Assembly: GCA_964480395.1 (NCBI GenBank)
Contig: CAYZQB010000007.1
Coordinates: 1-37,370, forward strand
Direction: 5' to 3'
Length of the DNA stretch: 37,370 bases
Origin: an uncultured Planctomycetia bacterium
GTDB taxonomy: Bacteria > Planctomycetota > UBA8742 > SKZP01 > CAYZQB01
Part shown: one piece after another, positions 1-37,370 of the stretch
Position numbering within the stretch: the first letter of the stretch is position 1
Layout of the letters: each line of letters begins with the position of its first letter
Notes under the pieces: model-generated
Databases searched by the model: none
Told to the model about the DNA's origin: nothing
Seen by the model: only the letters and a program-made list of their open reading frames with translations
Program-made: the position numbers and the translations under genes

Positions 1-1
1 T

Positions 2-2182
2 AGACACAGATTAAAAGATACGAATAATAAGCGAGAGGAAATTCGAGCAAACCTTGTAATCAAGAGGGATGAAGCAGAACGTGCAAATCAATATGCTGCA
101 ATTGTCAAAGACATTATTAAGAAACTACATTCTGACAAATCAGTTGTTGCTGAGGGTGAGAAATTATTGAATAAACTTACGGAAATGGTTGAAAAAACCT
201 TAAAAAATACTGAACAATTCGTCTTGATAATTAAACAACTGAAAGATGCACTTAATCATGAAAGATTGATCAGTCAAGCGGATTGGAACGGTTTTTCCTG
301 GAAGGCGGAGCTTGTTGAAATTAATGATTCAGTTAAACTTATGAAATACTTTGATTCCAAATCAATCGGGCATAGAACTGAAATAACAGTATTAACCTTT
401 GATAATGCAATGAAATTTATGATGAGTTGTGATAAATCAGGAATCGTTAAAGTATTCTTGGTTGAAAATTTTGAGGAGATTAGGTCTATCAGCATAAATG
501 TTCAAATTAATGCTGCAGTTTTCACGGGTAAACCGGAAATTGTTGTATTTGCGCTTGGTAACGGAAATCTTGAGCTTTGGAACATTGCTCTACGCCAAAA
601 AATCAAAGTAATAAGGAAATTCGATAAGCCGATTCAATCGCTTGCTTACTTTAACGACAGCATTTTTTGTTCAGGTGATGAGTCGCGCATTCTACAGATT
701 TCTCTCAGTGAAGGTTTCAAAGAACTGAATAATTTCTCTGAACCCCGAGGTAATATCAATTCAATCTCAATTTCACCAGATAAAAAATGGCTCGCAGCAG
801 GATGCTCGGACAATAAAACTTATATCTGGTCACTTGATGACAAAGAAACACAAAAAGTACTACATGGATATCACACTGCATCTATATCACAAGTGTCATT
901 TAGCGAGGATTCACAAAAAATTCTCACTAATAGTGAGGACGGAAAGGCAGCAATCTGGTCACTTATGTCAGGTTCTGAATCAAGGCTATTTTCCACGAAA
1001 TTAACAATTAAATCCGGCAGATTTCTGAATGAGAATAAAGTAATTCTAATTAGCGAATCGACAAGCAGTGCATTTGGCATTGAAAGTAAAATTGAAGTTG
1101 TTGACATTAACAGACCTACCGAAACCATAAAGATTGATACTGTTTCTGGGATAGGTAAAATCGCTGAACTTGTTAAAATAAGCGACAAAAAATATCTCTT
1201 ATATGCAACAAAAGATGGCAGCATTAATATTTATATTCAAGACAAAAACAATGTTTGGCAATCTGTTGCAAAAACTGATTTTATTGTTGAAGCGGAAATG
1301 CTTGACAAAAATAGAATCATAAAAATCTTCCGTTCAGGCAGAATACAAATATCGGATGTTGATAAAAATATTGATTATAACGAGTTGCTCAATGTCGGTG
1401 TTATCAATTGTGCTTCTATATCTATTCAAGAGAAAAAAGCTGTTATTGGTACAAATAAAGGCATTCTTTTGTATGTTAATTTCGAAGAAAATGAAATCAC
1501 TGAAAAAAATGAAATTGACAGATTCAATTCACCAATCACTACTGTGTCAATTAAAAAGGACGCAAGCCAGGTGATTGTTGGGTTAAGTGATACATCAGCA
1601 TTTATTTATGATTCAAAGGGTAAACAGAGCAAAGCTTTTCCGAAGTCCAACAATCCGATTGATATTTCAGCAACGAATGCAAACGATACACTTGCGATTT
1701 ACGGTATGAAATCCGGTCATTTAACACCGATTTCACTCCCTGCTGGAATTAAAGGTTCAAAGAGTGACATCTCTATAAGATGCAACAAGATTACATTTGC
1801 AGAATTCAACAAAAAAGAAAAAACAAAAAAGGATGATCTTTTATTCATTGGCTATATAAACAACAATAATAAAGGTGAATTAATTAAACTTGATACTGAA
1901 TACTGGAAGGATGAAAAACTTATTTCCAATTTGCCAGCGAGTATAATCTCTGTTGTTGAAATATCTAATACTCAGATGCTTGTTGGACTTGAAAACGGCG
2001 AAATAATAAGTTATCAACACAATCTTTACAATGAAAGCAAAGATATTTTTGTGAAATTTACTGAAACCGGAAGATTTTCAATATTGAATTCCAGTGATTT
2101 TGTATTTAAGTATTTTTATCGAGATGGAATGTTGTATTTGCTGACTCATAGAGGAACTACGATTGTTCTTGAGTACAAGTAA
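2..2182 (+). CDS. WD40/beta-propeller repeat protein, probably 5'-partial (frame open to the window edge)
   Basis: Frame 2 has no stop from nt 2 to the stop at 2180-2182. There is no ATG upstream of the TTG at 167. The translated 2-166 stretch (..KREEIRANLVIKRDEAERANQYAAIVKD..) reads as continuous coiled-coil into the listed ORF. The body has WD40-type repeats (ISISPDKKWLAAGCSDNKTYIWSL; SQVSFSEDSQKILTNSEDGKAAIWSL). Confidence 0.7.
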   Translation, partial: RHRLKDTNNKREEIRANLVIKRDEAERANQYAAIVKDIIKKLHSDKSVVAEGEKLLNKLTEMVEKTLKNTEQFVLIIKQLKDALNHERLISQADWNGFSWKAELVEINDSVKLMKYFDSKSIGHRTEITVLTFDNAMKFMMSCDKSGIVKVFLVENFEEIRSISINVQINAAVFTGKPEIVVFALGNGNLELWNIALRQKIKVIRKFDKPIQSLAYFNDSIFCSGDESRILQISLSEGFKELNNFSEPRGNINSISISPDKKWLAAGCSDNKTYIWSLDDKETQKVLHGYHTASISQVSFSEDSQKILTNSEDGKAAIWSLMSGSESRLFSTKLTIKSGRFLNENKVILISESTSSAFGIESKIEVVDINRPTETIKIDTVSGIGKIAELVKISDKKYLLYATKDGSINIYIQDKNNVWQSVAKTDFIVEAEMLDKNRIIKIFRSGRIQISDVDKNIDYNELLNVGVINCASISIQEKKAVIGTNKGILLYVNFEENEITEKNEIDRFNSPITTVSIKKDASQVIVGLSDTSAFIYDSKGKQSKAFPKSNNPIDISATNANDTLAIYGMKSGHLTPISLPAGIKGSKSDISIRCNKITFAEFNKKEKTKKDDLLFIGYINNNNKGELIKLDTEYWKDEKLISNLPASIISVVEISNTQMLVGLENGEIISYQHNLYNESKDIFVKFTETGRFSILNSSDFVFKYFYRDGMLYLLTHRGTTIVLEYK

Positions 2183-2257
2183 AAGACAGGATTTTTCCAT
2201 ATTCAATAGCCATATACGTTTTTGGATTCATTTATCTGCGCGTAAAAAAGCAGAAAG

Positions 2258-2298
2258 TCGACATCGTCAATAGGTCAAATTGTATTTGTGTCCATTTT
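2258..2298 (+). promoter_or_regulatory. Copy 1 of conserved bipartite element (TCGACATC-gt-CAATAGGTC-N13-GTCCATTTT), upstream of the ABC ATPase gene
   Basis: The exact 11-mer GTCAATAGGTC at 2266-2276 is identical to 21566-21576 and 28534-28544. GTCC follows after the same 13-nt spacer as in the copies at 21566 and 5705. The TCGACATC-NN prefix is shared with the copy upstream of the sigma gene. Confidence 0.5.
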
Positions 2299-2410
2299 TA
2301 GATGATGTAAAAAAAAGGTGGAAAGTGCGCAAATTTTCTTAGAATTATCAGGATTTTTGATATAAAGTGTCCTGCTTACAAAGATTTATAATCAATTTGA
2401 AAGGGATGAG

Positions 2411-4951
2411 ATGTACACAAGTGCAACAGCGACAGAAGTCGTCGTCAGCGTTCGCGATTTATACACCCATTTCAAAACTGCTGAGGGTATTGCACGTGCT
2501 GTCGATGGAGTCAGCTTCGATATTAAACAGGGAGAAACATTTGCAATTGTTGGCGAATCGGGTTGTGGCAAATCTGTAACTGCGTATTCGATTATGCAGC
2601 TTGTTCAGAAACCTGCAGGTTTTCATCCTCACGGTGAGATTATACTGAATAGCGAAAGTATCAAGAATTTTGATATCTTAAAGATGAATGAGAAAGAGAA
2701 GCGTGAGATGCGCGGTGGTGAAGTCGCCATGATATTCCAGGAACCTATGACTTCTCTTAATCCGGTTTTTACGATTGGGCATCAAATTTCCGAAGCTGTT
2801 GTGCTGCACCAGAATGTTTCATGGAAAGATGCATGGAATATCTCAATCGACATGATTCACAAAGTTGGCATTCCAGACCCTGAACAACGGGTCAAAGAAT
2901 ATCCGCACCAATTATCAGGAGGAATGAAGCAACGTGCTATGATTGCAATGGCACTTTCATGCAAGCCCTCACTTCTTATTGCTGATGAGCCGACAACCGC
3001 TCTTGACGTTACAATCCAGGCACAGATTCTAAGTTTGATGAAAGAGCTCCAGGAAGAAATGGGTATGAGCATCCTACTTATCACGCACGATCTCGGAGTT
3101 GTATGCGAGATGGCGGACAGAGTTGGTGTTATGTATGCCGGAAAAATAGTTGAAAAAGCGAGTAAGGAAGTTTTATTCTCGAATCCGCAACATCCTTACA
3201 GCTTGAAACTCTTCCAGTCATTGCCAGATATAGATAAAAAAGGACAACATTTAAATGTTATCAAGGGATTTGTGCCTAACGCTACAAAATTCCCAGATCG
3301 TTGCAGGTTCGCAGACAGATGCGACTTTATGTTTCATCCATGTCTTGATGATACATTAGAACCAAGACTTCTAAATATTGGTGTGGACGATGAACATCTT
3401 GTTGCATGCCATGGATTTGATGAAAACATTTCTGACAGACCGAAAATCGAGTTGAAAGAAATTGAAGCAATATTTGAAAAACCAACGTTTGAGGAATCAC
3501 CGGTTATTCTAGATGTTCGTAATCTTAAGCAGTATTTCCCGATTAAAGCACGAAAAATTTTCTTGAAAACAAAAATTAAAATATTTCTTGGAATACTGAA
3601 TATATTTGCCCTGGCAACAGCATTGTACGCATTATTATTAGACCAAAATGTAACAGCAATCACAATGGGAGCCGCATGCATACTCAGTTTTGGTGACGTA
3701 TTCTTAAAAACACGCAAAGGCGGGATGCTCTCGATTATTTCATATACATTGTTTTTAATTTTTGGTGTTTTATTCATGATAAACGTTGCAGGGATTGTTT
3801 TCTTCCCGCTTGTTTTCTTCTGGTTTATTATGCTTATGAACCTGTTGATGCCCGGAAGATTAAGCTTAAGAGCTGTCGATGACGTAGATCTCACAATACG
3901 TAAAGGTCATACGATGGCGTTGGTTGGAGAATCAGGCTGCGGCAAGACGACTATGGGTAAATCGATTATTCAGCTCAATAAAACGACGGCTGGTTCTGTA
4001 CGCTATGGTGGTAAGGAATTAACGAATCTTAAAGGTGAAAGTCTCAAGCCGTTCAGACAAAAGATGCAGATTATATTCCAGGATCCTTACGGTTCTTTGA
4101 ATCCGCGACAGATGATTGGTGAAATCATTGAAGAAGGTATGCTTGTACATGGTGTTGGCAAAACAAAAGAAGAACGAGAAGCGATTATCCGCGATGTCCT
4201 GCGTCATGTTAATATGGCACCTGAAATGATGACTCGGTATCCGCATGAGTTTTCTGGTGGTCAACGTCAGCGTATTGGTATTGCACGTGTTCTGGCGATT
4301 CAACCGGATTTCGTTGTTTGCGATGAACCAACCTCAGCACTTGATGTTTCAGTACAAGCACAGATATTAAACCTTTTGAATAAACTTCAGGACGAATTCG
4401 ATTTAACGTTCCTATTTATAACGCATGATCTACGTGTTGTTGAGTTTATTGCAGACCATGTTTCGGTCATGTATCTGGGTAGAATTGTTGAAGAAGGTAA
4501 GACAGAGGAAATCTTTACAAACCCGAAACACCCGTATACAAGAGCACTACTTACAGCGATTCCTGAGACTGACCCAAAATCCGGCTTTAAGAAGATTAAG
4601 CTTGAAGGTGATGTACCGTCTCCGATAAATCCTCCGCGAGGATGCCATTTTAACCCTAGATGTCAATATGCTATGCCGATTTGCAGAGCAGCATATCCTG
4701 GTACAACAGAAGAAACTATTACACACAAAGTGAGATGCTTCCTATATGGTATGGGTGAAATTGACATACCAGAAGAAGTTAAGTGGGAAGGTCGCAAACA
4801 GCTTTTAGATTGGGACGAAGAAAGAGCAAAAGTCAGACAAATTAAAGAAGACGCTGAAGATGATAGACGCTCAAAGATAAAAAACCACAAAAATAAGATT
4901 CAAGAAGAAAAGGACAAAAAGGACAACGATGTCAAAGACGAACACAAATAA
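2411..4951 (+). CDS. ABC transporter ATP-binding protein with duplicated Opp/Dpp-type ATPase domains (YejF/GsiA-like architecture), an internal hydrophobic insert and a charged C-terminal tail
   Basis: Two complete NBDs are present. Walker A is GESGCGKS and GESGCGKT; signatures are LSGGMKQR and FSGGQRQR; Walker B is [12 protein letters not shown] and [12 protein letters not shown]; ITHDL H-loops occur twice. Each NBD is followed by the Cys-rich Opp-type C-terminal segment ([15 protein letters not shown]; [15 protein letters not shown]). Confidence 0.9.
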
Positions 4952-5010
4952 TTGTGTGATATCTGAAAGTAAAACATTTAGCGATTTAGAATAACTATTA
5001 AATCATAACC

Positions 5011-5037
5011 AAAGGGAGCTATTATTATGCTCCCTTT
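5011..5037. terminator. Hairpin between the convergent ABC ATPase and sigma factor genes (candidate bidirectional terminator)
   Basis: AAAGGGAGC (5011-5019) pairs with GCTCCCTTT (5029-5037), giving a 9-bp stem and 9-nt loop. T-rich flanks on both strands are short. Confidence 0.6.
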
Positions 5038-5054
5038 GCTATTTGTCAGTCTAA

Positions 5055-5654
5055 TCAGTTAACACTATTAATCTGATTTTTGAGTATTTCACGTAGCTTA
5101 TGTTCAGCATGCATCATGCGTGTTTTAACTGTACCCAGAGGAATCTCAAGGATTTTTGCAATATCTGCATATTTCAAATCCTGAAAATGCGCCAGCACGA
5201 AAACCATGCGATGTTTTTCATCAAGTTTTTTAACTGCTGATCGAATAATTTCAACAGTCTCATCACGAGAAATCTTATCCTCAACAGATTCATCATCCGC
5301 CTCAAACTGATATTCTGAATTTGTATCGTCGAAACCATTATTTCCGTTTAGCGACACTTCTTTCCTCTTTTTCTTTTTCAAATACTCGTTAATAAACTCA
5401 TTTTTACCAATCTGAAAAAGATATGTACTGAATTTCCCTTTTGGAAAATAATTATCAACACTTTTCCAGAGTTTCAGAAAAGTCTGCTGAGCCAAGTCCT
5501 CAGCAAGTTCTGAATCCGCACCCATTTTGCGAAAAAAGTTAAATATAGGTTTCTGATATTTCAATACAATTGCTTCAAACGCTTGCATGTCGCCGACCTG
5601 CACGCGCAGCATGTGTTTTATATCCTCTCTTGTTGATTCATCTTTATCAAACAT
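5055..5654 (-). CDS. RNA polymerase sigma-70 family factor, ECF-type
   Basis: About 200 aa with sigma region 2 (DLAQQTFLKLWKSVDNY) and a region 4 HTH (YADIAKILEIPLGTVKTRMMHAEHKLRE). An acidic linker separates them. No obvious anti-sigma gene lies downstream. Confidence 0.85.
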   Translation of the reverse strand: MFDKDESTREDIKHMLRVQVGDMQAFEAIVLKYQKPIFNFFRKMGADSELAEDLAQQTFLKLWKSVDNYFPKGKFSTYLFQIGKNEFINEYLKKKKRKEVSLNGNNGFDDTNSEYQFEADDESVEDKISRDETVEIIRSAVKKLDEKHRMVFVLAHFQDLKYADIAKILEIPLGTVKTRMMHAEHKLREILKNQINSVN

Positions 5655-5704
5655 GATTGCACCAGTTCTTTACAGTTATATCTGCTTTTCATCTACAACG
5701 CTGG

Positions 5705-5745
5705 CAGTAGGACTCAAGTGTTACATGTCCTATTGTAGATGTCGA
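5705..5745 (-). promoter_or_regulatory. Copy of the bipartite element, read on the minus strand as TCGACATC-ta-CAATAGGAC-N13-GTCCTACTG, about 50 nt upstream of the sigma factor start
   Basis: The plus strand shows CAGTAGGAC (5705-5713), a 13-nt spacer, GTCCTATTG (5727-5735), then ta and GATGTCGA (5738-5745). This is a near-perfect 9-bp inverted repeat with the same spacing as copies 1 and 2. Confidence 0.5.
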
Positions 5746-5838
5746 AAAGAAAAGCAGAAAATCTGCCAATGAAAGTAATCATAGCAAAAGCACTATGAAA
5801 GATTAATAAATAATAAATTGATTAGAGATACCGCTTTA

Positions 5839-6624
5839 TTATGGGAGCAACGGTTTGTAATAAACCACGTAAGTACTACCGTTGAACATATAAAAACGGC
5901 TATTTGTTGTCAGAGCTTCTAAAATATCGACCTTAAGCTGACCCTTAACAACTTTGCCGTCAACTGAACCTGCGAGATTATCAAGATTTACAGTCGGGAA
6001 TTGCCAATTTGGCACATAAGCAAGCGGGAAATTAAATTCCTCACACGTTATTCCCATCTTTTGGTAATCATAGATTTTGGCATTGCCGGAAAAATCTATG
6101 TATTCATGAAGATAATTAATAATCTCATTTAGTCCTTGTGGTGCACTGTTGCCGATTGATTCGACAGTTTTCTTTTTCCACTTCAGGTTCAAGGTTACTT
6201 TATGTATGCCGTTATATGACGGGTTATTATCATACAATTTGTCGAGGTTCAAGAAATCTCGATCATTGAGATATTCTATGTAACCTAAGACATCGTTCTC
6301 CGAAAGCATAATCTCACTTAACTGATACGATGGCTGATATACAAATATCGGACCGCCATAATACCCGGGCATCATAAACATCGGGAATACAAGAAATTCG
6401 CTGTAAATCAGTCTGCCGTCACCATAAAGCGTGAAAGAAGGATTTTTCTCGAATTCTGAAACCAATTCACCGTTGTTCGGAAAATATGCATATTGGATAA
6501 CAATATTTGAAGCAGATTTGTCGTAATCTGTTAATGATACTTGAGTGTTTAAGTTAGCAGCGCAGCCACCAAAAACCAAAATTAATAAGCCAATGATAAA
6601 CAAATTAAAACGTAGAATTTTCAT
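5839..6624 (-). CDS. Hypothetical lipoprotein
   Basis: N-terminal signal peptide with a lipobox-like LVFGGC (MKILRFNLFIIGLLILVFGGCAANL). I recognise no family motifs. Confidence 0.6.
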   Translation of the reverse strand: MKILRFNLFIIGLLILVFGGCAANLNTQVSLTDYDKSASNIVIQYAYFPNNGELVSEFEKNPSFTLYGDGRLIYSEFLVFPMFMMPGYYGGPIFVYQPSYQLSEIMLSENDVLGYIEYLNDRDFLNLDKLYDNNPSYNGIHKVTLNLKWKKKTVESIGNSAPQGLNEIINYLHEYIDFSGNAKIYDYQKMGITCEEFNFPLAYVPNWQFPTVNLDNLAGSVDGKVVKGQLKVDILEALTTNSRFYMFNGSTYVVYYKPLLP

Positions 6625-6745
6625 GATACACCAAATTAACTAAAATTAAAACTCAATAACAAAACTCTTAATCGGGTACTGTTATATAAATATACGTGAA
6701 TAAGTTCGAAAAAACTAAATTTGTTCGCAAAATAATGTATTTTTT

Positions 6746-7939
6746 TTATAGATTTGCTTCTTTTCTGAGGATTTCAGCCTTGTCAGTTTTTTCCCATGTG
6801 AAATCTTGCTCATTTCGCCCAAAATGTCCATAAGCTGCTGTTTTCGTGTAAATCGGGCGTTTCAACATTAATTGCTGGATAATTGAAGCAGGTCGCAAAT
6901 CAAAGTGTTTATTTACAAGCTTAATAATTTCATCATCTGCGATTTTACCCGTATTAAATGTGTCTATCACGATGCTGACTGGTTGAGCGATTCCGATTGC
7001 ATAGGCAATTTGCAACTCACATTTGTCAGCAAGACCTGCTTTTACAATGTTTTTTACAATGTAACGCGCAAAATACGTTGCACTTCGGTCAACTTTGCTT
7101 GGATCTTTTCCAGAAAAACTCCCCCCACCATGTCTTCCCATTCCGCCGTAGGTGTCAACAATAATTTTCCTACCCGTCAGTCCGCAATCTGCATTCGGTC
7201 CACCAAGTACAAAACGTCCGGTTGGATTGATTAAGTATTCAATGTTTTCTGAAAGGAATTGCTCAGGAATAATCGGCTTAATCACCTTATTTATAAGAAT
7301 TTCCCTCATTTTCGGGTCTAAATCTCCCTTTCCATTATCAAAGCAAACACTTTCATCATGCTGAGTCGACAAAACTACTGATTTCACTCGTTCTGCTTTG
7401 CCATCCTTGTATTTCACGGTAATCTGTCCTTTGCTGTCAGGTCTGAGCCATGGAATTTCGCCATTTTTACGAAGCTCAGCGATTTTCATCATCATTTTAT
7501 GAGACAGCAATGCTGGCAGCGGGAAAAGCTCTGGTGTGTCAATGCAGGCATACCCGAACATCATACCTTGATCACCAGCACCTTGATCTTCATTCTTCTG
7601 TGTCGTTGTGTTAACACCTTGGGATATATCAGGTGATTGCTCGTGAATCCGAATATCCACTTTACAAGTATTCCCGTTGAAACCGAGTTCTTCTCTGTCA
7701 TAACCGATTTCGCAGATAACTTTTCTTGCGATTTCTTCGGTTCGTATTTTTACTTTTGAGGTGATTTCACCTGCGATAAGACAGTAATCGGAGGTAACAA
7801 AAACTTCGCATGCAACTCTTGAATCAGGATCACCAGCAATATATGCATCAAGGATGGCGTCTGCAATTGTATCTGCAACCTTGTCAGGATGTCCTTGCGA
7901 GACGGATTCTGAAGTAAATAAAAAGTTTCCATTATTCAT
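6746..7939 (-). CDS. metK: S-adenosylmethionine synthetase
   Basis: Hallmark motifs FTSESVSQGHPDKVAD, GAGDQGMMFGYA and GGGSFSGKDPSKVDRSA; length 397 aa. Confidence 0.97.
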   Translation of the reverse strand: MNNGNFLFTSESVSQGHPDKVADTIADAILDAYIAGDPDSRVACEVFVTSDYCLIAGEITSKVKIRTEEIARKVICEIGYDREELGFNGNTCKVDIRIHEQSPDISQGVNTTTQKNEDQGAGDQGMMFGYACIDTPELFPLPALLSHKMMMKIAELRKNGEIPWLRPDSKGQITVKYKDGKAERVKSVVLSTQHDESVCFDNGKGDLDPKMREILINKVIKPIIPEQFLSENIEYLINPTGRFVLGGPNADCGLTGRKIIVDTYGGMGRHGGGSFSGKDPSKVDRSATYFARYIVKNIVKAGLADKCELQIAYAIGIAQPVSIVIDTFNTGKIADDEIIKLVNKHFDLRPASIIQQLMLKRPIYTKTAAYGHFGRNEQDFTWEKTDKAEILRKEANL

Positions 7940-7997
7940 TAATCATGCTCCGTTTTACTTTGTTAGGAAAATTACATTAAAGAGGAATTACCTTAAA

Positions 7998-8013
7998 ATG
8001 TAGAAATCTACAT
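7998..8013. promoter_or_regulatory. Perfect palindrome ATGTAGA-AA-TCTACAT in the metK / 8104-ORF divergent intergenic region (candidate operator)
   Basis: 7-bp perfect inverted arms around a 2-nt centre, about 60 nt upstream of the metK start codon. Confidence 0.3.
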
Positions 8014-8103
8014 AAAATACTTATTAATCGTAAAATCAATAAAAATTTGTTTTCAGGATACGTTAGCAGTAATTAAAATCAACTGAAACATACCTAAAAA
8101 TAC

Positions 8104-8721
8104 ATGTTCTGGAGAATGATATTGTCTTTATTCGTTTGTGAAATCAGTATCTGGAAATTTCTGCAGATTAGTATGTTTTTGTTAATGATGCTGCTTTTCG
8201 TTTGGGTTTACGTGAAATTCAGACGCAGTCAACCCAGTATTTACATCAGAAATCTCCCAACACCAGTCCCACCAAAAGATTATTCTATATTACCTTCTGA
8301 AAATCAGGACGAAGCAAGGTTTTTTTGGGAATTTTTAGACAAATTCAAAGAAGATTTCGAGAAAAAAGGACACCCCTTGCAGTATCGCCAACTTATTGAT
8401 TTGCTTCAATATGGACCAATATGGGATTTGAAGACTTTTTCTGCTGAAACACTTAAAGAATCAAAACATTTGAGAAAATATGCATCGGATTCTGTGTTGT
8501 GCAGAGAAATTTTTGAGATTATCATTGAAAATTTAAAGAGCATCAAAACTACTGATGAATCAACTTCTGCATTGAATTCGCTCTTACTTACACTTCCATT
8601 AACACAAGCAGATACAAAGGAAATCATCAGTATTTTTGAACAAGAATCAAAAAGATTTTCTTATGATATTGAAAACCTTATTGTAAAATTAAAGAATAAT
8701 TTATCAAAAATTGATGCTTGA
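8104..8721 (+). CDS. Hypothetical membrane-anchored protein
   Basis: ORF with hydrophobic N-terminal segments (ILSLFVCEISIWKFLQISMFLLMMLLFVWVYV) and a helical soluble remainder. No family is recognised and the start is uncertain. Confidence 0.45.
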   Translation: MFWRMILSLFVCEISIWKFLQISMFLLMMLLFVWVYVKFRRSQPSIYIRNLPTPVPPKDYSILPSENQDEARFFWEFLDKFKEDFEKKGHPLQYRQLIDLLQYGPIWDLKTFSAETLKESKHLRKYASDSVLCREIFEIIIENLKSIKTTDESTSALNSLLLTLPLTQADTKEIISIFEQESKRFSYDIENLIVKLKNNLSKIDA

Positions 8722-8926
8722 TTCTTTTTTGATAAAATAATTAATTTGTATTGAATAATGAAACATTGTATTAAATATAGTAAATGTAAGGAGTATTTTA
8801 AATTTTTTTTCTAAGTAACTTTATATAATCTTAGGATTATTAACTTTGAAAAAATACTTAAAAGATTTCATTTTCAAAGCTAAAATAGCATAAAATAAAT
8901 TACTGATTTTAAAGGAGATGAGGAGT

Positions 8927-10888
8927 ATGAAGAGAACTGCTATTCCCTCGGCGATATGCCTGATTCTAGTTGTCCTTTCAACAACCGCTTTTGCTCAGGG
9001 TAGTCCAGCTGACCCATTCTTTGAAGCGAGTTATGATTTCGGAGAAGTTAACGTAGGAGAAGTTGGGACACTTGATATTATTATGGAAAATGTCGGTGAT
9101 GAAGAACTCAAGGTTACCGAGTTAAATGCAACAGGCGCAAATGCTGATGAATTCACTGTCACTGAAGGCAATGTACCGTTTAATATTGCAGGCGGTGAAA
9201 CCCATAAAATCGTTGTAACGTTTACACCAACCGCTGAAGGTGCAAGAACGGCAACATGGGAATTTGTTAGTAATTCACCTTATTCACCGAATGCAACGAC
9301 ATTGTCCGGTACAGCGATAAAAATTCCAGAACCGACAAAACCAGGTGAATTTTCAACAACTGAAGACATTATAAATTTTGGTGAAGTTCTCATCGGTGAA
9401 CAGGTTGAAAAATCAATTGTTATCACGAATAAAGGCGATGATGACCTTGAAATTACAAAAGCAACAATCGCTGGTGTAAATGCAGGAGAATTCTCAATCG
9501 TTGAAGGTACCGCTCCATTTACGATTGCTGGAGGTATGACTCATGAAGTAAAATTCCTTTTCATACCTACTGATAAAGGAGAGAGAAAAGCTGAAATCGC
9601 TTTTGAACAGGCGAATAATCCGCTTCCGAACATCATTACACTTACAGGTATGTGTTCATTCAATCCACCTGTGATTGATATTGATGCTTTAGACCTTGAT
9701 TTCGGTTCGATTAGAATCGGTCAGATATCAGAAAGAACAATCACAATCCGCAATACTGGTGATGATGATTTGAATGTAACAGCAATTAATATCACTGGTG
9801 TTAATGCTGCAAACTTTGCTGTTGTTGTTGGAAAAGCACCATTCACCGTGAAGAAGAATGAGACACATGAAGTTACTTTTGAGTTTAGACCAACAGTTGC
9901 AGGCACAGCGAATGCACTGGCTGAGATTGTGAACGATTATACAGCAGAACCTGATTTTGTTTCACTCACTGGTATGGGTGAAGCGGTTATTATTGAACCA
10001 CCTGTTGACGATGATGTTGACGATGACGAACCTGGTCCAATAGAAACTCGACCGTCAGACTGGGATGCAGATTTCCGCAGAAATCTGCTTGCAGGTCCTC
10101 TTTCGTTTGCACACATGAATGGTTTGTATGCATTGTCGGGTTATGGCGCGATGGAATGGACAGCAGCGACACCTGCAAAGCATTTCTATACAACATTAAG
10201 CTTAAAAATCGCTACTTTCAATGAATATAACGAACAGCCGGATTTTGATGCTACACTGGCATTCCTTGAAATTATGGGCAGATTCGGAATCGTAGATAAT
10301 TTTGAAGCTGGCTTGAAAATACGACTCGGTGGTTGGAAGGGTACAATTCTCGTTCCCGGACTTCCATCAGATTCAGAAGGTACATTCGGGCTTGGTGATA
10401 TTTTCCTTTCAATGAAATATGCTGCGATCCAAAAAGGTGAATTGCCGATGGAACTCTCAGCACTGCTTACTTTCAAGCTTCCTGTCGGTTCACAGGAAGA
10501 TGCTCTTGGCACAGGTGGTTTTGATACAGCATTAAATATTCTTAGCTCATTTTATTTTACTGAAGGTGATAAACTTGCATTGCACCTGATGCTCGGGTTT
10601 ACATATGCTCTTGATGGTGACCAGATAGATACAAGTGCATTCCTATGGGGTTTCTTAGTCAACTTTGGAATGGGTGCAAGTTATGTTGTTATGGAATCGA
10701 ACGATATGTCAATGGCACTATTGTGGCAGCTCGAATTCTATGACCCGAACCTAAGTACAACTCTCGGTGGGCGCGCAGATATTAAAATGGGAAGTCTGCA
10801 TCTTATGCCTGAATTAGGTTTTACCCTCGGTCTGCATGAATTGTCCGCGGATATGGAGATCTACTTCTCAGTGGGTATTCCTTTCTAA
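8927..10888 (+). CDS. Secreted protein: three tandem Ig-like (choice-of-anchor-D/ASH-like) domains fused to a C-terminal outer-membrane beta-barrel-like domain
   Basis: Signal peptide MKRTAIPSAICLILVVLSTTAFAQG. Three ~100-aa repeats share the pattern FGxVxxGE..........N.GD(D/E)(D/E)L.(V/I)T.....G.NA.EF....G..PF.I..G.THE(V/I).(V/F).F.PT. These are followed by an acidic linker (DDDVDDDEPGP) and a ~270-aa domain with alternating hydrophobic strands, a GLGDIFLSMKY motif and a terminal Phe. ATG 8927 is preferred over 8918 because AGGAG at 8913-8917 is 9 nt from it. Confidence 0.75.
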   Translation: MKRTAIPSAICLILVVLSTTAFAQGSPADPFFEASYDFGEVNVGEVGTLDIIMENVGDEELKVTELNATGANADEFTVTEGNVPFNIAGGETHKIVVTFTPTAEGARTATWEFVSNSPYSPNATTLSGTAIKIPEPTKPGEFSTTEDIINFGEVLIGEQVEKSIVITNKGDDDLEITKATIAGVNAGEFSIVEGTAPFTIAGGMTHEVKFLFIPTDKGERKAEIAFEQANNPLPNIITLTGMCSFNPPVIDIDALDLDFGSIRIGQISERTITIRNTGDDDLNVTAINITGVNAANFAVVVGKAPFTVKKNETHEVTFEFRPTVAGTANALAEIVNDYTAEPDFVSLTGMGEAVIIEPPVDDDVDDDEPGPIETRPSDWDADFRRNLLAGPLSFAHMNGLYALSGYGAMEWTAATPAKHFYTTLSLKIATFNEYNEQPDFDATLAFLEIMGRFGIVDNFEAGLKIRLGGWKGTILVPGLPSDSEGTFGLGDIFLSMKYAAIQKGELPMELSALLTFKLPVGSQEDALGTGGFDTALNILSSFYFTEGDKLALHLMLGFTYALDGDQIDTSAFLWGFLVNFGMGASYVVMESNDMSMALLWQLEFYDPNLSTTLGGRADIKMGSLHLMPELGFTLGLHELSADMEIYFSVGIPF

Positions 10889-10905
10889 GAACTATGAAAT
10901 TTACA

Positions 10906-10932
10906 AACCCCGTGTAATAGCGGGGTTTTTTT
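10906..10932 (+). terminator. Rho-independent terminator
   Basis: AACCCCG (10906-10912) pairs with CGGGGTT (10921-10927) around an 8-nt loop, running into a T7 tract. Confidence 0.85.
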
Positions 10933-10977
10933 ATGGAATTTCACAAGTTTTAATGAAAATTGAAAAAGTGAGAAAGA

Positions 10978-11505
10978 TTATCTTACTTCTTTTCTCGGAC
11001 TTTTTCGGAAATTCCGTGAATAATTGATGTAATGCATTGCAGCATCAGCAATCATCTTTTGTTCTCGTTCATTTATCGGTCGAATCGCCTTTGCTGGCTG
11101 CCCCATTATCAGCATTCCGGGTTCGCAGGTGAATCTGGGTGCGACAATACTTCCAGCAGCAACGAAGCAATTTGTTGGAATTATCGCATCGTCAAGCACA
11201 ATGCTGCCCATGCCGATAAGGCATTTATCCTTCAACGTACAGCCATGCAAAGTTACGCTGTGTCCAACCGAGACATCATCGCCAATATTCGTCGGGTTTG
11301 TGTCGTGGGTAACGTGAATCATGCACATGTCCTGAATATTCGAGCGTTCGCCAATTTTTATGTACTGCACATCACCGCGAATCACGGTATTAAACCAAAC
11401 GCTTGAATCCTTGCCGATTTCGACGTCACCGATAATGCGCACCCCGTCTGTGATATACACAGATTCGTGAATGCGAGGGTATTTCCCTAAATATTCGTAT
11501 AACAT
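10978..11505 (-). CDS. Gamma-carbonic-anhydrase-like left-handed beta-helix (hexapeptide repeat) protein, YrdA/PaaY/CaiE family
   Basis: Typical family pattern: IRGDVQYIKIGERSNIQDMCMIHVTH...IGDDVSVGHSVTLHGCTLKDKCLIGMGSIVLDDAII; 175 aa. Confidence 0.85.
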   Translation of the reverse strand: MLYEYLGKYPRIHESVYITDGVRIIGDVEIGKDSSVWFNTVIRGDVQYIKIGERSNIQDMCMIHVTHDTNPTNIGDDVSVGHSVTLHGCTLKDKCLIGMGSIVLDDAIIPTNCFVAAGSIVAPRFTCEPGMLIMGQPAKAIRPINEREQKMIADAAMHYINYSRNFRKSPRKEVR

Positions 11506-11555
11506 GACTAACCTTGATGTTTTCAGACGAATACAGTTTACAATCTGTGATGGAA

Positions 11556-13184
11556 TTATTTCAAGTATGCTTTAATGAAATCGACGATTTCGAGGATAAT
11601 TTCAGGATTTTTCTCGAATTGATAACCCGCATGTGCGTTGCCTTTGACGGATTTAACCTTGATTTTACATTCGTCCGTTGCAGCATTTTTAAGCTTGTCG
11701 ATATTGTCAGCATAATCTTTTTCTTTGTCGCCATATGTGATGAGAATCCTGCGTTTGCCGACGTTTTTCATGTTGTCTATGTTGTCGATTTCCGCCCAGT
11801 CAATGCCCGGTGACATTAGCACCAGAGTGTTGAATGATTCATCTTCAACCGCTGACATTAGAACTACGCTGCACCCGATACTTCCTCCAATTAACCCCAC
11901 CTTATTCTTATCAATTTTGTATTTATCAATGAGGAATTTTTTCGCGGTAAGCACGTCTTTATAAATGATTTTGAACAATTCGGGACTGAATTTATTATAA
12001 AGCTCTTCATATTTCTCTTTGCCCGTGTTTCCCTTGGGACAGCCGCGGGTATCAATCGAAAGTACCGAATATCCAGCATCAGCAAGTTTAGGCATAATTT
12101 TGTGATAATCCTTACGCGAACCGGGATACATGTGAACGCATATAATTGCTTTATCAGAATCTGCCTTAATCATGTCGCCAGTTATTTTCAGCCCATCATC
12201 TGCATCAAACTCAATTGTATCAATCTTTGCAGAAGTTTCCTCTGTTTTATCTTTAATTTTTCCGAAGCTTTTGTATTTGTATGTAGTTTTGGTTTCGCAT
12301 CTGCTGGTTTCAGTGCTTTTACTTTCTTTGGAAGCAATTGTACGCATATGTTCAAGTTTGAATTGAATTGATAGTGGAACTCCATTTGTTAAATCGAATT
12401 CAATTTCACCCGTTCCTGAACCTTTTTCCTCGATGAATTCTTTTTCTAATTTTTCCTTTTTGTCAATGTCGAATTTAAGAGTTATCACAGCAGATGTGTA
12501 TTTGTTTTTTTCTTTAATACTACTGAGTGTGTAGGTAATAGCATCCTCAGCAATTCCGAGTTCCTGCCTTGGTAAAGGTGGATTTCCTTGCCAAGTATCA
12601 TTTACGTTGATGGGTTTTGTCGGTTCATCGAACAGTACAAGAGGGCGATCAAGCAGATACATTATGATGTTCTTTAGAGTGTCATCCTTTTTATCTGATG
12701 CTTTGTCGAGTATTGATTTCAGTCTTGAAGAATATTTATCGATTTCATTCATCTGATTCGGATTGCAGATTATGTATTGCCCCTTTAATTCAGATAAACC
12801 CTTGATGTATTTCGAATGTATTTCTTTGTCATCAACGTTGAACTGCAAACCTGAAAAACTCTTGAATTCGACTTTGAGTTTGGTTTCTCCTTGTTTTTCA
12901 GCAACAGTATATCGATATTTGGTTGTTCCTTCATATTTCGGCAGTTCTCTCTCAATTTCGCTTCCCATTGCGTTTTCACTACCTTCACGGTTTTCAAGTT
13001 CCTCTTTCCAGTCGTAGAAGATGTTGACCTCGCAGCATTCGTCGAATTTCAGACCGTCTTTCAATTCAAATGACAGATTGTACGGTGCTTTTGGAGTTTT
13101 AGGATTCTCGGGTGATTTACAGTCAATGTTTGCAGTTGCTAATATCAGGACAATCATAAAAGGGAACAACAATTCACATTTCAT
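11556..13184 (-). CDS. Secreted two-domain protein: unknown N-terminal domain plus C-terminal alpha/beta hydrolase (dienelactone hydrolase / S9-like)
   Basis: Signal peptide. The C-terminal ~210 aa has a nucleophile elbow GGSIGCS, then LVLMSPG, YGDKEKD and a GNAHAG His candidate. Confidence 0.7.
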   Translation of the reverse strand: MKCELLFPFMIVLILATANIDCKSPENPKTPKAPYNLSFELKDGLKFDECCEVNIFYDWKEELENREGSENAMGSEIERELPKYEGTTKYRYTVAEKQGETKLKVEFKSFSGLQFNVDDKEIHSKYIKGLSELKGQYIICNPNQMNEIDKYSSRLKSILDKASDKKDDTLKNIIMYLLDRPLVLFDEPTKPINVNDTWQGNPPLPRQELGIAEDAITYTLSSIKEKNKYTSAVITLKFDIDKKEKLEKEFIEEKGSGTGEIEFDLTNGVPLSIQFKLEHMRTIASKESKSTETSRCETKTTYKYKSFGKIKDKTEETSAKIDTIEFDADDGLKITGDMIKADSDKAIICVHMYPGSRKDYHKIMPKLADAGYSVLSIDTRGCPKGNTGKEKYEELYNKFSPELFKIIYKDVLTAKKFLIDKYKIDKNKVGLIGGSIGCSVVLMSAVEDESFNTLVLMSPGIDWAEIDNIDNMKNVGKRRILITYGDKEKDYADNIDKLKNAATDECKIKVKSVKGNAHAGYQFEKNPEIILEIVDFIKAYLK

Positions 13185-13198
13185 CTCAAACCTCCGTT

Positions 13199-13564
13199 TT
13201 ACAGAGTGAATTTACCGTTGCAATGCGGGCATTCATAAAGATTATATCCTTCATATACTTTAACTTCCTGAAAACAATGCGGACAAAAATATGCTGTAGA
13301 TTCTACATTCGCATATTCATCTGGTTTGTAATCTGAATTTTGTCTAAGTATTCTTATTGCTTTAATATCTTTTTTTGTACTTTTTCTACTACTGGAATAT
13401 GGAAGAACCGCTAATAAAAGAATTCCCAATATTTCTCCGAAAAAAGCAACCAAAAAACCAAAAAATCCACTGTATCCCTTACGTTCGGCGATACTTTTTC
13501 CCCAGAATCCAAGTAATATAAGAATTAAAAGATGTATGCTGAAAAATGGAAGAAATGCAAACAT
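13199..13564 (-). CDS. Small membrane protein with C-terminal zinc ribbon
   Basis: Two or three hydrophobic helices, then CPHC-x15-CPHC. It sits tightly between the cyclase and hydrolase genes on the same strand. Confidence 0.6.
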   Translation of the reverse strand: MFAFLPFFSIHLLILILLGFWGKSIAERKGYSGFFGFLVAFFGEILGILLLAVLPYSSSRKSTKKDIKAIRILRQNSDYKPDEYANVESTAYFCPHCFQEVKVYEGYNLYECPHCNGKFTL

Positions 13565-13625
13565 TCCAATCTCCTATGCTTTCTAATATTATACGATTTC
13601 AAGCAAATTTGGCTTAGATTAAAAA

Positions 13626-16280
13626 TTATTTATTTGTCTGAACATATGTGCCTGTCCATGTTGCGATTTCAGGCGGATTTTCGATGTAATAATTGCTGAG
13701 CTTGAGATATTTCAATGATGGTCCATCATCAGGAAAATCCTTCAATACGGTTTCGAAGAGTTTTTTTGCGTTTTGGAAATCACCTTCAAAATATTTCTGC
13801 AAACCCTGTGTGAAGGTTTCAATTTTGGTCATCTCAGCATCGTCAACATCGCCCGCCATTGCAACTAACTCAAAAAAACTGACAGGTTCTGTGCGTCCTT
13901 TGACCTGCACTTTACCCAGCGGTCGCACGACGATATGCTCCTTGGCAAGCTCGAAAGTTCGTTCGCCGATGATGATATTTGTCCCAAAATCCTTATTTAA
14001 CGGCTCAAATCGTGCTGCAAGATTGACCGGGTCTCCAATCAGCGTATAATTCTTGCGCAAACTTGAACCCATATTGGCGTGGATGATTTGACCCGTGTTA
14101 ATACCCATTCGGCAGTCGATTTCAGGATAACCTTGCTCAACCCATTCCTGACGCAGAATATGTAATCTTTTGCGTTGAATGATTGCGGATATGCAAGCTC
14201 TCGTTGCATGGTCAGATAAATTCATCGGAGCATTCCAAAACGCCATTACCGCATCACCAATGTATTTATCGAGTGTGCCGTCGTATTCAAGGATTATTTC
14301 GGTCATTGCTCCAAGGTATTTATTGAGAACTTCAACGATTTCCTCCGGCTGCATTTTTTCGGAAAATGTCGAAAAACCAGCGATATCGGAGAAGAAAACG
14401 CTGATTTCCTTTCTATCACCACCAAGTTTAATCATTGATGGGTCGCGTTTTAGCAGTTCAACGAATCGACGGTCAACATAATTCTTGAACATGCCATCAA
14501 TTTGCTTGCGCTGCTTATCAGTTGCAAAGAATTTTGTTACAGTCATAAAAATAAACGTTGATAAAAACGCAAATGCGGGATACACAACCGGATAGAAATG
14601 TGTGCTGTAAACAAATGCATAAGATGTAGCAAACCAATATCCCACCGCGGATAATATTATCAACGCCGCTGACCATAGCGGTGTCAGAAATATCGTCAAA
14701 AATGCTGCAAATAATACAACAACTACGATTATTATGAAATGCTCATTATCTGTGGAATAAGTAAACCCGTTTATCACCTTTGGATCATTGGAATTCATAA
14801 TCTCGAACAGATTCTGAATCATTGTCGCGTGGATTTCTACACCGTACATTCGTGCCTCAGCGTCGGATGCAGAGGTTATTGGAACGTTATACAAATCTTG
14901 CGAATCAAGCGTCCAGGGTCCGACAATTGCAACTTTTCGAGAGAGTGAATGCTGAAGACGGTCAAAAAACGCTTTATCTTCTGTTGACCACGTGTTTATA
15001 CCGATTGGGCTTACAGAATCTTCTGTATCAACAGGTTGGTTTGCTTTTATTTCTGCAATTGCAGCATCGACATCTGCCAAAAATTCTTCACGATATGTTT
15101 TAATGTTTTCTTGAATTTTCAACAATTCAGAATCAGTTGCGGATTTTTTTGATTCCTCAAGCTTGTTAATTTCATTGATGTATTCTTCTCGTTCAGCCAG
15201 AAGTTCCCGCAGCTCATTCGAAATTCCTGCTTCAAGAATTTCATGGAATTTACTGAATTTATCCTTGTATGTGTTGCATTTTGCATATTCAGGATATAGA
15301 AGGTTAAAGGCTTGAATCAGATCGTAGAAAGAAATTGTCGGAATTGTTCCCGGCTTACCGTAAAATTCAAGTGTTCGAGGTTCGGAAATGCCCGATTCCT
15401 TATCAACCACAAGCTGCGAATTAATAATCCTGTTTTCCGCAATACTTTTCTTTTTAGCAATAATTTCTTCGATTGCTTTTTCTGCATCGATATAATCTGG
15501 ATTAAAAACGGATAAATACGCAGCAAACGCTAACGAAGCACCATCCGAATGAACCAAGCTGTACTCTCTGACCGCTTTGTCCGTTGAAGACAAAACGACA
15601 TTAATGAATCCTTTTTTTGTATTCTTTCTGAATTCCTCAGTCGGTCCAAACGGAATTAACTCACTTCTTTCTGCTTTCGGGTTTATCTCGTATTTCCATC
15701 CAACAACAGTGTTAATATCGTTTTTCTTAGCCCTGAGAATCGCAGCATGCATATTGCTGTTTCCAAGCGGAAAGTGTTTTTGTCTTTCCTCAAAGAAGAG
15801 CTTGTCAAAAACGATAACGTCCACACCGAATTCTTGAAGCATGTAAATGACCTGTCCATATTCTTCAGGTGAAAACGGTGTACCGTCAAGCTTGTGAATC
15901 GATGTTTCATCCTGAGCTATGATGCACACATCGAAACAATTCACGAAATTTTCCGAATTTGGCACAGGAAGCTTGGCTTTGAATTTACTCAAGGCATTTC
16001 GTGGATATATCAGATTATTCATCCCTGAAAGTCGGCTACGCTGCCGATAATCACGGGTCCATTGCTCAAGACCCGGAAAAGGCTTCCAAAAAGCAATTGA
16101 TAGTGAGAAAAGTATGAGAAGAAGTGTGATTCCAATTGTCCATATATTTATCTTATATTTAATCTCGCGAATTATGGATTTCATCAATTTGTTAAGAATA
16201 TTCCGCTTCTGGCTCTGTTGTTCTTGAAGCTCTGTAACTGTTTTTATACTGTTTTTTGAATCACTTTGTATATTATTCAT
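13626..16280 (-). CDS. CHASE2 sensor-domain class III adenylate/guanylate cyclase
   Basis: An N-terminal TM helix and large extracytoplasmic region are followed by a cluster of TM helices. The cyclase catalytic core reads ISVFFSDIAGFSTFSE...GDAVMAFWNAP...RMGINTGQIIHANMGS...YTLIGDPVNLAARFE. There is a C-terminal TPR-like tail. Confidence 0.88.
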   Translation of the reverse strand: MNNIQSDSKNSIKTVTELQEQQSQKRNILNKLMKSIIREIKYKINIWTIGITLLLILFSLSIAFWKPFPGLEQWTRDYRQRSRLSGMNNLIYPRNALSKFKAKLPVPNSENFVNCFDVCIIAQDETSIHKLDGTPFSPEEYGQVIYMLQEFGVDVIVFDKLFFEERQKHFPLGNSNMHAAILRAKKNDINTVVGWKYEINPKAERSELIPFGPTEEFRKNTKKGFINVVLSSTDKAVREYSLVHSDGASLAFAAYLSVFNPDYIDAEKAIEEIIAKKKSIAENRIINSQLVVDKESGISEPRTLEFYGKPGTIPTISFYDLIQAFNLLYPEYAKCNTYKDKFSKFHEILEAGISNELRELLAEREEYINEINKLEESKKSATDSELLKIQENIKTYREEFLADVDAAIAEIKANQPVDTEDSVSPIGINTWSTEDKAFFDRLQHSLSRKVAIVGPWTLDSQDLYNVPITSASDAEARMYGVEIHATMIQNLFEIMNSNDPKVINGFTYSTDNEHFIIIVVVVLFAAFLTIFLTPLWSAALIILSAVGYWFATSYAFVYSTHFYPVVYPAFAFLSTFIFMTVTKFFATDKQRKQIDGMFKNYVDRRFVELLKRDPSMIKLGGDRKEISVFFSDIAGFSTFSEKMQPEEIVEVLNKYLGAMTEIILEYDGTLDKYIGDAVMAFWNAPMNLSDHATRACISAIIQRKRLHILRQEWVEQGYPEIDCRMGINTGQIIHANMGSSLRKNYTLIGDPVNLAARFEPLNKDFGTNIIIGERTFELAKEHIVVRPLGKVQVKGRTEPVSFFELVAMAGDVDDAEMTKIETFTQGLQKYFEGDFQNAKKLFETVLKDFPDDGPSLKYLKLSNYYIENPPEIATWTGTYVQTNK

Positions 16281-16482
16281 ATGAAAACCATAAATATTAA
16301 GAAAGCATTGAAATTTGCGAGTTTATTGCATATTTATCACAACTTTATCTTAAGAGAAAATTTTGATCCAGAATATGGTGATGCTATTTTTTTTAATGCA
16401 AAACCGGATAAATATATTAGAATTGTAAACTTTTCTGCTGAGAAATACAGAAGATTCATTTTAGGGAAACAGCAAGGATTGA

Positions 16483-16764
16483 ATGCCCAATACCTACGCA
16501 GCATACAAAATTATTATTATAAACAAGGCTGGATTTCATGTCAGACCGATAACTGCATTTGTTCAGACAGCAACGAAGTATAAATGCGATATTACGGTCA
16601 AATTTCATAATCAGACTATTAATGGTAAATCCGTGCTGGAGTGTACACTTTTAGCAGCAGCATCAGGTGCGGAATTATATGTTGAAGCTATTGGTGATGA
16701 TGCCGAAGAAGCGATTCGAGATATTGTGCAACTTGCGGAAAATAAGTTTGGTATTGAGGAATAA
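16483..16764 (+). CDS. ptsH: HPr-family phosphocarrier protein
   Basis: NKAGFHVRPIT holds the phospho-His context and INGKSVLECTLL the regulatory Ser context; VEAIGDDAEEAI is also present; 93 aa. Confidence 0.88.
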   Translation: MPNTYAAYKIIIINKAGFHVRPITAFVQTATKYKCDITVKFHNQTINGKSVLECTLLAAASGAELYVEAIGDDAEEAIRDIVQLAENKFGIEE

Positions 16765-16807
16765 CAGTCAATTATTGATATTTCAACAATATCTAAAATC
16801 GGGGAAA

Positions 16808-19800
16808 TTACTTGCCAAAGCAGGTTAACGAGTTCGATTCGACGTATAAATTGTCTTTGATCACCAAAACTTTAGGCATTCTTGTGTCCTGTTCCAATGG
16901 ATCATATTGCAGATATTGCAAAATTTCTCCACTCGCTTTATCGACAATGCACATCTTTGCGTTCCATTGCCTTGAATAAGAGCTCTGATTCGTATTAGTC
17001 ATCATTTTTTCGTGAACAGCAACAATGTATTTTTGCGTAATGAGAAGTTCGATGTTTTCACTCATTTCTCTTTTGAGTTCCAATAGTTGTTTCTGCCATA
17101 ATTGCTTTCCTGTAGAACTGTTATACGCTTCGATTATATACTTATTATCACGTGTTCTATAGAATGTGTACAATCGATCGTTATCAAGTACATAATCTGG
17201 ATACGAATACACATTTTTTAGCAGGATAACCCATTTTTGCTCAAATGTTTCAGGATCTAACCCAATATATCCGCTGTTTATAACGCCTGAGACATATATT
17301 TTATCATTTGCTTGTTGGCTGCTCCATGTTGCGTGATCCAGTGTTTTTACCTTCTTGATATTACCAGTTTTCAGGTCGTATATTCTTAACTGATTATTGC
17401 GCAGAAGCAATGTGATGTTATTGTCACCTGCCAATACGATATAATAATGCTTCAAACGTTGCGTCAGTGTGATTTCGTATTTCGGCACATCAGTGTTTTC
17501 GGTGTCGAAAGCGATAATTGATTCGGGATAACTGCTTGAGGGTTTATCAACGTAAAGCAAAAGTGTCTTATCGAAAAATTGTATGTCTTTTACAGAGTCA
17601 ATCCTGTTGAATCTATACTGAGTTATAATCCTGCCGTCATCAATATTACAAAAGAATACAGTATAAATTCTTTCACCGCTATTTTCGCTGATTTTTCCAC
17701 CAATCAACGCAATAATACCATCTCCTATCGCTGCCTGGTCAATAGAGTAGTTGAACATGCGTGTCCAGTTGGAATTACCGTTTGCGGGATTGATATTGTA
17801 TATACCAGATGTAGTTATTATTATTAATGTGTTGTTTATGTAAAACGATTTAACAGCAGTATTTTGCACATTGGCGGTCCAGCGTTCAATGCCATTTAAA
17901 GTATTAAGGCATTGAAGAAGTCCGAGACTGTGTATGACATATGTATTTTCGCTATATTTCTCAGGTATTGTGCCTTCGATAAGCAGAAGTTTCGGAAAAG
18001 TTTTATTGCTGAATGATTTCTGGAATCTTTGCTTGAGAGGTGGTTCTGCCAATCTCGGTATAATTTTATGTATTTTAAGACCTTTGAATTTCTCAAGGGC
18101 AAGCTGCTCTTTCACGAATTCATCAATTTCAATTTCCATTGTGCCATATTTGATTTTCTGACCCTTGAATTCTTTTGCAATGTCGAGAAGAAGATTGCGT
18201 GCAGAGAACAGTATCTCGTTATTTGTGTAAATGTAGTAGAGTCGAAGCATCAATTCAGCACGTTTGTCTGAAATCTTGAATTTAACCATAAATTCTTGAA
18301 TTATTATCATTGCATCGTGCAATTGTTCTTGGCGGATGTAGAGCATTGACAACTCATAATACGCTTTCTCACAAACCAAGCTGTTTGGATAACTGTCAAT
18401 AAGTGTCTCAAGTGTTTCACTTGAAGCTGTTGAAACTCCAGATTTAAGTAGTATTTCGGCTTTTGCATCCCATGTTTCAAAGATTTTACGCGTATTTTCG
18501 GAGATTAATTTATCTATTCTCTCAATAGAATAATCGTAGAGTGATTTACCAAGGTAGTTGATATCAGGTTTATACAGTATAATCTTCTGCCAGTAATTGA
18601 CTGCTTTCAGTGGATTATTAATTTGTTCCGCAAACAATGCGCCTTCAAGTGCAGTGTAAATCTTGACCGACATCTCACCTGAAGGAAAATCGTGGACATA
18701 ATCTGGATATTTCGACATCAGATCATCTAAAAGCCGGAAAACATCATCTCTTTTTAATTTTGCATTTGGGGAAGCTGCAAGTTTTTGTGTTGATTTTATA
18801 TCAATCAGCATAATCCTGATGTATTCGTCCTTTGTTTGTGAATATTGCTTTGCAATGCTGATATATGCGGTTAATTCCCTTAACTTACCCTCAAGATAAA
18901 GTTCCTGAGCCCGTTCATAATATATGCTGAAAAGGGTTCTATTCGACTGAATAACAATTTGGTTGAAGGTACTTTTCTTGTTTTTTTCGTATTCAGCCAA
19001 AATCTTTTTGAAATACACAATCGCATCGTCGGTTTTATTGTTTTCAAGAAGCAGCATGCCTATACGATATTTAATTTCCAGGTCATTCGGGAATGTTCTC
19101 TCGAGGTTAATTAATAGGTCAAACAAATCCTTTCGATCGTAAGCAACTGCGATATTGCTTGAATTAACAGCAATAAGCGTGTTTTCAGCACTAATTAAGT
19201 TGCCACCCATACTCGAAATTTCGATAATCGACGCTGAATAGTCGTTATTTCCGCTAACTTTCACGACTTTCATTATATTCAAGTCGACATGTAGAATTGA
19301 TGTTCGGGTGGGAATCAAGCACAGATTCCCCATGATTACTGGTTTCCCTGATGCCTTGTAGTCATTAATGCGTGATTCTTCGTATAAATCAAGCGCATTT
19401 GTAAGCTTCCCTGACTCAATATCAACAGTAAACAAGTATTTTGATCCACCGAAAAGCACTTTGTCATTATAGACACCAATTAAATATCTGCTGCTTGAAT
19501 CATAAGGATTGTATCGATAATTCCAGAGAAGTTTTCCACTTTCGATGTCATAGCAGTAAACTTTGGATGAATCAAGAGGAGTAACGACAACTTTGCCCTT
19601 GTAAATGATTGGTGGTCGGTTGAACCATGTCAAACGTCTGAAATTCGGAGTATAGGATTTCGTCGAAATGTATGGAATTTTCTCGTAAGGCTGAGCCCAA
19701 ATTCTTTCACCAGTATCAGCATCAAATGCACTTATCAGATCGACATTTGTGCAGGCGATAATCTTGTTGTCCATGTATGCCAAACCTTGAGGAATTGGCT

Positions 19801-21349
19801 CTCGGATCGGGCTTCCAAACATGTTAATTTCCTGCTGACCCGTAGCAATTTTCGCAATCCAATTCAATTTTGCATTGCCAGTGCGTTTGCCGTCCTGAAA
19901 TTCTCCGTTAATATCGAAGGCAAGCAGGAAAAAATGGGCATTCGCAGTTAATGTACATCCAATTACATACGCTGTCGCATCAACAATTGTGGGTGCAATC
20001 GGATAAGATAAGATTTCGTGCAAAGGCAGACTGTCATCCCATTTTGCACCAACTCGCCATTTAATATCACCATTGTGCTTGTCAAAGCAGATAAGCTCTC
20101 GTTTAGTGGGAGTTATTATCGCAGGACCAGTGTAAGGAAGTCTGTAAGTGCTGCTTTCAAGCAAATAGTTTGGTACATAACTCTCAATCGGAGCATAAAC
20201 ATTATTATTATCACAGGAAACGGTGTAAATAACCGCGGAATCAATGCGCGGAATCCAGGAATAACCATTCTCTATCCTATTGCTGAAAGCCCATTTCTTT
20301 ACACCTGAATACAGATTGTATGCAGTCAGATTATTGCGATAAGGCACGTAAACTGTGGCATCCGAAACAGAAGGGAAAATCCTTTTTAAATTGCCTTCAT
20401 AATAAATATAATTCAATCCGTTGTAAGGTTCTTTTGGTCCAACTGTCGCTTGCGGGTGCGTTTCTGACCATCTGAATTCATCAGGATCTGTTATCGCTTG
20501 AACAATTTTATTGTTTGAAGCATTTCCACCATCTTTGTTGTAAATCTCAGAATAATTCGGTGATTTTATTCTTTTTCGAGTTTCAGTCAGTTTACTTTCG
20601 ACATAGCTAGGCAAATCAACAAAATTATGACCGAGTTTGAATCTCGCTTCAGGCAGGTTTTTTCGCAAGTAGGCAAGCAGTTTTTCGAGTTCGTAATCCC
20701 ATAAAAGCTTCTCAAAACAGAATGCAAGCTGGGCTACAAGTGATGTTTTTCCTGCGATATCAATGTTATATTGATATAGTAATTTTGACATTATCGAAGT
20801 TGCTTCTGGCAGTCTGTTTTGCTCAATCAGAATCCGTGACGCCTGTACTGCACCATTTAATGCAGAATCCGTGTAAGGATACGTCCTGATAACATCTTTC
20901 AATATATCAATATTTTTATTGAAAATAGCATTTTGAATCCTGCTCTCAGCTATTTTTTCATAGCGGCTTTTATATAAATCGAGAATTTCATCACTTCGGT
21001 TTTCGAGTATTTTTCTGACATAAACACGTGCACCCTGATATATTTTTTCTGTCTGGTTATAAACAACATCGTCGCGATATTTCTGTTGAGTCAAAATCTC
21101 CTGCAGTCTCGTCAGCCCTTCGATTCTATCGTTTAAAGCGGAATCTTTGTCTGAAGTTCTGTTTGCACGATCTAAAAAGTTGATTGCTTTAGCAATATAT
21201 TCTTTAGTATTCGGGTTCTCAATTTGCACACCTTCTTCGACGAATTCTTCTTCCTCATTCTCTTTATCTTCCTGTGATGTCAGGTTATTCTGCAAAAACA
21301 TGAGCATAAAAATTAATGTAATGAATAACAAATTTCTTCTGAGATTCAT
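16808..21349 (-). CDS. Giant secreted PQQ-like (BamB-like) beta-propeller repeat protein with central TPR/helical-repeat region
   Basis: Many G-x-x-x-W propeller blades (GDIKWRV, GERIWAQ, GKLLWNY, GIERWTA, GNSNWTR, GKQLWQK). A long helical middle section has TPR-like segments. The start is chosen at 21349 (MNLRRNLLFITLIFMLMFLQ signal peptide, GGAG about 6 nt upstream), although the ORF is open to 21406. Confidence 0.8.
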   Translation of the reverse strand: MNLRRNLLFITLIFMLMFLQNNLTSQEDKENEEEEFVEEGVQIENPNTKEYIAKAINFLDRANRTSDKDSALNDRIEGLTRLQEILTQQKYRDDVVYNQTEKIYQGARVYVRKILENRSDEILDLYKSRYEKIAESRIQNAIFNKNIDILKDVIRTYPYTDSALNGAVQASRILIEQNRLPEATSIMSKLLYQYNIDIAGKTSLVAQLAFCFEKLLWDYELEKLLAYLRKNLPEARFKLGHNFVDLPSYVESKLTETRKRIKSPNYSEIYNKDGGNASNNKIVQAITDPDEFRWSETHPQATVGPKEPYNGLNYIYYEGNLKRIFPSVSDATVYVPYRNNLTAYNLYSGVKKWAFSNRIENGYSWIPRIDSAVIYTVSCDNNNVYAPIESYVPNYLLESSTYRLPYTGPAIITPTKRELICFDKHNGDIKWRVGAKWDDSLPLHEILSYPIAPTIVDATAYVIGCTLTANAHFFLLAFDINGEFQDGKRTGNAKLNWIAKIATGQQEINMFGSPIREPIPQGLAYMDNKIIACTNVDLISAFDADTGERIWAQPYEKIPYISTKSYTPNFRRLTWFNRPPIIYKGKVVVTPLDSSKVYCYDIESGKLLWNYRYNPYDSSSRYLIGVYNDKVLFGGSKYLFTVDIESGKLTNALDLYEESRINDYKASGKPVIMGNLCLIPTRTSILHVDLNIMKVVKVSGNNDYSASIIEISSMGGNLISAENTLIAVNSSNIAVAYDRKDLFDLLINLERTFPNDLEIKYRIGMLLLENNKTDDAIVYFKKILAEYEKNKKSTFNQIVIQSNRTLFSIYYERAQELYLEGKLRELTAYISIAKQYSQTKDEYIRIMLIDIKSTQKLAASPNAKLKRDDVFRLLDDLMSKYPDYVHDFPSGEMSVKIYTALEGALFAEQINNPLKAVNYWQKIILYKPDINYLGKSLYDYSIERIDKLISENTRKIFETWDAKAEILLKSGVSTASSETLETLIDSYPNSLVCEKAYYELSMLYIRQEQLHDAMIIIQEFMVKFKISDKRAELMLRLYYIYTNNEILFSARNLLLDIAKEFKGQKIKYGTMEIEIDEFVKEQLALEKFKGLKIHKIIPRLAEPPLKQRFQKSFSNKTFPKLLLIEGTIPEKYSENTYVIHSLGLLQCLNTLNGIERWTANVQNTAVKSFYINNTLIIITTSGIYNINPANGNSNWTRMFNYSIDQAAIGDGIIALIGGKISENSGERIYTVFFCNIDDGRIITQYRFNRIDSVKDIQFFDKTLLLYVDKPSSSYPESIIAFDTENTDVPKYEITLTQRLKHYYIVLAGDNNITLLLRNNQLRIYDLKTGNIKKVKTLDHATWSSQQANDKIYVSGVINSGYIGLDPETFEQKWVILLKNVYSYPDYVLDNDRLYTFYRTRDNKYIIEAYNSSTGKQLWQKQLLELKREMSENIELLITQKYIVAVHEKMMTNTNQSSYSRQWNAKMCIVDKASGEILQYLQYDPLEQDTRMPKVLVIKDNLYVESNSLTCFGK

Positions 21350-21565
21350 TTTTTCTCCGTGTTTGTATTCATGATATTTTAACGTATTATTCAAGCAAAA
21401 ATTCACCTAATTATTAATACTATAAAATTGAAACAATGTTTATTAATCAGTTCGCATTATTTAATACAAATTACGTTGATTAAATGCGAAAAAACCTTTG
21501 AAATTACGATGATTTGAAGGTATAAGTCTCCTTTCTTGTATCAGAGATGCATTTTATGCAATATG

Positions 21566-21598
21566 GTCAATAGGTCGAAGAACTCTTGAGTCCTGTTG
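21566..21598 (+). promoter_or_regulatory. Copy 2 of the bipartite element (GTCAATAGGTC-N13-GTCCTGTTG), 57 nt upstream of the EF-G paralog start
   Basis: Exact 11-mer at 21566-21576 and GTCCTGTTG at 21590-21598. The segment CTTGAGTCCT is shared with the sigma-gene copy. Confidence 0.5.
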
Positions 21599-21654
21599 AG
21601 GATAATGAGAGAAGAGCCTAAAATACTGTGGATTTTGGTAATACGGAGGTCATA

Positions 21655-23757
21655 ATGTCGATTCAGGATTTGAGGAATGTCGCATTTGTTGGACATGGTA
21701 ACTCAGGAAAAACTGCAACTGTGGAAGGATTGCTCTACACTGCGAAAGCTATTTCACGTTGGGGAAGAAGTGATGACAAGACTTCAATACTCGATTATCT
21801 TGATGACGAAAAAGATAAAGCTTATTCTATAAATCTTAAGATCGGTCGCCTGAAGCACAACAAGGTTGACATAAATGTAATTGATACTCCTGGCAAGCCG
21901 GATTTCCTTGGTGAAGCGGTTTCAGCATTGTATGCGTGCGATACAGCGGTTATTACAATCGCAGCTAATGCGGGTATTCAGGTTAATACTCGAAATGCTT
22001 GGAAAATCTCGGAAAAAGCTAATGTTGCAAAGGCAATTCTCATTACAAAAACCGATGCTGAAAACATCAGAGTCGAGGATGTGATTAAGCAGATTCAGAA
22101 TACCTTTGGCGACAAGTGCATCCCAATAACGTACCCAATCGGTGAAAGTGTGGATATGGTGGATGTAATCGATGTAATCAATCTACCTGAAAACGCGCCT
22201 GATGCTGCTGTGTCCTACAGAGAAACACTTGTTGAGAGATCAGTTGAAGCAGACGATGAAATAATGGAAAAATTCCTTGAAGAAATGGAAATCGATGAAG
22301 CAACTTTCAACAAGGTTTTGAAAAAAGCAATCACAATGGGTGTTGTTGTTCCGATTCTTTTTGTCGGAATGACAAAAGAAAAAGGTTATGACATTCTGCT
22401 TGATAAAATTGTCGAGCTTTTTCCGTCACCAGCAGATAATCTAGCGAAATTCAGCATATATCCTCTAGAACCAATGAAAGAATATATTAAAGCCAACGAA
22501 CTGGATATATTCAGCACTGTCATCACTGAAAAAACTGACATTCAAAAGCCAGAGCCAGAAACTATCGAATCTGCTGATGGTGATTTCCTTGCACAGGTCT
22601 TCAAATCAACAATTGACCCACAAACCGGAATACGAAACAGTTTTATCAGAGTTGTTCGCGGTGAAATGACAAGTGATGGTGCAATATACAACTGTTCAAC
22701 CGAAAAAATTGAAAAAGTAACGGGTTTCCTACATATCAGCGGTAAAGATACAAAAAGAATTGATAAAGCTGTTGCAGGCGATATTGTGGTTATCTCAAAA
22801 ATGGATTCCTTACATACTTGCACAACGATAACCGGTACGAACCATAAGATGCTGGAAGGATTTCCCTTTCCTCTTCCAACTGCTTCATTTGCTGTTCATC
22901 CGAAAACTCAAAAAGACGTTGATAAAGTCGGTGAAGCAATATCAAGAATTCGCGCGGAAGACCCAACTTTCGTTGACAGGATAGATCCAGTTACAAAAGA
23001 GCGAGTTATTGTCGGTCTCACTGACCTTCACTTGAATATTATGCTTGACCGCATGAAAAAACGCTCAAAAGTTGAAGTCGAGACAAGCTTACCCATAATT
23101 CCGTATAAAGAAACTATAACCGGTAAAGCTGCTGACAGCTATCGGCATAAGAAGCAGTCGGGTGGTGCTGGCGAATTCGGCGAGGTTCATATAGAAATCA
23201 GTCCGAGTGAACGTGGTGCCGGCTTTGAGTTCGAAAACGCAATTTTCGGTGGTTCAATTGACAGAGTTTTCATTCCTTCAGTTGAAAAAGGATTGAAAGA
23301 TCAGATGGCAAAAGGAGTTATTGTCGGTTTTCCTGTTGTTGATGTTCATGCACGACTATATGACGGGAAGACACATCCTGTTGACAGCAAGGACAGGGCA
23401 TTTCAGGTTGCTGCTCGCGAATGCTTCAAGAAGATTTTTCCGCATGCAAAACCAAAGCTTCTAGAGCCATATATGGAAATGGAAGTTCATATTCCAACTG
23501 AAAAAGTCGGCGACATTCTTGCGGACATCTCCGGTGCTCGCAGAGGGCGCGTTAACGATCAGATTACTGATGGTGATTTTGCAACAATTATGGCAGTTGC
23601 ACCACTTTCGGAGATTCAAACTTACAGCCAGAGTCTTCAGTCGATGACAGGCGGTGAAGGAACATTTACGATGAAATTTAGCAACTATGAAATAGTGCCT
23701 GAGAATATAACACAACAGATAATTGCAAAATATGCAAAAAAAGTTGAAGAAAAATAA
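21655..23757 (+). CDS. Elongation factor G paralog (EF-G-like translational GTPase)
   Basis: G1 is GHGNSGKT, G3 is DTPGKPDF and G4 is TKTD. The domain IV tip context is YDGKTHPVDSKDRAFQVAA. About 700 aa. Start ATG 21655 has GGAGG 5 nt upstream; the ORF is open from GTG 21628. Confidence 0.88.
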   Translation: MSIQDLRNVAFVGHGNSGKTATVEGLLYTAKAISRWGRSDDKTSILDYLDDEKDKAYSINLKIGRLKHNKVDINVIDTPGKPDFLGEAVSALYACDTAVITIAANAGIQVNTRNAWKISEKANVAKAILITKTDAENIRVEDVIKQIQNTFGDKCIPITYPIGESVDMVDVIDVINLPENAPDAAVSYRETLVERSVEADDEIMEKFLEEMEIDEATFNKVLKKAITMGVVVPILFVGMTKEKGYDILLDKIVELFPSPADNLAKFSIYPLEPMKEYIKANELDIFSTVITEKTDIQKPEPETIESADGDFLAQVFKSTIDPQTGIRNSFIRVVRGEMTSDGAIYNCSTEKIEKVTGFLHISGKDTKRIDKAVAGDIVVISKMDSLHTCTTITGTNHKMLEGFPFPLPTASFAVHPKTQKDVDKVGEAISRIRAEDPTFVDRIDPVTKERVIVGLTDLHLNIMLDRMKKRSKVEVETSLPIIPYKETITGKAADSYRHKKQSGGAGEFGEVHIEISPSERGAGFEFENAIFGGSIDRVFIPSVEKGLKDQMAKGVIVGFPVVDVHARLYDGKTHPVDSKDRAFQVAARECFKKIFPHAKPKLLEPYMEMEVHIPTEKVGDILADISGARRGRVNDQITDGDFATIMAVAPLSEIQTYSQSLQSMTGGEGTFTMKFSNYEIVPENITQQIIAKYAKKVEEK

Positions 23758-23861
23758 CAAGCGTGAAAGTTTTTAGCGATATTATTAAAAGAAATTGAAT
23801 GAATAAAACATTTTGGTTATCTTGCTAATAACAAATCAAGAATGCTGATTGGACATAAAGC

Positions 23862-25910
23862 ATGGATAAAAAATTATTACAATTTATGACAGCAATTACG
23901 CTACGGAGAATCAGTCAGCTCAAGTATCGCAGTGTGATAAATGCACCAGATACAAATGATAATAATATAATCAGTATTTACGAAATAGCCGGTGAATTAT
24001 GTGAGGATTTTAAGGATGTTATCCTGCAGGAAGCACGGGAACTCGCTCAAACCAGTGCTGAAGACAAAAATCTTTCACCTGAAAAAATTGCTTTGATGCT
24101 CGCTGAGGCAATTCCACTTTATGCTGGCTACAACGACATAAAGGATAATTTTCCTGACAATTCGGAGATTACTAGAAAAGTACTGAGTATCAAAGTCGGT
24201 CATCCTGCTGATAAATCCGACTATTATTTCGCAATCATTCGGGATAATGCGAATAAAGACCCATTTGTACCCGTCGAAGAACGTATGTTGACGAAGCCAC
24301 TTGAATCAGATCTGAGTGATTTGTACGAGAAAGTTTATATTGATGCGAAAGCATTGATAAATCAGCTTAATATTTCGAATTTTAATCAAATTTTGACTCA
24401 ACTCATAGAAATGCTTATGCCAATTCCGATTAACTCCGGAACTGATACTTTTCTCTCGATGGGGAGTTATTTCCGTGCTGTTCTAATTATCGGTTGCTCG
24501 ATTTTAAACGAGATAAAATCGCATGGACCCGGAGTGATGCAATCCGATGAAAGTAATTTATGGGCGTTAACCAAGATTGAAATCGTAAAACTTGGCATTA
24601 ATGGAAACTTGCCGGGTAGTATTATAGAAGAATCCAGGGAATTTCAGGTTTTAAGGAAAGAATTATTCGATGCGATGAAAACAGATACCCTGATTATTGA
24701 AAACCACGAACTTAAATCAACACTACCGAATCATATCTACCTGCTTCACAATAAATCTTTTAGTGAAGAATTGACTCGGAAAATTAAACCTGCAGTAACA
24801 CATTGGTTTGCTCAAAATCGTGCTGCTACATGCGTTGCAAGCGTAGAATTAAACAAAAATGACCTTTCTGATACTAAAAAATTTGAAGAATGCCTGAAAA
24901 AAGTGGATTTGAAAGCACATCATGAAATTGTGCACAAAATTGCCTTAAATTCTTTTTCTCAACCCGTGAAAGAAAAATCTAATGCGGAAAATCTTAAGAA
25001 AACGAGTAAAATTAACCCGCCAGAACTTGTTCAAAAAGCAGCATCAGAAAGCAGAATACCGATCATGGGTATGCTTCTAATTAAACAGGAAACTCAGCCG
25101 GAGTTAATCATTAACCGTGGTGCTGGTTTGCCTTCAATTCTTTTCGCAAATGACAGATTCACTCATTTCTGGGAAAAAATTGTTCCTGATATCGCTGGGA
25201 AATACCGTTTTTCAACAAGTATGATACATCTTGAAAAGGGTGATGTATTAATTAAGAATAAATTGTCGAGACTTCTAAGTTTCACAAGGGAATTTTTCAA
25301 TCTATATTATGATTTTGGAATGCCTGTGAGCATCAGCGCAAGCATCACAATGAATCAAGAAGGAGATGATGGCAAGAACCTGTCAATGACACATCAAGGT
25401 TATGTGGATGCAAAAAACGCAGTTCGCCCAAAAATTAGGACAGATAACCAAAATATCAATCCTTTCAGCGGTTTCAAGGGCAGCATGCTTTCTCTTTGTT
25501 TATTTGAGAATACGTCAAAAAACACAATTCCGAGTGAAGACCTGAAAATATTCTTCGAAATGATGCGTCAAATTGGATTACTTGCGGGTTATAGAGTCAA
25601 TAATGAAGATATTGTCCCACTTTCTAGTCAGACCAAACCTGAAATATTCAATATAGTACACTCAATTACGAATAAAATAAAGAATGATAAAGGTTTCAAC
25701 TGGCAATCAGTTTTGTATTATATGCTAACAGAGAAATTTAGTGATGAAGCTGATGCAAAAACTATAAATCTCAACGAACAAGCTGTAAACGACCTTTTAC
25801 ATACCTTAAGATATAATCGATGGCAGAACATTCAAAGACTGATGTCAAAACCTGCTCATCTTTATCTGAATATTTTGGCAAAATGGTTGAAAGTATTAGA
25901 ATTAACTTAA
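23862..25910 (+). CDS. Large hypothetical protein in the Cas10 (type III large subunit) position; possibly a highly degenerate Cas10 lacking HD, zinc-finger and GGDD motifs
   Basis: It lies immediately 5' of a csm2-csm3-csm4-csm5-like series, with its stop 18 nt before the next start. Length is 682 aa. The only Cas10-like trace I see is MIHLEKGDVLI (aa 454-464) followed about 30 aa later by PVSISASITM. This resembles the Palm2 pattern hhY-GGDD-hhh ... T-h-S-A-G-h with GGDD degraded to EKGD. There is no N-terminal HD and no CxxC pairs. The C-terminal ~130 aa look helical. Confidence 0.4.
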   Translation: MDKKLLQFMTAITLRRISQLKYRSVINAPDTNDNNIISIYEIAGELCEDFKDVILQEARELAQTSAEDKNLSPEKIALMLAEAIPLYAGYNDIKDNFPDNSEITRKVLSIKVGHPADKSDYYFAIIRDNANKDPFVPVEERMLTKPLESDLSDLYEKVYIDAKALINQLNISNFNQILTQLIEMLMPIPINSGTDTFLSMGSYFRAVLIIGCSILNEIKSHGPGVMQSDESNLWALTKIEIVKLGINGNLPGSIIEESREFQVLRKELFDAMKTDTLIIENHELKSTLPNHIYLLHNKSFSEELTRKIKPAVTHWFAQNRAATCVASVELNKNDLSDTKKFEECLKKVDLKAHHEIVHKIALNSFSQPVKEKSNAENLKKTSKINPPELVQKAASESRIPIMGMLLIKQETQPELIINRGAGLPSILFANDRFTHFWEKIVPDIAGKYRFSTSMIHLEKGDVLIKNKLSRLLSFTREFFNLYYDFGMPVSISASITMNQEGDDGKNLSMTHQGYVDAKNAVRPKIRTDNQNINPFSGFKGSMLSLCLFENTSKNTIPSEDLKIFFEMMRQIGLLAGYRVNNEDIVPLSSQTKPEIFNIVHSITNKIKNDKGFNWQSVLYYMLTEKFSDEADAKTINLNEQAVNDLLHTLRYNRWQNIQRLMSKPAHLYLNILAKWLKVLELT

Positions 25911-25927
25911 CGAAACAAGGAGTATAT

Positions 25928-26854
25928 ATGTTTGCAGAAGAAATTAACGAAGATATGAAGGAAAGAAAAGATACTTCAGCTGAGGAGATAAAAGAAGAAC
26001 CTGAAACTATTGACGAAAATAAACCTGTAAAATCAGCGAAAAATACTGAAACTAATGCTGAAGACAAAGTTGAAGCATTAAATGATAAAGCTGATGCTGA
26101 TGTTGTTAAGGACGAAAAGCATGATGAAAAACCTGTTGACAACTCAAAATCAGTAAAATCAGAAAAAATTACTAAGGATAAAAAGGATAAATTACTAGTT
26201 GAGACAGAGATACAAAAAGAATTACAGGATATTAAAACCTCGAAAACTCAAAAGGATTCTATTAAAATTAAGGATTCTGCTCAGGAAGAATCTAAAGAAT
26301 CGATCCTTACTAAAAAGGAAATTAAACTTGATGAACCGCGTAAAAGCAAGACGGAATCAGGTAGGTTCGAGAAAAGAATAAGTGAGCGAAAAAGAATAGA
26401 CAGACGCGGACTTCGTCAGGGAATCAGACGTGAAGAATATCGTAATAAAAGCTATGATGCACTTCCTGCACGAGATCAGAACATTAAAGAGATAATAAGC
26501 TCTGGAAATCCCGATTTAATCAACAGAACCGCTGAAGATTACGCAAAAACATGGGGTGACAGACCACCGTGGATTAAAAACCGTTTTTCTTCATTCCAGA
26601 TACGACCGATTATTTCAAAAATCTTGAAAATCAGAAAAAAAACCTTCGCATACGAAAACGTAAACGAGCTGAAACTTCTGAAACCATTGTTAGCATATAT
26701 TGCACGCAGGTATCACGACGACGATCTTTATGAATTTTCGCGAATAATAAGATATGCGATTGATGATGTCGGAGACGACCCGCAAAAGTTCAAATATTTT
26801 TGCTCGTTCTTTGATTCTCTGCTTCTGTATTTCAGGGCTAACGGTGGTAAATAA
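25928..26854 (+). CDS. csm2: Csm2-type Cas11 small subunit with a ~180-aa Lys/Glu/Asp-rich N-terminal extension
   Basis: The C-terminal ~125 aa carry Csm2 family hallmarks as I recall them: SSFQIRPIISKILKI, ELKLLKPLLAYIARR and KFKYFCSFFDSLLLYFRANG. Start 25928 is preceded by AAGGAG (25917-25922). The N-terminal part is low-complexity charged sequence ending in an Arg-rich patch (RFEKRISERKRIDRRGLRQGIRREEYR). Confidence 0.75.
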   Translation: MFAEEINEDMKERKDTSAEEIKEEPETIDENKPVKSAKNTETNAEDKVEALNDKADADVVKDEKHDEKPVDNSKSVKSEKITKDKKDKLLVETEIQKELQDIKTSKTQKDSIKIKDSAQEESKESILTKKEIKLDEPRKSKTESGRFEKRISERKRIDRRGLRQGIRREEYRNKSYDALPARDQNIKEIISSGNPDLINRTAEDYAKTWGDRPPWIKNRFSSFQIRPIISKILKIRKKTFAYENVNELKLLKPLLAYIARRYHDDDLYEFSRIIRYAIDDVGDDPQKFKYFCSFFDSLLLYFRANGGK

Positions 26855-26885
26855 CATTAAATCCAAAACATAAGTGAGATTGATT

Positions 26886-27644
26886 ATGCAATTAGACAAA
26901 CGAATTTTCCTAAAAGGTTACATTATTGCTGAAACAGGTTTGTTAATCGGTGGAACTGACACAGGACAAGGACTGAGCGGAGCAGACAAGGTTGTTTTAC
27001 GCAATCCTATCGATGAAAGACCGTTTATCCCTGGTTCGTCCATAAAAGGCAAAATGAGAATGCTATTGGATCAGCTTGCTGGGATTTATTCTGAAACCGA
27101 TGAGAAAAAAACTGCCAGTGAGATTCACAAAAAGATCGCACGATTGCTTGGAAAAATCAGCGATGATAGAGCAGAAAGTCCCAGAATGCTTATTATCCGG
27201 GATGCTAATCTTGTGAACCACAAGTATCTTGAAGCACAAGAGCATCTTGATCTGCCTTACACTGAACTAAAAACCGAAGTTTCAATCGATAGAATCACCG
27301 CGAAAGCCACGCCACATTGCTATGAAAGAGTGCCTTCAGGAGCAGTATTTTGTTTCGAGATGATTTTAAGCACTTACGATTTCGGCAAATCCAAGGACGA
27401 TGCAAAACAATATGTCGAGTTGATATTAACTGCATTATTGCTTCTGCAGGACGATTATCTGGGAGCAAACGGCTCGCGCGGTTACGGTAAAGTAAGATTT
27501 CACGTGAATGATATAAAAATGCGCGACAAAGAAGGTTATATCAAGAATGCTGAGCCAATTGATTTCACTGAAGTCAACGTACCAGCTGAGCTGAAACTCG
27601 AACAACCGGTTCTTGATGAAATTAATTCGCAGATTTCTAAGTAA
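26886..27644 (+). CDS. csm3: Csm3-family RAMP (Cas7 backbone subunit)
   Basis: The N-terminal stretch is GLLIGGTDTGQGLSGADKVVLRNPIDERPFIPGSSIKGKMRMLL, which holds the G-rich loop, the catalytic-Asp context and the IPGSS-KG-R motif. The C-terminal motif is LGANGSRGYGKVRF. Confidence 0.88.
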   Translation: MQLDKRIFLKGYIIAETGLLIGGTDTGQGLSGADKVVLRNPIDERPFIPGSSIKGKMRMLLDQLAGIYSETDEKKTASEIHKKIARLLGKISDDRAESPRMLIIRDANLVNHKYLEAQEHLDLPYTELKTEVSIDRITAKATPHCYERVPSGAVFCFEMILSTYDFGKSKDDAKQYVELILTALLLLQDDYLGANGSRGYGKVRFHVNDIKMRDKEGYIKNAEPIDFTEVNVPAELKLEQPVLDEINSQISK

Positions 27645-27662
27645 AAACAATGAGGTTGACCG

Positions 27663-28517
27663 GTGAGTGATTACGATTTTATCGAATATAAATTGAGTTT
27701 TAAACAATCATTAAATCTGCCAATTTCTTCGTCAAACGAGATTTATCCTGTCTTATATTCCGACTGGTTGTATAAAGTGTTTGAAAGCGGATGGAAAAGA
27801 TTGTTTAGTGAGGATTTTCCGTACAATGACATCCGAATCACTTCCGGATTTCCATACTGCAAGGATTATTCACATGTTCTTTTCTATATACCGGAAAAAT
27901 TAGAATATTTGTCCGTTGCACGTGATGCACTTGCTGCTGGTGAGATTATACTTGGCTCAAATTGCTGGCGTTTTTTCTCGCGCCCTAGGGCAGAATTCAA
28001 CAAAGATACTGCACGCAGGGAAAAACGCTTTACAACAGTTGAAATATATTTCAAGAAAAATTCTGGAATCTGGTTTGGGTCGCGATTTACTAACTCGACA
28101 AGTCAGAAGAAATTCGAGAGTGTAATTCGGTTTATCGGTGATGAGGGCATCGGCGGCGGTCGTTCAGTAGGTTATGGCGGGTTTGTGCTTTCAAGCATCG
28201 AGGAAATATCAGTTTACAAAGAGGAACACTCTCTAATGCTTTCACTTTCACGCTTCAAAATACCCGAATCTTCAATTTCAGAAGACCTTTTTTGCGAAAT
28301 ACGACCGATGACAATTGGATTGAAATCTACAAAAACTGGAAAAAAGATTAATTTCTTGGTATTTGGCGAAGGCTCACTTATGAATGTGAGTGATAAAGTT
28401 GATTATTTATATGCTGGTGAATTTATCGGAGAAGACAGCAAAAAAGCAAAAGATTACTCGAATCGTGCAGCATTGCTTTTTGCTATGCCAGTACCAGCGA
28501 AATTGCAGACTTACTGA
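27663..28517 (+). CDS. csm4: Csm4-family RAMP (Cas5-like subunit)
   Basis: N-terminal YKLSFKQSLNLP...VLYSDWLYKVFESGW matches the Csm4 pattern (beta-strand, then sD-T-L-F-S-A-L-like helix). The C-terminal glycine-rich loop is IGDEGIGGGRSVGYGGF. GTG start has GAGG 8 nt upstream. Confidence 0.75.
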   Translation: MSDYDFIEYKLSFKQSLNLPISSSNEIYPVLYSDWLYKVFESGWKRLFSEDFPYNDIRITSGFPYCKDYSHVLFYIPEKLEYLSVARDALAAGEIILGSNCWRFFSRPRAEFNKDTARREKRFTTVEIYFKKNSGIWFGSRFTNSTSQKKFESVIRFIGDEGIGGGRSVGYGGFVLSSIEEISVYKEEHSLMLSLSRFKIPESSISEDLFCEIRPMTIGLKSTKTGKKINFLVFGEGSLMNVSDKVDYLYAGEFIGEDSKKAKDYSNRAALLFAMPVPAKLQTY

Positions 28518-28533
28518 CATTCTTTTCATGTTT

Positions 28534-28564
28534 GTCAATAGGTCAATCGATTTTGTTCCTATTG
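28534..28564 (+). promoter_or_regulatory. Copy 3 of the bipartite element (GTCAATAGGTC-N10-GTTCCTATTG) inside the csm4-csm5 intergenic gap
   Basis: Exact 11-mer at 28534-28544. CAATAGG (28536-28542) and CCTATTG (28558-28564) are perfect 7-bp inverted repeats. The spacer is 2 nt shorter than in the other copies. The element ends 60 nt upstream of the csm5 ATG. Confidence 0.5.
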
Positions 28565-28623
28565 CTTTGTTGAGGGAAAAAACAGGTTGCCGATGCAGAA
28601 TTTAGATTAATTAAGGTAATGTT

Positions 28624-29820
28624 ATGTTTACATATACAAAGAAATTGAAAAGTATAATCGAAGCGGAAGTTGAGGTACTAACACCTTTGCATATCAGCAG
28701 CGGGAAGAGTTTTCAACCTTCTGATGTTGTGCGTGATCCAGAATCATTTTTTGTTATTAACGAACGAAAACTTATTGAGAAATTTGCCGATAACGATGAA
28801 GTATTGAAAGAGCTTGAGAATCCACGCCTGATTTTGCAAAGATTCTTCGAAGAGCATGAAGATTTGTATGTTGATGATTATATGCTTTACGAACTTGAAG
28901 CACGGACGCAGAAAACAGTGCGTTATGGCATGCCATTAAACAGTTTCGCTCGCATAGGAGCTGAGTTTACGCCCTACATTCCTGGCTCATCTCTGAAAGG
29001 AGCTCTTCTTTCAGGTATTTTGTGGGATTTGAACCAGATAGCAAGAGGAGATAGCGAGAAATGGACCAGCGATATTTTTGTGTCTGCTCTTAAGAGGTGT
29101 TTTCATCACGGTAATGACATAAATATTTACGATAATGAATTTATAAGTGCAATTTTAGGTAAAGATAGCACAAATTTTGCTCAAAAAGCGTTCCGTATTC
29201 TGGATGCTAGTTTGAAACCTGAAGATATTGGTGTTTTCGCAAATGCAATGTTTCATTGTGATAAACCAAACGGCAGCGGATATCATTGGAGTGGAATTCA
29301 GAAACTGCCAACGAATGATTTTACGAAGATAAGCTATGAATTAATTGAAGCAATAAAGCCTGGAACAAAATTCAATGTTAAGATAGTTGTTGACAATGTT
29401 GCTCTTAAAAATGTTAAATTCGGGGAATTAAGCTCGAAACTTAGGCATGGTAAATCCTACGAATTTGGTGATATTGCAAGTGCCATATTCGAGTTAGCTT
29501 ATAACACTCTTTATTATGAAAAAGAATTTTATAGCAAGACAGGTCATCGAAAACTTATTAATGCATCAGAAGATTTTTATAATTATGCAAACTCAATTGC
29601 AGAAGATCCGGAAAGCAACGAGATTATGCTCCGTCTTGGATGGGGTATGAACTATCACGGAGTGACTGGTTTTTTATGGCAGGACGATATTGTGAAAAAA
29701 CTGAGATTACCTATGCAAAATTATCATGAATATCCTTACCCGAAAAGCAGGCGGATTGTATTTGATGGTCAGAACGAAGTAGGTACACCAGGCTGGGTTA
29801 AAATGCGCATCAATTTTTAA
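28624..29820 (+). CDS. csm5: Csm5-family RAMP (Cas7-like capping subunit)
   Basis: VEVLTPLHISSGKSFQPSDVV near the N-terminus, YIPGSSLKGALLSG, and RLGWGMNYHGVTG near the C-terminus; 398 aa. Confidence 0.8.
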   Translation: MFTYTKKLKSIIEAEVEVLTPLHISSGKSFQPSDVVRDPESFFVINERKLIEKFADNDEVLKELENPRLILQRFFEEHEDLYVDDYMLYELEARTQKTVRYGMPLNSFARIGAEFTPYIPGSSLKGALLSGILWDLNQIARGDSEKWTSDIFVSALKRCFHHGNDINIYDNEFISAILGKDSTNFAQKAFRILDASLKPEDIGVFANAMFHCDKPNGSGYHWSGIQKLPTNDFTKISYELIEAIKPGTKFNVKIVVDNVALKNVKFGELSSKLRHGKSYEFGDIASAIFELAYNTLYYEKEFYSKTGHRKLINASEDFYNYANSIAEDPESNEIMLRLGWGMNYHGVTGFLWQDDIVKKLRLPMQNYHEYPYPKSRRIVFDGQNEVGTPGWVKMRINF

Positions 29821-29859
29821 TATATGTTTATTAATCAAATTCTTCAAGTTACTAATAAT

Positions 29860-30513
29860 TTACAATGTGTTGACAATTGACTGTATTTTAATGGAAACAG
29901 CGTCAATTCCACCTTCGCTTTTTACATTTTTGACAATGTCGAATTTTGCGTAAAAACCTAGAACCGGCTCAGTTTGTTTTTTGTAGTTTTCAAGTCTAAC
30001 CAAAATTGTTTCGGGTTTGTCGTCATCACGTAAGATAACATTATCGCCACATTTATCGCATACACCTTCAACCTTCGGTGGTGAAATATCAAGATTGTAC
30101 GTTGCGCCACATTTAAGACAAACTCTGCGCGTTCCAAGTCGTTTCACAATTTCTTCATCATCAACCATTAGATTAATTACACCATTAATTTTTTTATCCA
30201 ATTTTTGCATCGCTTCATGTAATTTTCCCGCTTGTATCACCGTACGTGGAAAACCATCAAGAATAAAACCGTTTACAAGGTCAGGTTGCTTTAATTTGTC
30301 TTCAACTATGCTTATCACGAGGTCATCAGGCACAAGTGCGCCTTTATCCATGTATTCCTTTGCTTTCATACCAAGCGGAGTTTCATTTTTGATATTTGCT
30401 CGAAAAATATCACCTGTGGAAACCTGTACAATATTTGCATGTTTCGCAAGAATTTGTGCTTGTGTACCTTTGCCGACTCCGGGAGGTCCGAAAATAATGA
30501 GATTTAATGCCAT
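29860..30513 (-). CDS. adk: Adenylate kinase (long form with 4-Cys zinc lid)
   Basis: IIFGPPGVGKGTQAQ P-loop, STGDIFR, GFILDGFPRT, and lid CLKCGATYN...CDKCG. Confidence 0.97.
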   Translation of the reverse strand: MALNLIIFGPPGVGKGTQAQILAKHANIVQVSTGDIFRANIKNETPLGMKAKEYMDKGALVPDDLVISIVEDKLKQPDLVNGFILDGFPRTVIQAGKLHEAMQKLDKKINGVINLMVDDEEIVKRLGTRRVCLKCGATYNLDISPPKVEGVCDKCGDNVILRDDDKPETILVRLENYKKQTEPVLGFYAKFDIVKNVKSEGGIDAVSIKIQSIVNTL

Positions 30514-30590
30514 GATATTCCCCTAAAATGATTAAGTAGTAGAATCATATTTGAAGCTCAATATAGCAAATATCAATGATGAGAGCATAA

Positions 30591-31754
30591 TCATTTTTTC
30601 AGAGTTTCGTAAATTGCAACGTATGAGTCATGTCGTCGAGCATCAATAATACCTGCTTCAAGAGCATCAACTATTTTGCATCCTGGTTCAACACCTGTGT
30701 GCGAACAGTTGTTAAAACGGCATTTACCGATGTAAGGCATCATTTCTGGATAGTATGCAATTAAATCAGCTTTCAGAAGCGCATGCATCCCAAATGAACG
30801 AATCCCTGGAGTATCGACAACAGAACCACCGAAATCCAGCAAATGCATTTGAACTGAAGTTGTTGTATGTTTTCCTTTACCGGTTTTTTTACTAACTTCG
30901 TTGATTTTAATTCCTAGACCGGGTTGAATCGCATTAAGCAGACTCGATTTTCCGACACCAGACTGTCCGGTAAGTACAGAATTCTTGTCCTTTAGGATAT
31001 GCCTGAAATTTTCAATTCCCTTTGCATTTTTTACACTTAATAGCAGAACTTTATAACCAAGTTTACCGTAAAATTCAGCAATTTCCTGTGGTTCATTATT
31101 CTCAGAAGTTAGGTCGATTTTGTTGATGCAGATGACACAATCGATATTGCTGCGTTCCGCCGTTATCACAACACGGTCAATAAAACGAATTTTAAATGGC
31201 GGCTCTGCTGCTGCTACAACTACTACAAGCTGGTCAATATTGGCTGCAATCACTTGCTCTTGCTCGCTCTTAAAATGTGCAGCACGCGATAAAAGCGATT
31301 TACGCTCTTTGATTCCAATAAGAATACATTGTTTTTCTTGTGTAACGTGCTTAATAAGCTCAACTGCAACAACATCGCCAACTGCTACCGGATGCTTAAA
31401 TTTTCTTTCACCTATGAGCAGTCTTCGCGGTAAAAAACATATTAACGCGTCATTTCCAGAAAAAGCTTTGAAATGCCGACGATGTACAGAAGTAACGGTA
31501 CCTTTCAAAGTGTTATCGGGAAATTCGTCCTCAGATTTGTAAAATTCAACCGGTCTGTCGGACTCAGCATGTTCAAGCTCTTTTGCGAACTCTGTTACAA
31601 GTCTTTCCTCTTCGTCGTTTAACTCATCCTCTTCTTCGTCAATTACTGCATCTTCATTATCAGCATTGTTTTCATACGCCGCAATTTCGTTTTTCCGCCT
31701 GCTGCGAGCGGATTTACTGCGCCCTTTTCGTCCCGGATTTCGTTGTGCTGGCAT
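30591..31754 (-). CDS. rsgA: Ribosome small-subunit-dependent GTPase A (RsgA/YjeQ) with ~85-aa charged N-terminal extension
   Basis: Circularly permuted GTPase order NKID (G4), GQSGVGKSSLLNAI (G1), DTPG (G3). C-terminal zinc knuckle CRFNNCSHTGVEPGC. Confidence 0.92.
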   Translation of the reverse strand: MPAQRNPGRKGRSKSARSRRKNEIAAYENNADNEDAVIDEEEDELNDEEERLVTEFAKELEHAESDRPVEFYKSEDEFPDNTLKGTVTSVHRRHFKAFSGNDALICFLPRRLLIGERKFKHPVAVGDVVAVELIKHVTQEKQCILIGIKERKSLLSRAAHFKSEQEQVIAANIDQLVVVVAAAEPPFKIRFIDRVVITAERSNIDCVICINKIDLTSENNEPQEIAEFYGKLGYKVLLLSVKNAKGIENFRHILKDKNSVLTGQSGVGKSSLLNAIQPGLGIKINEVSKKTGKGKHTTTSVQMHLLDFGGSVVDTPGIRSFGMHALLKADLIAYYPEMMPYIGKCRFNNCSHTGVEPGCKIVDALEAGIIDARRHDSYVAIYETLKK

Positions 31755-31838
31755 TTAGTCCTTATTATTTAACATAAGTTATTTTACGAAACTTTCTTGC
31801 AGAATGAAAAATGGAAATTATAATTATCGCTCAATTCA

Positions 31839-31917
31839 CGGGGCGTAGCGCAGTCTGGTTTAGCGCGTCTGAATGGGGTTCAGAAGGTCGAAGGTTCGAA
31901 TCCTTTCGCCCCGACCA
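31839..31917 (+). tRNA. tRNA-Pro (anticodon GGG), CCA encoded
   Basis: Manual cloverleaf. The acceptor CGGGGCG pairs with CGCCCCG, giving the C1:G72 pair plus A73 typical of bacterial tRNA-Pro. The D stem is GCGC/GCGC. The anticodon stem is TCTGA/TCAGA with loop A-T-GGG-G-T. The T arm is GAAGG-TTCGAAT-CCTTT. Confidence 0.9.
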
Positions 31918-31927
31918 CAAAACACAA

Positions 31928-31960
31928 CAACTCAAGAGTTTTTCCTCTTGAGTTGTTTTT
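31928..31960 (+). terminator. Rho-independent terminator after tRNA-Pro
   Basis: CAACTCAAGAG (31928-31938) pairs with CTCTTGAGTTG (31945-31955), an 11-bp stem with a 6-nt loop, followed by T5. Confidence 0.88.
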
Positions 31961-32176
31961 ATTGGTTACAACCTGAATTACAACCCGTTGGAACGGATTT
32001 GAATCATTCTAAAATGAAAGATGCAGCAATTTCAATGCTTGCAGCGCGCACCATCTCGCAGCTTCTTGATATACAATGAAATAAGATTAACTAAGTGTGT
32101 ATATGTATAGATATGATGTACTAAAAAAGTACATTGTGATTTAGGAACAGTTTTACGTCAGAAATATTTACATTTT

Positions 32177-32233
32177 ACAGAAATAACAGAAATAACAGAA
32201 ATTATCGAGAATAACAGAATTAATAGAAATAAA
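32177..32233. repeat. 9-bp tandem repeat (ACAGAAATA: two perfect copies, a third with one mismatch, about three degenerate) in an AT-rich 520-bp intergenic region
   Basis: The sequence reads acagaaata acagaaata acagaaatt atcgagaat aacagaatt aatagaaat. Confidence 0.8.
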
Positions 32234-32484
32234 CGTACAAAGAAGGTTTGAAGACAGTAATATATACAGTTCAATAATAATGAGTTAGCCAAATACTGAA
32301 TTCAAGCTAATTATGTGCGATTGGATTTGCTATAAATATGAAATATTGAAAATATTAATCAAAAATCTTGAACTTTTTTCTGAAAAGCAGGTTTATCACA
32401 TATGTAACAATTCGATTTAAATATTATCTCATTATTTTTTATATTTCAGATATATTGTGATTTTGTTATTGAAATATAATTGGT

Positions 32485-33969
32485 CTATTTTTTTGCTGTT
32501 TCAATTGCCTTCATCAGCTTTTTCAAAATAAATATTAATGTTCTAAAATATTCCGCAAGTTCAACAAATTCCTTCAGCTCTGCATTATTTAAAGGATTGC
32601 TCTGTGATCGATTAAACAACGCAAGATACCTATCTTTTTTGTCTGCATTTTCATTTTCTAATTCTTTTACTAACTCAATAAGATTCATGCGCATTTTGCT
32701 AGAGTCAAAAGGTTTATTGAGAATTCCAGCCAGTTTTTTCTGCAGCTCAATAATAACGACCTTTTCAGGTGGCATCATTTTTTTAAGCTTTTTCCATGTT
32801 TTGTGCAAAAATCTCGCAGAAATATCCAGTGTTTTCGTATCTGCAATGTGCTTTTTAAGTTCTTCTGTGATATCTAAATCAGAAAATCCAAGTAAAGCAT
32901 TGAATTTCTTAAACTCCGATTCAAGATAATTATTCCTTGATTTCATATCATCGAATTTTTTAATTTCATCTTCAAATTCATCTAACCTTGGAATTAAGAT
33001 TGCATTTTCCTGCAGCGTCAATTCAAGTCGCTTCTTATGATCAGTAAATTTTTTAAAAAGTGCCTTCAAATCTGCAACAGCTTCATTATACTCTTTTACA
33101 AGCCGTTCCTTCTCTGACTTCCAATTTTCGAATGAGCCGTACATATGGATAAACTGCCCTAAATCGGCAACCATTGCTTTTTGGTCGTCTGTCAATTCCG
33201 TGTCGGGTTGCAATTCACCAGCATCAAACAAAATTTTAGCACCAACTTTGATAAAACTTCGAAACTGATGCACCGTTTCAATCTCGAAACTTGGTAGCGT
33301 ATTCTCCTCTATCACCTCGCGCCACAAAGATTCGTTCGCACCATCAAAATCAATTGTGTTTTTTAATTTCTCATTTTCCATAGCATCTGAATCTGGGGAT
33401 TCAGCATATGCTTCGACATAAGTTTCCGACAAATCGGTTTTCAGTTTATCATTTTCAGATTCGTTTGATTGCAACTCGGTAGTTATTGTTTCGATTGCGT
33501 TCGAGTCATTAGGAACTGGTTCATCTGTTACATGCACTTTATCGATCGTATAATCAGTTATGGACTCGACAAGATCTGACTCGACAGGATCTGGTTCATC
33601 TGTTACTTGCACTTTATCGATCGTATAATCAGTTACGGACTCGACAAGATCTGACTCGACAGGGTCTGGTTCATCAGTTACCTGCTCTTTATTGATCGTA
33701 TAATCAGTTACGGATTCGACAGGTTCAAACTCGACAGCTTCCGGCACATCGGCTTCTTGTTTGTTAACAATTGGTTCAAAAGTTACTGATTCGACAACTA
33801 CAGACTCATCGGCATCCGAATCGATAGATTCCGGTTCGTCATTATCCGAATCAACAACTTCCGGTACAATGGCTTCTGACTCGTCTTCGTCTTGCTCGAT
33901 AGCCTCTGGCACGAGAATTTCCTGTTCATCATTCTTGTTTTCAAAATCTTCATAATATGTTGAAGACAT
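32485..33969 (-). CDS. Hypothetical protein: highly acidic repeat-containing N-terminal half, coiled-coil C-terminal half
   Basis: 494-aa ORF. The N-terminus is rich in D/E/V/P with three 25-aa tandem repeats (VESVTDYTIDKVQVTDEPDPVESDL). The C-terminal half is heptad-like and K/E-rich. No family is recognised. Confidence 0.65.
   Translation of the reverse strand: MSSTYYEDFENKNDEQEILVPEAIEQDEDESEAIVPEVVDSDNDEPESIDSDADESVVVESVTFEPIVNKQEADVPEAVEFEPVESVTDYTINKEQVTDEPDPVESDLVESVTDYTIDKVQVTDEPDPVESDLVESITDYTIDKVHVTDEPVPNDSNAIETITTELQSNESENDKLKTDLSETYVEAYAESPDSDAMENEKLKNTIDFDGANESLWREVIEENTLPSFEIETVHQFRSFIKVGAKILFDAGELQPDTELTDDQKAMVADLGQFIHMYGSFENWKSEKERLVKEYNEAVADLKALFKKFTDHKKRLELTLQENAILIPRLDEFEDEIKKFDDMKSRNNYLESEFKKFNALLGFSDLDITEELKKHIADTKTLDISARFLHKTWKKLKKMMPPEKVVIIELQKKLAGILNKPFDSSKMRMNLIELVKELENENADKKDRYLALFNRSQSNPLNNAELKEFVELAEYFRTLIFILKKLMKAIETAKK
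33516..33740. repeat. 75-bp tandem repeat x3 within the acidic protein gene (in frame, 25 aa each)
   Basis: Units start at 33516, 33591 and 33666 (CTGGTTCATC...). Units 1 and 2 differ at only a few positions; unit 3 is more diverged. Confidence 0.9.
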
Positions 33970-34326
33970 TAACGCCTCCTAAAAAATAAGGCTTCAGCTT
34001 ACCGAAACCTAAACATTGTCTCAGCTTAATAACTACAAATTGATTATAAGTCAGGGATTCTGTATTTCAAGACAAAAAGAAGAGGGAGTGTTGGTTTAAA
34101 ATCATTGATTATTATACAAAAACTCTTCGACATTGCATAGCAAACAAAATCATAAGCTTTTTTAATATCAATCACTTCATGATAAGTTATTTCATAAATG
34201 AAAAAGACCTTAAAATGAATAATCTATGCACTTCAGAAAGAATTTTTTGAAACAATTATTATCTTGCTTCGTCTAAAATTCAGTTTCATAAATAAAAAAA
34301 ATTATCAAGTTACAAAAGGGGATATT

Positions 34327-37300
34327 ATGGCAGCATTAAAATCTTTTATAACACGGAGAAAAAGCTGGTTGCTTGCATCAATGTTTATACTGCTTTTATC
34401 CTTCATTTCATTAAATTTCATCTTTGCAGAAGATGATTCACAGGATTTGTTTGAAAAAGCTGAAAAGTTTTTCAACGAGAAATCTTTCGCAAAAGCACTC
34501 GCAAATTTTAATGAAGCACTCACAAATTCCGGTGCAGACTTCACCAAACGACAGCTAACACGCTTACGCATCGCACAATGTCAACATCAACTCAATAAAT
34601 ACAATGAGATGCTGAAGTCTTACGATGAATTAATCAAAGATTATCCAAGCACACCGTTGACAGTTGAAGTTTTAACTGAATTCGCAGATAACTTGATTCG
34701 ATTGCCACATTATTATTATAAAAAAGATGACCAGATAAGCTGGGGGAAGTGGATTAGCGGTGGATATTATAATTATGTCCGTGAAAGTAACATTAAAAAA
34801 GCTGAGAAAAATATTCTTGCTGCTAAAGACTTGCAGATAAAGCATCTGCTTGACTCAACCGCTGAACTCAATGCTGATACACGCTGGCACTGGCGCGAAC
34901 GTCTCGCAGATCTGCACTTGAAGGAAGCTGGAATATACGAAGTCTACGAGAATTATCAGCGTAATCAGTGGAATTATACTTGGGAAAACCGTTCTTTCTG
35001 GGAACGCATCAACCCAGCAGACCCGGATGGTCCAAAAGAAATCAGCCAGTCACGGAAAATACCCTCGGGTGAAGGCTGGCAAAAGATTGAGAATCGAACA
35101 TTTCATGTTTACAAGCAAGCGGACACAATCATCGAAGCATACAATCAAGCGTATATTCGATATTTTTCGCTTTATAAGGATTATAAAAAGATTCTTGATG
35201 CGGAATATGCTAAAGATAAGGAAAATAAGACTGCAATTGAAATCGCTGAGAATCGCGTCGTTGGATACCTTGAACGTTCTGGTGAAGCGCATTACCGGAT
35301 TGCATCTTATCTTGCACGTGGTTTAGATGCTACACCTGAGTATTTACAGCTGGTTTATGGAGAAATTAACTGGCAAAAATATAACGTGCTGCCAAAATGT
35401 GATGAATTCGTTGAAGCATACCCAAAACACTTCCGCGCACCAGAAATCCTCTTGCTCAAGGCAAATCAACAGTATATCAATCAGGATTTTGTCAATGCTG
35501 TCAGCACACTTGATGTGCTTATAAAATCTTATGCTGATACACCATGGGCAAAGACTGCAAAAACCCAAAAAGATGAAATCCTGCGTCCACGACTCGATGT
35601 AAATGCATCATTAAATGGGATAACGGGGCAGGAAATCAATCTCTCAGCAAGAATCCGCAATATTAAATCACTCAAAGTTGAAATATATAAATTTGATCTC
35701 GCACATTACATAGAGAAATCACTTTATTTGACATCGTATGATATGCGTCTGAATTCAGTTTCAACACTACTTGACAAAATTACCGACAAAGATGAATACG
35801 ATTACCGGTACACGCAACCCATGGTCAAAGATTTAGATGGATTCAAGGATTATCTCACCTTCATTAGTACTAAGAATCATAAGACCAAGGATATTAGCAA
35901 GTACAGGTATCATAATGAATCAATCGCAAGCGGACTTACGGAAAATGGTTTTTATCTTGTGAGAATCAGCGGTGAGAATATGTTTGGTGCGAATTTCGTC
36001 CAAATATCAACTAAAACGCTGGTTTCAAGAGCATTCAGTGACAGACGTCAGTATTACCTCGCTGACCGTGAGACAGGCATGCCAATCATGGGCAAGAATG
36101 AACTTATCATAAAGGAATACCGCTATAAACCTCATACCAATTACGTGAAGGTTTTCCGTAGCAAACTTCATGAAGAAGAAGGTAATGGCTGGCATGAGTA
36201 CCGTGATCTTCCGCCAAAACACAGCATTCAAAACCTTACGGCGATTGCAAAATGTGAAGATGGCGATGTTATAATGCACACTAACCAGTATGGACAATAT
36301 TGGTGGAACATGGCGTTCAGGGACTCGGAAATCAAAGGTTTTACCGTTACTGACCGCCCAATTTACAGACCTAAACAGACAATTCACTTTTCAAGCATTC
36401 TACGCTCTAGAAAATCGGGTTCGTACGGATTTGCAGCTCCAAAAAAGGGTAGTGCAATTTGGCTAACAATGTGGGACAGCAAAGGCACAAAGCTCATTGA
36501 TCAGCGTTATGAACTTGACGAATTTGGGCAGATTCATGGGCAGTACACGCTTGGCGAGGAACCAGCACTTGGGTCATACAGCATTTATATGCGCTGGGAT
36601 GCTGGAGAATACTCCCGTTTTAACTCATCTTCACATTATTTCAGTGTTGAAGAATATCGAAAACCAGAGTTTGCGGTGAGCATCGGTACAGATCAAAACA
36701 GAATGAAAGTCGGCAGCTTGGTGAAAGCGAAGATTGCAGGGAATTATTACTTTGGCGCACCAGTTGCCAATGGTGAAGTAAAATACAAGGTTTTCCGCAA
36801 GGAATATGTGCATAAATACAGATTTCCCGGTGCTTTTGAATGGCTATATAGCTATGTTGGCATGTGGCATCATCGCCTGTCAGATCATTACACACGAAAT
36901 GCAGGCTGGCAACGTGAGCTCGTAACCGAAGGTTCTGGTCGACTTGATGAAAATGGGAATTTTGAAATTTCTTTCAATGCAGGTCCTGAAATTCTGCTAC
37001 GAGGACCAGAAGATCCCGCAGTTAAGCAGCTTTTGACAAATGATTCAGACCTGAAACGGTTCTTCGAGAAAGATTATGCATACGAAATCACTGCTGATGT
37101 TACTGATTCCGCCAGACGATTGATTTCCGGAAGTGGCTCAATAAAAGTTACTAGGCAGTCCTTTAGCATGTTCTCCAATTATCGAAACAATTTCTATCGA
37201 CCTAAAAGCAAGGTTGAGATTGAGCTGCGGTCTCTCACACCTTCAGGCATTGCAATTTCCGTCGAAGGCGGTCTGCACATTGAGGAAGTCAAACGTTATT

Positions 37301-37370
37301 TCTTGGCAAATGAGCAGGGACAACGAGAAATCAAGGAAGACGTTGTTCGCAGCGTAGAAAAAATTCCTTT
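34327..37370 (+). CDS. Alpha-2-macroglobulin family protein (MG-domain) with signal peptide and TPR-like N-terminal region, 3'-partial; absent from the supplied ORF track
   Basis: I translated frame 1 codon by codon from ATG 34327 to the window end and found no stop. The signal peptide is SWLLASMFILLLSFISLNFIFA. MG-domain hallmarks are FTVTDRPIYRPKQTIHFSSILR and HYFSVEEYRKPEFAVSI, followed by AKIAGNYYFGAPVANGEVKYKV. Confidence 0.8.
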   Translation, partial: MAALKSFITRRKSWLLASMFILLLSFISLNFIFAEDDSQDLFEKAEKFFNEKSFAKALANFNEALTNSGADFTKRQLTRLRIAQCQHQLNKYNEMLKSYDELIKDYPSTPLTVEVLTEFADNLIRLPHYYYKKDDQISWGKWISGGYYNYVRESNIKKAEKNILAAKDLQIKHLLDSTAELNADTRWHWRERLADLHLKEAGIYEVYENYQRNQWNYTWENRSFWERINPADPDGPKEISQSRKIPSGEGWQKIENRTFHVYKQADTIIEAYNQAYIRYFSLYKDYKKILDAEYAKDKENKTAIEIAENRVVGYLERSGEAHYRIASYLARGLDATPEYLQLVYGEINWQKYNVLPKCDEFVEAYPKHFRAPEILLLKANQQYINQDFVNAVSTLDVLIKSYADTPWAKTAKTQKDEILRPRLDVNASLNGITGQEINLSARIRNIKSLKVEIYKFDLAHYIEKSLYLTSYDMRLNSVSTLLDKITDKDEYDYRYTQPMVKDLDGFKDYLTFISTKNHKTKDISKYRYHNESIASGLTENGFYLVRISGENMFGANFVQISTKTLVSRAFSDRRQYYLADRETGMPIMGKNELIIKEYRYKPHTNYVKVFRSKLHEEEGNGWHEYRDLPPKHSIQNLTAIAKCEDGDVIMHTNQYGQYWWNMAFRDSEIKGFTVTDRPIYRPKQTIHFSSILRSRKSGSYGFAAPKKGSAIWLTMWDSKGTKLIDQRYELDEFGQIHGQYTLGEEPALGSYSIYMRWDAGEYSRFNSSSHYFSVEEYRKPEFAVSIGTDQNRMKVGSLVKAKIAGNYYFGAPVANGEVKYKVFRKEYVHKYRFPGAFEWLYSYVGMWHHRLSDHYTRNAGWQRELVTEGSGRLDENGNFEISFNAGPEILLRGPEDPAVKQLLTNDSDLKRFFEKDYAYEITADVTDSARRLISGSGSIKVTRQSFSMFSNYRNNFYRPKSKVEIELRSLTPSGIAISVEGGLHIEEVKRYFLANEQGQREIKEDVVRSVEKIP

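Follow-up and report, generated by a model that had tools for sequence, protein, structure and literature searches.

A family of short, partly palindromic non-coding modules upstream of four unrelated genes in a planctomycete contig

Four diverged copies of a discrete non-coding unit, 79–95 nt long and each starting with CAGA, are present in the window, the whole stretch of 37,370 nt that was analysed. In our judgement there is about an even chance that they are copies of an insertion module of the "mobile promoter" type, MITE- or REP-like, one of which, at a sigma factor gene, has been exapted. The inverted-repeat motif described in the initial annotation forms the centre of this unit. The copies are:

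2251..2329, + strand: copy 1, upstream of the double ABC-ATPase gene (ATG 2411); CAGA at 2251-2254, TCGACATC at 2258-2265, core GTCAATAGGTC at 2266-2276, a 13-nt spacer, GTCCATTTT at 2290-2298 and an A-rich 3' part
21542..21629, + strand: copy 2, in the divergent region between a 1532-aa gene and the EF-G gene (ATG 21655); CAGA at 21542-21545, core at 21566-21576, GTCCTGTTG at 21590-21598
28506..28593, + strand: copy 3, an 88-nt insertion at the csm4-csm5 junction (csm5 ATG 28624), delimited by a single-block alignment gap; CAGA start, core at 28534-28544, right arm GTTCCTATTG at 28555-28564
5672..5766, - strand: copy 4, a 95-nt indel unit upstream of the ECF sigma gene (ATG 5654), delimited by the empty site in L003; GCAGA at 5766-5762, TCGACATC at 5747-5740, CAATAGGAC at 5735-5727, GTCCTACTG at 5713-5705

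Geometry and membership of the family

Direct reading of the sequence confirms the positions and sequences initially annotated. The exact word GTCAATAGGTC is found at 2266, 21566 and 28534, always on the + strand, while the fourth core, CAATAGGAC, lies on the - strand (5735-5727). In three copies, exactly 13 nt separate this left arm from GTCC; the csm5 copy has GTTCC instead, 10 nt away, and a spacer 2–3 nt shorter than in the others. The core is asymmetric and partly palindromic, (K)(W)CAATAGGNC-N13-GTCC, and in the ABC and sigma copies it is directly preceded by TCGACATC-NN, as annotated. All four copies point to the downstream gene, the core ending 112 nt (ABC ATPase), 56 nt (EF-G), 59 nt (csm5) and 50 nt (sigma) before the start codon, and the module 17–81 nt before it; the EF-G start was set at ATG 21655, in agreement with the 700-aa NCBI product. 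Since copy 2 lies in a divergent region, where orientation is uninformative, the chance of this shared orientation is about 1/8. Copy 1 is about 13 nt shorter than the others on its 5' side, and its 3' boundary is approximate, because an empty-site comparison is lacking. The 3' end of copy 2 (...ATACTGT) resembles that of copy 4; no close ortholog was retrieved for the copy 2 region. The best palindrome is that of copy 3, despite its shorter spacer, while copy 4 is a long quasi-palindrome, extending through the outer arms TCTGCTTTTC / GAAAAGCAGA.

The triple occurrence of the 11-mer, initially considered a rarity (about 0.02 expected), is not significant when taken alone: the window contains 44 canonical 11-mers with three or more occurrences, and Markov-1 simulations yield 33 of them on average (maximum 50) by chance alone. 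The bipartite pattern AATAGGNC-N10-16-GTCC is matched three times against 0.01 expected, in a post hoc test. The membership of the family is established by leave-one-out nhmmer profiles, where every omitted copy is the best new match (E = 1.3e-7 for copy 1, 5e-4 for copy 2, 6e-4 and 1.7e-3 for the remaining two), in alignments spanning 57–87 nt; the ranking sets aside reverse-strand self-matches of the palindromic sigma copy, which are the only other matches below E = 0.01. The four copies form a real family, homologous beyond the core: similarity extends over about 90 nt, and the non-core flanks are more alike than random intergenic DNA (P = 0.018 on the 5' side, P = 0.08 on the 3' side). Overall identity is 51–59%; three copies share an identical 11-nt left arm.

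Four copies and one orthologous copy are the known members; a metagenome scan for the module returned only the window's own sequence, and no upstream ORF common to the copies was found. The sequence at 34127, initially reported as a much weaker look-alike, is not a member of the family: it gives no nhmmer match and has no GTCC arm.

The arms pair as inverted repeats, as proposed: 80% of the cells are complementary, against 29–60% when the partner is slid (31–43% with the exception of the +3 shift). A genuine inverted repeat, located 50–112 nt upstream of start codons and, at the sigma gene, conserved at the DNA level in both arms, could be an operator, where CAATAGGAC / GTCCTATTG half-sites would be bound symmetrically by a dimeric (or dimer-of-dimers) regulator encoded elsewhere, repressing or activating the downstream genes. 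This is very unlikely, considering that arm spacing varies (N13 in three copies, N10 in copy 3), that the half-sites are unequal (the left invariant, the right matching at 5/9 positions in copy 1), that about 90 nt of similarity go much beyond the needs of an operator, that close relatives differ from the window by an indel at two of the four sites, and that the window holds no regulator gene; neither transcription factor nor transposase genes are encoded in it.

Presence and absence at orthologous sites

At the csm4-csm5 junction, the gap between the csm4 stop and the csm5 start is 106 nt in the window and 9 nt in L011, L012, L013 and L014; in these alignments, which cover three related Csm loci, copy 3 is missing as a single-block gap. 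The window Csm4 ends with ...PVPAKLQTY*, against ...PVPAK(M/V)CN(S/L)Q(T/I)N* in L011 and L013, and ...PVPAKMYKLQSN* in L014. Comparison with L013 locates what is left of the original end:

28594..28614, + strand: relic of the original csm4 3' end, TGCAGAATTTAGATTAATTAA, reading CRI*IN*

The relic is identical at 16/21 positions to TGCAATCTTCAGATTAATTAG of L013 (CNLQIN*). Its displacement downstream of the module shows an insertion in the window lineage, rather than a deletion in the relatives: this lineage acquired copy 3 as one 88-nt block once it had separated from the nearest sequenced relatives, and csm4 was clipped at its end in the process. No target-site duplication is present at this insertion, the one cleanly polarised, and terminal inverted repeats are weak.

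At the sigma locus, the boundaries of copy 4 were set by aligning it with the empty site of L003, where a single gap defines a 95-nt indel. The unit is present in L001/L002, L001 being an 87%-identical relative, and is absent at the syntenic locus in L003-L005. L003, with 82–83% identity against 87% between window and L001, is the outgroup; the indel could be either a gain in the common ancestor of window and L001 or a loss in L003. The CAGA start coincides with both of these independently mapped indel boundaries.

These comparisons bear on the possibility that the core is a promoter, with tCAATagg as -35 and GTCC as -10, recognised by the ECF sigma factor encoded next to it: positive autoregulation would operate through the sigma copy, and the regulon, comprising the ABC ATPase, EF-G plus the Csm-like genes, and csm5, would grow by copy-and-paste of the module. 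SigR-type (SigR/ECF12) ECF promoters have the form GGAAT-N18-GTT, and CAAT-N18-GTC, found in three copies, matches this geometry; the bipartite layout, the fixed spacing in these copies, the downstream GTC, the co-orientation with genes and the presence of a copy at the sigma gene itself are equally in line with it. At that gene, the conserved block would cover about -60 to about +5 of the predicted start, while the 3' third, which would be transcribed, drifts (72% identity between window and L001). No anti-sigma gene adjoins the sigma gene, and its upstream neighbour, by reading of the translation, appears to encode a lipoprotein and has no family match; this makes transcriptional control of the sigma factor plausible. 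We nevertheless regard such a promoter as unlikely. The syntenic, 83%-identical sigma ortholog has no copy upstream, at odds with the autoregulation initially suggested, and neither the module (by nhmmer) nor the exact core was detected upstream of non-syntenic homologs with 58–59% identity. The csm5 copy, whose lineage-specific insertion speaks against an inherited regulon joining the Csm-like block to the sigma factor, has a spacer 2–3 nt shorter, a change rarely tolerated by ECF holoenzymes and awkward for an operator of fixed geometry too; only the left arm is invariant. Moreover, canonical AAC / CGT signatures are absent, and a promoter needs neither -35 and -10 elements that are mutual inverted repeats nor a 13-nt spacer conserved at 13/13 positions between species, as in copy 4. 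Four sites in 37 kb would correspond to far more, genome-wide, than a usual ECF regulon, and the downstream genes (ABC ATPase, ECF sigma factor, EF-G, csm5) are unrelated in function and share no common theme.

Conservation and folding of the sigma copy

The comparison between window and L001 singles out one stretch, and the alignments also reveal a promoter-like sequence upstream of it:

5699..5771, - strand: 5' two-thirds of copy 4, where conservation between window and L001 is highest (65/66 identical)
5778..5806, - strand: sigma-70-like promoter candidate TTAATC-N17-(TGc)TATGAT, based on resemblance to the consensus

Identity in the 5' 66 nt of copy 4 compares with 61–68% at third codon positions and 72–85% in other intergenic DNA (Fisher p = 2e-4); no other 66-nt block reaches 64/66 in 7.8 kb of window-L001 alignment, where the 99th percentile is 62/66. 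Such conservation in two species shows that strong purifying selection acts on the DNA sequence of the sigma copy; some cis function is therefore likely there. Conservation of the promoter candidate extends from the window to L001 and to L003, which lacks the element. Copy 4 starts about 12 nt past the -10 box of this candidate, which the promoter scan did not list, because its first hexamer matches at 3/6 positions.

Both species keep the potential of the sigma copy to form a long hairpin. The full 95-nt sequence folds far better than its shuffles in the window (z = -3.9 sense, -5.05 antisense) and in L001 (-3.0, -4.3), despite 28% divergence in the 3' third, and the single core substitution between species, A to G, retains a G-U pair on the sense strand. 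Three copies, moreover, lie between co-directional genes, copy 3 within an operon, and would be co-transcribed. The element might thus act as a hairpin in 5' leader or intercistronic RNA, serving as stabiliser, processing site or translational modulator, as in REP/ERIC. That this accounts for the family is quite unlikely: for the other three copies, folding does not exceed that of shuffled sequences on either strand, both as elements (z = +0.07 to -1.1) and within 121-nt regions (z = -0.2 to -1.6), RNAalifold gives no consensus structure, the inner stem shows no compensatory changes, and Rfam has no match for the element, even at E <= 10. In copies 2 and 4 the wobble/mismatch asymmetry favours opposite strands, which suits a palindrome in DNA better than an RNA confined to one strand; in the sigma copy the strongest constraint falls on the 5' two-thirds, "loop" included, and not on stem complementarity.

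Likeness to known mobile elements

Possible as they are, the ECF regulon, the operator and the RNA hairpin are not supported as a common explanation. Of the regulatory cis-element initially proposed, what stands is a real, oriented, partly palindromic sequence, conserved at the sigma gene; an inherited regulon that includes the Csm-like block is not supported. The initial annotation had also set against its own proposal a repeat scattered irrespective of gene starts: this applies in part, to an element that derives from insertion but has so far been seen only upstream of genes.

Correia, ERIC and REPIN are promoter-carrying mobile elements (PMC3575422). Like the MITEs of Neisseria (Correia), enterobacteria (ERIC) and pneumococci (RUP/BOX), the module is short (about 80–150 nt in MITEs), non-coding and multi-copy, features an extended imperfect palindrome, is present or absent at orthologous intergenic sites and can land at gene ends; some MITE copies supply promoters or RNA hairpins. 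In contrast to them, it has neither target-site duplication, nor clear terminal inverted repeats, nor a known partner transposase; its copies are far more diverged than those of typical active MITE families, and the conserved part is the central core with the 4-nt 5' end, not the termini.

REP/REPIN are palindromes tagged by GTAG or CGTC and mobilised by RAYT transposases, with families in Planctomycetes (PMC3733652). The module shares with them a 31–33-nt stem-loop with an unpaired tetranucleotide at one end, the lack of target-site duplication and the occasional insertion into gene ends. Copies 1 and 3 carry CGTC and TGTC, respectively, variants that are both described for CGTC families, whereas copy 2 carries GGTC and copy 4 CTAC, which is GTAG in reverse complement; the tag is therefore not constant, unlike in REP. 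The loop is also longer (13 nt, against 4–5 nt in CGTC families), and what was inserted spans about 90 nt, in contrast to REP units of about 35 nt or their head-to-head dimers.

Finally, homologous non-coding DNA, upstream of unrelated genes of one genome, in the -150 to -50 zone and accounted for by no known IS or Rfam family, recalls putative mobile promoters, which have been proposed to rewire transcription (Matus-Garcia, Nijveen & van Passel 2012; PMC3575422). As defined there, these share at least 80% identity over at least 50 nt; the present copies, with their short near-invariant core, fall below this value.

In the mobile-repeat reading, all four sites would be occupied by diverged copies of an insertion module of about 80–95 nt. 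An enzyme with its gene elsewhere in the genome would mobilise the module in trans, recognising the near-invariant left arm and the hairpin; no candidate enzyme was seen. Lacking target-site duplications and convincing terminal inverted repeats, the module would be closer to hairpin-recognising systems (HUH/RAYT- or IS200/IS605-type) than to classical cut-and-paste MITEs. Insertions would survive only in gene-upstream or intercistronic DNA, with effects on the neighbouring gene differing from copy to copy: at the sigma gene, just past the -10 box, the module may have been exapted as a DNA-level control region, while the csm5 copy would be a recent, probably near-neutral arrival. That the family is such a dispersed, insertion-derived repeat, and not an inherited regulon signal, is a part of this reading on which our confidence is likewise evenly divided. 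Against it stand the missing duplications, the weak terminal repeats and the co-orientation with genes; the combination of low overall identity with an exact left arm also looks like selection on a binding site, rather than a selfish element decaying neutrally. Relatives carry other small insertions with terminal inverted repeats at sites empty in the window, an indication that small-element turnover is active in the lineage.

Four copies of a common unit

The copies of the motif, whose core consists of a left arm, a spacer and a GTCC right arm, are located as follows:

2251..2329, plus strand: copy 1, upstream of the double ABC-ATPase gene
21542..21629, plus strand: copy 2, upstream of the EF-G gene
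28506..28593, plus strand: copy 3 (csm5 copy), between csm4 and csm5
5672..5766, minus strand: copy 4 (sigma copy), upstream of the ECF sigma factor gene

Exact copies of GTCAATAGGTC were confirmed at 2266, 21566 and 28534, and the fourth core, CAATAGGAC, on the minus strand at 5735-5727. As initially annotated, the spacer to GTCC is exactly 13 nt in three copies, the csm5 copy having GTTCC after 10 nt, and, in the ABC and sigma copies, TCGACATC-NN directly precedes the core. The reported proximity to start codons was also reproduced: the core ends 112 nt (ABC), 56 nt (EF-G), 59 nt (csm5) and 50 nt (sigma) before them. The EF-G distance is counted from ATG 21655, a more likely start than GTG 21628 because of the GGAGG upstream and of the NCBI product of 700 aa.

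The triple occurrence of the 11-mer, taken as a rare event in the initial annotation, is not unusual once every such word is counted: in the window, 44 canonical 11-mers reach three or more occurrences, against a Markov-1 mean of 33, with values up to 50. The family is considered real because of the excess of the bipartite pattern (3 matches vs 0.01 expected) and, more importantly, because of profile recovery: in a leave-one-out nhmmer search, each three-copy profile finds the omitted copy as the best new match (E = 1.3e-7, 6e-4, 5e-4 and 1.7e-3), with alignments spanning 57-87 nt. "Best new match" excludes the reverse-strand self-matches of the palindromic sigma copy, which are the only other matches at E < 0.01. 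The weak look-alike proposed at 34127 does not belong to the family.

The tally is of four copies plus one orthologous copy, the sequence covered being 37 kb from this genome and, from the nearest relative, about 14 kb. No further members emerged from a genome collection scanned with an 18-base pattern: only three chance matches in unrelated phyla were obtained, indicating that this lineage is absent from the collection. A metagenome scan with Csm5 returned the window's own sequence alone, and none of 37 pattern-only matches in viral contigs could be extended by nhmmer.

The motif lies at the middle of a non-coding unit 79-95 nt long, with pairwise identities of 51-59% over about 90 nt. Common to all copies are, from 5' to 3', (G/T)CAGA, a T-rich stretch, a TCGACATC-like box, the core, TTGNGTCC, a GTTGAGG/TAGATG box and an A-rich run. 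Beyond the core, the flanks resemble one another more closely than random intergenic DNA of the window does (P = 0.018 on the 5' side, P = 0.08 on the 3' side). The CAATAGGNC-N9-TTGNGTCC geometry is identical in copies 1, 2 and 4, and shorter by 2-3 nt in copy 3; the tetranucleotide tag at the stem end reads, copy by copy, CGTC, GGTC, TGTC and CTAC.

No second core was seen within any unit, and no ORF or start codon is common to the units; a shared leader peptide was ruled out, as copy 1 has no start codon and reading frames differ. On both strands, no consistent sigma-70 promoter is found within the element. Sites of the attC or dif type have R''/R' boxes; these are missing here, and the candidate was dropped.

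Palindromic arms and their possible roles

The core is an imperfect palindrome with 9-bp arms and a 13-nt loop. Its arms, originally described as inverted repeats, are truly complementary: 80% of cells pair, vs 29-60% in slid controls (31-43% for all shifts except +3). The left arm is invariant, the right one variable (5/9 to 8/9). Self-reverse-complement scores identify copies 4 and 2 as extended quasi-palindromes (z = 3.1 and 2.7), but not copies 3 and 1 (1.0 and -1.2). The ends of copy 4, CAGATTTTCTGC and CAGTTATATCTGC (rc), match at about 10/13 positions and copy 2 shares CAG...CTG; copy 3 features no terminal inverted repeats.

One of the roles initially proposed, that of an operator for a dimeric regulator, takes from these data a real palindrome. 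The spacing of the arms, however, is not constant (N13 vs N10), the half-sites are not equivalent in their conservation, similarity extends over about 90 nt, and two of the sites are indels relative to relatives; an operator is accordingly regarded as very unlikely.

A 5'-UTR RNA hairpin was also put forward, and finds no support as a reading common to the copies. None of the four sites matches Rfam, either at gathering thresholds or at E <= 10; RNAalifold predicts no consensus structure (0 pairs), and covariation is absent, with 0 compensatory changes in the inner arms of the core. Only copy 4 folds better than shuffles, the other three failing on either strand: across the sigma unit a strong, long hairpin (z = -3.0 to -5.05) is kept in both the window and its relative L001, despite a differing 3' arm. 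The asymmetry of wobbles and mismatches favours one strand in copy 2 and the other in copy 4, and no uORF is common to the copies. A transcribed hairpin is quite unlikely as the explanation of the family.

Presence and absence at orthologous sites

The distance from the csm4 stop to the csm5 start is 9 nt in three related Csm loci (L011, L012, L013 and L014), vs 106 nt in the window. Csm5 from these three loci shows 88%, 86% and 70% identity to the window protein. The alignment contains a single clean gap of 88 nt (window 28506-28593), with its 5' edge exactly at the conserved CAGA. Downstream of the block, 21 nt remain as a relic of the former csm4 end, 16/21 identical to L013; the window Csm4 terminates in ...AKLQTY*, vs ...AKVCNLQIN* in L013, one of the relatives. 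Because of the short junctions in relatives, the gap and the relic, the csm5 copy is, on these alignments, an insertion in the window lineage. TTG is followed by CAGA... at its 5' junction, and ...CCGA by TGC at the 3' one. A target-site duplication, TGCAGA, was considered and rejected, since the flanking repeat is explained by the relic; none was seen at copy 4. An origin from CRISPR repeats was also rejected: the window has no array, and relatives do without the csm5 copy.

At the sigma locus, an 83%-identical syntenic ortholog (L003-L005) keeps the upstream neighbour gene, with a 91-nt spacer and no element; in L003, a gene is also convergent downstream of the sigma ortholog. The difference consists of one 95-nt block (window 5766-5672), starting again at (G)CAGA. 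In the 87%-identical relative (L001/L002), the element is present. Because L003 is the outgroup, the indel may represent either a gain in the ancestor of window and L001 or a loss in L003. Presence/absence with discrete boundaries at orthologous sites is seen for copies 3 and 4, the two covered by ortholog comparison. At copy 2, the nearest EF-G relatives are just 52-54% identical; contigs L060 and L061 come from the same population as the window (99.8-99.9% identity).

The first 66 nt of copy 4, from its 5' end, are identical between window and L001 at 65/66 positions, vs 61-68% for third codon positions of the flanking genes and 72-85% for other intergenic DNA (Fisher p = 2e-4). This is the best-conserved 66-nt stretch in 7.8 kb aligned, metK included; the 3' third of the copy is 72% identical. 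Conservation of this degree shows that the sigma copy is not decaying and is under strong constraint. Upstream of it, a sigma-70-like TTAATC-N17-TGcTATGAT is kept in the window, L001 and L003 lineages, and the copy starts about 12 nt downstream of the predicted -10 box.

These data bear on the suggestion that the element is a promoter recognized by the ECF sigma factor and defines its regulon. In its favour, the CAAT-N18-GTC geometry is ECF-like in three copies, and the conserved block of the sigma copy, which reaches from about -60 to +5 relative to the predicted start, fits a promoter. Conservation upstream of orthologous sigma genes fails, however: the motif accompanies the 87%-identical gene and is missing at the close syntenic 83% one, and neither nhmmer nor a core-pattern search detected it upstream of the non-syntenic 58-59% homologs (L006-L009). 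In addition, the csm5 copy is new, with a spacer 2-3 nt shorter, AAC/CGT hallmarks are missing, and four sites in 37 kb are too dense for a typical regulon. A mobile ECF promoter is therefore an unlikely, if conceivable, reading. A very doubtful extension would see in the module a mobile, self-contained promoter cassette read by the adjoining sigma factor, its copy-and-paste spread actively rewiring the regulon of the lineage. The first step would be positive autoregulation of the sigma gene, whose copy, now the most conserved DNA of the region, would have settled next to an older sigma-70-like promoter; the ABC ATPase would be captured next, as would EF-G plus the CRISPR-array-less Csm-like effector with its orphan large subunit, and csm5 alone would be the latest capture.

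At the 5' edge of copy 4 a sigma-54-like TGGCAG-N5-CTGCT, which fits the -24/-12 consensus well and has GG-N10-GC spacing (window 5768-5753, minus strand), is conserved in L001; its bases can also be read as a short terminator-like hairpin with a T-run after it. A sigma-54 promoter was discarded, as the match is single in the window vs 0.82 expected, and the other copies have none.

Two further small insertions, with clear TIRs, are found in the closest relative: TGTCATTCTGAG...TTCAGAATGACA, between csm5 and adk (L011, about 2960-3090), and GTCATTCC...GGAATGAC, between metK and a 199-aa gene (L001, about 4280-4365). The matching window sites are both empty, indicating frequent turnover of small elements in the lineage.

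Nature of the family and gene context

The best explanation, held at about even confidence and based, like its rivals, on five examined copies, is a family of small insertion-derived quasi-palindromic modules. It draws on unit-wide homology, one polarised insertion, one boundary-matched indel and strong constraint on one copy. Mobilisation would occur in trans, by an enzyme recognising the near-invariant left arm and the hairpin, and insertions would survive solely in gene-upstream or intercistronic DNA. Consequences would differ by copy, the sigma copy having possibly been exapted as a DNA-level control region.

By analogy, the family would work most like regulatory MITEs (Correia, ERIC) and REP/REPIN sequences. 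It shares with MITEs a short non-coding unit without its own transposase (none is encoded among the window proteins), and presence/absence with discrete boundaries; it differs in the lack of target-site duplication at copies 3 or 4. As in REP/REPIN, an imperfect palindrome of 20-40 bp is present, but the tag is variable and the loop is 13 nt long; TGTC/CCTC tag variants are allowed, and CGTC families have 4-5-nt loops (PMC3733652). Because of the absence of target-site duplication and of clear TIRs, hairpin-recognising systems are a closer likeness than cut-and-paste MITEs. Resemblance to putative mobile promoters (PMC3575422) is conceptual only: their definition (Matus-Garcia et al. 2012) requires an identity of 80% or more, across 50 nt or more, upstream of genes that are not homologous, a level far above that found between the units. 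The family is placed, as a new member, among small dispersed palindromic repeats in general and outside every named family, because of the missing duplication, the variable tag and 13-nt loop, and the identity below the mobile-promoter criterion.

If this explanation is true, the apparent regulon signal would be a by-product of a small mobile repeat, and the motif would give no basis for inferring co-regulation of Csm-like genes, EF-G and ABC ATPase with the ECF sigma factor. The csm5 copy would clearly illustrate, in an uncultured planctomycete and in a datable way, how a module of about 90 nt can enter an operon and reshape the end of a gene; its sister copy, becoming the most constrained sequence before the sigma-factor gene, would represent a first step by which mobile DNA is exapted for regulation. 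For a census in complete genomes of the lineage, the nhmmer profile of the family would be directly usable.

The four genes downstream of the copies are unrelated: a fused double ABC ATPase, the ECF sigma factor, EF-G and csm5, the last within a Csm2-3-4-5 block. The 37-kb window encodes no CRISPR array, cas6, cas1/cas2, transposase, RAYT or DNA-binding regulator. The sigma gene (5055-5654, minus strand) has no adjacent anti-sigma gene, and it and the ABC ATPase gene are convergent; the conserved gene upstream of it (5839-6624, minus strand) encodes a 261-aa predicted lipoprotein with no family match. The homologs at 58% identity, L006-L008, instead have downstream a gene of 124 aa (cut at 115 aa in L008), followed in L006 and L007 by yicC.

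In the Csm-like block (23862-29820), a 682-aa protein is encoded together with a Csm2 C-terminal fusion and with Csm3, Csm4 and Csm5. Pfam, NCBIfam, PADLOC and PDB sequences gave no match for the 682-aa "large subunit", which has just 3 relatives in 1.84 billion representative proteins; it contains an EGDD motif near residue 520, and its AF2 model is unusable (pLDDT 42). The EF-G gene beside the block (21655-23757) scores over the cutoff of the NCBIfam EF-G subfamily. Among retrievable homologs, the nearest (L019, L020, L021, L022) are not adjacent to Csm genes, so that the EF-G/Csm pairing looks incidental. On a different metagenome contig (L015, 10001-11182), a solitary Csm5-like RAMP gene, with 36% identity and no other Csm genes nearby, adjoins a large Ser/Thr kinase-TPR gene.

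The window constitutes one complete contig, of 37,370 nt, from an uncultured planctomycete; among named relatives, the nearest is GCA_021106775.1 (Planctomycetes bacterium MAG). Elsewhere in the window, a 494-aa ORF with no assigned function (32485-33969, minus strand) contains four to five 75-nt tandem repeats at 33436-33810, and the spacer downstream of tRNA-Pro features an array of six copies of the 9-nt ACAGAAATA (32177-32232).

What the first reader, a model, noticed from the sequence alone, without database searches (positions are those of the whole stretch)
21566..29820. EF-G paralog and the Csm-like block form one apparent transcription unit in a translation-related neighbourhood
Seen:
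- The EF-G paralog ends at 23757 and the Cas10-slot gene starts at 23862 on the same strand.
- I see no hairpin/T-tract terminator in the 104-nt gap.
- The shared element at 21566 precedes the whole 8-kb run.
- The block is followed by convergent adk and rsgA and then tRNA-Pro.

Inference: co-expression of a ribosome-binding GTPase paralog with an RNA-targeting Csm-like complex hints at a functional link. Examples would be action on translating mRNA, ribosome-associated surveillance or a stress-induced translation response. This is speculative, and adjacency alone could be coincidental.
Basis: inference. Interest (0 to 1): 0.7.

Follow-up and report, generated by a model that had tools for sequence, protein, structure and literature searches.

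The report
Array-less Csm module beside EF-G paralog
A rare, stripped-down type III-A CRISPR effector gene set with no CRISPR array in 37 kb sits directly after a spare elongation-factor-G gene in a narrow group of Planctomycetota; the two may be co-transcribed, but the available evidence is explained by a single insertion rather than a working partnership with translation.

Summary
An EF-G gene (21655-23757) is followed after 104 nt, on the same strand and with no terminator, by five genes. These are an orphan 682-aa protein in the Cas10 slot, then Csm2, Csm3, Csm4 and Csm5. Convergent adk, rsgA and tRNA-Pro follow.

The EF-G belongs to the EFG II paralog subfamily and lacks the catalytic histidine. 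The Cas10-slot protein has no HD or GGDD motif and matches no profile, and only a weak fold match points to Cas10. The window holds no CRISPR array, cas6, cas1/2 or CARF gene.

The "shared element" is real. It is a ~55-70-nt promoter-like motif with four co-oriented intergenic copies, lying before EF-G, csm5, an ABC ATPase gene and an ECF sigma gene.

The proposed EF-G/Csm functional link is weakly supported:
- Adjacency is seen only in one narrow clade, where EF-G is 91-92% identical.
- The nearest other EF-G orthologs (52-54% identical) lack the block.
- A 36%-identical Csm5 relative stands alone, with no EF-G nearby.

Best reading: a lineage-specific, selection-maintained type III-A derivative inserted next to EFG II.

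One lead remains open. An outgroup relative encodes, right after EF-G, the same N-terminal domain fused to a tRNA-binding domain.

The parts
21555..21623 (+). Promoter/operator-like repeated element upstream of EF-G. Core GTCAATAGGTC at 21566-21576, second box CTTGAGTCC.
   Evidence: Exact 11-mer present three times. 72-nt alignment A6. Model R1 scores 52.1 bits. 76% identical over 55 nt to L017 228-282. No consensus RNA structure.
21655..23757 (+). EF-G paralog of the EFG II subfamily, 700 aa. All five EF-G domains present. G3 motif is DTPGK, so the catalytic His is absent.
   Evidence: Pfam GTP_EFTU, EF-G_D2, EFG_III, EFG_IV and EFG_C. NF009381 scores 694 bits, above its 583 cutoff; TIGR00484 scores 478, below its 659 cutoff. 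Motifs GHGNSGKT, KAYSI, DTPGK and TKTD match the EFG II hallmarks in PMC3150367.
23758..23861 (+). 104-nt gap between EF-G and the Cas10-slot gene. No terminator, no significant structure, no element copy.
23862..25910 (+). Cas10-slot protein, 682 aa. An orphan family, probably an extremely diverged Cas10 without HD or GGDD. Its N-terminal ~112 aa are shared with P0137.
   Evidence: No Pfam, NCBIfam, PADLOC or PDB sequence hit. Only five family members found in exhaustive searches. hhalign against a genuine Cas10 gives probability 0.06. Low-confidence AF2 model (pLDDT 41) whose top Foldseek PDB hits are Cas10/Csm1 chains, best E 2.7e-4. dN/dS 0.125. No 'HD' or 'GGDD' string anywhere.
25928..26854 (+). 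Csm2 (Cas11)-like small subunit, 308 aa from ATG 25928 (SD AAGGAG). A ~215-aa highly charged N-terminal extension precedes a ~90-aa Csm2 domain.
   Evidence: PF03750 at 46.7 bits and TIGR01870 at 38.9 bits, on the C-terminal 90 aa. Start and composition: 48% charged residues. The extension is conserved in L001, L002 and L018.
26886..27644 (+). Csm3 (Cas7) backbone subunit with the catalytic Asp retained.
   Evidence: TIGR02582 scores 177 bits, above its cutoff of 90. Aligns to S. thermophilus Csm3 (6ifn_F, E 1e-32), with GADKVV opposite the D33 motif AIDSPV.
27663..28517 (+). Csm4 (Cas5) subunit.
   Evidence: TIGR01903 scores 62.5 bits, above its cutoff of 55. PADLOC Csm4 at 9e-18.
28523..28591 (+). 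Second in-run copy of the promoter-like element, inside a lineage-specific 106-nt spacer before csm5.
   Evidence: Model R1 scores 47.5 bits. The csm4-csm5 spacing is only 8 nt in relatives L011 and L016.
28624..29820 (+). Csm5 subunit.
   Evidence: TIGR01899 scores 65.8 bits, above its cutoff of 38.3. Family P0124-P0130.
29860..31917 (.). Downstream flank: adk (29860-30513, -), rsgA (30591-31754, -) and tRNA-Pro GGG (31839-31917, +). These mark the boundary of the block and are syntenic in relatives.
   Evidence: In L011, adk is 82% and rsgA 80% identical.
5055..5748 (-). ECF sigma factor gene (5055-5654) with a diverged copy of the same element upstream (5748->5696).
   Evidence: TIGR02937 scores 108.7 bits. 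R1 hit at E 0.0017 with box 2 CTTGAGTCCT identical to the EF-G copy. A terminator-like hairpin lies just upstream at 5767-5753.
2256..2323 (+). Best-scoring copy of the element, 88-155 nt upstream of a fused OppD/OppF-type ABC ATPase gene (2411-4951).
   Evidence: R1 scores 55 bits. NCBIfam NF008453.

Best explanation
The 8-kb run joins two parts of different origin.

Part 1 is an EFG II-type EF-G paralog. This is a fast-evolving accessory translational GTPase, common in Planctomycetota, that lacks the catalytic histidine.

Part 2 is a compact, reduced effector operon derived from type III-A (Csm) CRISPR-Cas:
- a very diverged large subunit without an HD nuclease or a GGDD cyclase site;
- a Cas11/Csm2 with a long charged N-terminal tail;
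- a Csm3 that keeps its catalytic aspartate;
- Csm4 and Csm5.

The operon was inserted once between EFG II and adk in the ancestor of a narrow Planctomycetota clade, and purifying selection has kept it since.

Inferred mechanism. The proteins assemble on a guide RNA, most likely a crRNA supplied in trans from an array elsewhere in the genome, as proposed for the array-less III-G loci. They then bind complementary RNA and cut it with Csm3. There is no cyclic-oligoadenylate signalling and no DNase activity.

The cas10-slot to csm4 genes are probably read through from the promoter-like element upstream of EF-G. In this lineage csm5 has gained its own copy of that element. The EF-G adjacency is best explained as an insertion site inherited within one clade, not as a partnership with the ribosome.
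For: Shown:
- Csm2, Csm3, Csm4 and Csm5 all pass curated cutoffs.
- The Csm3 catalytic Asp is aligned and conserved.
- The large subunit has no HD or GGDD and matches no profile, yet its top structural matches are Cas10/Csm1 chains.
- The window has no CRISPR array, cas6, cas1/2, CARF gene or Rfam CRISPR-DR hit.
- Genes inside the block are spaced 17-31 nt apart.
- dN/dS is 0.06-0.13 for block genes, across near-saturated dS.
- The family is restricted to a handful of metagenomic contigs whose EF-G is 91-92% identical.
- EF-G orthologs at 45-54% identity have no block.
- The 36%-identical Csm5 homolog has no EF-G nearby.
- The EF-G carries the EFG II hallmarks.
- Literature precedents exist for array-less type III variants, inactivated-Palm variants and a Cas10 undetectable by sequence (PMC12669027; PMC8730458).

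Inferred: the trans crRNA supply, RNA cleavage, the single insertion event and read-through from the EF-G promoter.
Against: - Every block-bearing locus whose upstream side is visible has EF-G directly upstream on the same strand (L001, L002, L003/L004).
- There is no terminator in the gap.
- EF-G and csm5 share a cis element, which hints at co-regulation.
- The L017 relative places an N-domain plus tRNA-binding protein right after EF-G, so the link between that N-domain and EF-G may predate the Csm insertion.
- No guide RNA source has been seen, so the 'crRNA in trans' step is untested.
- The Cas10 assignment rests on a model with pLDDT 41.
Confidence: 0.6

Rival explanations
1. EFG II and the Csm-like complex form one functional system that acts on translating mRNA, tRNA or ribosomes, for example as ribosome-associated RNA surveillance or a stress-induced translation response. 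They are co-expressed as one operon.
For: - Adjacency is conserved in all visible block-bearing loci.
- There is no terminator in the gap.
- The same promoter-like element lies upstream of EF-G, csm5 and an ECF sigma gene.
- The large subunit's N-terminal 112 aa are 48% identical to a protein that sits right after EF-G in L017 and carries a tRNA_bind domain.
- The loss of Cas10 enzymatic motifs fits a non-canonical role.
Against: - The adjacency comes from one narrow clade (EF-G 91-92% identical, adk and rsgA syntenic too), so it counts as a single evolutionary event.
- EFG II orthologs elsewhere lack the block and the Cas10-slot family altogether.
- A solo Csm5 relative has no EF-G nearby.
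- The 104-nt gap is variable in length and poorly conserved.
- In L017, EF-G is followed by two terminator-like hairpins before the next gene.
- L017 is a single 1.2-kb contig at 2.7x coverage.
Confidence: 0.15
2. An exapted, guide-independent or non-CRISPR-guided Csm derivative, comparable to HRAMP, ARAMP or the Streptomyces I-E derivative. On this view it serves a host regulatory or stress role under an ECF sigma regulon and has no crRNA from any array.
For: - There is no array, cas6 or adaptation gene in 37 kb.
- The neighbourhood is housekeeping, with uniform GC.
- There are no plasmid or phage relatives.
- The ECF-linked element precedes EF-G and csm5.
- A Csm5 relative stands alone in L010.
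- Literature precedents exist.
Against: - All four RAMP/Cas11 subunits keep ordinary Csm profiles, and the catalytic Asp is retained.
- Many bona fide type III loci lack adjacent arrays (PMC12669027).
- The block proteins evolve fast, as defence genes do. The Cas10-slot protein is 49% identical where EF-G is 91%.
- The rest of the genome is unseen.
Confidence: 0.2
3. A decaying remnant of a type III-A locus that has lost Cas10 function, the array and Cas6, and is now non-functional.
For: The HD and GGDD motifs are lost. No array, cas6 or ancillary genes lie nearby.
Against: - All five ORFs are intact in several lineages that are separated by saturated synonymous divergence.
- dN/dS is 0.06-0.13.
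- The compact gene spacing is preserved.
Confidence: 0.05

Closest known systems
Type III-A (Csm) CRISPR-Cas effector module, e.g. S. thermophilus, S. epidermidis or L. lactis Csm
   Same: The gene order is the same: large subunit, csm2, csm3, csm4, csm5. Csm2 to Csm5 pass the III-A profiles. The Csm3 catalytic Asp is conserved. The large-subunit model's best structural matches are III-A Cas10 chains.
   Different: The large subunit has no HD domain, no GGDD and no sequence similarity to Cas10, and it carries a novel N-terminal domain. Csm2 carries a ~215-aa charged extension. There is no array, Cas6, Csm6/CARF or cas1/2 within 37 kb. The block sits among housekeeping genes.
[quoted passage not shown] 2025, PMC12669027)
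   Same: These show the same reductive evolution. The Palm/cyclase domain is inactivated or lost and cOA ancillary genes are gone. III-G has no array. The III-I Cas10 is undetectable by sequence and was recognised only by structure.
   Different: III-G and III-H keep an active HD and lack the Cas7 catalytic Asp, so they are predicted to target DNA. Here it is the reverse. III-I has a fused Cas7-11i, whereas here the Csm subunits are separate. The signature proteins (Csx26, and Cas11 fused to Cas10) are absent. Those lineages are Sulfolobales, other archaea, Thermodesulfobacteriota and Chloroflexota, not Planctomycetota.
Array-less CRISPR derivatives (HRAMP, ARAMP, the Streptomyces I-E derivative with a STAND NTPase; PMC8730458)
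   Same: They are lineage-restricted Cas5/Cas7-containing modules without an array or adaptation genes, presumed to be exapted.
   Different: Their RAMPs have diverged beyond assignment to a subtype, and they are associated with nucleases or NTPases. Here the subunits are clearly Csm, and no nuclease partner is present.
EFG II subfamily of EF-G paralogs (Margus et al. 2011, PMC3150367)
   Same: G1 reads GHxxxGKT. G2 RGITI is relaxed to xxxSx. Domains I-III evolve fast while domain IV is conserved, and the group is phylum-specific.
   Different: This subclade has Lys at the catalytic-His position (DTPGK), where most Planctomycetota homologs have Tyr. No association of EFG II with Cas genes was found in the paper searches run here.

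Membership tests
Type III-A (Csm) CRISPR-Cas | Cas10/Csm1 large subunit with an HD nuclease and two Palm domains carrying GGDD | tested here: not met
   No Pfam, NCBIfam, PADLOC or PDB sequence hit. hhalign against a genuine Cas10 gives probability 0.06. No 'HD' or 'GGDD' string. The fold-level match to Cas10 is weak: E 2.7e-4 and TM 0.16, on a model with pLDDT 41.
Type III-A (Csm) CRISPR-Cas | Csm2 (Cas11) small subunit | tested here: met
   PF03750 scores 46.7 bits (cutoff 24.8) and TIGR01870 scores 38.9 (cutoff 30.6). The match covers only the C-terminal 90 aa.
Type III-A (Csm) CRISPR-Cas | Csm3 (Cas7) with the catalytic Asp for target-RNA cleavage | tested here: met
   TIGR02582 scores 177 bits (cutoff 90). 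The Asp aligns with StCsm3 D33.
Type III-A (Csm) CRISPR-Cas | Csm4 (Cas5) and Csm5 subunits | tested here: met
   TIGR01903 scores 62.5 (cutoff 55) and TIGR01899 scores 65.8 (cutoff 38.3).
Type III-A (Csm) CRISPR-Cas | Associated CRISPR array and Cas6 for crRNA production | tested here: not met
   No array-like repeats in 37 kb. No Rfam CRISPR-DR hit. No Cas6 among the scanned ORFs. The rest of the genome is not available.
Type III-A (Csm) CRISPR-Cas | cOA signalling partner (Csm6 or another CARF/SAVED effector) | tested here: not met
   None among the window ORFs. This fits the absence of GGDD.
Subtype III-G / III-H | Inactivated Palm together with an active HD in Cas10, no Cas7 catalytic Asp, and Csx26 (III-G) or Cas11 fused to Cas10 (III-H) | tested here: not met
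   There is no HD, the Cas7 Asp is present, and Csm2 is a separate gene. The criteria come from PMC12669027.
Subtype III-I | Cas7-11i fusion effector plus a Cas10 undetectable by sequence | tested here: not met
   Csm3, Csm4 and Csm5 are separate genes. Only the 'Cas10 undetectable by sequence' trait is shared.
EFG II subfamily of EF-G | Five EF-G domains; G1 GHxxxGKT; G2 RGITI relaxed to xxxSx; G3 DxPG | tested here: met
   Pfam domains. Motifs GHGNSGKT, KAYSI and DTPGK. Criteria from PMC3150367.
EFG II subfamily of EF-G | Always accompanied by another EF-G (EFG I or the spdEFG pair) in the same genome | not testable with these tools
   Only this 37-kb contig is available, and it holds no second EF-G.
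Single operon (EF-G through csm5) | Same strand, short intergenic distances, no internal terminator or promoter, adjacency conserved across divergent genomes, one transcript | tested here: inconclusive
   Same strand and no terminator. However, the EF-G gap is 104 nt, against 17-31 nt inside the block. A second promoter-like element precedes csm5. Adjacency is conserved only in a narrow clade. No transcript data are available.
ECF sigma-dependent promoter (for the repeated element) | A copy upstream of the cognate ECF sigma gene (autoregulation), and a -35 AAC / -10 CGT-type consensus at 16-17-nt spacing | tested here: inconclusive
   A diverged copy lies 42-94 nt upstream of the ECF sigma gene. 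The classic AAC/CGT boxes are not evident in the alignment. The ECF consensus is taken from general knowledge.

The most novel reading that the evidence does not exclude
The link to translation is real and older than the Csm insertion. On this reading, EFG II was ancestrally paired with a small protein made of a helical N-domain plus a tRNA-binding OB fold, as seen in L017.

An incoming type III-A operon then fused its Cas10 to that N-domain. The window protein still shows a tRNA_bind-like 'KVLSIKVGHPADK..YYFAI' relic at residues 105-125.

The result would be a signalling-dead Csm complex, controlled with EFG II by an ECF-sigma-type promoter element, that is recruited to tRNA or ribosome-bound RNA. 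That would amount to a CRISPR effector repurposed for translation-coupled RNA surveillance.
Probability: 0.1. Interest if true: 0.85.

Novelty: new variant of a known kind. Interest (0 to 1): 0.48.

Why it matters
If confirmed, this would add a bacterial III-A-derived member to the recently recognised set of reduced type III systems (III-G, III-H, III-I). Its combination of traits is unusual: RNA cleavage retained, HD and cyclase both lost, a large subunit unrecognisable by sequence with a novel N-terminal domain, and a Cas11 with a long charged tail.

A system like this would be a natural 'signalling-free' RNA-targeting Csm. It also bears on how CRISPR effectors get exapted. The possible tie to an EF-G paralog and a tRNA-binding domain would be very surprising if real, but present evidence does not establish it.

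The repeated ECF-linked promoter-like element gives a concrete, testable handle on how the EFG II paralog is regulated. The function of EFG II paralogs remains unknown.

Tried and rejected
- Scans of genome contigs and metagenome contigs with the Cas10-slot alignment found nothing.
- The genome-contig scan with single-sequence Csm3 found nothing. That mode uses exact peptides and was a poor choice.
- The metagenome scan with the Csm5 alignment gave only two short contigs.
- AF2 on the Cas10-slot protein gave pLDDT 36 with 3 sequences and 41 with 5, so the fold evidence is only suggestive.
- A profile search against PDB sequences gave only chance hits.
- I checked whether the window protein still contains a tRNA_bind domain. 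Pfam found nothing, even at E <= 10, and hhalign found no similarity beyond residue 113. Only a short motif resemblance remains.
- The repeated element is unlikely to be a structured RNA, riboswitch or crRNA-like gene. It has no consensus structure, no significant folding and no Rfam hit.
- The 75-nt tandem repeat at 33481-33810 is not a CRISPR array. It is a coding repeat inside an ORF, similar along its whole length.
- A plasmid or phage origin is not supported, because tblastn found no matches.
- Simple sigma-70 promoter scans are at chance level and were not used.

Full report
**Layout**

The window is a whole 37,370-bp NCBI contig of a low-GC (~37%) Planctomycetota metagenome-assembled genome. 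On the + strand lie, in order:

| Feature | Coordinates | Note |
|---|---|---|
| EF-G | 21655-23757 | ATG with a GGAGG Shine-Dalgarno sequence; the GTG at 21628 is less likely |
| Gap | 23758-23861 | 104 nt |
| Cas10-slot ORF | 23862-25910 | 682 aa |
| Csm2-like gene | 25928-26854 | most likely start, with SD AAGGAG |
| csm3 | 26886-27644 | |
| csm4 | 27663-28517 | |
| Spacer | 28518-28623 | 106 nt |
| csm5 | 28624-29820 | |

Convergent adk and rsgA follow, then tRNA-Pro.

**The EF-G**

It has all five EF-G domains. It passes NCBIfam NF009381 but fails the canonical EF-G model TIGR00484.

Its G motifs are GHGNSGKT, KAYSI, DTPGK and TKTD. The trGTPase 'RGITI' motif is relaxed to xxxSx, and the catalytic His of DTPGH is replaced by Lys. 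All 120 best homologs, mostly annotated as Planctomycetota, also lack that His and mostly read DTPGY.

These are the hallmarks of the EFG II subfamily. That subfamily is described as fast-evolving, phylum-specific, of unknown function and always accompanied by another EF-G (PMC3150367). The domain IV loop (HKKQSGGAGEFG) is intact. 'EF-G paralog' is therefore right, although the second EF-G cannot be seen on this contig.

**The block**

Csm2, Csm3, Csm4 and Csm5 pass curated thresholds. Csm3 aligns to S. thermophilus Csm3 with the catalytic D33 position conserved.

The Csm2-like protein is about twice the normal size. A ~215-aa N-terminal region with 48% charged residues precedes the ~90-aa Csm2 domain. 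The extension is present in relatives.

The Cas10-slot protein is an orphan:
- It gives no hit in Pfam, NCBIfam, PADLOC or PDB sequences.
- It has three relatives among 5.8 billion clusters.
- An exhaustive profile search of 1.84 billion representatives found only the same family, and added two new members, P0136 and P0137.
- hhalign against a genuine Cas10 shows no similarity.
- It contains no 'HD' dipeptide and no GGDD.

AlphaFold2 models are poor (pLDDT 36 and 41). Even so, residues 402-497 adopt a beta-alpha-beta-beta-alpha-beta palm-like topology, with 'EKGD' at the hairpin where GGDD would sit. Foldseek of the model against 350,542 PDB chains returns Cas10/Csm1 chains of L. lactis, S. 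thermophilus, S. epidermidis and E. italicus, plus P. furiosus Cmr2, as top hits (best E 2.7e-4, TM ~0.16), followed by class III cyclases.

I read this as weak but non-trivial support for an extremely diverged, enzymatically dead Cas10. The III-I Cas10 was recognised only by structure in the same way (PMC12669027).

The gene is under purifying selection: dN/dS is 0.125 against the 76%-identical relative, and 0.06-0.08 for Csm3 and Csm4.

The window has no CRISPR array, cas6, cas1/2 or CARF gene, and no Rfam CRISPR-repeat hit. The right end is occupied by an ORF of more than 1,000 aa that runs off the contig. No relatives were found on plasmids or phages.

**Is the EF-G/Csm adjacency meaningful?**

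In every block-bearing locus where the upstream side is visible, EF-G lies directly upstream on the same strand. These loci are L001 (Cas10-slot 76% identical), L002 (49%) and L003/L004 (identical).

However, the EF-G fragments in L001 and L002 are 92% and 91% identical to the window's. The next EF-G orthologs are only 58-65% identical over the same region. In the L002/L011 genome, adk (82%) and rsgA (80%) are syntenic as well. The loci therefore represent one narrow clade, and the adjacency counts as a single evolutionary event.

Outside the clade the association breaks down:
- The closest full-length EF-G orthologs have no Csm genes within 5-10 kb. These are P0005 and P0007 (52-54% identical, same DTPGK motif) and P0008 (45%).
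- Since the Cas10-slot family was not found anywhere else, those genomes apparently lack it.
- The only distant Csm5 relative (P0130, 36%) is a solitary gene in a high-GC contig, with no other csm gene and no EF-G within 10 kb.

The block proteins also evolve much faster than their neighbours: the Cas10-slot protein is 49% identical where EF-G is 91%. That is typical of defence-derived genes.

**Operon structure**

The 104-nt gap has no terminator and no significant fold. In L001 and L002 the gap is 134 and 65 nt long and poorly conserved.

Intrinsic terminators are present at only some clear transcription-unit ends in this window, so their absence here is weak evidence. Spacings inside the block are 17-31 nt. 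Co-transcription from the EF-G promoter is the simplest reading for cas10-slot through csm4, but it is not shown.

**The shared element**

GTCAATAGGTC occurs exactly three times, at 2266, 21566 and 28534. Many 11-mers occur three times in this AT-rich window. Several facts together make this one real:
- All copies are intergenic and co-oriented with the downstream gene.
- The flanks align over ~70 nt, with a second box TTGnnTCC and an A-rich third box.
- Two copies occur in another genome, L017, and one of them is 76% identical over 55 nt to the EF-G copy.

A sequence-only model finds a fourth, diverged copy at 5748->5696 on the - strand (E 0.0017). Its box 2 is identical to the EF-G copy. It lies 42-94 nt upstream of an ECF sigma-factor gene and just after a terminator-like hairpin.

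The element has no consensus RNA structure. I interpret it as a promoter/operator region. It may depend on the ECF sigma factor, because such factors typically autoregulate (general knowledge), but the classic ECF boxes are not evident.

Two consequences follow. First, EF-G and csm5 share a cis element, which hints at co-regulation. Second, the run is not a simple single unit, because csm5 has its own copy. That copy sits in a lineage-specific insertion: csm4 and csm5 are only 8 nt apart in L011 and L016.

**An unexpected lead**

P0137 (190 aa, locus L017) matches residues 4-112 of the Cas10-slot protein at 48% identity (BLASTP 9e-30; hhalign probability 99.6%). It then continues into a Pfam tRNA_bind domain (E 2.3e-17).

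L017 begins with an EF-G C-terminus. Two terminator-like hairpins and two element copies follow, then P0137, and then an unrelated hydrophobic ORF rather than csm2. Its N-domain is about equally distant from all three Cas10-slot lineages, so L017 is an outgroup.

The window protein has 'RKVLSIKVGHPADKSDYYFAII' exactly where the homology ends. From memory, this resembles the start of tRNA_bind domains, but Pfam does not detect the domain there.

Two readings are possible:
- The ancestral state was EFG II followed by an N-domain/tRNA-binding protein, into which a type III-A operon inserted and fused.
- Alternatively, L017 is a deletion derivative or an assembly chimera. The contig is 1.2 kb at 2.7x coverage, and the OB fold lacks its first strand.

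**Comparison with known systems**

By gene order and four of its five subunits, the block works like a type III-A Csm effector. It fails the Cas10 (HD, GGDD), array, Cas6 and cOA criteria.

[quoted passage not shown] It differs in keeping the Cas7 catalytic Asp while lacking HD, and in lacking their signature proteins.

Its RAMPs are much less diverged than those of HRAMP and ARAMP. Full-text searches found no paper linking EF-G paralogs to Csm systems.

**Verdict**

The observations are confirmed. The block is a rare new variant of a known kind. The EF-G partnership is an attractive but weakly supported inference, which I put at ~0.15, or ~0.10 for the stronger 'translation-coupled surveillance' form.

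Noticed in passing
window 2256-2323 (+), 5696-5748 (-), 21555-21623 (+), 28523-28591 (+); L017 125-157 and 224-292: A ~55-70-nt repeated intergenic element (GTCAATAGGTC, 9 nt, TTGnnTCC, then an A-rich box). It always points at the next gene: a fused OppD/F-type ABC ATPase, an ECF sigma factor, EFG II and csm5. In L017 it points at the N-domain/tRNA_bind gene. It is likely a promoter/operator of a small, possibly ECF-dependent, regulon.
   Followed up: partly
L017 355-927 (protein P0137): A 190-aa protein whose first ~119 aa are 48% identical to the N-terminus of the Cas10-slot protein, and whose C-terminus is a Pfam tRNA_bind domain (profile positions 15-95 of 96). It is encoded right after an EF-G gene on a 1.2-kb, 2.7x-coverage contig. 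It could be the ancestral state, a deletion fusion or a chimera.
   Followed up: partly
L010 10001-11182: A Csm5-like gene (36% identical, with strongly conserved motifs such as RLGWGxNxHGxTGxLW and GTPGW) stands alone in a high-GC contig. About 1 kb of uncalled sequence lies upstream, and no other csm gene or EF-G lies within 10 kb.
   Followed up: partly
window 21655-23757 and 120 homologs (P0004-P0123): The whole set of best EF-G homologs, mostly Planctomycetota, lacks the catalytic histidine of the G3 motif. Most read DTPGY, and the window's subclade reads DTPGK. This suggests altered or absent ribosome-stimulated GTP hydrolysis.
   Followed up: partly
window 25928-26572: The Csm2-like protein carries a ~215-aa N-terminal extension with 48% charged residues (K/R 23%, D/E 25%). 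It looks intrinsically disordered and is conserved in relatives L001, L002 and L018.
   Followed up: partly
window 33481-33810, inside ORF 32485-33969 (-): A 75-nt tandem repeat (3-4 copies, 70-90% identical) encodes a 25-aa protein repeat in a 494-aa protein with no family match. It is not a CRISPR array.
   Followed up: partly
window 31918-32484: A 560-nt AT-rich (GC ~28%) non-coding stretch after tRNA-Pro contains a 9-nt tandem repeat (ACAGAAATA x6, 32177-32232). It is preceded by a strong bidirectional terminator hairpin at 31926-31957.
   Followed up: no
window ~34327-37370 (+): An ORF of more than 1,000 aa runs off the right end of the contig, so the ORF tool does not list it. The apparent 3-kb 'ORF-free' region is therefore coding. 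The WD40 ORF at the left end likewise appears to run off the contig.
   Followed up: partly
L012 1-14041: An ordinary relative locus carries two tandem complete III-A effector sets (cas10-csm2-csm3-csm4-csm5, twice). A Card1-type CARF nuclease and cas1/cas2 follow. I used it here only as a source of a genuine Cas10.
   Followed up: no

Follow-up and report, generated by a model that had tools for sequence, protein, structure and literature searches.

A csm2–csm5 operon headed by a probable, very diverged Cas10 in a planctomycete contig

Type III variants that are products of reductive evolution and whose Cas10 is dead or unrecognisable have already been described as subtypes III-C, III-G, III-H as well as III-I (PMC12669027; PMC11229360). 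Type III-C is Cmr-like with an inactivated cyclase, and about half of these systems are without a recognisable HD domain (PMC11229360; PMC12669027). Type III-G, confined to Sulfolobales, is without an array and presumably relies on crRNAs supplied in trans; in III-G and the mostly archaeal III-H the HD domain is apparently active and the Cas7 catalytic Asp is lost, and both are predicted DNA cleavers (Makarova et al. 2025). Type III-I pairs Cas7-11i with a Cas10 that has diverged extremely, and type III-E has Cas7-11e and no Cas10 (PMC12669027). Cyclase domains are near-ubiquitous in type III-A (PMC11229360).

ORF calling on the window (the whole stretch of DNA that was analysed, 37 370 nt or 37 kb) gave five genes at 23862–29820, all on the + strand and separated by short gaps, in the cas10–csm2–csm3–csm4–csm5 order of type III-A (S. 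thermophilus, S. epidermidis, T. thermophilus). The features are as follows.

21628–23757, +, EF-G family GTPase (NF009381, 694 bits), context only
23862–25910, +, large-subunit gene (ORF1), 682 aa, diverged Cas10/Csm1-like, no sequence-family match
25928–26854, +, csm2 (Cas11 small subunit), 308 aa, PF03750, TIGR01870 and PADLOC Csm2
26886–27644, +, csm3 (Cas7 backbone RNase), TIGR02582, PDB 6ifn_F match
27663–28517, +, csm4 (Cas5-type subunit), 284 aa, TIGR01903 and five PADLOC Csm4 models
28518–28623, +, lineage-specific csm4–csm5 insertion, ∼95 nt, absent from relatives
28624–29820, +, csm5 (Cas7-like cap subunit), 398 aa, TIGR01899 and PADLOC Csm5

The tight spacing and common direction of the five ORFs, described in an earlier note on this DNA, agree with these coordinates, and all of the peptide strings quoted there were found in the translations. 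The flanks that it had named (an EF-G paralog, adk, rsgA and tRNA-Pro) were recovered, the tRNA-Pro at 31839–31917 being the sole RNA found in the window (Rfam, ARAGORN), and the block is indeed as AT-rich as its surroundings (GC 0.35–0.40 across the window). The EF-G family GTPase has an atypical G1 motif (GHGNSGKT) and its gene lies 104 nt from ORF1 on the same strand, with no terminator-like site predicted between them by a terminator scan. In L001, L002 and L016, too, the homologue of ORF1 has this gene upstream; the GTPase is treated here as a conserved upstream neighbour and not as an established member of the system. The seemingly ORF-poor stretch at 34327–37370 is a single long + strand ORF that continues past the end of the window.

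TRF and a repeat search found no CRISPR array in the 37 kb and only tandem repeats of 9 and 75 bp, as the earlier note had stated from reading by eye. Its claim that cas6, cas1/cas2 and CARF/SAVED/Csm6-type genes are missing was confirmed for all other ORFs of the window using PADLOC, NCBIfam and Pfam models; upstream of the module the absence of an array and of cas6 extends over 23.9 kb, and downstream of it over 7.5 kb. Type III loci that lack an array or adaptation genes and borrow crRNAs in trans are common (PMC12669027; PMC5576922), so the array-less state alone is unremarkable. Cyclase loss has been linked to loss of ancillary effectors (PMC12669027), and the missing CARF, SAVED and Csm6 genes are consistent with this reported co-loss.

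The assignment to a Csm-type module was upheld, since Csm2–Csm5 all exceed their NCBIfam cut-offs; placement of 26886–29820 in the Csm3, Csm4 and Csm5 families, set beforehand as a test, succeeded in profile searches. Csm3 matched TIGR02582 (177 bits, cut-off 90, E = 3.5e-52) and S. thermophilus Csm3 (PDB 6ifn_F, E = 1.1e-32), with D38 (numbered in the 256 aa reading from GTG 26874; the start is probably ATG 26886) aligned with D33, the catalytic residue. As judged from this alignment, the catalytic Asp of Csm3 is retained. Csm5 matched TIGR01899 (65.8 bits, cut-off 38.3, E = 4.7e-18) and the PADLOC Csm5 model (E = 9.4e-19). Csm4, the GTG start of which is kept in relatives and the family of which has four members among 5.8e9 proteins, matched TIGR01903 (62.5 bits, cut-off 55, E = 4e-17) over residues 103–244 only, and its N-terminal third is thus divergent. 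The csm4–csm5 gap is 106 nt here versus 9 nt in relatives; a dispersed intergenic element (core GTCAATAGGTC at 28534–28544) occurs once in the insertion. The element shows no significant RNA fold (z = −0.07) and no Rfam match, and the insertion is possibly an internal promoter/operator or a small mobile element.

Csm2 matched PF03750 (E = 6.5e-12 over residues 253–343 of a 344 aa reading), TIGR01870 (38.9 bits, cut-off 30.6) and the PADLOC Csm2 model. Its start is probably ATG 25928, 17 nt past the ORF1 stop, in agreement with homologues that begin MFAD or MFAEE; an alternative ATG further upstream at 25820 would overlap ORF1 by 91 nt. The protein has 308 aa versus 124–158 aa in canonical Csm2. 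About 215 aa precede the Csm2 domain, comprising ∼140 aa of low-complexity K/E/D-rich sequence and then an Arg-rich stretch that is conserved, RFEKRISERKRIDRRGLRQGIRREEYRNK; the W, A, B and L017 lineages share this extension. Canonical systems are without a counterpart of this tail, which counts against a reading of the module as a type III-A derivative.

ORF1 is most likely a very diverged Cas10, on the basis of operon position, hhalign and Foldseek. Its sequence contains no HD dipeptide, CxxC or GGDD, nor any GG dipeptide. In alignment with Cas10, the HD column is L14-R15, the zinc-finger cysteines are replaced and there are no Cys pairs, and the Palm2 DxD position is K408/E410, invariant across four lineages. 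The GGDD position is EKGD in ORF1 and EKGD, EKGE, GLGE or DYCE across lineages, none of which is among the variants of GGDD in active cyclases (PMC11229360). Structural anchors are conserved while the catalytic residues are replaced. Sequence inspection thus agrees with the earlier note that the HD, the CxxC zinc finger and GGDD are missing, and as far as sequence goes both catalytic centres are gone. With these centres lost and the Csm3 Asp kept, the complex probably binds and cuts RNA only, and the same proposal in the earlier note was a natural one.

On balance we favour a reduced type III-A (Csm) derivative, restricted to RNA binding and cleavage, with its guide RNA supplied in trans. We infer the assembly, RNA cleavage and guide source of the complex as follows. 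The predicted product of the five genes is a Csm-like ribonucleoprotein in which the Cas10-derived large subunit would be a scaffold only (HD nuclease and zinc finger missing, both Palm sites destroyed), Csm4 would hold the guide 5′ end, Csm3 would form the backbone with an intact RNase site, Csm5 would cap the complex and several copies of Csm2 would each carry a long disordered, partly Arg-rich tail. A guide RNA of roughly 30–45 nt would be loaded, made elsewhere and most likely a crRNA that comes from the CRISPR array of a different system within the same genome and is processed either by the Cas6 of that system or by an RNase of the host. Pairing would bring the complex to complementary transcripts and Csm3 would cleave them at 6 nt intervals, with no cyclic-oligoadenylate (cOA) signalling and no DNase output. 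That the window contains no guide RNA, array or cas6 counts against this reading. Synechocystis subtype III-Bv functions without its own cas6, crRNA maturation being performed by host RNase E; unlike the module here, it is accompanied by an array and its Cmr2/Cas10 is recognisable. On its own, RNA cleavage by Csm3 adds little immunity in the studied III-A systems, and a defence role of an RNA-cleavage-only complex is therefore not obvious.

Besides gene order, the module resembles type III-A in that Csm2–Csm5 exceed the III-A equivalog models, in the Csm3 catalytic Asp and in Cas10 domain order. It differs in a Cas10 that is unrecognisable by sequence and is without HD, zinc-finger, DxD and GGDD motifs, in having no array, cas6, cas1/2 or Csm6/CARF gene within the 37 kb, in a Csm2 of about double the normal length and in its location between housekeeping genes. 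An absent cyclase site, no known ancillary effectors and a usually missing array are shared with III-C (PMC11229360; PMC12669027), but III-C has Cmr-type subunits and a profile-detectable Cas10, whereas the subunits here are Csm-type and Cas10 profiles fail. Like III-G and like III-H, the module is reductive, with Palm inactivated, cOA ancillary genes lost and no adaptation module (Makarova et al. 2025); unlike them, it has neither Csx26 nor a Cas10-fused Cas11, and it is their reverse in that HD is lost and the Cas7 Asp kept, so that an RNA cleaver is predicted. III-I is similar in that its Cas10 is without detectable sequence similarity and is recognised by structure alone, and as in III-I and III-E, RNA cleavage by Cas7 Asp residues is predicted or known and there is no cOA (PMC12669027). 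The effectors of III-I and III-E, which derive from III-D, are multi-Cas7 fusion proteins, in contrast to the separate III-A-like subunits here, and the III-I Cas10 is without the N-terminal Palm, whereas both Palm-like units are retained here.

The gene order EF-G paralog → cas10-like → csm2–5 ← adk ← rsgA recurs in two related lineages, as assembled from short contigs, and three further contigs hold parts of it; the annotation of the named relative is 'Planctomycetes bacterium' (MAG). Csm3 and Csm5 of lineage A are each 88% identical to those of the window. The dN/dS values were 0.125 (ORF1), 0.21 (csm2), 0.065 (csm3), 0.105 (csm4) and 0.042 (csm5), with 0.05–0.06 for flanking genes, and dS was about 1.0–1.5 for the csm genes, 1.3–1.6 for adk and rsgA and 0.83 for the EF-G paralog. 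Purifying selection acts on all five genes. The best reading is that the operon is rare and vertically inherited, a stable chromosomal resident of a small clade; the 'resident' module of the earlier note is borne out by the recurrent synteny, the selection on all five genes and the flank-like dS.

It is unlikely, if conceivable, that this dead-Cas10 Csm complex has a non-defence role, for instance in transcript silencing or in RNA processing and possibly tied to translation, guided by a host non-CRISPR RNA or a stand-alone repeat-like RNA. Such an exaptation would fit the way in which the module keeps its place between housekeeping genes across related lineages with flank-like dS, the dN/dS of Csm3 and Csm5 (as low as adk and rsgA), the loss of both Cas10 immune outputs and all ancillary and adaptation genes, the lack of an array within the contig and the Arg-rich/IDR tail of Csm2 conserved in four lineages. 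The neighbours are ribosome-associated GTPases (the EF-G family protein and RsgA), although gene neighbourhood by itself is weak evidence, and non-defence exaptation of CRISPR–Cas is a recognised trend (PMC12669027). However, the searches yielded no candidate for a guide RNA: no non-coding element was conserved beside the operon across lineages, there was no Rfam match, and the sole repeated element does not fold. The compared lineages are also close (EF-G about 91%, Adk 82–86% identical), at such distances ordinary cas loci are commonly syntenic too, and the evolutionary rate of ORF1, Csm4 and Csm2 is about three times that of the flanks (dN 0.32–0.43 versus 0.14), which is typical of cas genes.

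ORF1 has conserved motifs with no assigned role (GPGVMQSD, NPFSGFKGS, IPSEDLKIFFEM and TLRYNRWQNI), which could reflect a new activity instead of a pure scaffold. We consider it rather improbable that a nuclease- and cyclase-dead ORF1 has been neofunctionalised such that target-RNA binding triggers an output that is neither cOA synthesis nor DNase activity, through a new catalytic or partner-recruiting site in the invariant motifs or through recruitment by the Csm2 tail; by analogy, Cas7-11 recruits the Csx29 protease and the type VII Cas10 remnant docks Cas14. These invariant blocks, which have no relation to Cas10 motifs, persist among ORF1 lineages that are just 43–50% identical overall, the dN/dS of ORF1 is below expectation for a mere spacer protein and a docking-module role of Cas10 remnants is known (PMC12669027). 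Yet no enzymatic domain was found in ORF1 with any searched library or the PDB, the operon has no conserved partner gene besides the upstream EF-G family gene, and the blocks could be plain interfaces with Csm4, Csm2 or RNA.

A Cas10 origin of ORF1 was itself examined against the alternative that an unrelated protein took over the head of the operon. ORF1 matched no Pfam, NCBIfam or PADLOC family at E < 0.05 and no PDB sequence, and HMMER showed no similarity to any Cas10, even when the family profile was run against 1.84e9 proteins; only about five relatives were found in protein sets of 5.8e9 and 1.84e9. The single sequence scored 21.7 against the Cas10 profile, within noise (other window proteins up to 27.5), and in P0005 the N-terminal module of ORF1 is joined to a tRNA-binding domain, a hint of modularity. 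Using a Cas10 profile of 126 sequences, however, hhalign aligned ORF1 1–360 with Cas10 12–373 (score 41.0, P 3.4e-4) and ORF1 426–672 with Cas10 568–785 (score 37.0, P 1.2e-3), two co-linear and together near full-length matches that far exceed every null (n = 61; best 27.1 in 60 shuffles, 16.4 for the reversed alignment); their hhalign probabilities of 38% and 20% count against Cas10 homology. Predicted β-α-β-β-α-β units sit exactly at the Palm1 and Palm2 alignment positions, giving N-terminal helical, Palm1-like, Palm2-like and helical D4-like regions, and the Cas10 anchor residues G403, F436/W437, S492, A517-K518 and Y620 are kept. Foldseek on two AlphaFold models, for which the input alignment held solely ORF1-family sequences, ranked Csm1 chains top in both, with Csm1/Cmr2 chains as the top three and top five among 350 542 PDB chains (E = 2e-3 to 4e-3, low model confidence with mean pLDDT 37–50). 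An unrelated protein is thus very improbable; of the claims about the Cas10-slot protein, the loss of catalytic motifs stands and unrelatedness does not, as hhalign and Foldseek point to a remote Cas10.

A decaying, functionless remnant of a type III-A locus, as might be suggested by the combined loss of the array, of cas6, of the genes for adaptation and ancillary functions and of the Cas10 motifs, is effectively refuted by the dN/dS analysis, the five ORFs being intact in several lineages with dN/dS of 0.04–0.21 at dS of at least 1.

Five closely packed open reading frames were identified on the + strand at 23862-29820. The products of the last four were recognized as type III-A subunits by profile searches, each scoring above its NCBIfam cut-off, and the Csm2-Csm5 assignments proposed in the earlier note are thereby upheld. 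The start positions of csm2 and csm3 are the most likely ones.

Genes of the operon with profile scores
23862-25910, +, ORF1, 682-aa protein in the Cas10 slot
from 25928, +, csm2; PF03750 E = 6.5e-12, 46.7 bits versus 24.8; TIGR01870 38.9 bits versus a cut-off of 30.6
from 26886, +, csm3, Cas7-family backbone subunit; TIGR02582 177 bits versus a cut-off of 90
following csm3, +, csm4 (Cas5-type); TIGR01903 62.5 bits versus a cut-off of 55
following csm4, +, csm5 (Cas7-like); TIGR01899 65.8 bits versus a cut-off of 38.3

Csm2 is encoded by a gene of its own, not fused to Cas10, and csm3, csm4 and csm5 are separate genes with no multi-Cas7 fusion. Comparison with relatives identified the 106-nt gap between csm4 and csm5 as an insertion peculiar to this lineage.

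No match to ORF1 was obtained below E = 0.05 in Pfam, NCBIfam or PADLOC, and PDB sequences likewise gave nothing of relevance. Its family is tiny: a word-indexed search of 5.8e9 proteins yielded three members, and a HMMER search of 1.84e9 representatives with the family profile, run exhaustively, gave three matches, one full-length and two shorter and partial, all of them family members and no bridge to Cas10. Cas10/Csm1 sequences were then drawn from annotated III-A loci and expanded to 126, and hhalign was used to align the resulting profile to that of the ORF1 family. ORF1 and Cas10 are spanned almost end to end by two co-linear matches. The first, across the HD region and Palm1, pairs ORF1 1-360 with Cas10 12-373 (score 41.0, P = 3.4e-4); the second, across Palm2 and the C-terminal helical domain, pairs ORF1 426-672 with Cas10 568-785 (score 37.0, P = 1.2e-3). 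The hhalign probabilities are only 38% and 20%. Null scores were clearly lower: reversing the alignment gave 16.4, and the maxima were 25.1 over 30 column shuffles and 27.1 over 30 block shuffles. The single ORF1 sequence scored 21.7 and 20.2 against the Cas10 profile, within noise (unrelated window proteins reached 27.5); its two matches nonetheless land on Palm1 and Palm2. Only the deep 126-sequence profile worked, a shallow six-sequence Cas10 alignment giving a non-significant P = 0.15.

Template-free AlphaFold modelling of full-length ORF1 gave a pLDDT of 37, unusable as a structure. A model of residues 395-682 had a mean pLDDT of 49.8, in which only the Palm2-like unit, a clean beta-alpha-beta-beta-alpha-beta arrangement at residues 395-500, reached 57-78. 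When these low-confidence models were searched with Foldseek against 350,542 PDB chains, Csm1 chains ranked first for both, with weak E-values (2e-3 to 4e-3). The full-length model returned 6ifu_A, 9g9g_A, 6ifl_A, 9asi_A and 4doz (alignments of 573-678 columns), and the C-terminal model returned 6xn7_A, 9g9c_A and 9asi_A, with class III nucleotidyl cyclases and Cmr2 (4doz) next in rank. Operon position, profile-profile co-linearity and fold matches converge, and ORF1 is very probably a Cas10 derivative.

Two proteins labelled 'hypothetical protein' in the Cas10 slot of plasmid III-A loci were considered as analogues of ORF1 and rejected because both retain GGDD; they are evidently short Cas10s missed by the annotation pipeline.

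Cas10-slot proteins rejected as analogues
L014 4066-5526, Fulvitalea axinellae pFA8, 486 aa, FSGGDDCFF
L015 3529-5496, Deinococcus aquaticus pDATS03, 655 aa, YSGGDDAVV

A further protein, P0005 (L016 355-927, 190 aa), joins an ORF1-like N-terminal module (compare window 23862-24200) to a MetRS-C/Trbp111-type tRNA-binding domain. Its residues 10-119 match the ORF1 profile at E = 6.7e-28, and the tRNA-binding domain matches TIGR00399 (E = 1.5e-21) and PF01588. The gene lies directly downstream of the C-terminus of an EF-G paralog on a 1.2-kb contig with 2.7x coverage, and reflects either chimeric assembly or, in one lineage, a genuine rearrangement or shuffling of domains.

The ORF1 sequence contains no HD dipeptide, CxxC or GG, and only one conserved Cys; the absence of HD, CxxC and GGDD from the Cas10 slot had been read correctly by eye. 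In the merged alignment the metal-binding DxD of Palm2, 100% conserved in the Cas10 set, is replaced by K408 and E410, and neither residue varies across four lineages. The GGDD column is occupied by E458-K459-G460-D461 (EKGE, GLGE and DYCE in relatives), and none of the GGDD variants of active cyclases listed by Hoikkala et al. (PMC11229360) is like these replacements. The Palm1 motifs GDxSGIQ, RGRSF and GGG are likewise replaced, and the HD column of Cas10 aligns with L14-R15. ORF1 thus has neither the cyclase active site, which takes DxD together with GGDD or one of its tolerated variants, nor the HD nuclease domain, the latter being present in about 65% of III-A. Structural anchors are retained (G403, F436/W437, S492 of 'ISAS', A517-K518 and Y620). 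In an alignment with S. thermophilus Csm3 (PDB 6ifn_F), Csm3 D38 falls opposite D33, the RNase catalytic residue. With the Cas10 sites lost, RNA cleavage by Csm3 would be the sole canonical enzymatic activity still possible.

Csm2 is 308 aa long versus 124-158 aa in six canonical loci. The extra N-terminal part of ∼215 residues, coded within 25928-26570, comprises ∼140 aa of K/E/D-rich low complexity, differing in sequence and length among lineages, and a conserved Arg-rich block, RFEKRISERKRIDRRGLRQGIRREEYRNK, directly ahead of the Csm2 domain. The extension was found in all four lineages with available sequence, and no comparable one was present in the six canonical Csm2 proteins inspected. 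Since Csm2 is present in several copies per Csm complex, the particle would bear several such tails, for which RNA binding and partner binding are possibilities.

The gene order EF-G paralog, ORF1, csm2, csm3, csm4, csm5, followed by adk and rsgA in the opposite direction, was assembled from short contigs of relatives. Lineage A (MAG 'Planctomycetes bacterium', GCA_021106775.1; L001 and L003) is 76% identical to the window in ORF1 and 80% in Csm4; lineage B (ERZ27271442; L002 and L006) is 49-50% and 55% identical, respectively. Parts of the operon also occur on three more contigs (L007, L008 and L017). Scans of a genome-contig collection with the ORF1 alignment and with Csm3 gave no matches, and neither did scans of metagenome contigs with the ORF1 alignment and with a 20-nt element. 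Selection was estimated by the Nei-Gojobori method.

dN/dS, window versus lineage A
ORF1, 0.125
Csm2, 0.21
Csm3, 0.065
Csm4, 0.105
Csm5, 0.042
EF-G paralog, 0.05
Adk, 0.06
RsgA, 0.06

The dS values were about 1.0-1.5 in the five operon genes; adk and rsgA gave 1.3-1.6 and the EF-G paralog 0.83. From low dN/dS and flank-like dS, the module is judged to be functional and vertically inherited together with its flanks. A recent island was rejected because dS is like that of the flanks, and a decaying remnant because all five genes are under purifying selection. At the protein level ORF1, Csm4 and Csm2 evolve ∼3x faster than the flanks; such fast evolution is usual for cas genes. As these subunits evolve fast and the compared lineages are fairly close (EF-G about 91% identical), the conserved location is suggestive of domestication and falls short of proof.

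Tandem Repeats Finder and a direct-repeat search of the 37,370 bases returned no CRISPR array and only the 9-bp and 75-bp repeats already seen by eye. Profile searches found cas6 and adaptation genes to be absent from the 37-kb contig and no Csm6, Csx1, CARF or SAVED ancillary effector in the window, the remaining ORFs having no match to cas, CARF, SAVED or other defence models. The flanking genes are ordinary (EF-G family GTPase, adk, rsgA, metK, ECF sigma factor, ABC ATPase and others) and GC content is flat at 0.35-0.40. Rfam and ARAGORN identified tRNA-Pro only, with nothing but tRNA from Rfam even at E ≤ 1. The ORF, profile, repeat and RNA searches thus confirm the observation of the earlier note as a whole, including the lack of cas6, cas1/2 and CARF/SAVED genes and the core-gene flanks of uniform AT-richness.

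The 75-bp repeat is coding: it lies at 33436-33810 as 75-nt (25-aa) tandem repeats encoding ...VESVTDYTIDKVQVTDEPDPVESDL... units in a 494-aa protein (32485-33969, -) that is very acidic and matches no family. The 9-bp unit, ACAGAAATA, occurs in six copies at 32177-32232, in an AT-rich (GC about 0.28) convergent spacer of 567 nt after tRNA-Pro (31918-32484), unusually long for a convergent gap. This spacer has a terminator-like inverted repeat at 31917-31966, a second inverted repeat at 32332-32455 and no Rfam match. The 34-37 kb region was taken up as ORF-poor and rejected as such, being a single ORF that runs off the window (34327-37370, +; >1014 aa, N-terminal TPR/YbgF-like region). A 1532-aa protein with a PQQ/BamB-like beta-propeller and TPR/YbgF-like repeats is encoded at 16808-21406 (-); both of these very large proteins flank the region and have no relation to the finding.

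A Csm-like particle is envisaged that would assemble on a guide RNA made elsewhere, base-pair with complementary RNA and cut it at 6-nt steps, with neither cOA signalling nor DNase output. A type III system lacking cas6, with maturation by RNase E, is known. The guide most likely stems from another system's CRISPR array in the genome; array-less type III loci are commonly served in this way (PMC12669027). Alternatively, a non-CRISPR guide RNA could direct the complex to a non-defence function, which the complete loss of immune outputs and the housekeeping setting favour somewhat; however, no candidate guide emerged, there being no conserved non-coding element beside the operon across the compared lineages and no Rfam match. 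EF-G/ORF1 spacers are not conserved among lineages, csm5/adk spacers are lineage-specific terminators or insertions, and promoter and terminator scans gave no more sites than shuffled sequence. The csm5-adk spacer of lineage A (L003 2937-3136) is 200 nt long versus 39 nt in the window, and its ∼17-20-nt inverted repeats (GTCATTCTGAGGCATCA ... TGATGCTCATTCAGAATGAC) suggest a small MITE-like insertion. It seems improbable that a III-A effector was domesticated in a planctomycete-like clade as an array-independent housekeeping RNase, guided by a host non-CRISPR RNA to silence or process transcripts, with the inactive Cas10 and the disordered, Arg-rich tails of Csm2 as new platforms for interaction, possibly linked to the neighbouring ribosome-associated GTPases.

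The locus descends from type III-A and is predicted to work like it, but has no recognizable and active Cas10, no array with cas6 nearby and no ancillary effector. In III-A, cyclase domains are near-ubiquitous (PMC11229360), which makes a module of this type whose Cas10 is dead at both sites unusual. Cas10s without both domains amount to about 3%, mainly in III-C (calculated here from figures in PMC11229360); III-C is Cmr-like, whereas the operon is Csm-type. What defines types III-G and III-H is an inactive Palm, an active HD and loss of the Cas7 Asp, with Csx26 in III-G and Cas11 fused in the Cas10 C-terminus in III-H (PMC12669027). The operon shows the opposite, HD being lost and the Csm3 Asp kept; no Csx26-like gene was found in the window, and the operon fits neither type. 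Effectors of III-I and III-E are fused Cas7 proteins (Cas7-11) with a minimal Cas10 or none, whereas Csm3, Csm4 and Csm5 are separate here. The Cas10 of Synechocystis III-Dv was rejected as a doubly dead parallel because it retains GGDD (PMC11026444).

Should this be confirmed, the locus would stand for a lineage derived from III-A and situated at the extreme of reductive evolution, with multi-subunit Csm architecture and RNase site kept and all Cas10 activities, ancillary signalling, adaptation and its own array discarded. The locus would fill a gap between described type III variants. In practical terms it would be a natural RNA-cleavage-only Csm complex without collateral outputs, and offer a tractable case on retention of class 1 effectors for non-defence roles. 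Such loci escape pipelines that are anchored on Cas10 profiles; in a relative, ORF1 and Csm4 are labelled 'hypothetical protein'.

The upstream EF-G family protein (21628-23757, +) has an atypical G1 motif, VGHGNSGKT, and its real start may be the ATG at 21655 (MSIQDL...), with GAGG ahead. A sigma-70-like TTGAGG-17-TAAAAT at 21596-21624 lies just downstream of one copy of a dispersed intergenic element, the invariant core of which, GTCAATAGGTC, occurs at the following sites.

Copies of the element core
2266-2276, +, window
21566-21576, +, window
28534-28544, +, window
133-143 and 233-243, L016

Similarity extends over about 60-80 nt of flanking sequence (..ACATyGTCAATAGGTCAAAT-N5-6-TTGnnTCC..GAGAAAAA). 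The 11-mer with ≤1 mismatch was observed three times versus 0.73 expected, and 6/100 shuffles reached three. A structured RNA was rejected because the window copies fold no better than shuffled sequence; Rfam gave no match and JGI metagenomes no exact copy. The element is always oriented as the downstream gene (ABC ATPase, EF-G paralog, csm5 and the L016 ORF1 homologue) and probably represents a promoter, an operator or a small mobile element.

Follow-up and report, generated by a model that had tools for sequence, protein, structure and literature searches.

A probable Cas10/Csm1 descendant without its catalytic motifs heads a csm2-csm3-csm4-csm5 operon

The window, meaning here the whole contig of 37,370 bp that was analysed, carries a Csm-type operon on its forward strand. 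The first ORF of this operon (23862-25910) codes for a large subunit of 682 aa followed by a stop codon, the protein beginning MDKKLLQFMTAITL. Directly downstream and on the same strand are csm2, csm3, csm4 and csm5 (Pfam, NCBIfam, PADLOC), with all four products scoring above the NCBIfam cut-offs for III-A equivalogs. The Cas10 position given to the large subunit in the first-pass annotation is thus a real one. The genes of the operon are:

23862..25910, + strand: large-subunit gene, coding for a 682-aa protein, probably an extremely diverged and catalytically dead Cas10/Csm1 derivative (ORF translation, hhalign, dN/dS)
25928..26854, + strand: csm2/cas11-like gene (Pfam PF03750, 6.5e-12, aa 253-343 of the long ORF)
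26874..27644, + strand: csm3 (Cas7) (TIGR02582, 3.5e-52)
27663..28517, + strand: csm4 (Cas5), diverged (TIGR01903, 4e-17)
28624..29820, + strand: csm5 (TIGR01899, 4.7e-18; PADLOC Csm5, 9.4e-19)

The csm2 ORF is formally open from 25820; its homologues begin MFAxE, corresponding to 25928, and this start was set from the homologous loci L001 and L002. The Csm2 domain occupies only the C-terminus of the protein and is preceded by an extension of approximately 215 aa, first acidic and then Arg-rich. This extension, together with a WGxRPPWxKNRFS insert, is common to the window's clade and to a clade of GC-rich homologues. In Csm3, D38 (nt 26985-26987; D34 if the protein starts at M5, 26886) is aligned opposite D33 of Streptococcus thermophilus Csm3 (6ifn_F), which we take to be the catalytic residue, and 14 of the 15 sequences from the family and its sister clade retain this Asp. 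A word-seeded search of 5.8 billion clusters with csm4 returned just four proteins. The gene order large subunit-csm2-csm3-csm4-csm5 is identical in five related loci (L001, L002, L005, L006, and L007).

The operon is flanked by housekeeping genes (an EF-G paralogue, adk, rsgA, and metK) with no defence island, and the arrangement of EF-G, operon and adk-rsgA is kept in relatives down to 49% identity of the large subunit; the EF-G neighbour is absent beside the operons of the GC-rich clade. A scan for promoters and terminators gave matches at chance level only. Within the 37,370-bp contig no CRISPR array, cas6, cas1/2 or CARF gene was found, and seven short loci related to it likewise yielded no array, Cas6 or cOA-dependent effector (Csm6/Csx1). 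Of the two ORF-poor stretches searched for an array, that at 31.9-32.5 kb yielded a 9-nt microsatellite only and that at 34-37 kb instead a 1050-aa ORF running past the contig edge. No cOA-sensing effector is encoded nearby, and none of the loci compared has a conserved extra gene alongside the operon. The absence of an array at the window locus is weak evidence for exaptation, since in most III-B, III-C, III-E, and III-F loci, too, no array lies next to the genes and the crRNAs are used in trans (PMC12669027, legend of Extended Data Fig. 2).

The large subunit has no match at E <= 1 to any Cas10 model in Pfam, NCBIfam or PADLOC, the models covered being PF22335 (Cas10-Cmr2_palm2), PF18211 (Csm1_B), TIGR02578, and PADLOC Cas10. 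Searches of PDB sequences by phmmer with the window protein and by hmmsearch with a six-sequence profile likewise turned up no Cas10-related match. When 1.84 billion representative proteins were searched with a profile, three close relatives only were identified, all of the protein's own family, and the large-scale homologue searches as a whole identified five, two of which are fragments. Scans of genome, metagenome, and viral contig collections provided no long contigs of the family. Two further loci were set aside: L016, from these contig scans, is an unrelated III-A locus, and in L003, which looks degraded, the gene lying upstream of csm2 has no relation to the large subunit. In NCBI a homologous large subunit carries the label "hypothetical protein" and the Csm3 of the same MAG is named correctly.

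More distant homologues from GC-rich Planctomycetota (L006 and L007) were reached via their Csm3 neighbours. Across 622 columns their large subunits are homologous to those of the window's clade, with an hhalign probability of 92% and an E-value of 5e-7. The homologues have no match to curated Cas10 models, with the sole exception of the L007 large subunit, which matches TIGR02578 (Csm1) with an E-value of 0.03 and 13 bits (cut-off 170) in a colinear manner, the only NCBIfam match of the family. L006 and L007 bridge the window protein to Cas10.

Comparison by hhalign of the family alignment (A2) with an alignment of eight Csm1 proteins (A3) gave a probability of 84.5%, an E-value of 6.9e-6 and a score of 56.8 along a colinear path of 605 columns; with permissive settings the colinear path extends over query 1-673 against Cas10 1-786. 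By comparison, the reversed template scored 15 and eight column shuffles scored 11-21. Each clade alone gives a weak match to Cas10 (E 3e-3 and 5e-3), the best match of the AT-rich clade alone being Palm2 to Palm2 with a score of 35. The C-terminal halves alone align with an E-value of 1.1e-3, with EKGD/GGDD, SAS/SAG, AK/AK, and the D4 motifs in register.

AlphaFold models were built for the full-length protein (three-sequence alignment) and for a C-terminal fragment (four-sequence alignment). Both are of low confidence, with mean pLDDT values of 37 and 50 respectively, and in the fragment model only the palm core is usable (pLDDT 70-78), showing canonical topology. The top Foldseek PDB match of both models is Csm1/Cmr2 (6xn7_A, 2e-3; 6ifu_A, 3.7e-3), followed by class III cyclases; no match reached an E-value of 1e-3 or better and TM-scores are low. 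The first-pass annotation had left open whether the protein is a Cas10 remnant or an unrelated large subunit recruited into the slot and had proposed such a structural comparison as a check; the hhalign result against its controls, the L007 match to TIGR02578 and the Foldseek ranking, weak as its E-values are, favour the remnant. The window protein is most likely a Cas10 homologue in which the order HD-Palm1-Palm2-D4 is kept, as judged from its alignment. The corresponding regions are:

23862..24191, + strand: vestigial HD-domain region, aa 1-110 (hhalign, homologue alignment)
24456..24503, + strand: SMGSYFRAVLIIGCSI, aa 199-214, equivalent to the motif SLFDHxRxTAAxAxCLY of Cas10 (hhalign)
24537..24896, + strand: Palm1-like beta-alpha-beta-beta-alpha-beta unit, aa 226-345 (hhalign, low-confidence model)
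24897..25061, + strand: low-complexity linker, aa 346-400, replacing the Cas10 D2/four-Cys zinc-finger domain (hhalign, no CxxC)
25062..25421, + strand: Palm2-like domain with a dead active site, aa 401-520 (hhalign, AlphaFold, Foldseek)
25359..25370, + strand: decoy "EGDD" at aa 500-503, situated in the loop that follows beta4 (model position, homologue comparison)
25422..25907, + strand: helical C-terminal domain resembling D4, aa 521-682, better conserved than the rest of the protein (hhalign, dN/dS)

At the N-terminus, translation bears out the earlier statement that the 682-aa protein has no early H..HD motif; its first His is residue 114 and the dipeptide HD occurs nowhere. In the hhalign alignment AGLFHDIGK lies opposite AITLRRISQ, so that R15-R16 (nt 23904-23909) stand where Cas10 has the HD dyad. 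The same alignment pairs AGLFHDIGKFAERA with AITLRRISQLKYRS and ADRIAAG with AEAIPLY, with AEAIPL taking the place of the Cas10 motif ADRxASG. The Arg pair is found in all five full-length family members. GC-rich homologues retain ADALAAG opposite ADRxASG and, at the counterpart of SLFDHxRxTAAxAxCLY, L007 still has SLRDHVETAVALALAL, the region on which its TIGR02578 match falls. The claim that the protein has no HD holds for the catalytic residues; however, the scaffold of the HD domain appears to be kept.

The Palm1-like unit is recognised by the hhalign pairs FLLxGDISGIQ/LTKIEI..., LRGRSF/LRKELF, and GGKFYVL/PNHIYLL, and its secondary-structure pattern is visible in the low-confidence model md9dce8599728. 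It is followed by a linker of 55 aa, opposite which the Cys-rich middle of Csm1 (CxxC...CxxC, approximately template residues 440-560) is gapped. This is the least conserved segment of the protein, with 21% identity to the relative P0003. A motif scan located Cys at positions 47, 212, 324, 344, and 546 with no CxxC or C-x(1-5)-C, in agreement with the five isolated Cys first reported.

In the Palm2-like domain, YSGGDDLF lies opposite HLEKGDVL, so that GGDD is represented by E458-K-G-D461 (nt 25233-25244). The segment aa 454-497 and the position of EKGD are exactly as first read, and its Palm2 register was recovered independently by hhalign. The upstream DxD most likely corresponds to K408-Q-E410 (nt 25083-25091), the placement of the beta1 strand differing between two hhalign runs. 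Further downstream, LSAGI is opposite ISASI, placing S492-A-S494 (within nt 25332-25346) at SAG, and the AK motif of Cas10 is opposite A517-K518; the fragment P0004 retains PISAGM. The partial AlphaFold model (core pLDDT 70-78) places EKGD at the beta2-beta3 hairpin turn of a beta-alpha-beta-beta-alpha-beta unit. Homologues carry EKGE, GLGE, and DYCE at this site, and in the GC-rich homologues no acidic residue and no Gly is conserved there. EKGD therefore marks where the motif once stood, but it is not the retained vestige of Palm2 that it had been taken for. The orthologue alignment proposed with the first annotation separates a conserved RR, in the full-length members, from an unconserved EKGD, and no intact HD or GGDD emerged after alignment. 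In the D4-like domain the hhalign pairs include MVYALSR/LYYMLTE and LGLLSRWLEL/LNILAKWLKVL.

The large-subunit gene is under strong purifying selection, with an overall dN/dS of 0.125 against a 76%-identical orthologue and values of 0.07-0.19 per domain. The HD remnant (0.13) and D4 (0.07) are the best conserved parts.

Taken together, the window protein is probably a true, if extremely diverged, descendant of Cas10/Csm1, serving as a motif-dead scaffold in an RNA-cleaving-only module derived from III-A. The domain order of Cas10 would be kept (HD-like helical N-terminus, Palm1, Palm2, and D4 helical bundle), with all hallmark motifs apparently lost, the HD dyad having become Arg-Arg, D2 a short variable linker and DxD/GGDD degraded. 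With both the HD and the metal/NTP site of Palm2 lost, a complex built on this protein would be predicted neither to cut DNA nor to produce cyclic oligoadenylate or SAM-AMP messengers. As the motifs are lost yet the gene is under selection, the complex probably only binds and cuts RNA. The large subunit would act as a scaffold, forming together with Csm4 the cap at the 5′ end of a ribonucleoprotein made of Csm2-Csm3-Csm4-Csm5. The sole enzymatic output of the complex would be guide-dependent cleavage of bound RNA by Csm3, which keeps its catalytic Asp. As the contig is without an array or cas6, the guide RNA would have to be supplied from another part of the genome or produced by host RNases; these two absences, in a stable housekeeping context, raise the question of guide origin. 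Cas10 would here survive purely as architecture, with HD, zinc finger, and cyclase site gone and selection still strong, and the locus lends itself to asking how much of Cas10 assembly alone requires. If RNA-only cleavage is true, it would represent a natural minimal multi-subunit RNA-targeting effector without collateral signalling. As no standard Cas10 model picks up the large subunit, annotation pipelines will miss or mis-type such loci.

The setting of the operon also suits a reading to which we give a small but real chance, namely that the Cas10 remnant and Csm2-5 form an exapted RNA-binding or RNA-cleaving machine for regulation or quality control of host RNA, one possibly working with a guide of non-CRISPR origin and with the Arg-rich extension of its Cas11. 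The lack of array, cas6, adaptation, and CARF genes over 37 kb among housekeeping flanks is in keeping with this, as are the synteny held down to 49% large-subunit identity, the strongly purifying selection, the lack of relatives among the viral contigs scanned, and the long acidic and Arg-rich Csm2 extension common to both clades. However, array-less loci are ordinary in III-B, III-C, III-E, and III-F (PMC12669027) and the search here covered a 37-kb contig, the EF-G neighbour was not found beside the GC-rich clade, and no candidate non-CRISPR guide was seen. In the version of this idea that we regard as similarly improbable, a vertically inherited, array-less Csm module would have been domesticated for a host function, with the HD remnant (RR) and D4 in a new binding role; RNA surveillance or regulation is a possible function, with a guide that is non-CRISPR or supplied in trans. 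If domestication is true, the locus would join the other exapted CRISPR effectors as their type III-derived counterpart and could arguably count as a new subtype.

A role as scaffold only does not obviously explain why the HD remnant, with its invariant RR, is so strongly conserved. By analogy with Cas7-11 and Csx29, target binding might reshape the Cas10 remnant or the extended Cas11 and so activate an unlinked partner, which would mean that the complex still signals. The dN/dS values of the HD remnant and D4 go beyond what a passive spacer would seem to need, and the Arg pair is present in every full-length member of the family; however, none of the loci has a conserved additional gene with the operon and no invariant Asp, Glu or His is common to both clades, making this mode of signalling decidedly unlikely.

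The failure of HMM, PDB sequence and large-scale profile searches to turn up Cas10 would fit a protein unrelated to it, recruited into the large-subunit slot and resembling it by convergence or chance. Against this, the profile-profile alignment is colinear over all domains and scores far above its controls, Cas10-specific motifs persist in the GC-rich homologues, and two separate models both place Csm1/Cmr2 on top, so that we consider such a recruitment very improbable.

It is hardly credible that the Palm2 site is active through non-canonical residues such as EGDD (aa 500-503), a sequence which is among the variants of presumably active cyclases (PMC11229360) and whose spacing to a downstream FSG resembles, on reading the sequence, that of GGDD to SAG, as this EGDD was rejected as the Palm2 motif and is considered a decoy because of its position after beta4 in the model and its lack of conservation (EGGV in P0003, EGAD in P0004, AGDA in L006, and SGVS in L007, with no clade member beyond P0002 keeping it), an upstream DxD equivalent is missing in either register, the downstream AK motif (A517-K518) fits the primary register only, and no cOA-sensing effector is encoded nearby.

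Set beside known systems, the probable Cas10 descendant is close to canonical III-A Csm1 (S. thermophilus 6ifn_A and L. lactis 6xn7_A; loci L008 and L009), which also heads a csm2-csm3-csm4-csm5 operon, is colinear with it over HD-Palm1-Palm2-D4 by hhalign and provides its best Foldseek matches. L008 and L009 are the nearest Csm3-neighbour loci, their Csm3 being 42-43% identical to that of the window. However, canonical Csm1 is 840-859 aa in length as against 682 aa and possesses HD, zinc-finger/D2, and DxD/GGDD, where the window protein has RR, no D2, and KxE/EKGD. It is also, unlike canonical Csm1, undetected by PF22335, PF18211, and TIGR02578. Cas6, CARF effectors and Cas1/2 are carried by L008 and/or L009 and not by the window locus, and the window Csm2 is more than twice as long as canonical III-A Csm2.

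The Cas10 of III-I is also an extremely diverged remnant, showing no sequence similarity to Cas10 that can be detected directly and found by more sensitive comparison only (Makarova et al. 2025, PMC12669027). Like the window system it has lost the cyclase and is expected to cut RNA alone, by way of conserved Cas7 aspartates, but III-I is without the N-terminal cyclase domain and has a fused Cas7-11i effector derived from III-D (PMC12669027), whereas here Csm2, Csm3, Csm4, and Csm5 are separate genes and both palm-like units are present. With III-G and with III-H the window system shares reductive evolution, an inactivated Palm, and the lack of cOA-sensor genes and of an adaptation module, III-G also being array-less. 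These subtypes are predicted to target DNA because an apparently active HD is kept and the catalytic Asp of Cas7 is lost; the window system is the reverse, with HD dead and the Asp kept, and has a separate csm2, no Csx26, and no Cas11-Cas10 fusion.

In III-C and III-F the cyclase motif is absent and there are no known effectors (PMC11229360), as in the window system. The first-pass annotation had it that these subtypes keep HD, and so considered loss of both activities unusual. It is indeed rarer than the norm, arithmetic from the published totals giving approximately 2-3% of Cas10s with neither motif (PMC11229360). The HD nuclease, an optional feature, is present in approximately 39% of Cas10s (PMC11229360). 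However, according to Hoikkala et al. 2024 (PMC11229360), no more than half of the Cas10s of III-C have a recognisable HD, and since about half are thus without it, "double-dead" Cas10s do exist. III-C differs in being Cmr-like in gene content with a profile-detectable Cas10, while the window system is Csm-type with a large subunit that escapes all profiles. Synechocystis III-Dv does not count as a double-dead case, since it keeps GGDD and makes cOA (PMC11026444). The double loss in Cas10 is thus uncommon but has precedent.

Large subunits of other CRISPR types, namely Csf1 of type IV and Cas8 of type I, are regarded as Cas10-derived. Cas14 of type VII has a Cas10 remnant domain (PMC12669027). 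By description, all three resemble the window protein in that the large subunit is structural after the loss of the enzymatic sites of Cas10, but they differ in their CRISPR type and in the Cas7 and Cas5 proteins with which they partner. The locus is a variant of a known reductive trend, and would be a III-A-derived addition to the reductive series of III-G, III-H, III-I, III-E, and VII.

An uninterrupted reading frame spans 23862-25910 (+); it has 682 codons before the stop, and its translation begins MDKKLLQFMTAITL. By script, five cysteines were located in the protein (residues 47, 212, 324, 344 and 546), none of which pairs with another as CxxC or at any C-x(1-5)-C spacing; the dipeptide HD is absent from the whole protein and the first histidine is residue 114. 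EKGD lies at aa 458-461 (nt 25233-25244). The first-pass annotation was thus accurate on the ORF and its start, on five isolated cysteines without CxxC, on the lack of H..HD in the first 100 aa and, to the letter, on the segment aa 454-497 and the position of EKGD. The Cas10 position that it assigned is also real, since the four genes 3' of the large subunit, on the same strand, meet the curated cut-offs for III-A equivalogs.

Operon and upstream neighbour
21628-23757, +, EF-G paralogue, 709 aa, same strand, with about 100 nt between it and the large-subunit gene
23862-25910, +, large subunit
Downstream, +, Csm2 gene (Pfam PF03750, 6.5e-12, C-terminal part only)
Downstream, +, Csm3 gene (TIGR02582, 3.5e-52)
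Downstream, +, Csm4 gene (TIGR01903, 4e-17)
Downstream, +, Csm5 gene (TIGR01899, 4.7e-18)

The Csm2/Cas11-like protein (25820-26854) is 308-344 aa long, more than twice the usual length of about 136 aa. Its N-terminus is long, acidic and of low complexity, an Arg-rich stretch (GRFEKR...ERKRIDRRGLRQGIRREEYR) comes next, and a WGDRPPWIKNRFS insert precedes the Csm2 domain; the GC-rich sister clade shows the same arrangement, in its case with repeats of RGD/RGDRGD. Starting the ORF at 25820 gives a 91-nt overlap with the large-subunit gene; that start is probably spurious, and the true one is likely 25928.

Nothing Cas10-related was found for the large subunit with Pfam, NCBIfam, PADLOC or phmmer against all PDB chains. 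A word-seeded search of 5.8 billion clusters returned three proteins only, namely itself, a 76%-identical relative (a 'hypothetical protein' in a 'Planctomycetes bacterium' MAG) and a 49%-identical one; when 1.84 billion representatives were searched with a profile, just two fragments came in addition. P0005, a 190-aa entry in the representative library, matches the family's N-terminal HD-remnant through its residues 10-119 (E 6.7e-28), while the remainder, on reading its sequence, resembles a tRNA-binding domain of EMAP/CsaA type; a chimeric assembly, a truncated gene and a genuine fusion are all conceivable.

Searching with Csm3 gave the close family (60-100% identity), then a GC-rich Planctomycetota sister clade (43-48%) and then canonical III-A Csm3. 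Large subunits of the sister clade (L006, 743 aa; L007, 677 aa) have no Pfam match, are followed by long Csm2-like genes and Csm3, and align with the window's family over their entire length (alignment A2), the AT-rich and GC-rich clades matching with an hhalign probability of 92% (E 5e-7, 622 columns). Next in Csm3 similarity come L008 and L009, where Cas10 is of the ordinary kind (840 and 859 aa, Pfam domains Csm1_B and Cas10-Cmr2_palm2) and Csm2 has 136 aa; L008 has one CARF protein besides, and L009 two together with Cas6, Cas1 and Cas2. Another sister-clade locus (L003, 1-6491) looks degraded: its long Csm2 is preceded by an unrelated 372-aa protein, Csm3 has Ser in place of its catalytic Asp, neither csm4 nor csm5 is present, and a 30-nt direct repeat with a hairpin (2202-2231 and 2261-2290) is found between csm2 and csm3. 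On a separate MAG contig (L016, 138-1388) a III-A-like operon carries a Cas10 ORF of 416 aa (Pfam PF22335, 8.6e-34) made up of Palm2 and D4, in which the DVDDLG, GGDD and SAG motifs are intact; it may be minimal or split, or have a mis-called start near the contig end.

Profile-profile comparison connects the family with Cas10. When A2 was aligned by hhalign to the Cas10 proteins of L008 and L009 plus six annotated plasmid-borne Cas10/Csm1 genes (A3), query 1-344 matched Cas10 1-361 (probability 84.5%, E 6.9e-6, score 56.8), and with a permissive posterior threshold the match became one colinear path (query 1-673, Cas10 1-786, 605 columns). Controls scored 15 (reversed Cas10 template) and 11-21 (eight column-shuffled templates). 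The C-terminal halves alone gave E 1.1e-3 (score 32.7), and the AT-rich clade alone matched Palm2 to Palm2 at the top (score 35). Against 18,950 NCBIfam models, the L007 large subunit had a single match, Csm1 TIGR02578 (E 0.03, 13 bits, far under cut-off), which is colinear and covers the SLRDH region.

Cas10 motifs and their counterparts in the window protein
AGLFHDIGKFAERA to AITLRRISQLKYRS: HD becomes RR, with RR in 5/5 full-length members
ADRIAAG to AEAIPLY: ADALAAG kept in the GC-rich clade
SLFEHSRLTAAISCCLY to SMGSYFRAVLIIGCSI: L007 retains SLRDHVETAVALALAL
GGKFYVL to PNHIYLL
Cys-rich CxxC...CxxC segment to gaps opposite linker aa 346-400: D2/zinc finger missing
RLGILRMDVDNLG to IMGMLLIKQETQP: DxD becomes KxE; strand placement differs between two hhalign runs
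YSGGDDLF to HLEKGDVL
LSAGI to ISASI: ISAGM retained in a fragment homologue (P0004)
AK to A517-K518
MVYALSR to LYYMLTE
LGLLSRWLEL to LNILAKWLKVL

The EKGD that had been read as a vestigial Palm2-like trace does align with GGDD. It is not a retained trace, as homologues have EKGE, GLGE or DYCE there, and neither a Gly nor an acidic residue is conserved at this position in the GC-rich clade. EGDD, at aa 500-503, is among the variants listed for active cyclases (PMC11229360); it was discarded as a true Palm2 motif because it sits in a loop after beta4, is replaced by EGGV, EGAD, AGDA or SGVS in homologues, and conflicts with the register of the downstream AK and D4. A2 has no Asp, Glu or His invariant across both clades.

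AlphaFold2, with three or four sequences only, gave mean pLDDT values of 37 (full length) and 50 (aa 395-682), the Palm2 core being better modelled (pLDDT 70-78).

Elements of the modelled Palm2 core
402-409, beta
423-447, alpha
454-456, beta
461-467, beta
468-484, alpha
491-497, beta

EKGD is predicted at the hairpin turn of this core, the location of GGDD in palm cyclases. Using Foldseek against 350,542 PDB chains, the C-terminal model matched Lactococcus lactis Csm1 first (6xn7_A, E 2e-3) along with E. italicus Csm1 (9g9c_A) and 9asi_A, with adenylyl cyclases of class III and the Cmr2 of P. furiosus (4doz) at lower ranks; the top five for the poor full-length model were all Csm1/Cmr2 (6ifu_A, E 3.7e-3). 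The comparison proposed in the first-pass annotation thus put Csm1/Cmr2 in the lead for both models, at low TM-scores, with no match at E 1e-3 or better and on poorly modelled chains. No non-Cas10 fold, the outcome named there as contrary, competes among these weak matches, which may be taken as supporting, not decisive, for Cas10 ancestry.

The contig of 37,370 bp (37.5% G+C) contains no CRISPR array, and its sole Rfam match is a tRNA-Pro. ORF and Pfam scans found no cas6, cas1, cas2 or CARF genes among its ORFs, and no cOA-sensor genes lie near the large subunit. The flanks are housekeeping, with the EF-G paralogue directly upstream, adk and rsgA convergent downstream, and metK, a sigma factor and a CHASE2 adenylate cyclase further away. 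This EF-G paralogue lies immediately upstream in 3/3 AT-rich full-length family contigs (window; L001 1-1120, about 92% identical; L002 1-747) and is absent from this position in the GC-rich clade; in the sample of origin of the 49% member, a contig shows adk and rsgA after csm2-5, the order seen in the window. Because these neighbours recur in relatives, the module has kept one chromosomal site through considerable divergence.

Elsewhere on the contig, tRNA-Pro(GGG) (31839-31917) lies upstream of an AT-rich intergenic region of roughly 570 nt bearing a 9-nt microsatellite, ACAGAAATA (about 6 copies, 32173-32235), which is not CRISPR-like. ORF 32485-33969 (-), whose 494-aa product lacks a Pfam match, contains three 75-nt tandem repeats (72-100% identical, 33481-33797) that code for an acidic repeat, VESVTDYTIDKVQVTDEPDPVESDL. 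The 3' end only seemed ORF-poor, as a 1050-aa ORF (about 34220-37370, +) runs off it. As read from translation, 2411-4951 (+) encodes an 846-aa protein with two oligopeptide-type ABC-transporter ATPase-like halves and, between them, a hydrophobic insert of membrane-like character (roughly aa 385-470).

Compared with the 76% orthologue, dN/dS of the large subunit is 0.135/1.08 = 0.125 overall.

dN/dS by region
HD-remnant, 0.13
Palm2-like, 0.11
D4-like, 0.07

Conservation is lowest in the linker replacing D2, where identity with the 49% homologue is 21%. Judged by these rates, the gene is functional and under purifying selection. Csm3 D38 aligns with D33 of S. thermophilus Csm3 (6ifn), the established catalytic residue, and the Asp is present in 14/15 family and sister-clade proteins.

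From its sequence, the window protein is a Cas10 homologue that has lost the HD, zinc-finger and cyclase motifs. It would serve as the large-subunit scaffold of a Csm-type complex with an intact Csm3 site, the only output of which would be guide-dependent RNA cleavage. Guides may arrive in trans, or host RNases may mature them, with precedents in array-less type III loci (most III-B, III-C, III-E and III-F loci; PMC12669027) and in some Synechocystis systems, where host RNases mature crRNA (PMC12464536). Exaptation of the module for a host function is an unlikely alternative. Signalling by a new route, via the conserved HD-remnant or D4 or via the extended Cas11, is less probable again. Of the two options in the first-pass annotation, a Cas10 remnant is supported by the colinear profile alignment above controls and by the weak Csm1/Cmr2 structural matches; an unrelated recruit, despite the empty family searches, is very doubtful. 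A cryptically active cyclase is barely credible.

The partners of this Cas10 homologue are Csm-type, whereas it fails every motif- and profile-based Cas10 family test. Loss of both HD and cyclase, which had been expected to be unusual, is uncommon but known already in III-C, where about half of Cas10s are without both motifs (PMC11229360); from the totals of Hoikkala (437 with HD, 1028 with cyclase, 34% with both, 1113 loci; PMC11229360) we calculate about 26 loci, or 2-3%, with neither. III-Dv, unlike the window protein, keeps GGDD (PMC11026444), and III-G and III-H form the mirror image, with HD active and the Cas7 site dead. Nearest in concept is III-I, the Cas10 of which is also undetectable by sequence and for which RNA-only cleavage is predicted; unlike the window system, it has a fused Cas7-11i and no N-terminal palm domain (PMC12669027). 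What is new is a III-A-derived lineage joining a Cas10 dead in all three motifs and missed by every profile, the absence of a linked array, cas6 or effector, a much longer Cas11 and a stable housekeeping location.

What the first reader, a model, noticed from the sequence alone, without database searches (positions are those of the whole stretch)
25928..26854. Cas11/Csm2 small subunit fused to a long K/E/D-rich disordered arm with an Arg-rich patch
Seen: the Csm2-like helical domain occupies only about aa 185-308. The preceding ~180 aa are low-complexity charged sequence (..KDEKHDEKPVDNSKSVKSEKITKDKKDKLL..) ending in RFEKRISERKRIDRRGLRQGIRREEYR.

Established: stand-alone Csm2 proteins are about 120-150 aa.

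Inference: because several Cas11 copies line the major filament, such an arm would decorate the complex with multiple charged tails. These could be an RNA or ribosome tethering surface or could drive condensates.

Caveat: other proteins in this window (ABC ATPase tail, RsgA N-terminus) also have charged extensions, so part of this may be a lineage habit.
Basis: partly seen in the sequence, partly recalled or inferred. Interest (0 to 1): 0.6.

Follow-up and report, generated by a model that had tools for sequence, protein, structure and literature searches.

The report
Csm2 with a long disordered arm
The small subunit (Csm2/Cas11) of a stripped-down type III-A CRISPR effector in a Planctomycetota genome carries a real, conserved N-terminal disordered arm of about 180 residues ending in an arginine-rich patch. 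In every case I could place in context, such long arms sit beside a Cas10 that has lost its signalling motif.

Summary
ORF 25928-26854 encodes a 308-aa protein. Residues about 183-308 are a bona fide Csm2 helical bundle by Pfam, NCBIfam, PADLOC and Foldseek. Residues 1-163 are predicted disordered.

The far-upstream ATG is the real start:
- It has an AAGGAG Shine-Dalgarno site 5 nt upstream.
- No in-frame ATG, GTG or TTG lies between aa 10 and aa 233.
- All six orthologues with DNA keep the same start context.

The arm defines a rare clade of about nine sequences. The Arg patch is as conserved as the domain (91% versus 92% identity). The distal arm drifts (43%) but stays disordered, acidic and in frame from 35% to 74% GC.

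It is not merely a lineage habit. Other Planctomycetota Csm2 proteins, including those from low-GC genomes, lack it. A second Planctomycetota family has the same acidic-arm, basic-patch, Csm2 architecture.

Short basic tails are common on Csm2. All 7 long-tail loci with a readable Cas10 lack canonical GGDD, and all 13 short- or no-tail loci have it. That is only 3-4 independent contrasts.

My best reading is an auxiliary RNA-binding tail plus an acidic spacer. The condensate and ribosome ideas gain no support. The scan has noted Arg/Gly tails on Csm2 before, on other DNA.

The parts
25917..25922 (+). Shine-Dalgarno site (AAGGAG), 5 nt before the csm2 start codon
   Evidence: GGAG-type sites sit 6-9 nt before the equivalent ATG in all six orthologues with DNA.
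25928..26854 (+). csm2 (cas11) gene, 308 aa: disordered arm plus Csm2 domain
25928..26362 (+). Distal arm, aa 1-145: K/E/D-rich, well-mixed polyampholyte, slightly acidic, fast-evolving
   Evidence: AF2 pLDDT below 50. 43% identity and 21 gap columns against the L010 orthologue. Distal net charge -5 to -16 in most orthologues. Kappa 0.12.
26363..26473 (+). Arg-rich proximal segment, aa 146-182 (GRFEKRISERKRIDRRGLRQGIRREEYR...), running into helix 1
   Evidence: 91% identity against L010, the same as the domain, with dN/dS 0.07. Distant orthologues carry RGG or poly-R stretches at this position.
26474..26851 (+). Csm2 helical bundle, aa 183-308
   Evidence: Pfam PF03750 5e-12. AF2 helices 183-304. 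Foldseek hits to the Csm2 chains 9ash_C, 8x5d_C and 6xn3_C.
23862..25910 (+). Upstream gene in the Cas10 position (682 aa) with no HD, no GGDD and no Pfam/NCBIfam/PADLOC match
26874..27644 (+). csm3 (Cas7), with the catalytic-loop Asp retained (GADKVVLRNP)
   Evidence: TIGR02582 3.5e-52. Sequence.
27663..28517 (+). csm4 (Cas5)
   Evidence: TIGR01903 4e-17.
28624..29820 (+). csm5
   Evidence: TIGR01899 4.7e-18.

Best explanation
This is a genuine Csm2/Cas11 small subunit translated from ATG 25928. Its helical bundle is preceded by an intrinsically disordered N-terminal arm of about 180 aa, made of two functionally different parts.

1. Proximal part. The 30-40 residues next to helix 1 are an arginine-rich segment under purifying selection as strong as that on the domain. 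I infer that it is an auxiliary, sequence-nonspecific RNA-binding tail. Csm2 copies form the minor filament that holds the target RNA strand, so each complex would carry two or more such tails next to the target-RNA channel. They would raise capture or retention of transcripts.

2. Distal part. The distal ~145 residues are a rapidly evolving, well-mixed, slightly acidic polyampholyte. Only its bulk properties are kept: disorder, acidity and an open frame. I infer that it acts as an entropic spacer or solubiliser, and possibly as an intramolecular competitor that keeps the basic patch off non-target nucleic acid.

The elaboration goes together with a Cas10 that has lost HD and GGDD. It may therefore compensate, in an RNA-only effector, for lost Cas10 outputs.

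Shown: the gene, the start, the fold, the disorder, the conservation pattern and the distribution. Inferred: RNA binding, the spacer or autoinhibitor role, and the compensation.
For: Start and translation:
- SD site, no internal start, and a conserved start context.
- The frame is kept through indels and from 35 to 74% GC.

Fold and disorder:
-.
- The GC-rich orthologue shows the same split: residues 1-126 have pLDDT below 50 and the domain is above 90.

Selection pattern:
- Identity to L010 is 43% for the distal arm, 91% for the Arg patch and 92% for the domain.

The Arg-rich character persists where the sequence does not:
- RGG or poly-R stretches in G001, G002, P0009 and P0011.
- RRKKRRR patches in the f28 family.
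- P0009 keeps the basic part but almost no distal arm.

Basic N-terminal tails recur across the Csm2 tree, with at least 3 origins, and one Csm2 carries an N-terminal cold-shock domain instead.

From the literature:
- An N-terminal His tag on S. epidermidis Csm2 pulls down the whole complex, so the N-terminus is exposed (PMC9762709).
- Csm2 forms the minor filament and is thought to bind the target strand (PMC6468305).

Association with degenerate Cas10:
- 7 of 7 long-tail loci lack canonical GGDD, against 0 of 13 short- or no-tail loci.
- The tails fall in at least 3 separate Csm3 clades.
Against:
- AF2 gives no structure for the patch, so its position relative to the RNA channel is inferred.
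- The arm as a whole is near neutral (net -1), so it is not a simple polycation.
- This genome puts charged low-complexity segments on 1-4% of its proteins, including RsgA, PNPase and trigger factor. Part of the distal arm may be neutral.
- The link to dead Cas10 rests on 3-4 independent contrasts (sign test p=0.25). It could instead reflect long vertical residence of degenerate systems rather than function.
Confidence: 0.45

Rival explanations
1. The arm is a tolerated low-complexity expansion. It grew by slippage on an exposed N-terminus in a lineage, and in long-resident degenerate systems, prone to such extensions. It has no specific function beyond solubility.
For: - 95 of 2250 crude ORFs have a segment of 60 aa or more that is at least 50% K/E/D. 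19 of 1787 have a 140-aa charged terminus.
- The distal arm is 43% identical to its nearest orthologue, with indels.
- Arm length varies from about 77 to 227 aa.
- There are tandem peptide repeats in P0007 and G001 and 9-nt micro-repeats here.
Against: - The Arg patch is conserved like the domain.
- The architecture is kept across a 35-74% GC shift and in a second Planctomycetota family.
- Ordinary Csm2 proteins in other Planctomycetota, including low-GC genomes, lack arms.
- No other Csm subunit in the operon has such an arm.
Confidence: 0.25
2. The arm is a recruitment tether for host proteins such as RNases of the degradosome type. This would be analogous to the disordered region of S. epidermidis Csm5 that binds PNPase and RNase R, and it would replace the collateral activities lost with Cas10.
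For: - There is precedent for an IDR-mediated nuclease partnership in type III-A (PMC9762709).
- The acidic distal arm could pair with basic tails. This genome's PNPase fragment has an Arg/Asp-rich C-terminal tail.
- Long arms co-occur with degenerate Cas10.
- The extreme N-terminus shows a weak recurring M-x-A-E-x-N-E pattern.
Against: - No conserved linear motif is robustly detectable in the distal arm.
- No partner is conserved in the neighbourhood.
- The idea is entirely untested.
Confidence: 0.2
3. The arms drive condensate formation or tether the complex to ribosomes. These are the first reader's alternative readings.
For: - Each complex would carry several charged tails.
- In this window the block lies downstream of an EF-G paralogue and near rsgA.
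Against: - The charges are well mixed (kappa 0.07-0.15, no higher than shuffled) and aromatic content is low in the AT-rich orthologues. This predicts a soluble, expanded coil.
- The EF-G neighbourhood is not conserved in G001 or in the f28 loci, where Cas6 precedes the block.
Confidence: 0.06
4. The start is misannotated: the true protein is a normal-size Csm2 and the upstream 180 codons are untranslated.
For: None found. It is the default expectation from family size only.
Against: - There is no ATG, GTG or TTG in frame between aa 10 and aa 233.
- A strong SD precedes 25928.
- Six orthologues share the start context and keep the frame through indels.
- The Arg patch is under purifying selection at the protein level.
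Confidence: 0.02

Closest known systems
Canonical type III-A Csm2/Cas11 (PF03750; e.g. L. lactis 9ash_C, M. tuberculosis 8x5d_C, S. epidermidis 6nbu)
   Same: - The helical-bundle domain.
- The gene position between the cas10-slot gene and csm3.
- The family HMM scores above its cut-off.
   Different: Solved Csm2 chains are 121-150 aa. This protein is 308 aa, with a 180-aa disordered N-terminal arm that is the longest among the 150 best family representatives.
Short Arg/Gly-rich N-terminal tails on ordinary Csm2 proteins (e.g. P0024, P0032, P0115, P0238), and the ~70-aa tail noted by this scan in Bryobacterales (e1-4008673)
   Same: A basic, disordered N-terminal segment lies directly before helix 1. 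It recurs in several Csm2 lineages.
   Different: - Those tails are 25-60 aa and lack the long acidic polyampholyte distal arm.
- The short ones occur beside intact Cas10.
Csm2 of Planctomycetota family f28 (G083, G204, G220, G279, G385)
   Same: - The same three-part architecture: an acidic disordered arm, an RRKKRRR patch, and the Csm2 domain (229-266 aa).
- Cas10 is very diverged.
- No cas1, cas2 or CARF gene lies nearby.
   Different: - The Csm3 clade is different.
- The arm is Ala/Pro/Gly-rich, in 70-74% GC genomes.
- Cas6 is retained next to the operon.
Disordered region of S. epidermidis Csm5 that binds and stimulates PNPase and RNase R (PMC9762709)
   Same: A charged IDR on a type III-A effector subunit with a proposed accessory role.
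   Different: It is on a different subunit, is much shorter, has a basic-only character, and is supported by experiment.
Domain fusions to Cas11: the cold-shock-domain-Csm2 fusion (P0117) and the I-E3 Cas11-PD-(D/E)xK nuclease fusion (PMC12669027)
   Same: An extra module is attached to the small subunit. In the cold-shock case it is an N-terminal nucleic-acid-binding module.
   Different: Those are folded domains. Here the addition is disordered.

Membership tests
Csm2 / Cas11 of type III-A (PF03750, TIGR01870) | The family HMM matches above its curated cut-off | tested here: met
   PF03750 47 bits (cut-off 24.8), E=5e-12. TIGR01870 39.2 bits (cut-off 30.6). PADLOC Csm2 2.7e-13.
Csm2 / Cas11 of type III-A (PF03750, TIGR01870) | All-helical bundle fold like that of solved Csm2 | tested here: met
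   AF2 places helices at 183-304 with pLDDT 80-92. The top 28 Foldseek PDB hits are all Csm2 chains, with probability 0.75-1.0.
Csm2 / Cas11 of type III-A (PF03750, TIGR01870) | Encoded between the large-subunit gene and csm3-csm4-csm5 | tested here: met
Csm2 / Cas11 of type III-A (PF03750, TIGR01870) | Assembles as the minor filament and contacts target RNA | not testable with these tools
   Needs reconstitution or cryo-EM. The family role is taken from PMC6468305.
Canonical type III-A (Csm) CRISPR-Cas system | Cas10 with a GGDD cyclase palm, usually also with HD | tested here: not met
   The 682-aa upstream protein has no GGDD-like motif, no HD motif and no family hit.
Canonical type III-A (Csm) CRISPR-Cas system | A CRISPR array and a Cas6-type processing enzyme in the genome | tested here: inconclusive
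   The 83%-complete assembly has no array by k-mer scan and no PF01881, PF10040 or PF01867 hit. Arrays are often left unassembled.
Intrinsically disordered region | Low predicted order and low hydropathy, with bulk properties conserved rather than sequence | tested here: met
   pLDDT is below 50 for residues 2-163 here and 1-126 in G002. All nine orthologues fall on the disordered side of the Uversky plot.
Arginine-rich / RGG-type RNA-binding tail | An Arg-rich disordered segment | tested here: met
   7-14 Arg in the proximal 45 residues across orthologues, and RGG runs in the GC-rich ones.
Arginine-rich / RGG-type RNA-binding tail | Demonstrated RNA binding | not testable with these tools
   Needs EMSA or anisotropy assays with and without the patch.

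The most novel reading that the evidence does not exclude
Long disordered, basic-patch-bearing tails on Cas11/Csm2 are a convergent adaptation of type III-A effectors whose Cas10 has lost cyclase or HD output. The tails would take over part of the lost function, either by tethering target transcripts or by recruiting host RNases. This would define a recognisable class of RNA-only, non-signalling Csm complexes that are often array-less or adaptation-less and sit in housekeeping contexts.
Probability: 0.2. Interest if true: 0.7.

Novelty: new variant of a known kind. Interest (0 to 1): 0.5.

Why it matters
Cas11 small subunits are treated as compact helical spacers of the minor filament. I found no paper describing disordered tails on Csm2 in three full-text searches. 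One paper explicitly leaves the role of the 13 unstructured N-terminal residues of S. epidermidis Csm2 open (PMC6468305).

This locus shows the extreme form of a recurrent feature. It also provides a testable correlation: long tails accompany Cas10 proteins without GGDD. If the correlation holds, tail length would be a cheap sequence marker for non-signalling type III-A derivatives. It would also point to how such stripped-down effectors remain useful to the cell. If it does not hold, this is an ordinary Csm2 with a lineage-typical low-complexity extension.

Tried and rejected
- Internal start giving a normal-size Csm2. Rejected: there is no start codon between aa 10 and aa 233.
- Hidden domain in the arm. 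Pfam, NCBIfam and PADLOC find only Csm2.
- Tandem-repeat origin of this arm. Only two 9-nt micro-repeats were found.
- More orthologues.
  - The metagenome scan gave two fragments.
  - The genome scan gave only G001 and G002.
  - The profile search of the 5.8-billion-protein set added nothing new, because low-complexity words flooded the candidate list.
- Literature on Csm2/Cas11 disordered tails. Three searches found nothing specific.
- CRISPR array in the genome. Only whole-unit ~95-nt tandem repeats were found, not repeat-spacer arrays.
- Filing the system under III-G, III-H or III-I. The gene content differs, because here Csm2-5 are separate and III-A-like (PMC12669027).
- Statistical proof of the tail versus dead-Cas10 link. 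Only 3 independent pairs were available, with p=0.25.

Full report
**1. What is at the coordinates**

The window is contig C7 of a 3.2-Mb Planctomycetota MAG (83% complete, 38.7% GC). Five co-directional genes occupy 23862-29820:
- a 682-aa protein in the Cas10 position with no family match
- the finding's ORF
- Csm3 (TIGR02582, 3.5e-52)
- Csm4 (TIGR01903, 4e-17)
- Csm5 (TIGR01899, 4.7e-18)

The finding's ORF runs from 25928 to 26854 and encodes 308 aa.

**2. The start codon**

ATG 25928 is preceded by AAGGAG with a 5-nt spacer. It lies 17 nt after the stop of the upstream gene. The two upstream in-frame ATGs (25820 and 25883) lie inside that gene and have no SD.

Downstream, the only in-frame ATG/GTG/TTG codons are at aa 10, 233 and 254. 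A normal-size Csm2 therefore cannot be made from a canonical internal start.

All six orthologues for which I obtained DNA have a GGAG-type site 6-9 nt before the equivalent far-upstream ATG. Four are AT-rich and two are 68-74% GC. The frame stays open through many indels.

**3. Domain and arm**

Csm2 domain:
- Pfam Csm2_III-A matches aa 217-307 (5e-12). NCBIfam and PADLOC agree.
- AlphaFold2 with a 7-sequence alignment gives helices at 183-304 with pLDDT 80-92. Residues 2-163 have no secondary structure and pLDDT below 50.
- The top 28 Foldseek PDB hits are all Csm2 chains from Csm complexes.

Arm:
- It has a charged-residue fraction of 0.51 and a net charge of -1.
- Its hydropathy lies far on the disordered side of the Uversky boundary.
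- Its charges are well mixed (kappa 0.12, not above shuffled).
- A second model, for the 68%-GC orthologue from G002, shows the same split: residues 1-126 are disordered and the domain has pLDDT above 90.

Size:
- Solved Csm2 chains are 121-150 aa.

**4. How unusual the arm is within the family**

I searched 1.84 billion representatives with a profile of the domain. Six hits scored above 150 bits, and every full-length one carries a 60-160-aa N-terminal extension. The scores then fall to 82 bits, where ordinary 125-160-aa Csm2 proteins begin.

Among the 150 best representatives, the length before helix 1 has a median of 20 aa and a 95th percentile of 84 aa. The maximum, 182 aa, is this protein. 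On a domain tree the window's clade is a well-supported group of 6 on a long stem (98). About nine distinct sequences are known in total.

**5. Conservation pattern**

| Region (against L010, the nearest orthologue with DNA) | Identity | Other measures |
|---|---|---|
| Distal arm | 43% | 21 gap columns |
| Arg-rich segment | 91% | dN/dS 0.07 |
| Domain | 92% | dN/dS 0.02 |

These figures are. dS is saturated, so the ratios are rough.

In distant orthologues the arm sequence is unrecognisable, but its character persists. The N-terminal part is acidic or polar, with net charge -5 to -16 in most. Directly before the domain lies an Arg-rich stretch:
- RRRGRRGGGRRG...GGGRR in G002
- RKRRRRRRGKGG...(RGD)n in G001
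- poly-R/RGG in P0009
- RRRGRRRGRDRGER in P0011

P0009 keeps the basic part with almost no distal arm. The basic segment is therefore the constant element and the distal arm the variable one.

**6. Lineage habit or not**

This genome does like charged low-complexity segments:
- 95 of 2250 crude ORFs have a window of 60 aa or more that is at least 50% K/E/D. The Csm2 ranks 18th.
- 19 of 1787 ORFs have a 140-aa charged terminus.
- These include trigger factor (N-terminal acidic) and a PNPase fragment with an Arg/Asp-rich C-terminal tail.
- Many of the others are secreted coiled-coil proteins rather than IDRs.

I then searched 400 Planctomycetota genomes with PF03750 and found 22 further genomes with Csm2. 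Those in families f37, f92, f9 and f52 have ordinary open frames of 135-206 aa without long charged arms. Several come from 36-41% GC genomes. Composition or lineage alone therefore does not produce the arm.

Family f28 is the exception: 7 of its 8 genomes have a Csm2 match, and the five I read out are 229-266 aa. Each has an Ala/Pro/Glu-rich acidic arm (net -9 to -17), an RRRKKRRHKK or GRRKKRRRGRGRGG patch, and then the domain. This is the same architecture in a different Csm3 clade.

**7. A correlation that emerged**

Short basic tails of 25-60 aa, Arg/Gly-rich, are scattered over the Csm2 tree with at least 3 origins. One Csm2 carries an N-terminal cold-shock domain instead.

I placed as many proteins in genomic context as the tools allowed.

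Long-tail loci (7 of 7 lack a canonical x-G-G-D-D motif):
- The window has no GGDD, no HD and no family hit.
- L017 (89-aa tail, 19 Arg) has no GGDD and no HD.
- L016 (about 40-aa tail, 9 Arg) has HD but no GGDD.
- The f28 loci L049-L052 have Cas10 homologues so diverged that two hit canonical Cas10 at only about 40 bits and two not at all. They carry GGED or GGDE variants, or nothing.
- None has cas1, cas2 or a CARF/SAVED gene within 7-9 kb.

Short- or no-tail loci (13 of 13 have the motif):
- L018-L022 and eight Planctomycetota loci all have [YF]xGGDD.
- Most have HD, and most have cas1/cas2 or CARF/SAVED genes nearby.

On a Csm3 tree the long-tail loci fall into at least 3 separately supported groups, with GGDD-intact loci interleaved. 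Phylogenetically independent pairs give 3 of 3 in the same direction, which cannot reach significance (p=0.25).

I therefore report this as a suggestive association, not a result. An alternative cause would be that degenerate systems are old vertical residents that have had time to accumulate lineage-typical extensions.

**8. Mechanism**

Established points:
- Csm2 copies form the minor filament and are thought to bind the target strand.
- An N-terminal His tag on S. epidermidis Csm2 pulls down the whole complex (PMC9762709). The N-terminus is therefore solvent-exposed, and an extension there should be tolerated.

My inference is as follows. The conserved Arg-rich segment is a non-specific RNA-binding tail placed beside the target-RNA channel, in two or more copies per complex. 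The distal polyampholyte is a spacer or solubiliser, and possibly an intramolecular competitor. Csm3 keeps its catalytic-loop Asp while the Cas10-slot protein has no catalytic motifs. The complex can then probably only bind and cut RNA, and extra RNA affinity would matter more.

Rivals:
- The arm is a neutral expansion.
- The arm recruits host RNases, by analogy with the Csm5 IDR (PMC9762709).
- The arm forms condensates or tethers the complex to ribosomes.

The last rival gains no support. The charge patterning predicts a soluble coil. The EF-G neighbourhood is absent in G001 and in f28.

**9. Comparison with the known, and novelty**

The protein is a member of the Csm2 family by every sequence and fold criterion tested. 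The system fails the Cas10 criteria of canonical III-A. [quoted passage not shown]

Reported Cas11 additions are folded domains, such as the I-E3 nuclease fusion. I found no paper on disordered Csm2 tails.

The scan itself has noted Arg/Gly tails of about 66-70 aa on Csm2 in other genomes, one in a 'stripped-down' III-A of Bryobacterales. Those are unchecked AI notes, but they are consistent with what I saw independently.

My verdict is a new variant of a known kind. It is of moderate interest in itself, and of higher interest if the link to non-signalling effectors holds.

**10. Limits**

- The assemblies are fragmented. G001 lacks csm3 next to csm2, and its csm5 is on another contig.
- ORF starts in 70% GC genomes were chosen by eye.
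- The context sample is small and partly within one phylum.

Noticed in passing
window 2266, 21566, 28534; whole genome: The motif GTCAATAGG occurs 80 times in the genome against about 24 expected. In the window it sits 60-90 nt upstream of gene starts, including the EF-G paralogue and csm5. It may be a shared promoter or regulator site.
   Followed up: partly
own genome C5:1-330, C1:21194-21380 and 22490-22690, C50:17214-17440, C75:6396-6970: Tandem arrays of whole ~95-96-nt units rich in small palindromes, some containing GTCAATAGGTC. The units are identical throughout, so these are not CRISPR repeat-spacer arrays.
   Followed up: partly
own genome (G000), G001, G002: No Cas1 (PF01867) or Cas6 (PF01881) was found in G000, and no Cas6 (PF10040) was found in any of the three genomes of the window's order. 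f28 genomes keep Cas6 next to the operon. The assemblies are 54-83% complete.
   Followed up: partly
L007 (G001) 7464-9054: In G001 the arm-bearing csm2 is followed by a convergent gene resembling a formylglycine-generating enzyme instead of csm3. A csm5 orthologue lies on another contig, and no csm3 was found. This is either a split operon or a misassembly.
   Followed up: partly
L049-L052 (f28 genomes G220, G204, G083, G279): Within one family the Cas10-slot protein ranges from about 660 aa with a GGED or GGDE variant to forms with no detectable Cas10 similarity or motif. One of these is only a 413-aa open frame. This looks like stepwise Cas10 decay.
   Followed up: partly
L053 (G004:C47) 9398-10030: A Csm2-like protein (197 aa) has an (RPD)n repeat tail. 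It lies next to an unassigned 795-aa ORF, and no Csm3, Csm4 or Csm5 hit lies within 9 kb. It may belong to a different effector variant.
   Followed up: no
proteins P0117 and P0078: P0117 is a fusion of a cold-shock domain (PF00313, 1e-14) to Csm2. P0078 (259 aa) appears to have two tandem Csm2-like halves.
   Followed up: partly
L016 9517-10326: The Csm3 of this locus, which has a long-tail Csm2 and a Cas10 without GGDD, has Glu where the catalytic-loop Asp normally sits (GLEFPVVRDP). Its close relative L023 keeps Asp.
   Followed up: no
own genome C218:56-1175 and C60:3644-5330; window 30591-31754: A PNPase fragment has an Arg/Asp/Asn-rich and then Lys/Pro-rich C-terminal tail. Trigger factor has an ~85-aa acidic N-terminal extension. 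RsgA has a basic-then-acidic N-terminus. Several RNA- or ribosome-linked proteins of this organism thus carry charged tails.
   Followed up: no
first ~10 residues of arm-bearing Csm2 proteins (window 25928-25957 and orthologues): The extreme N-terminus shows a weak recurring acidic pattern: MFAEEINE, MLPAENE, MPADLPADNE, MFANDAENE, MNENETHE and MTDAENP. It may be a short linear motif or just composition.
   Followed up: no
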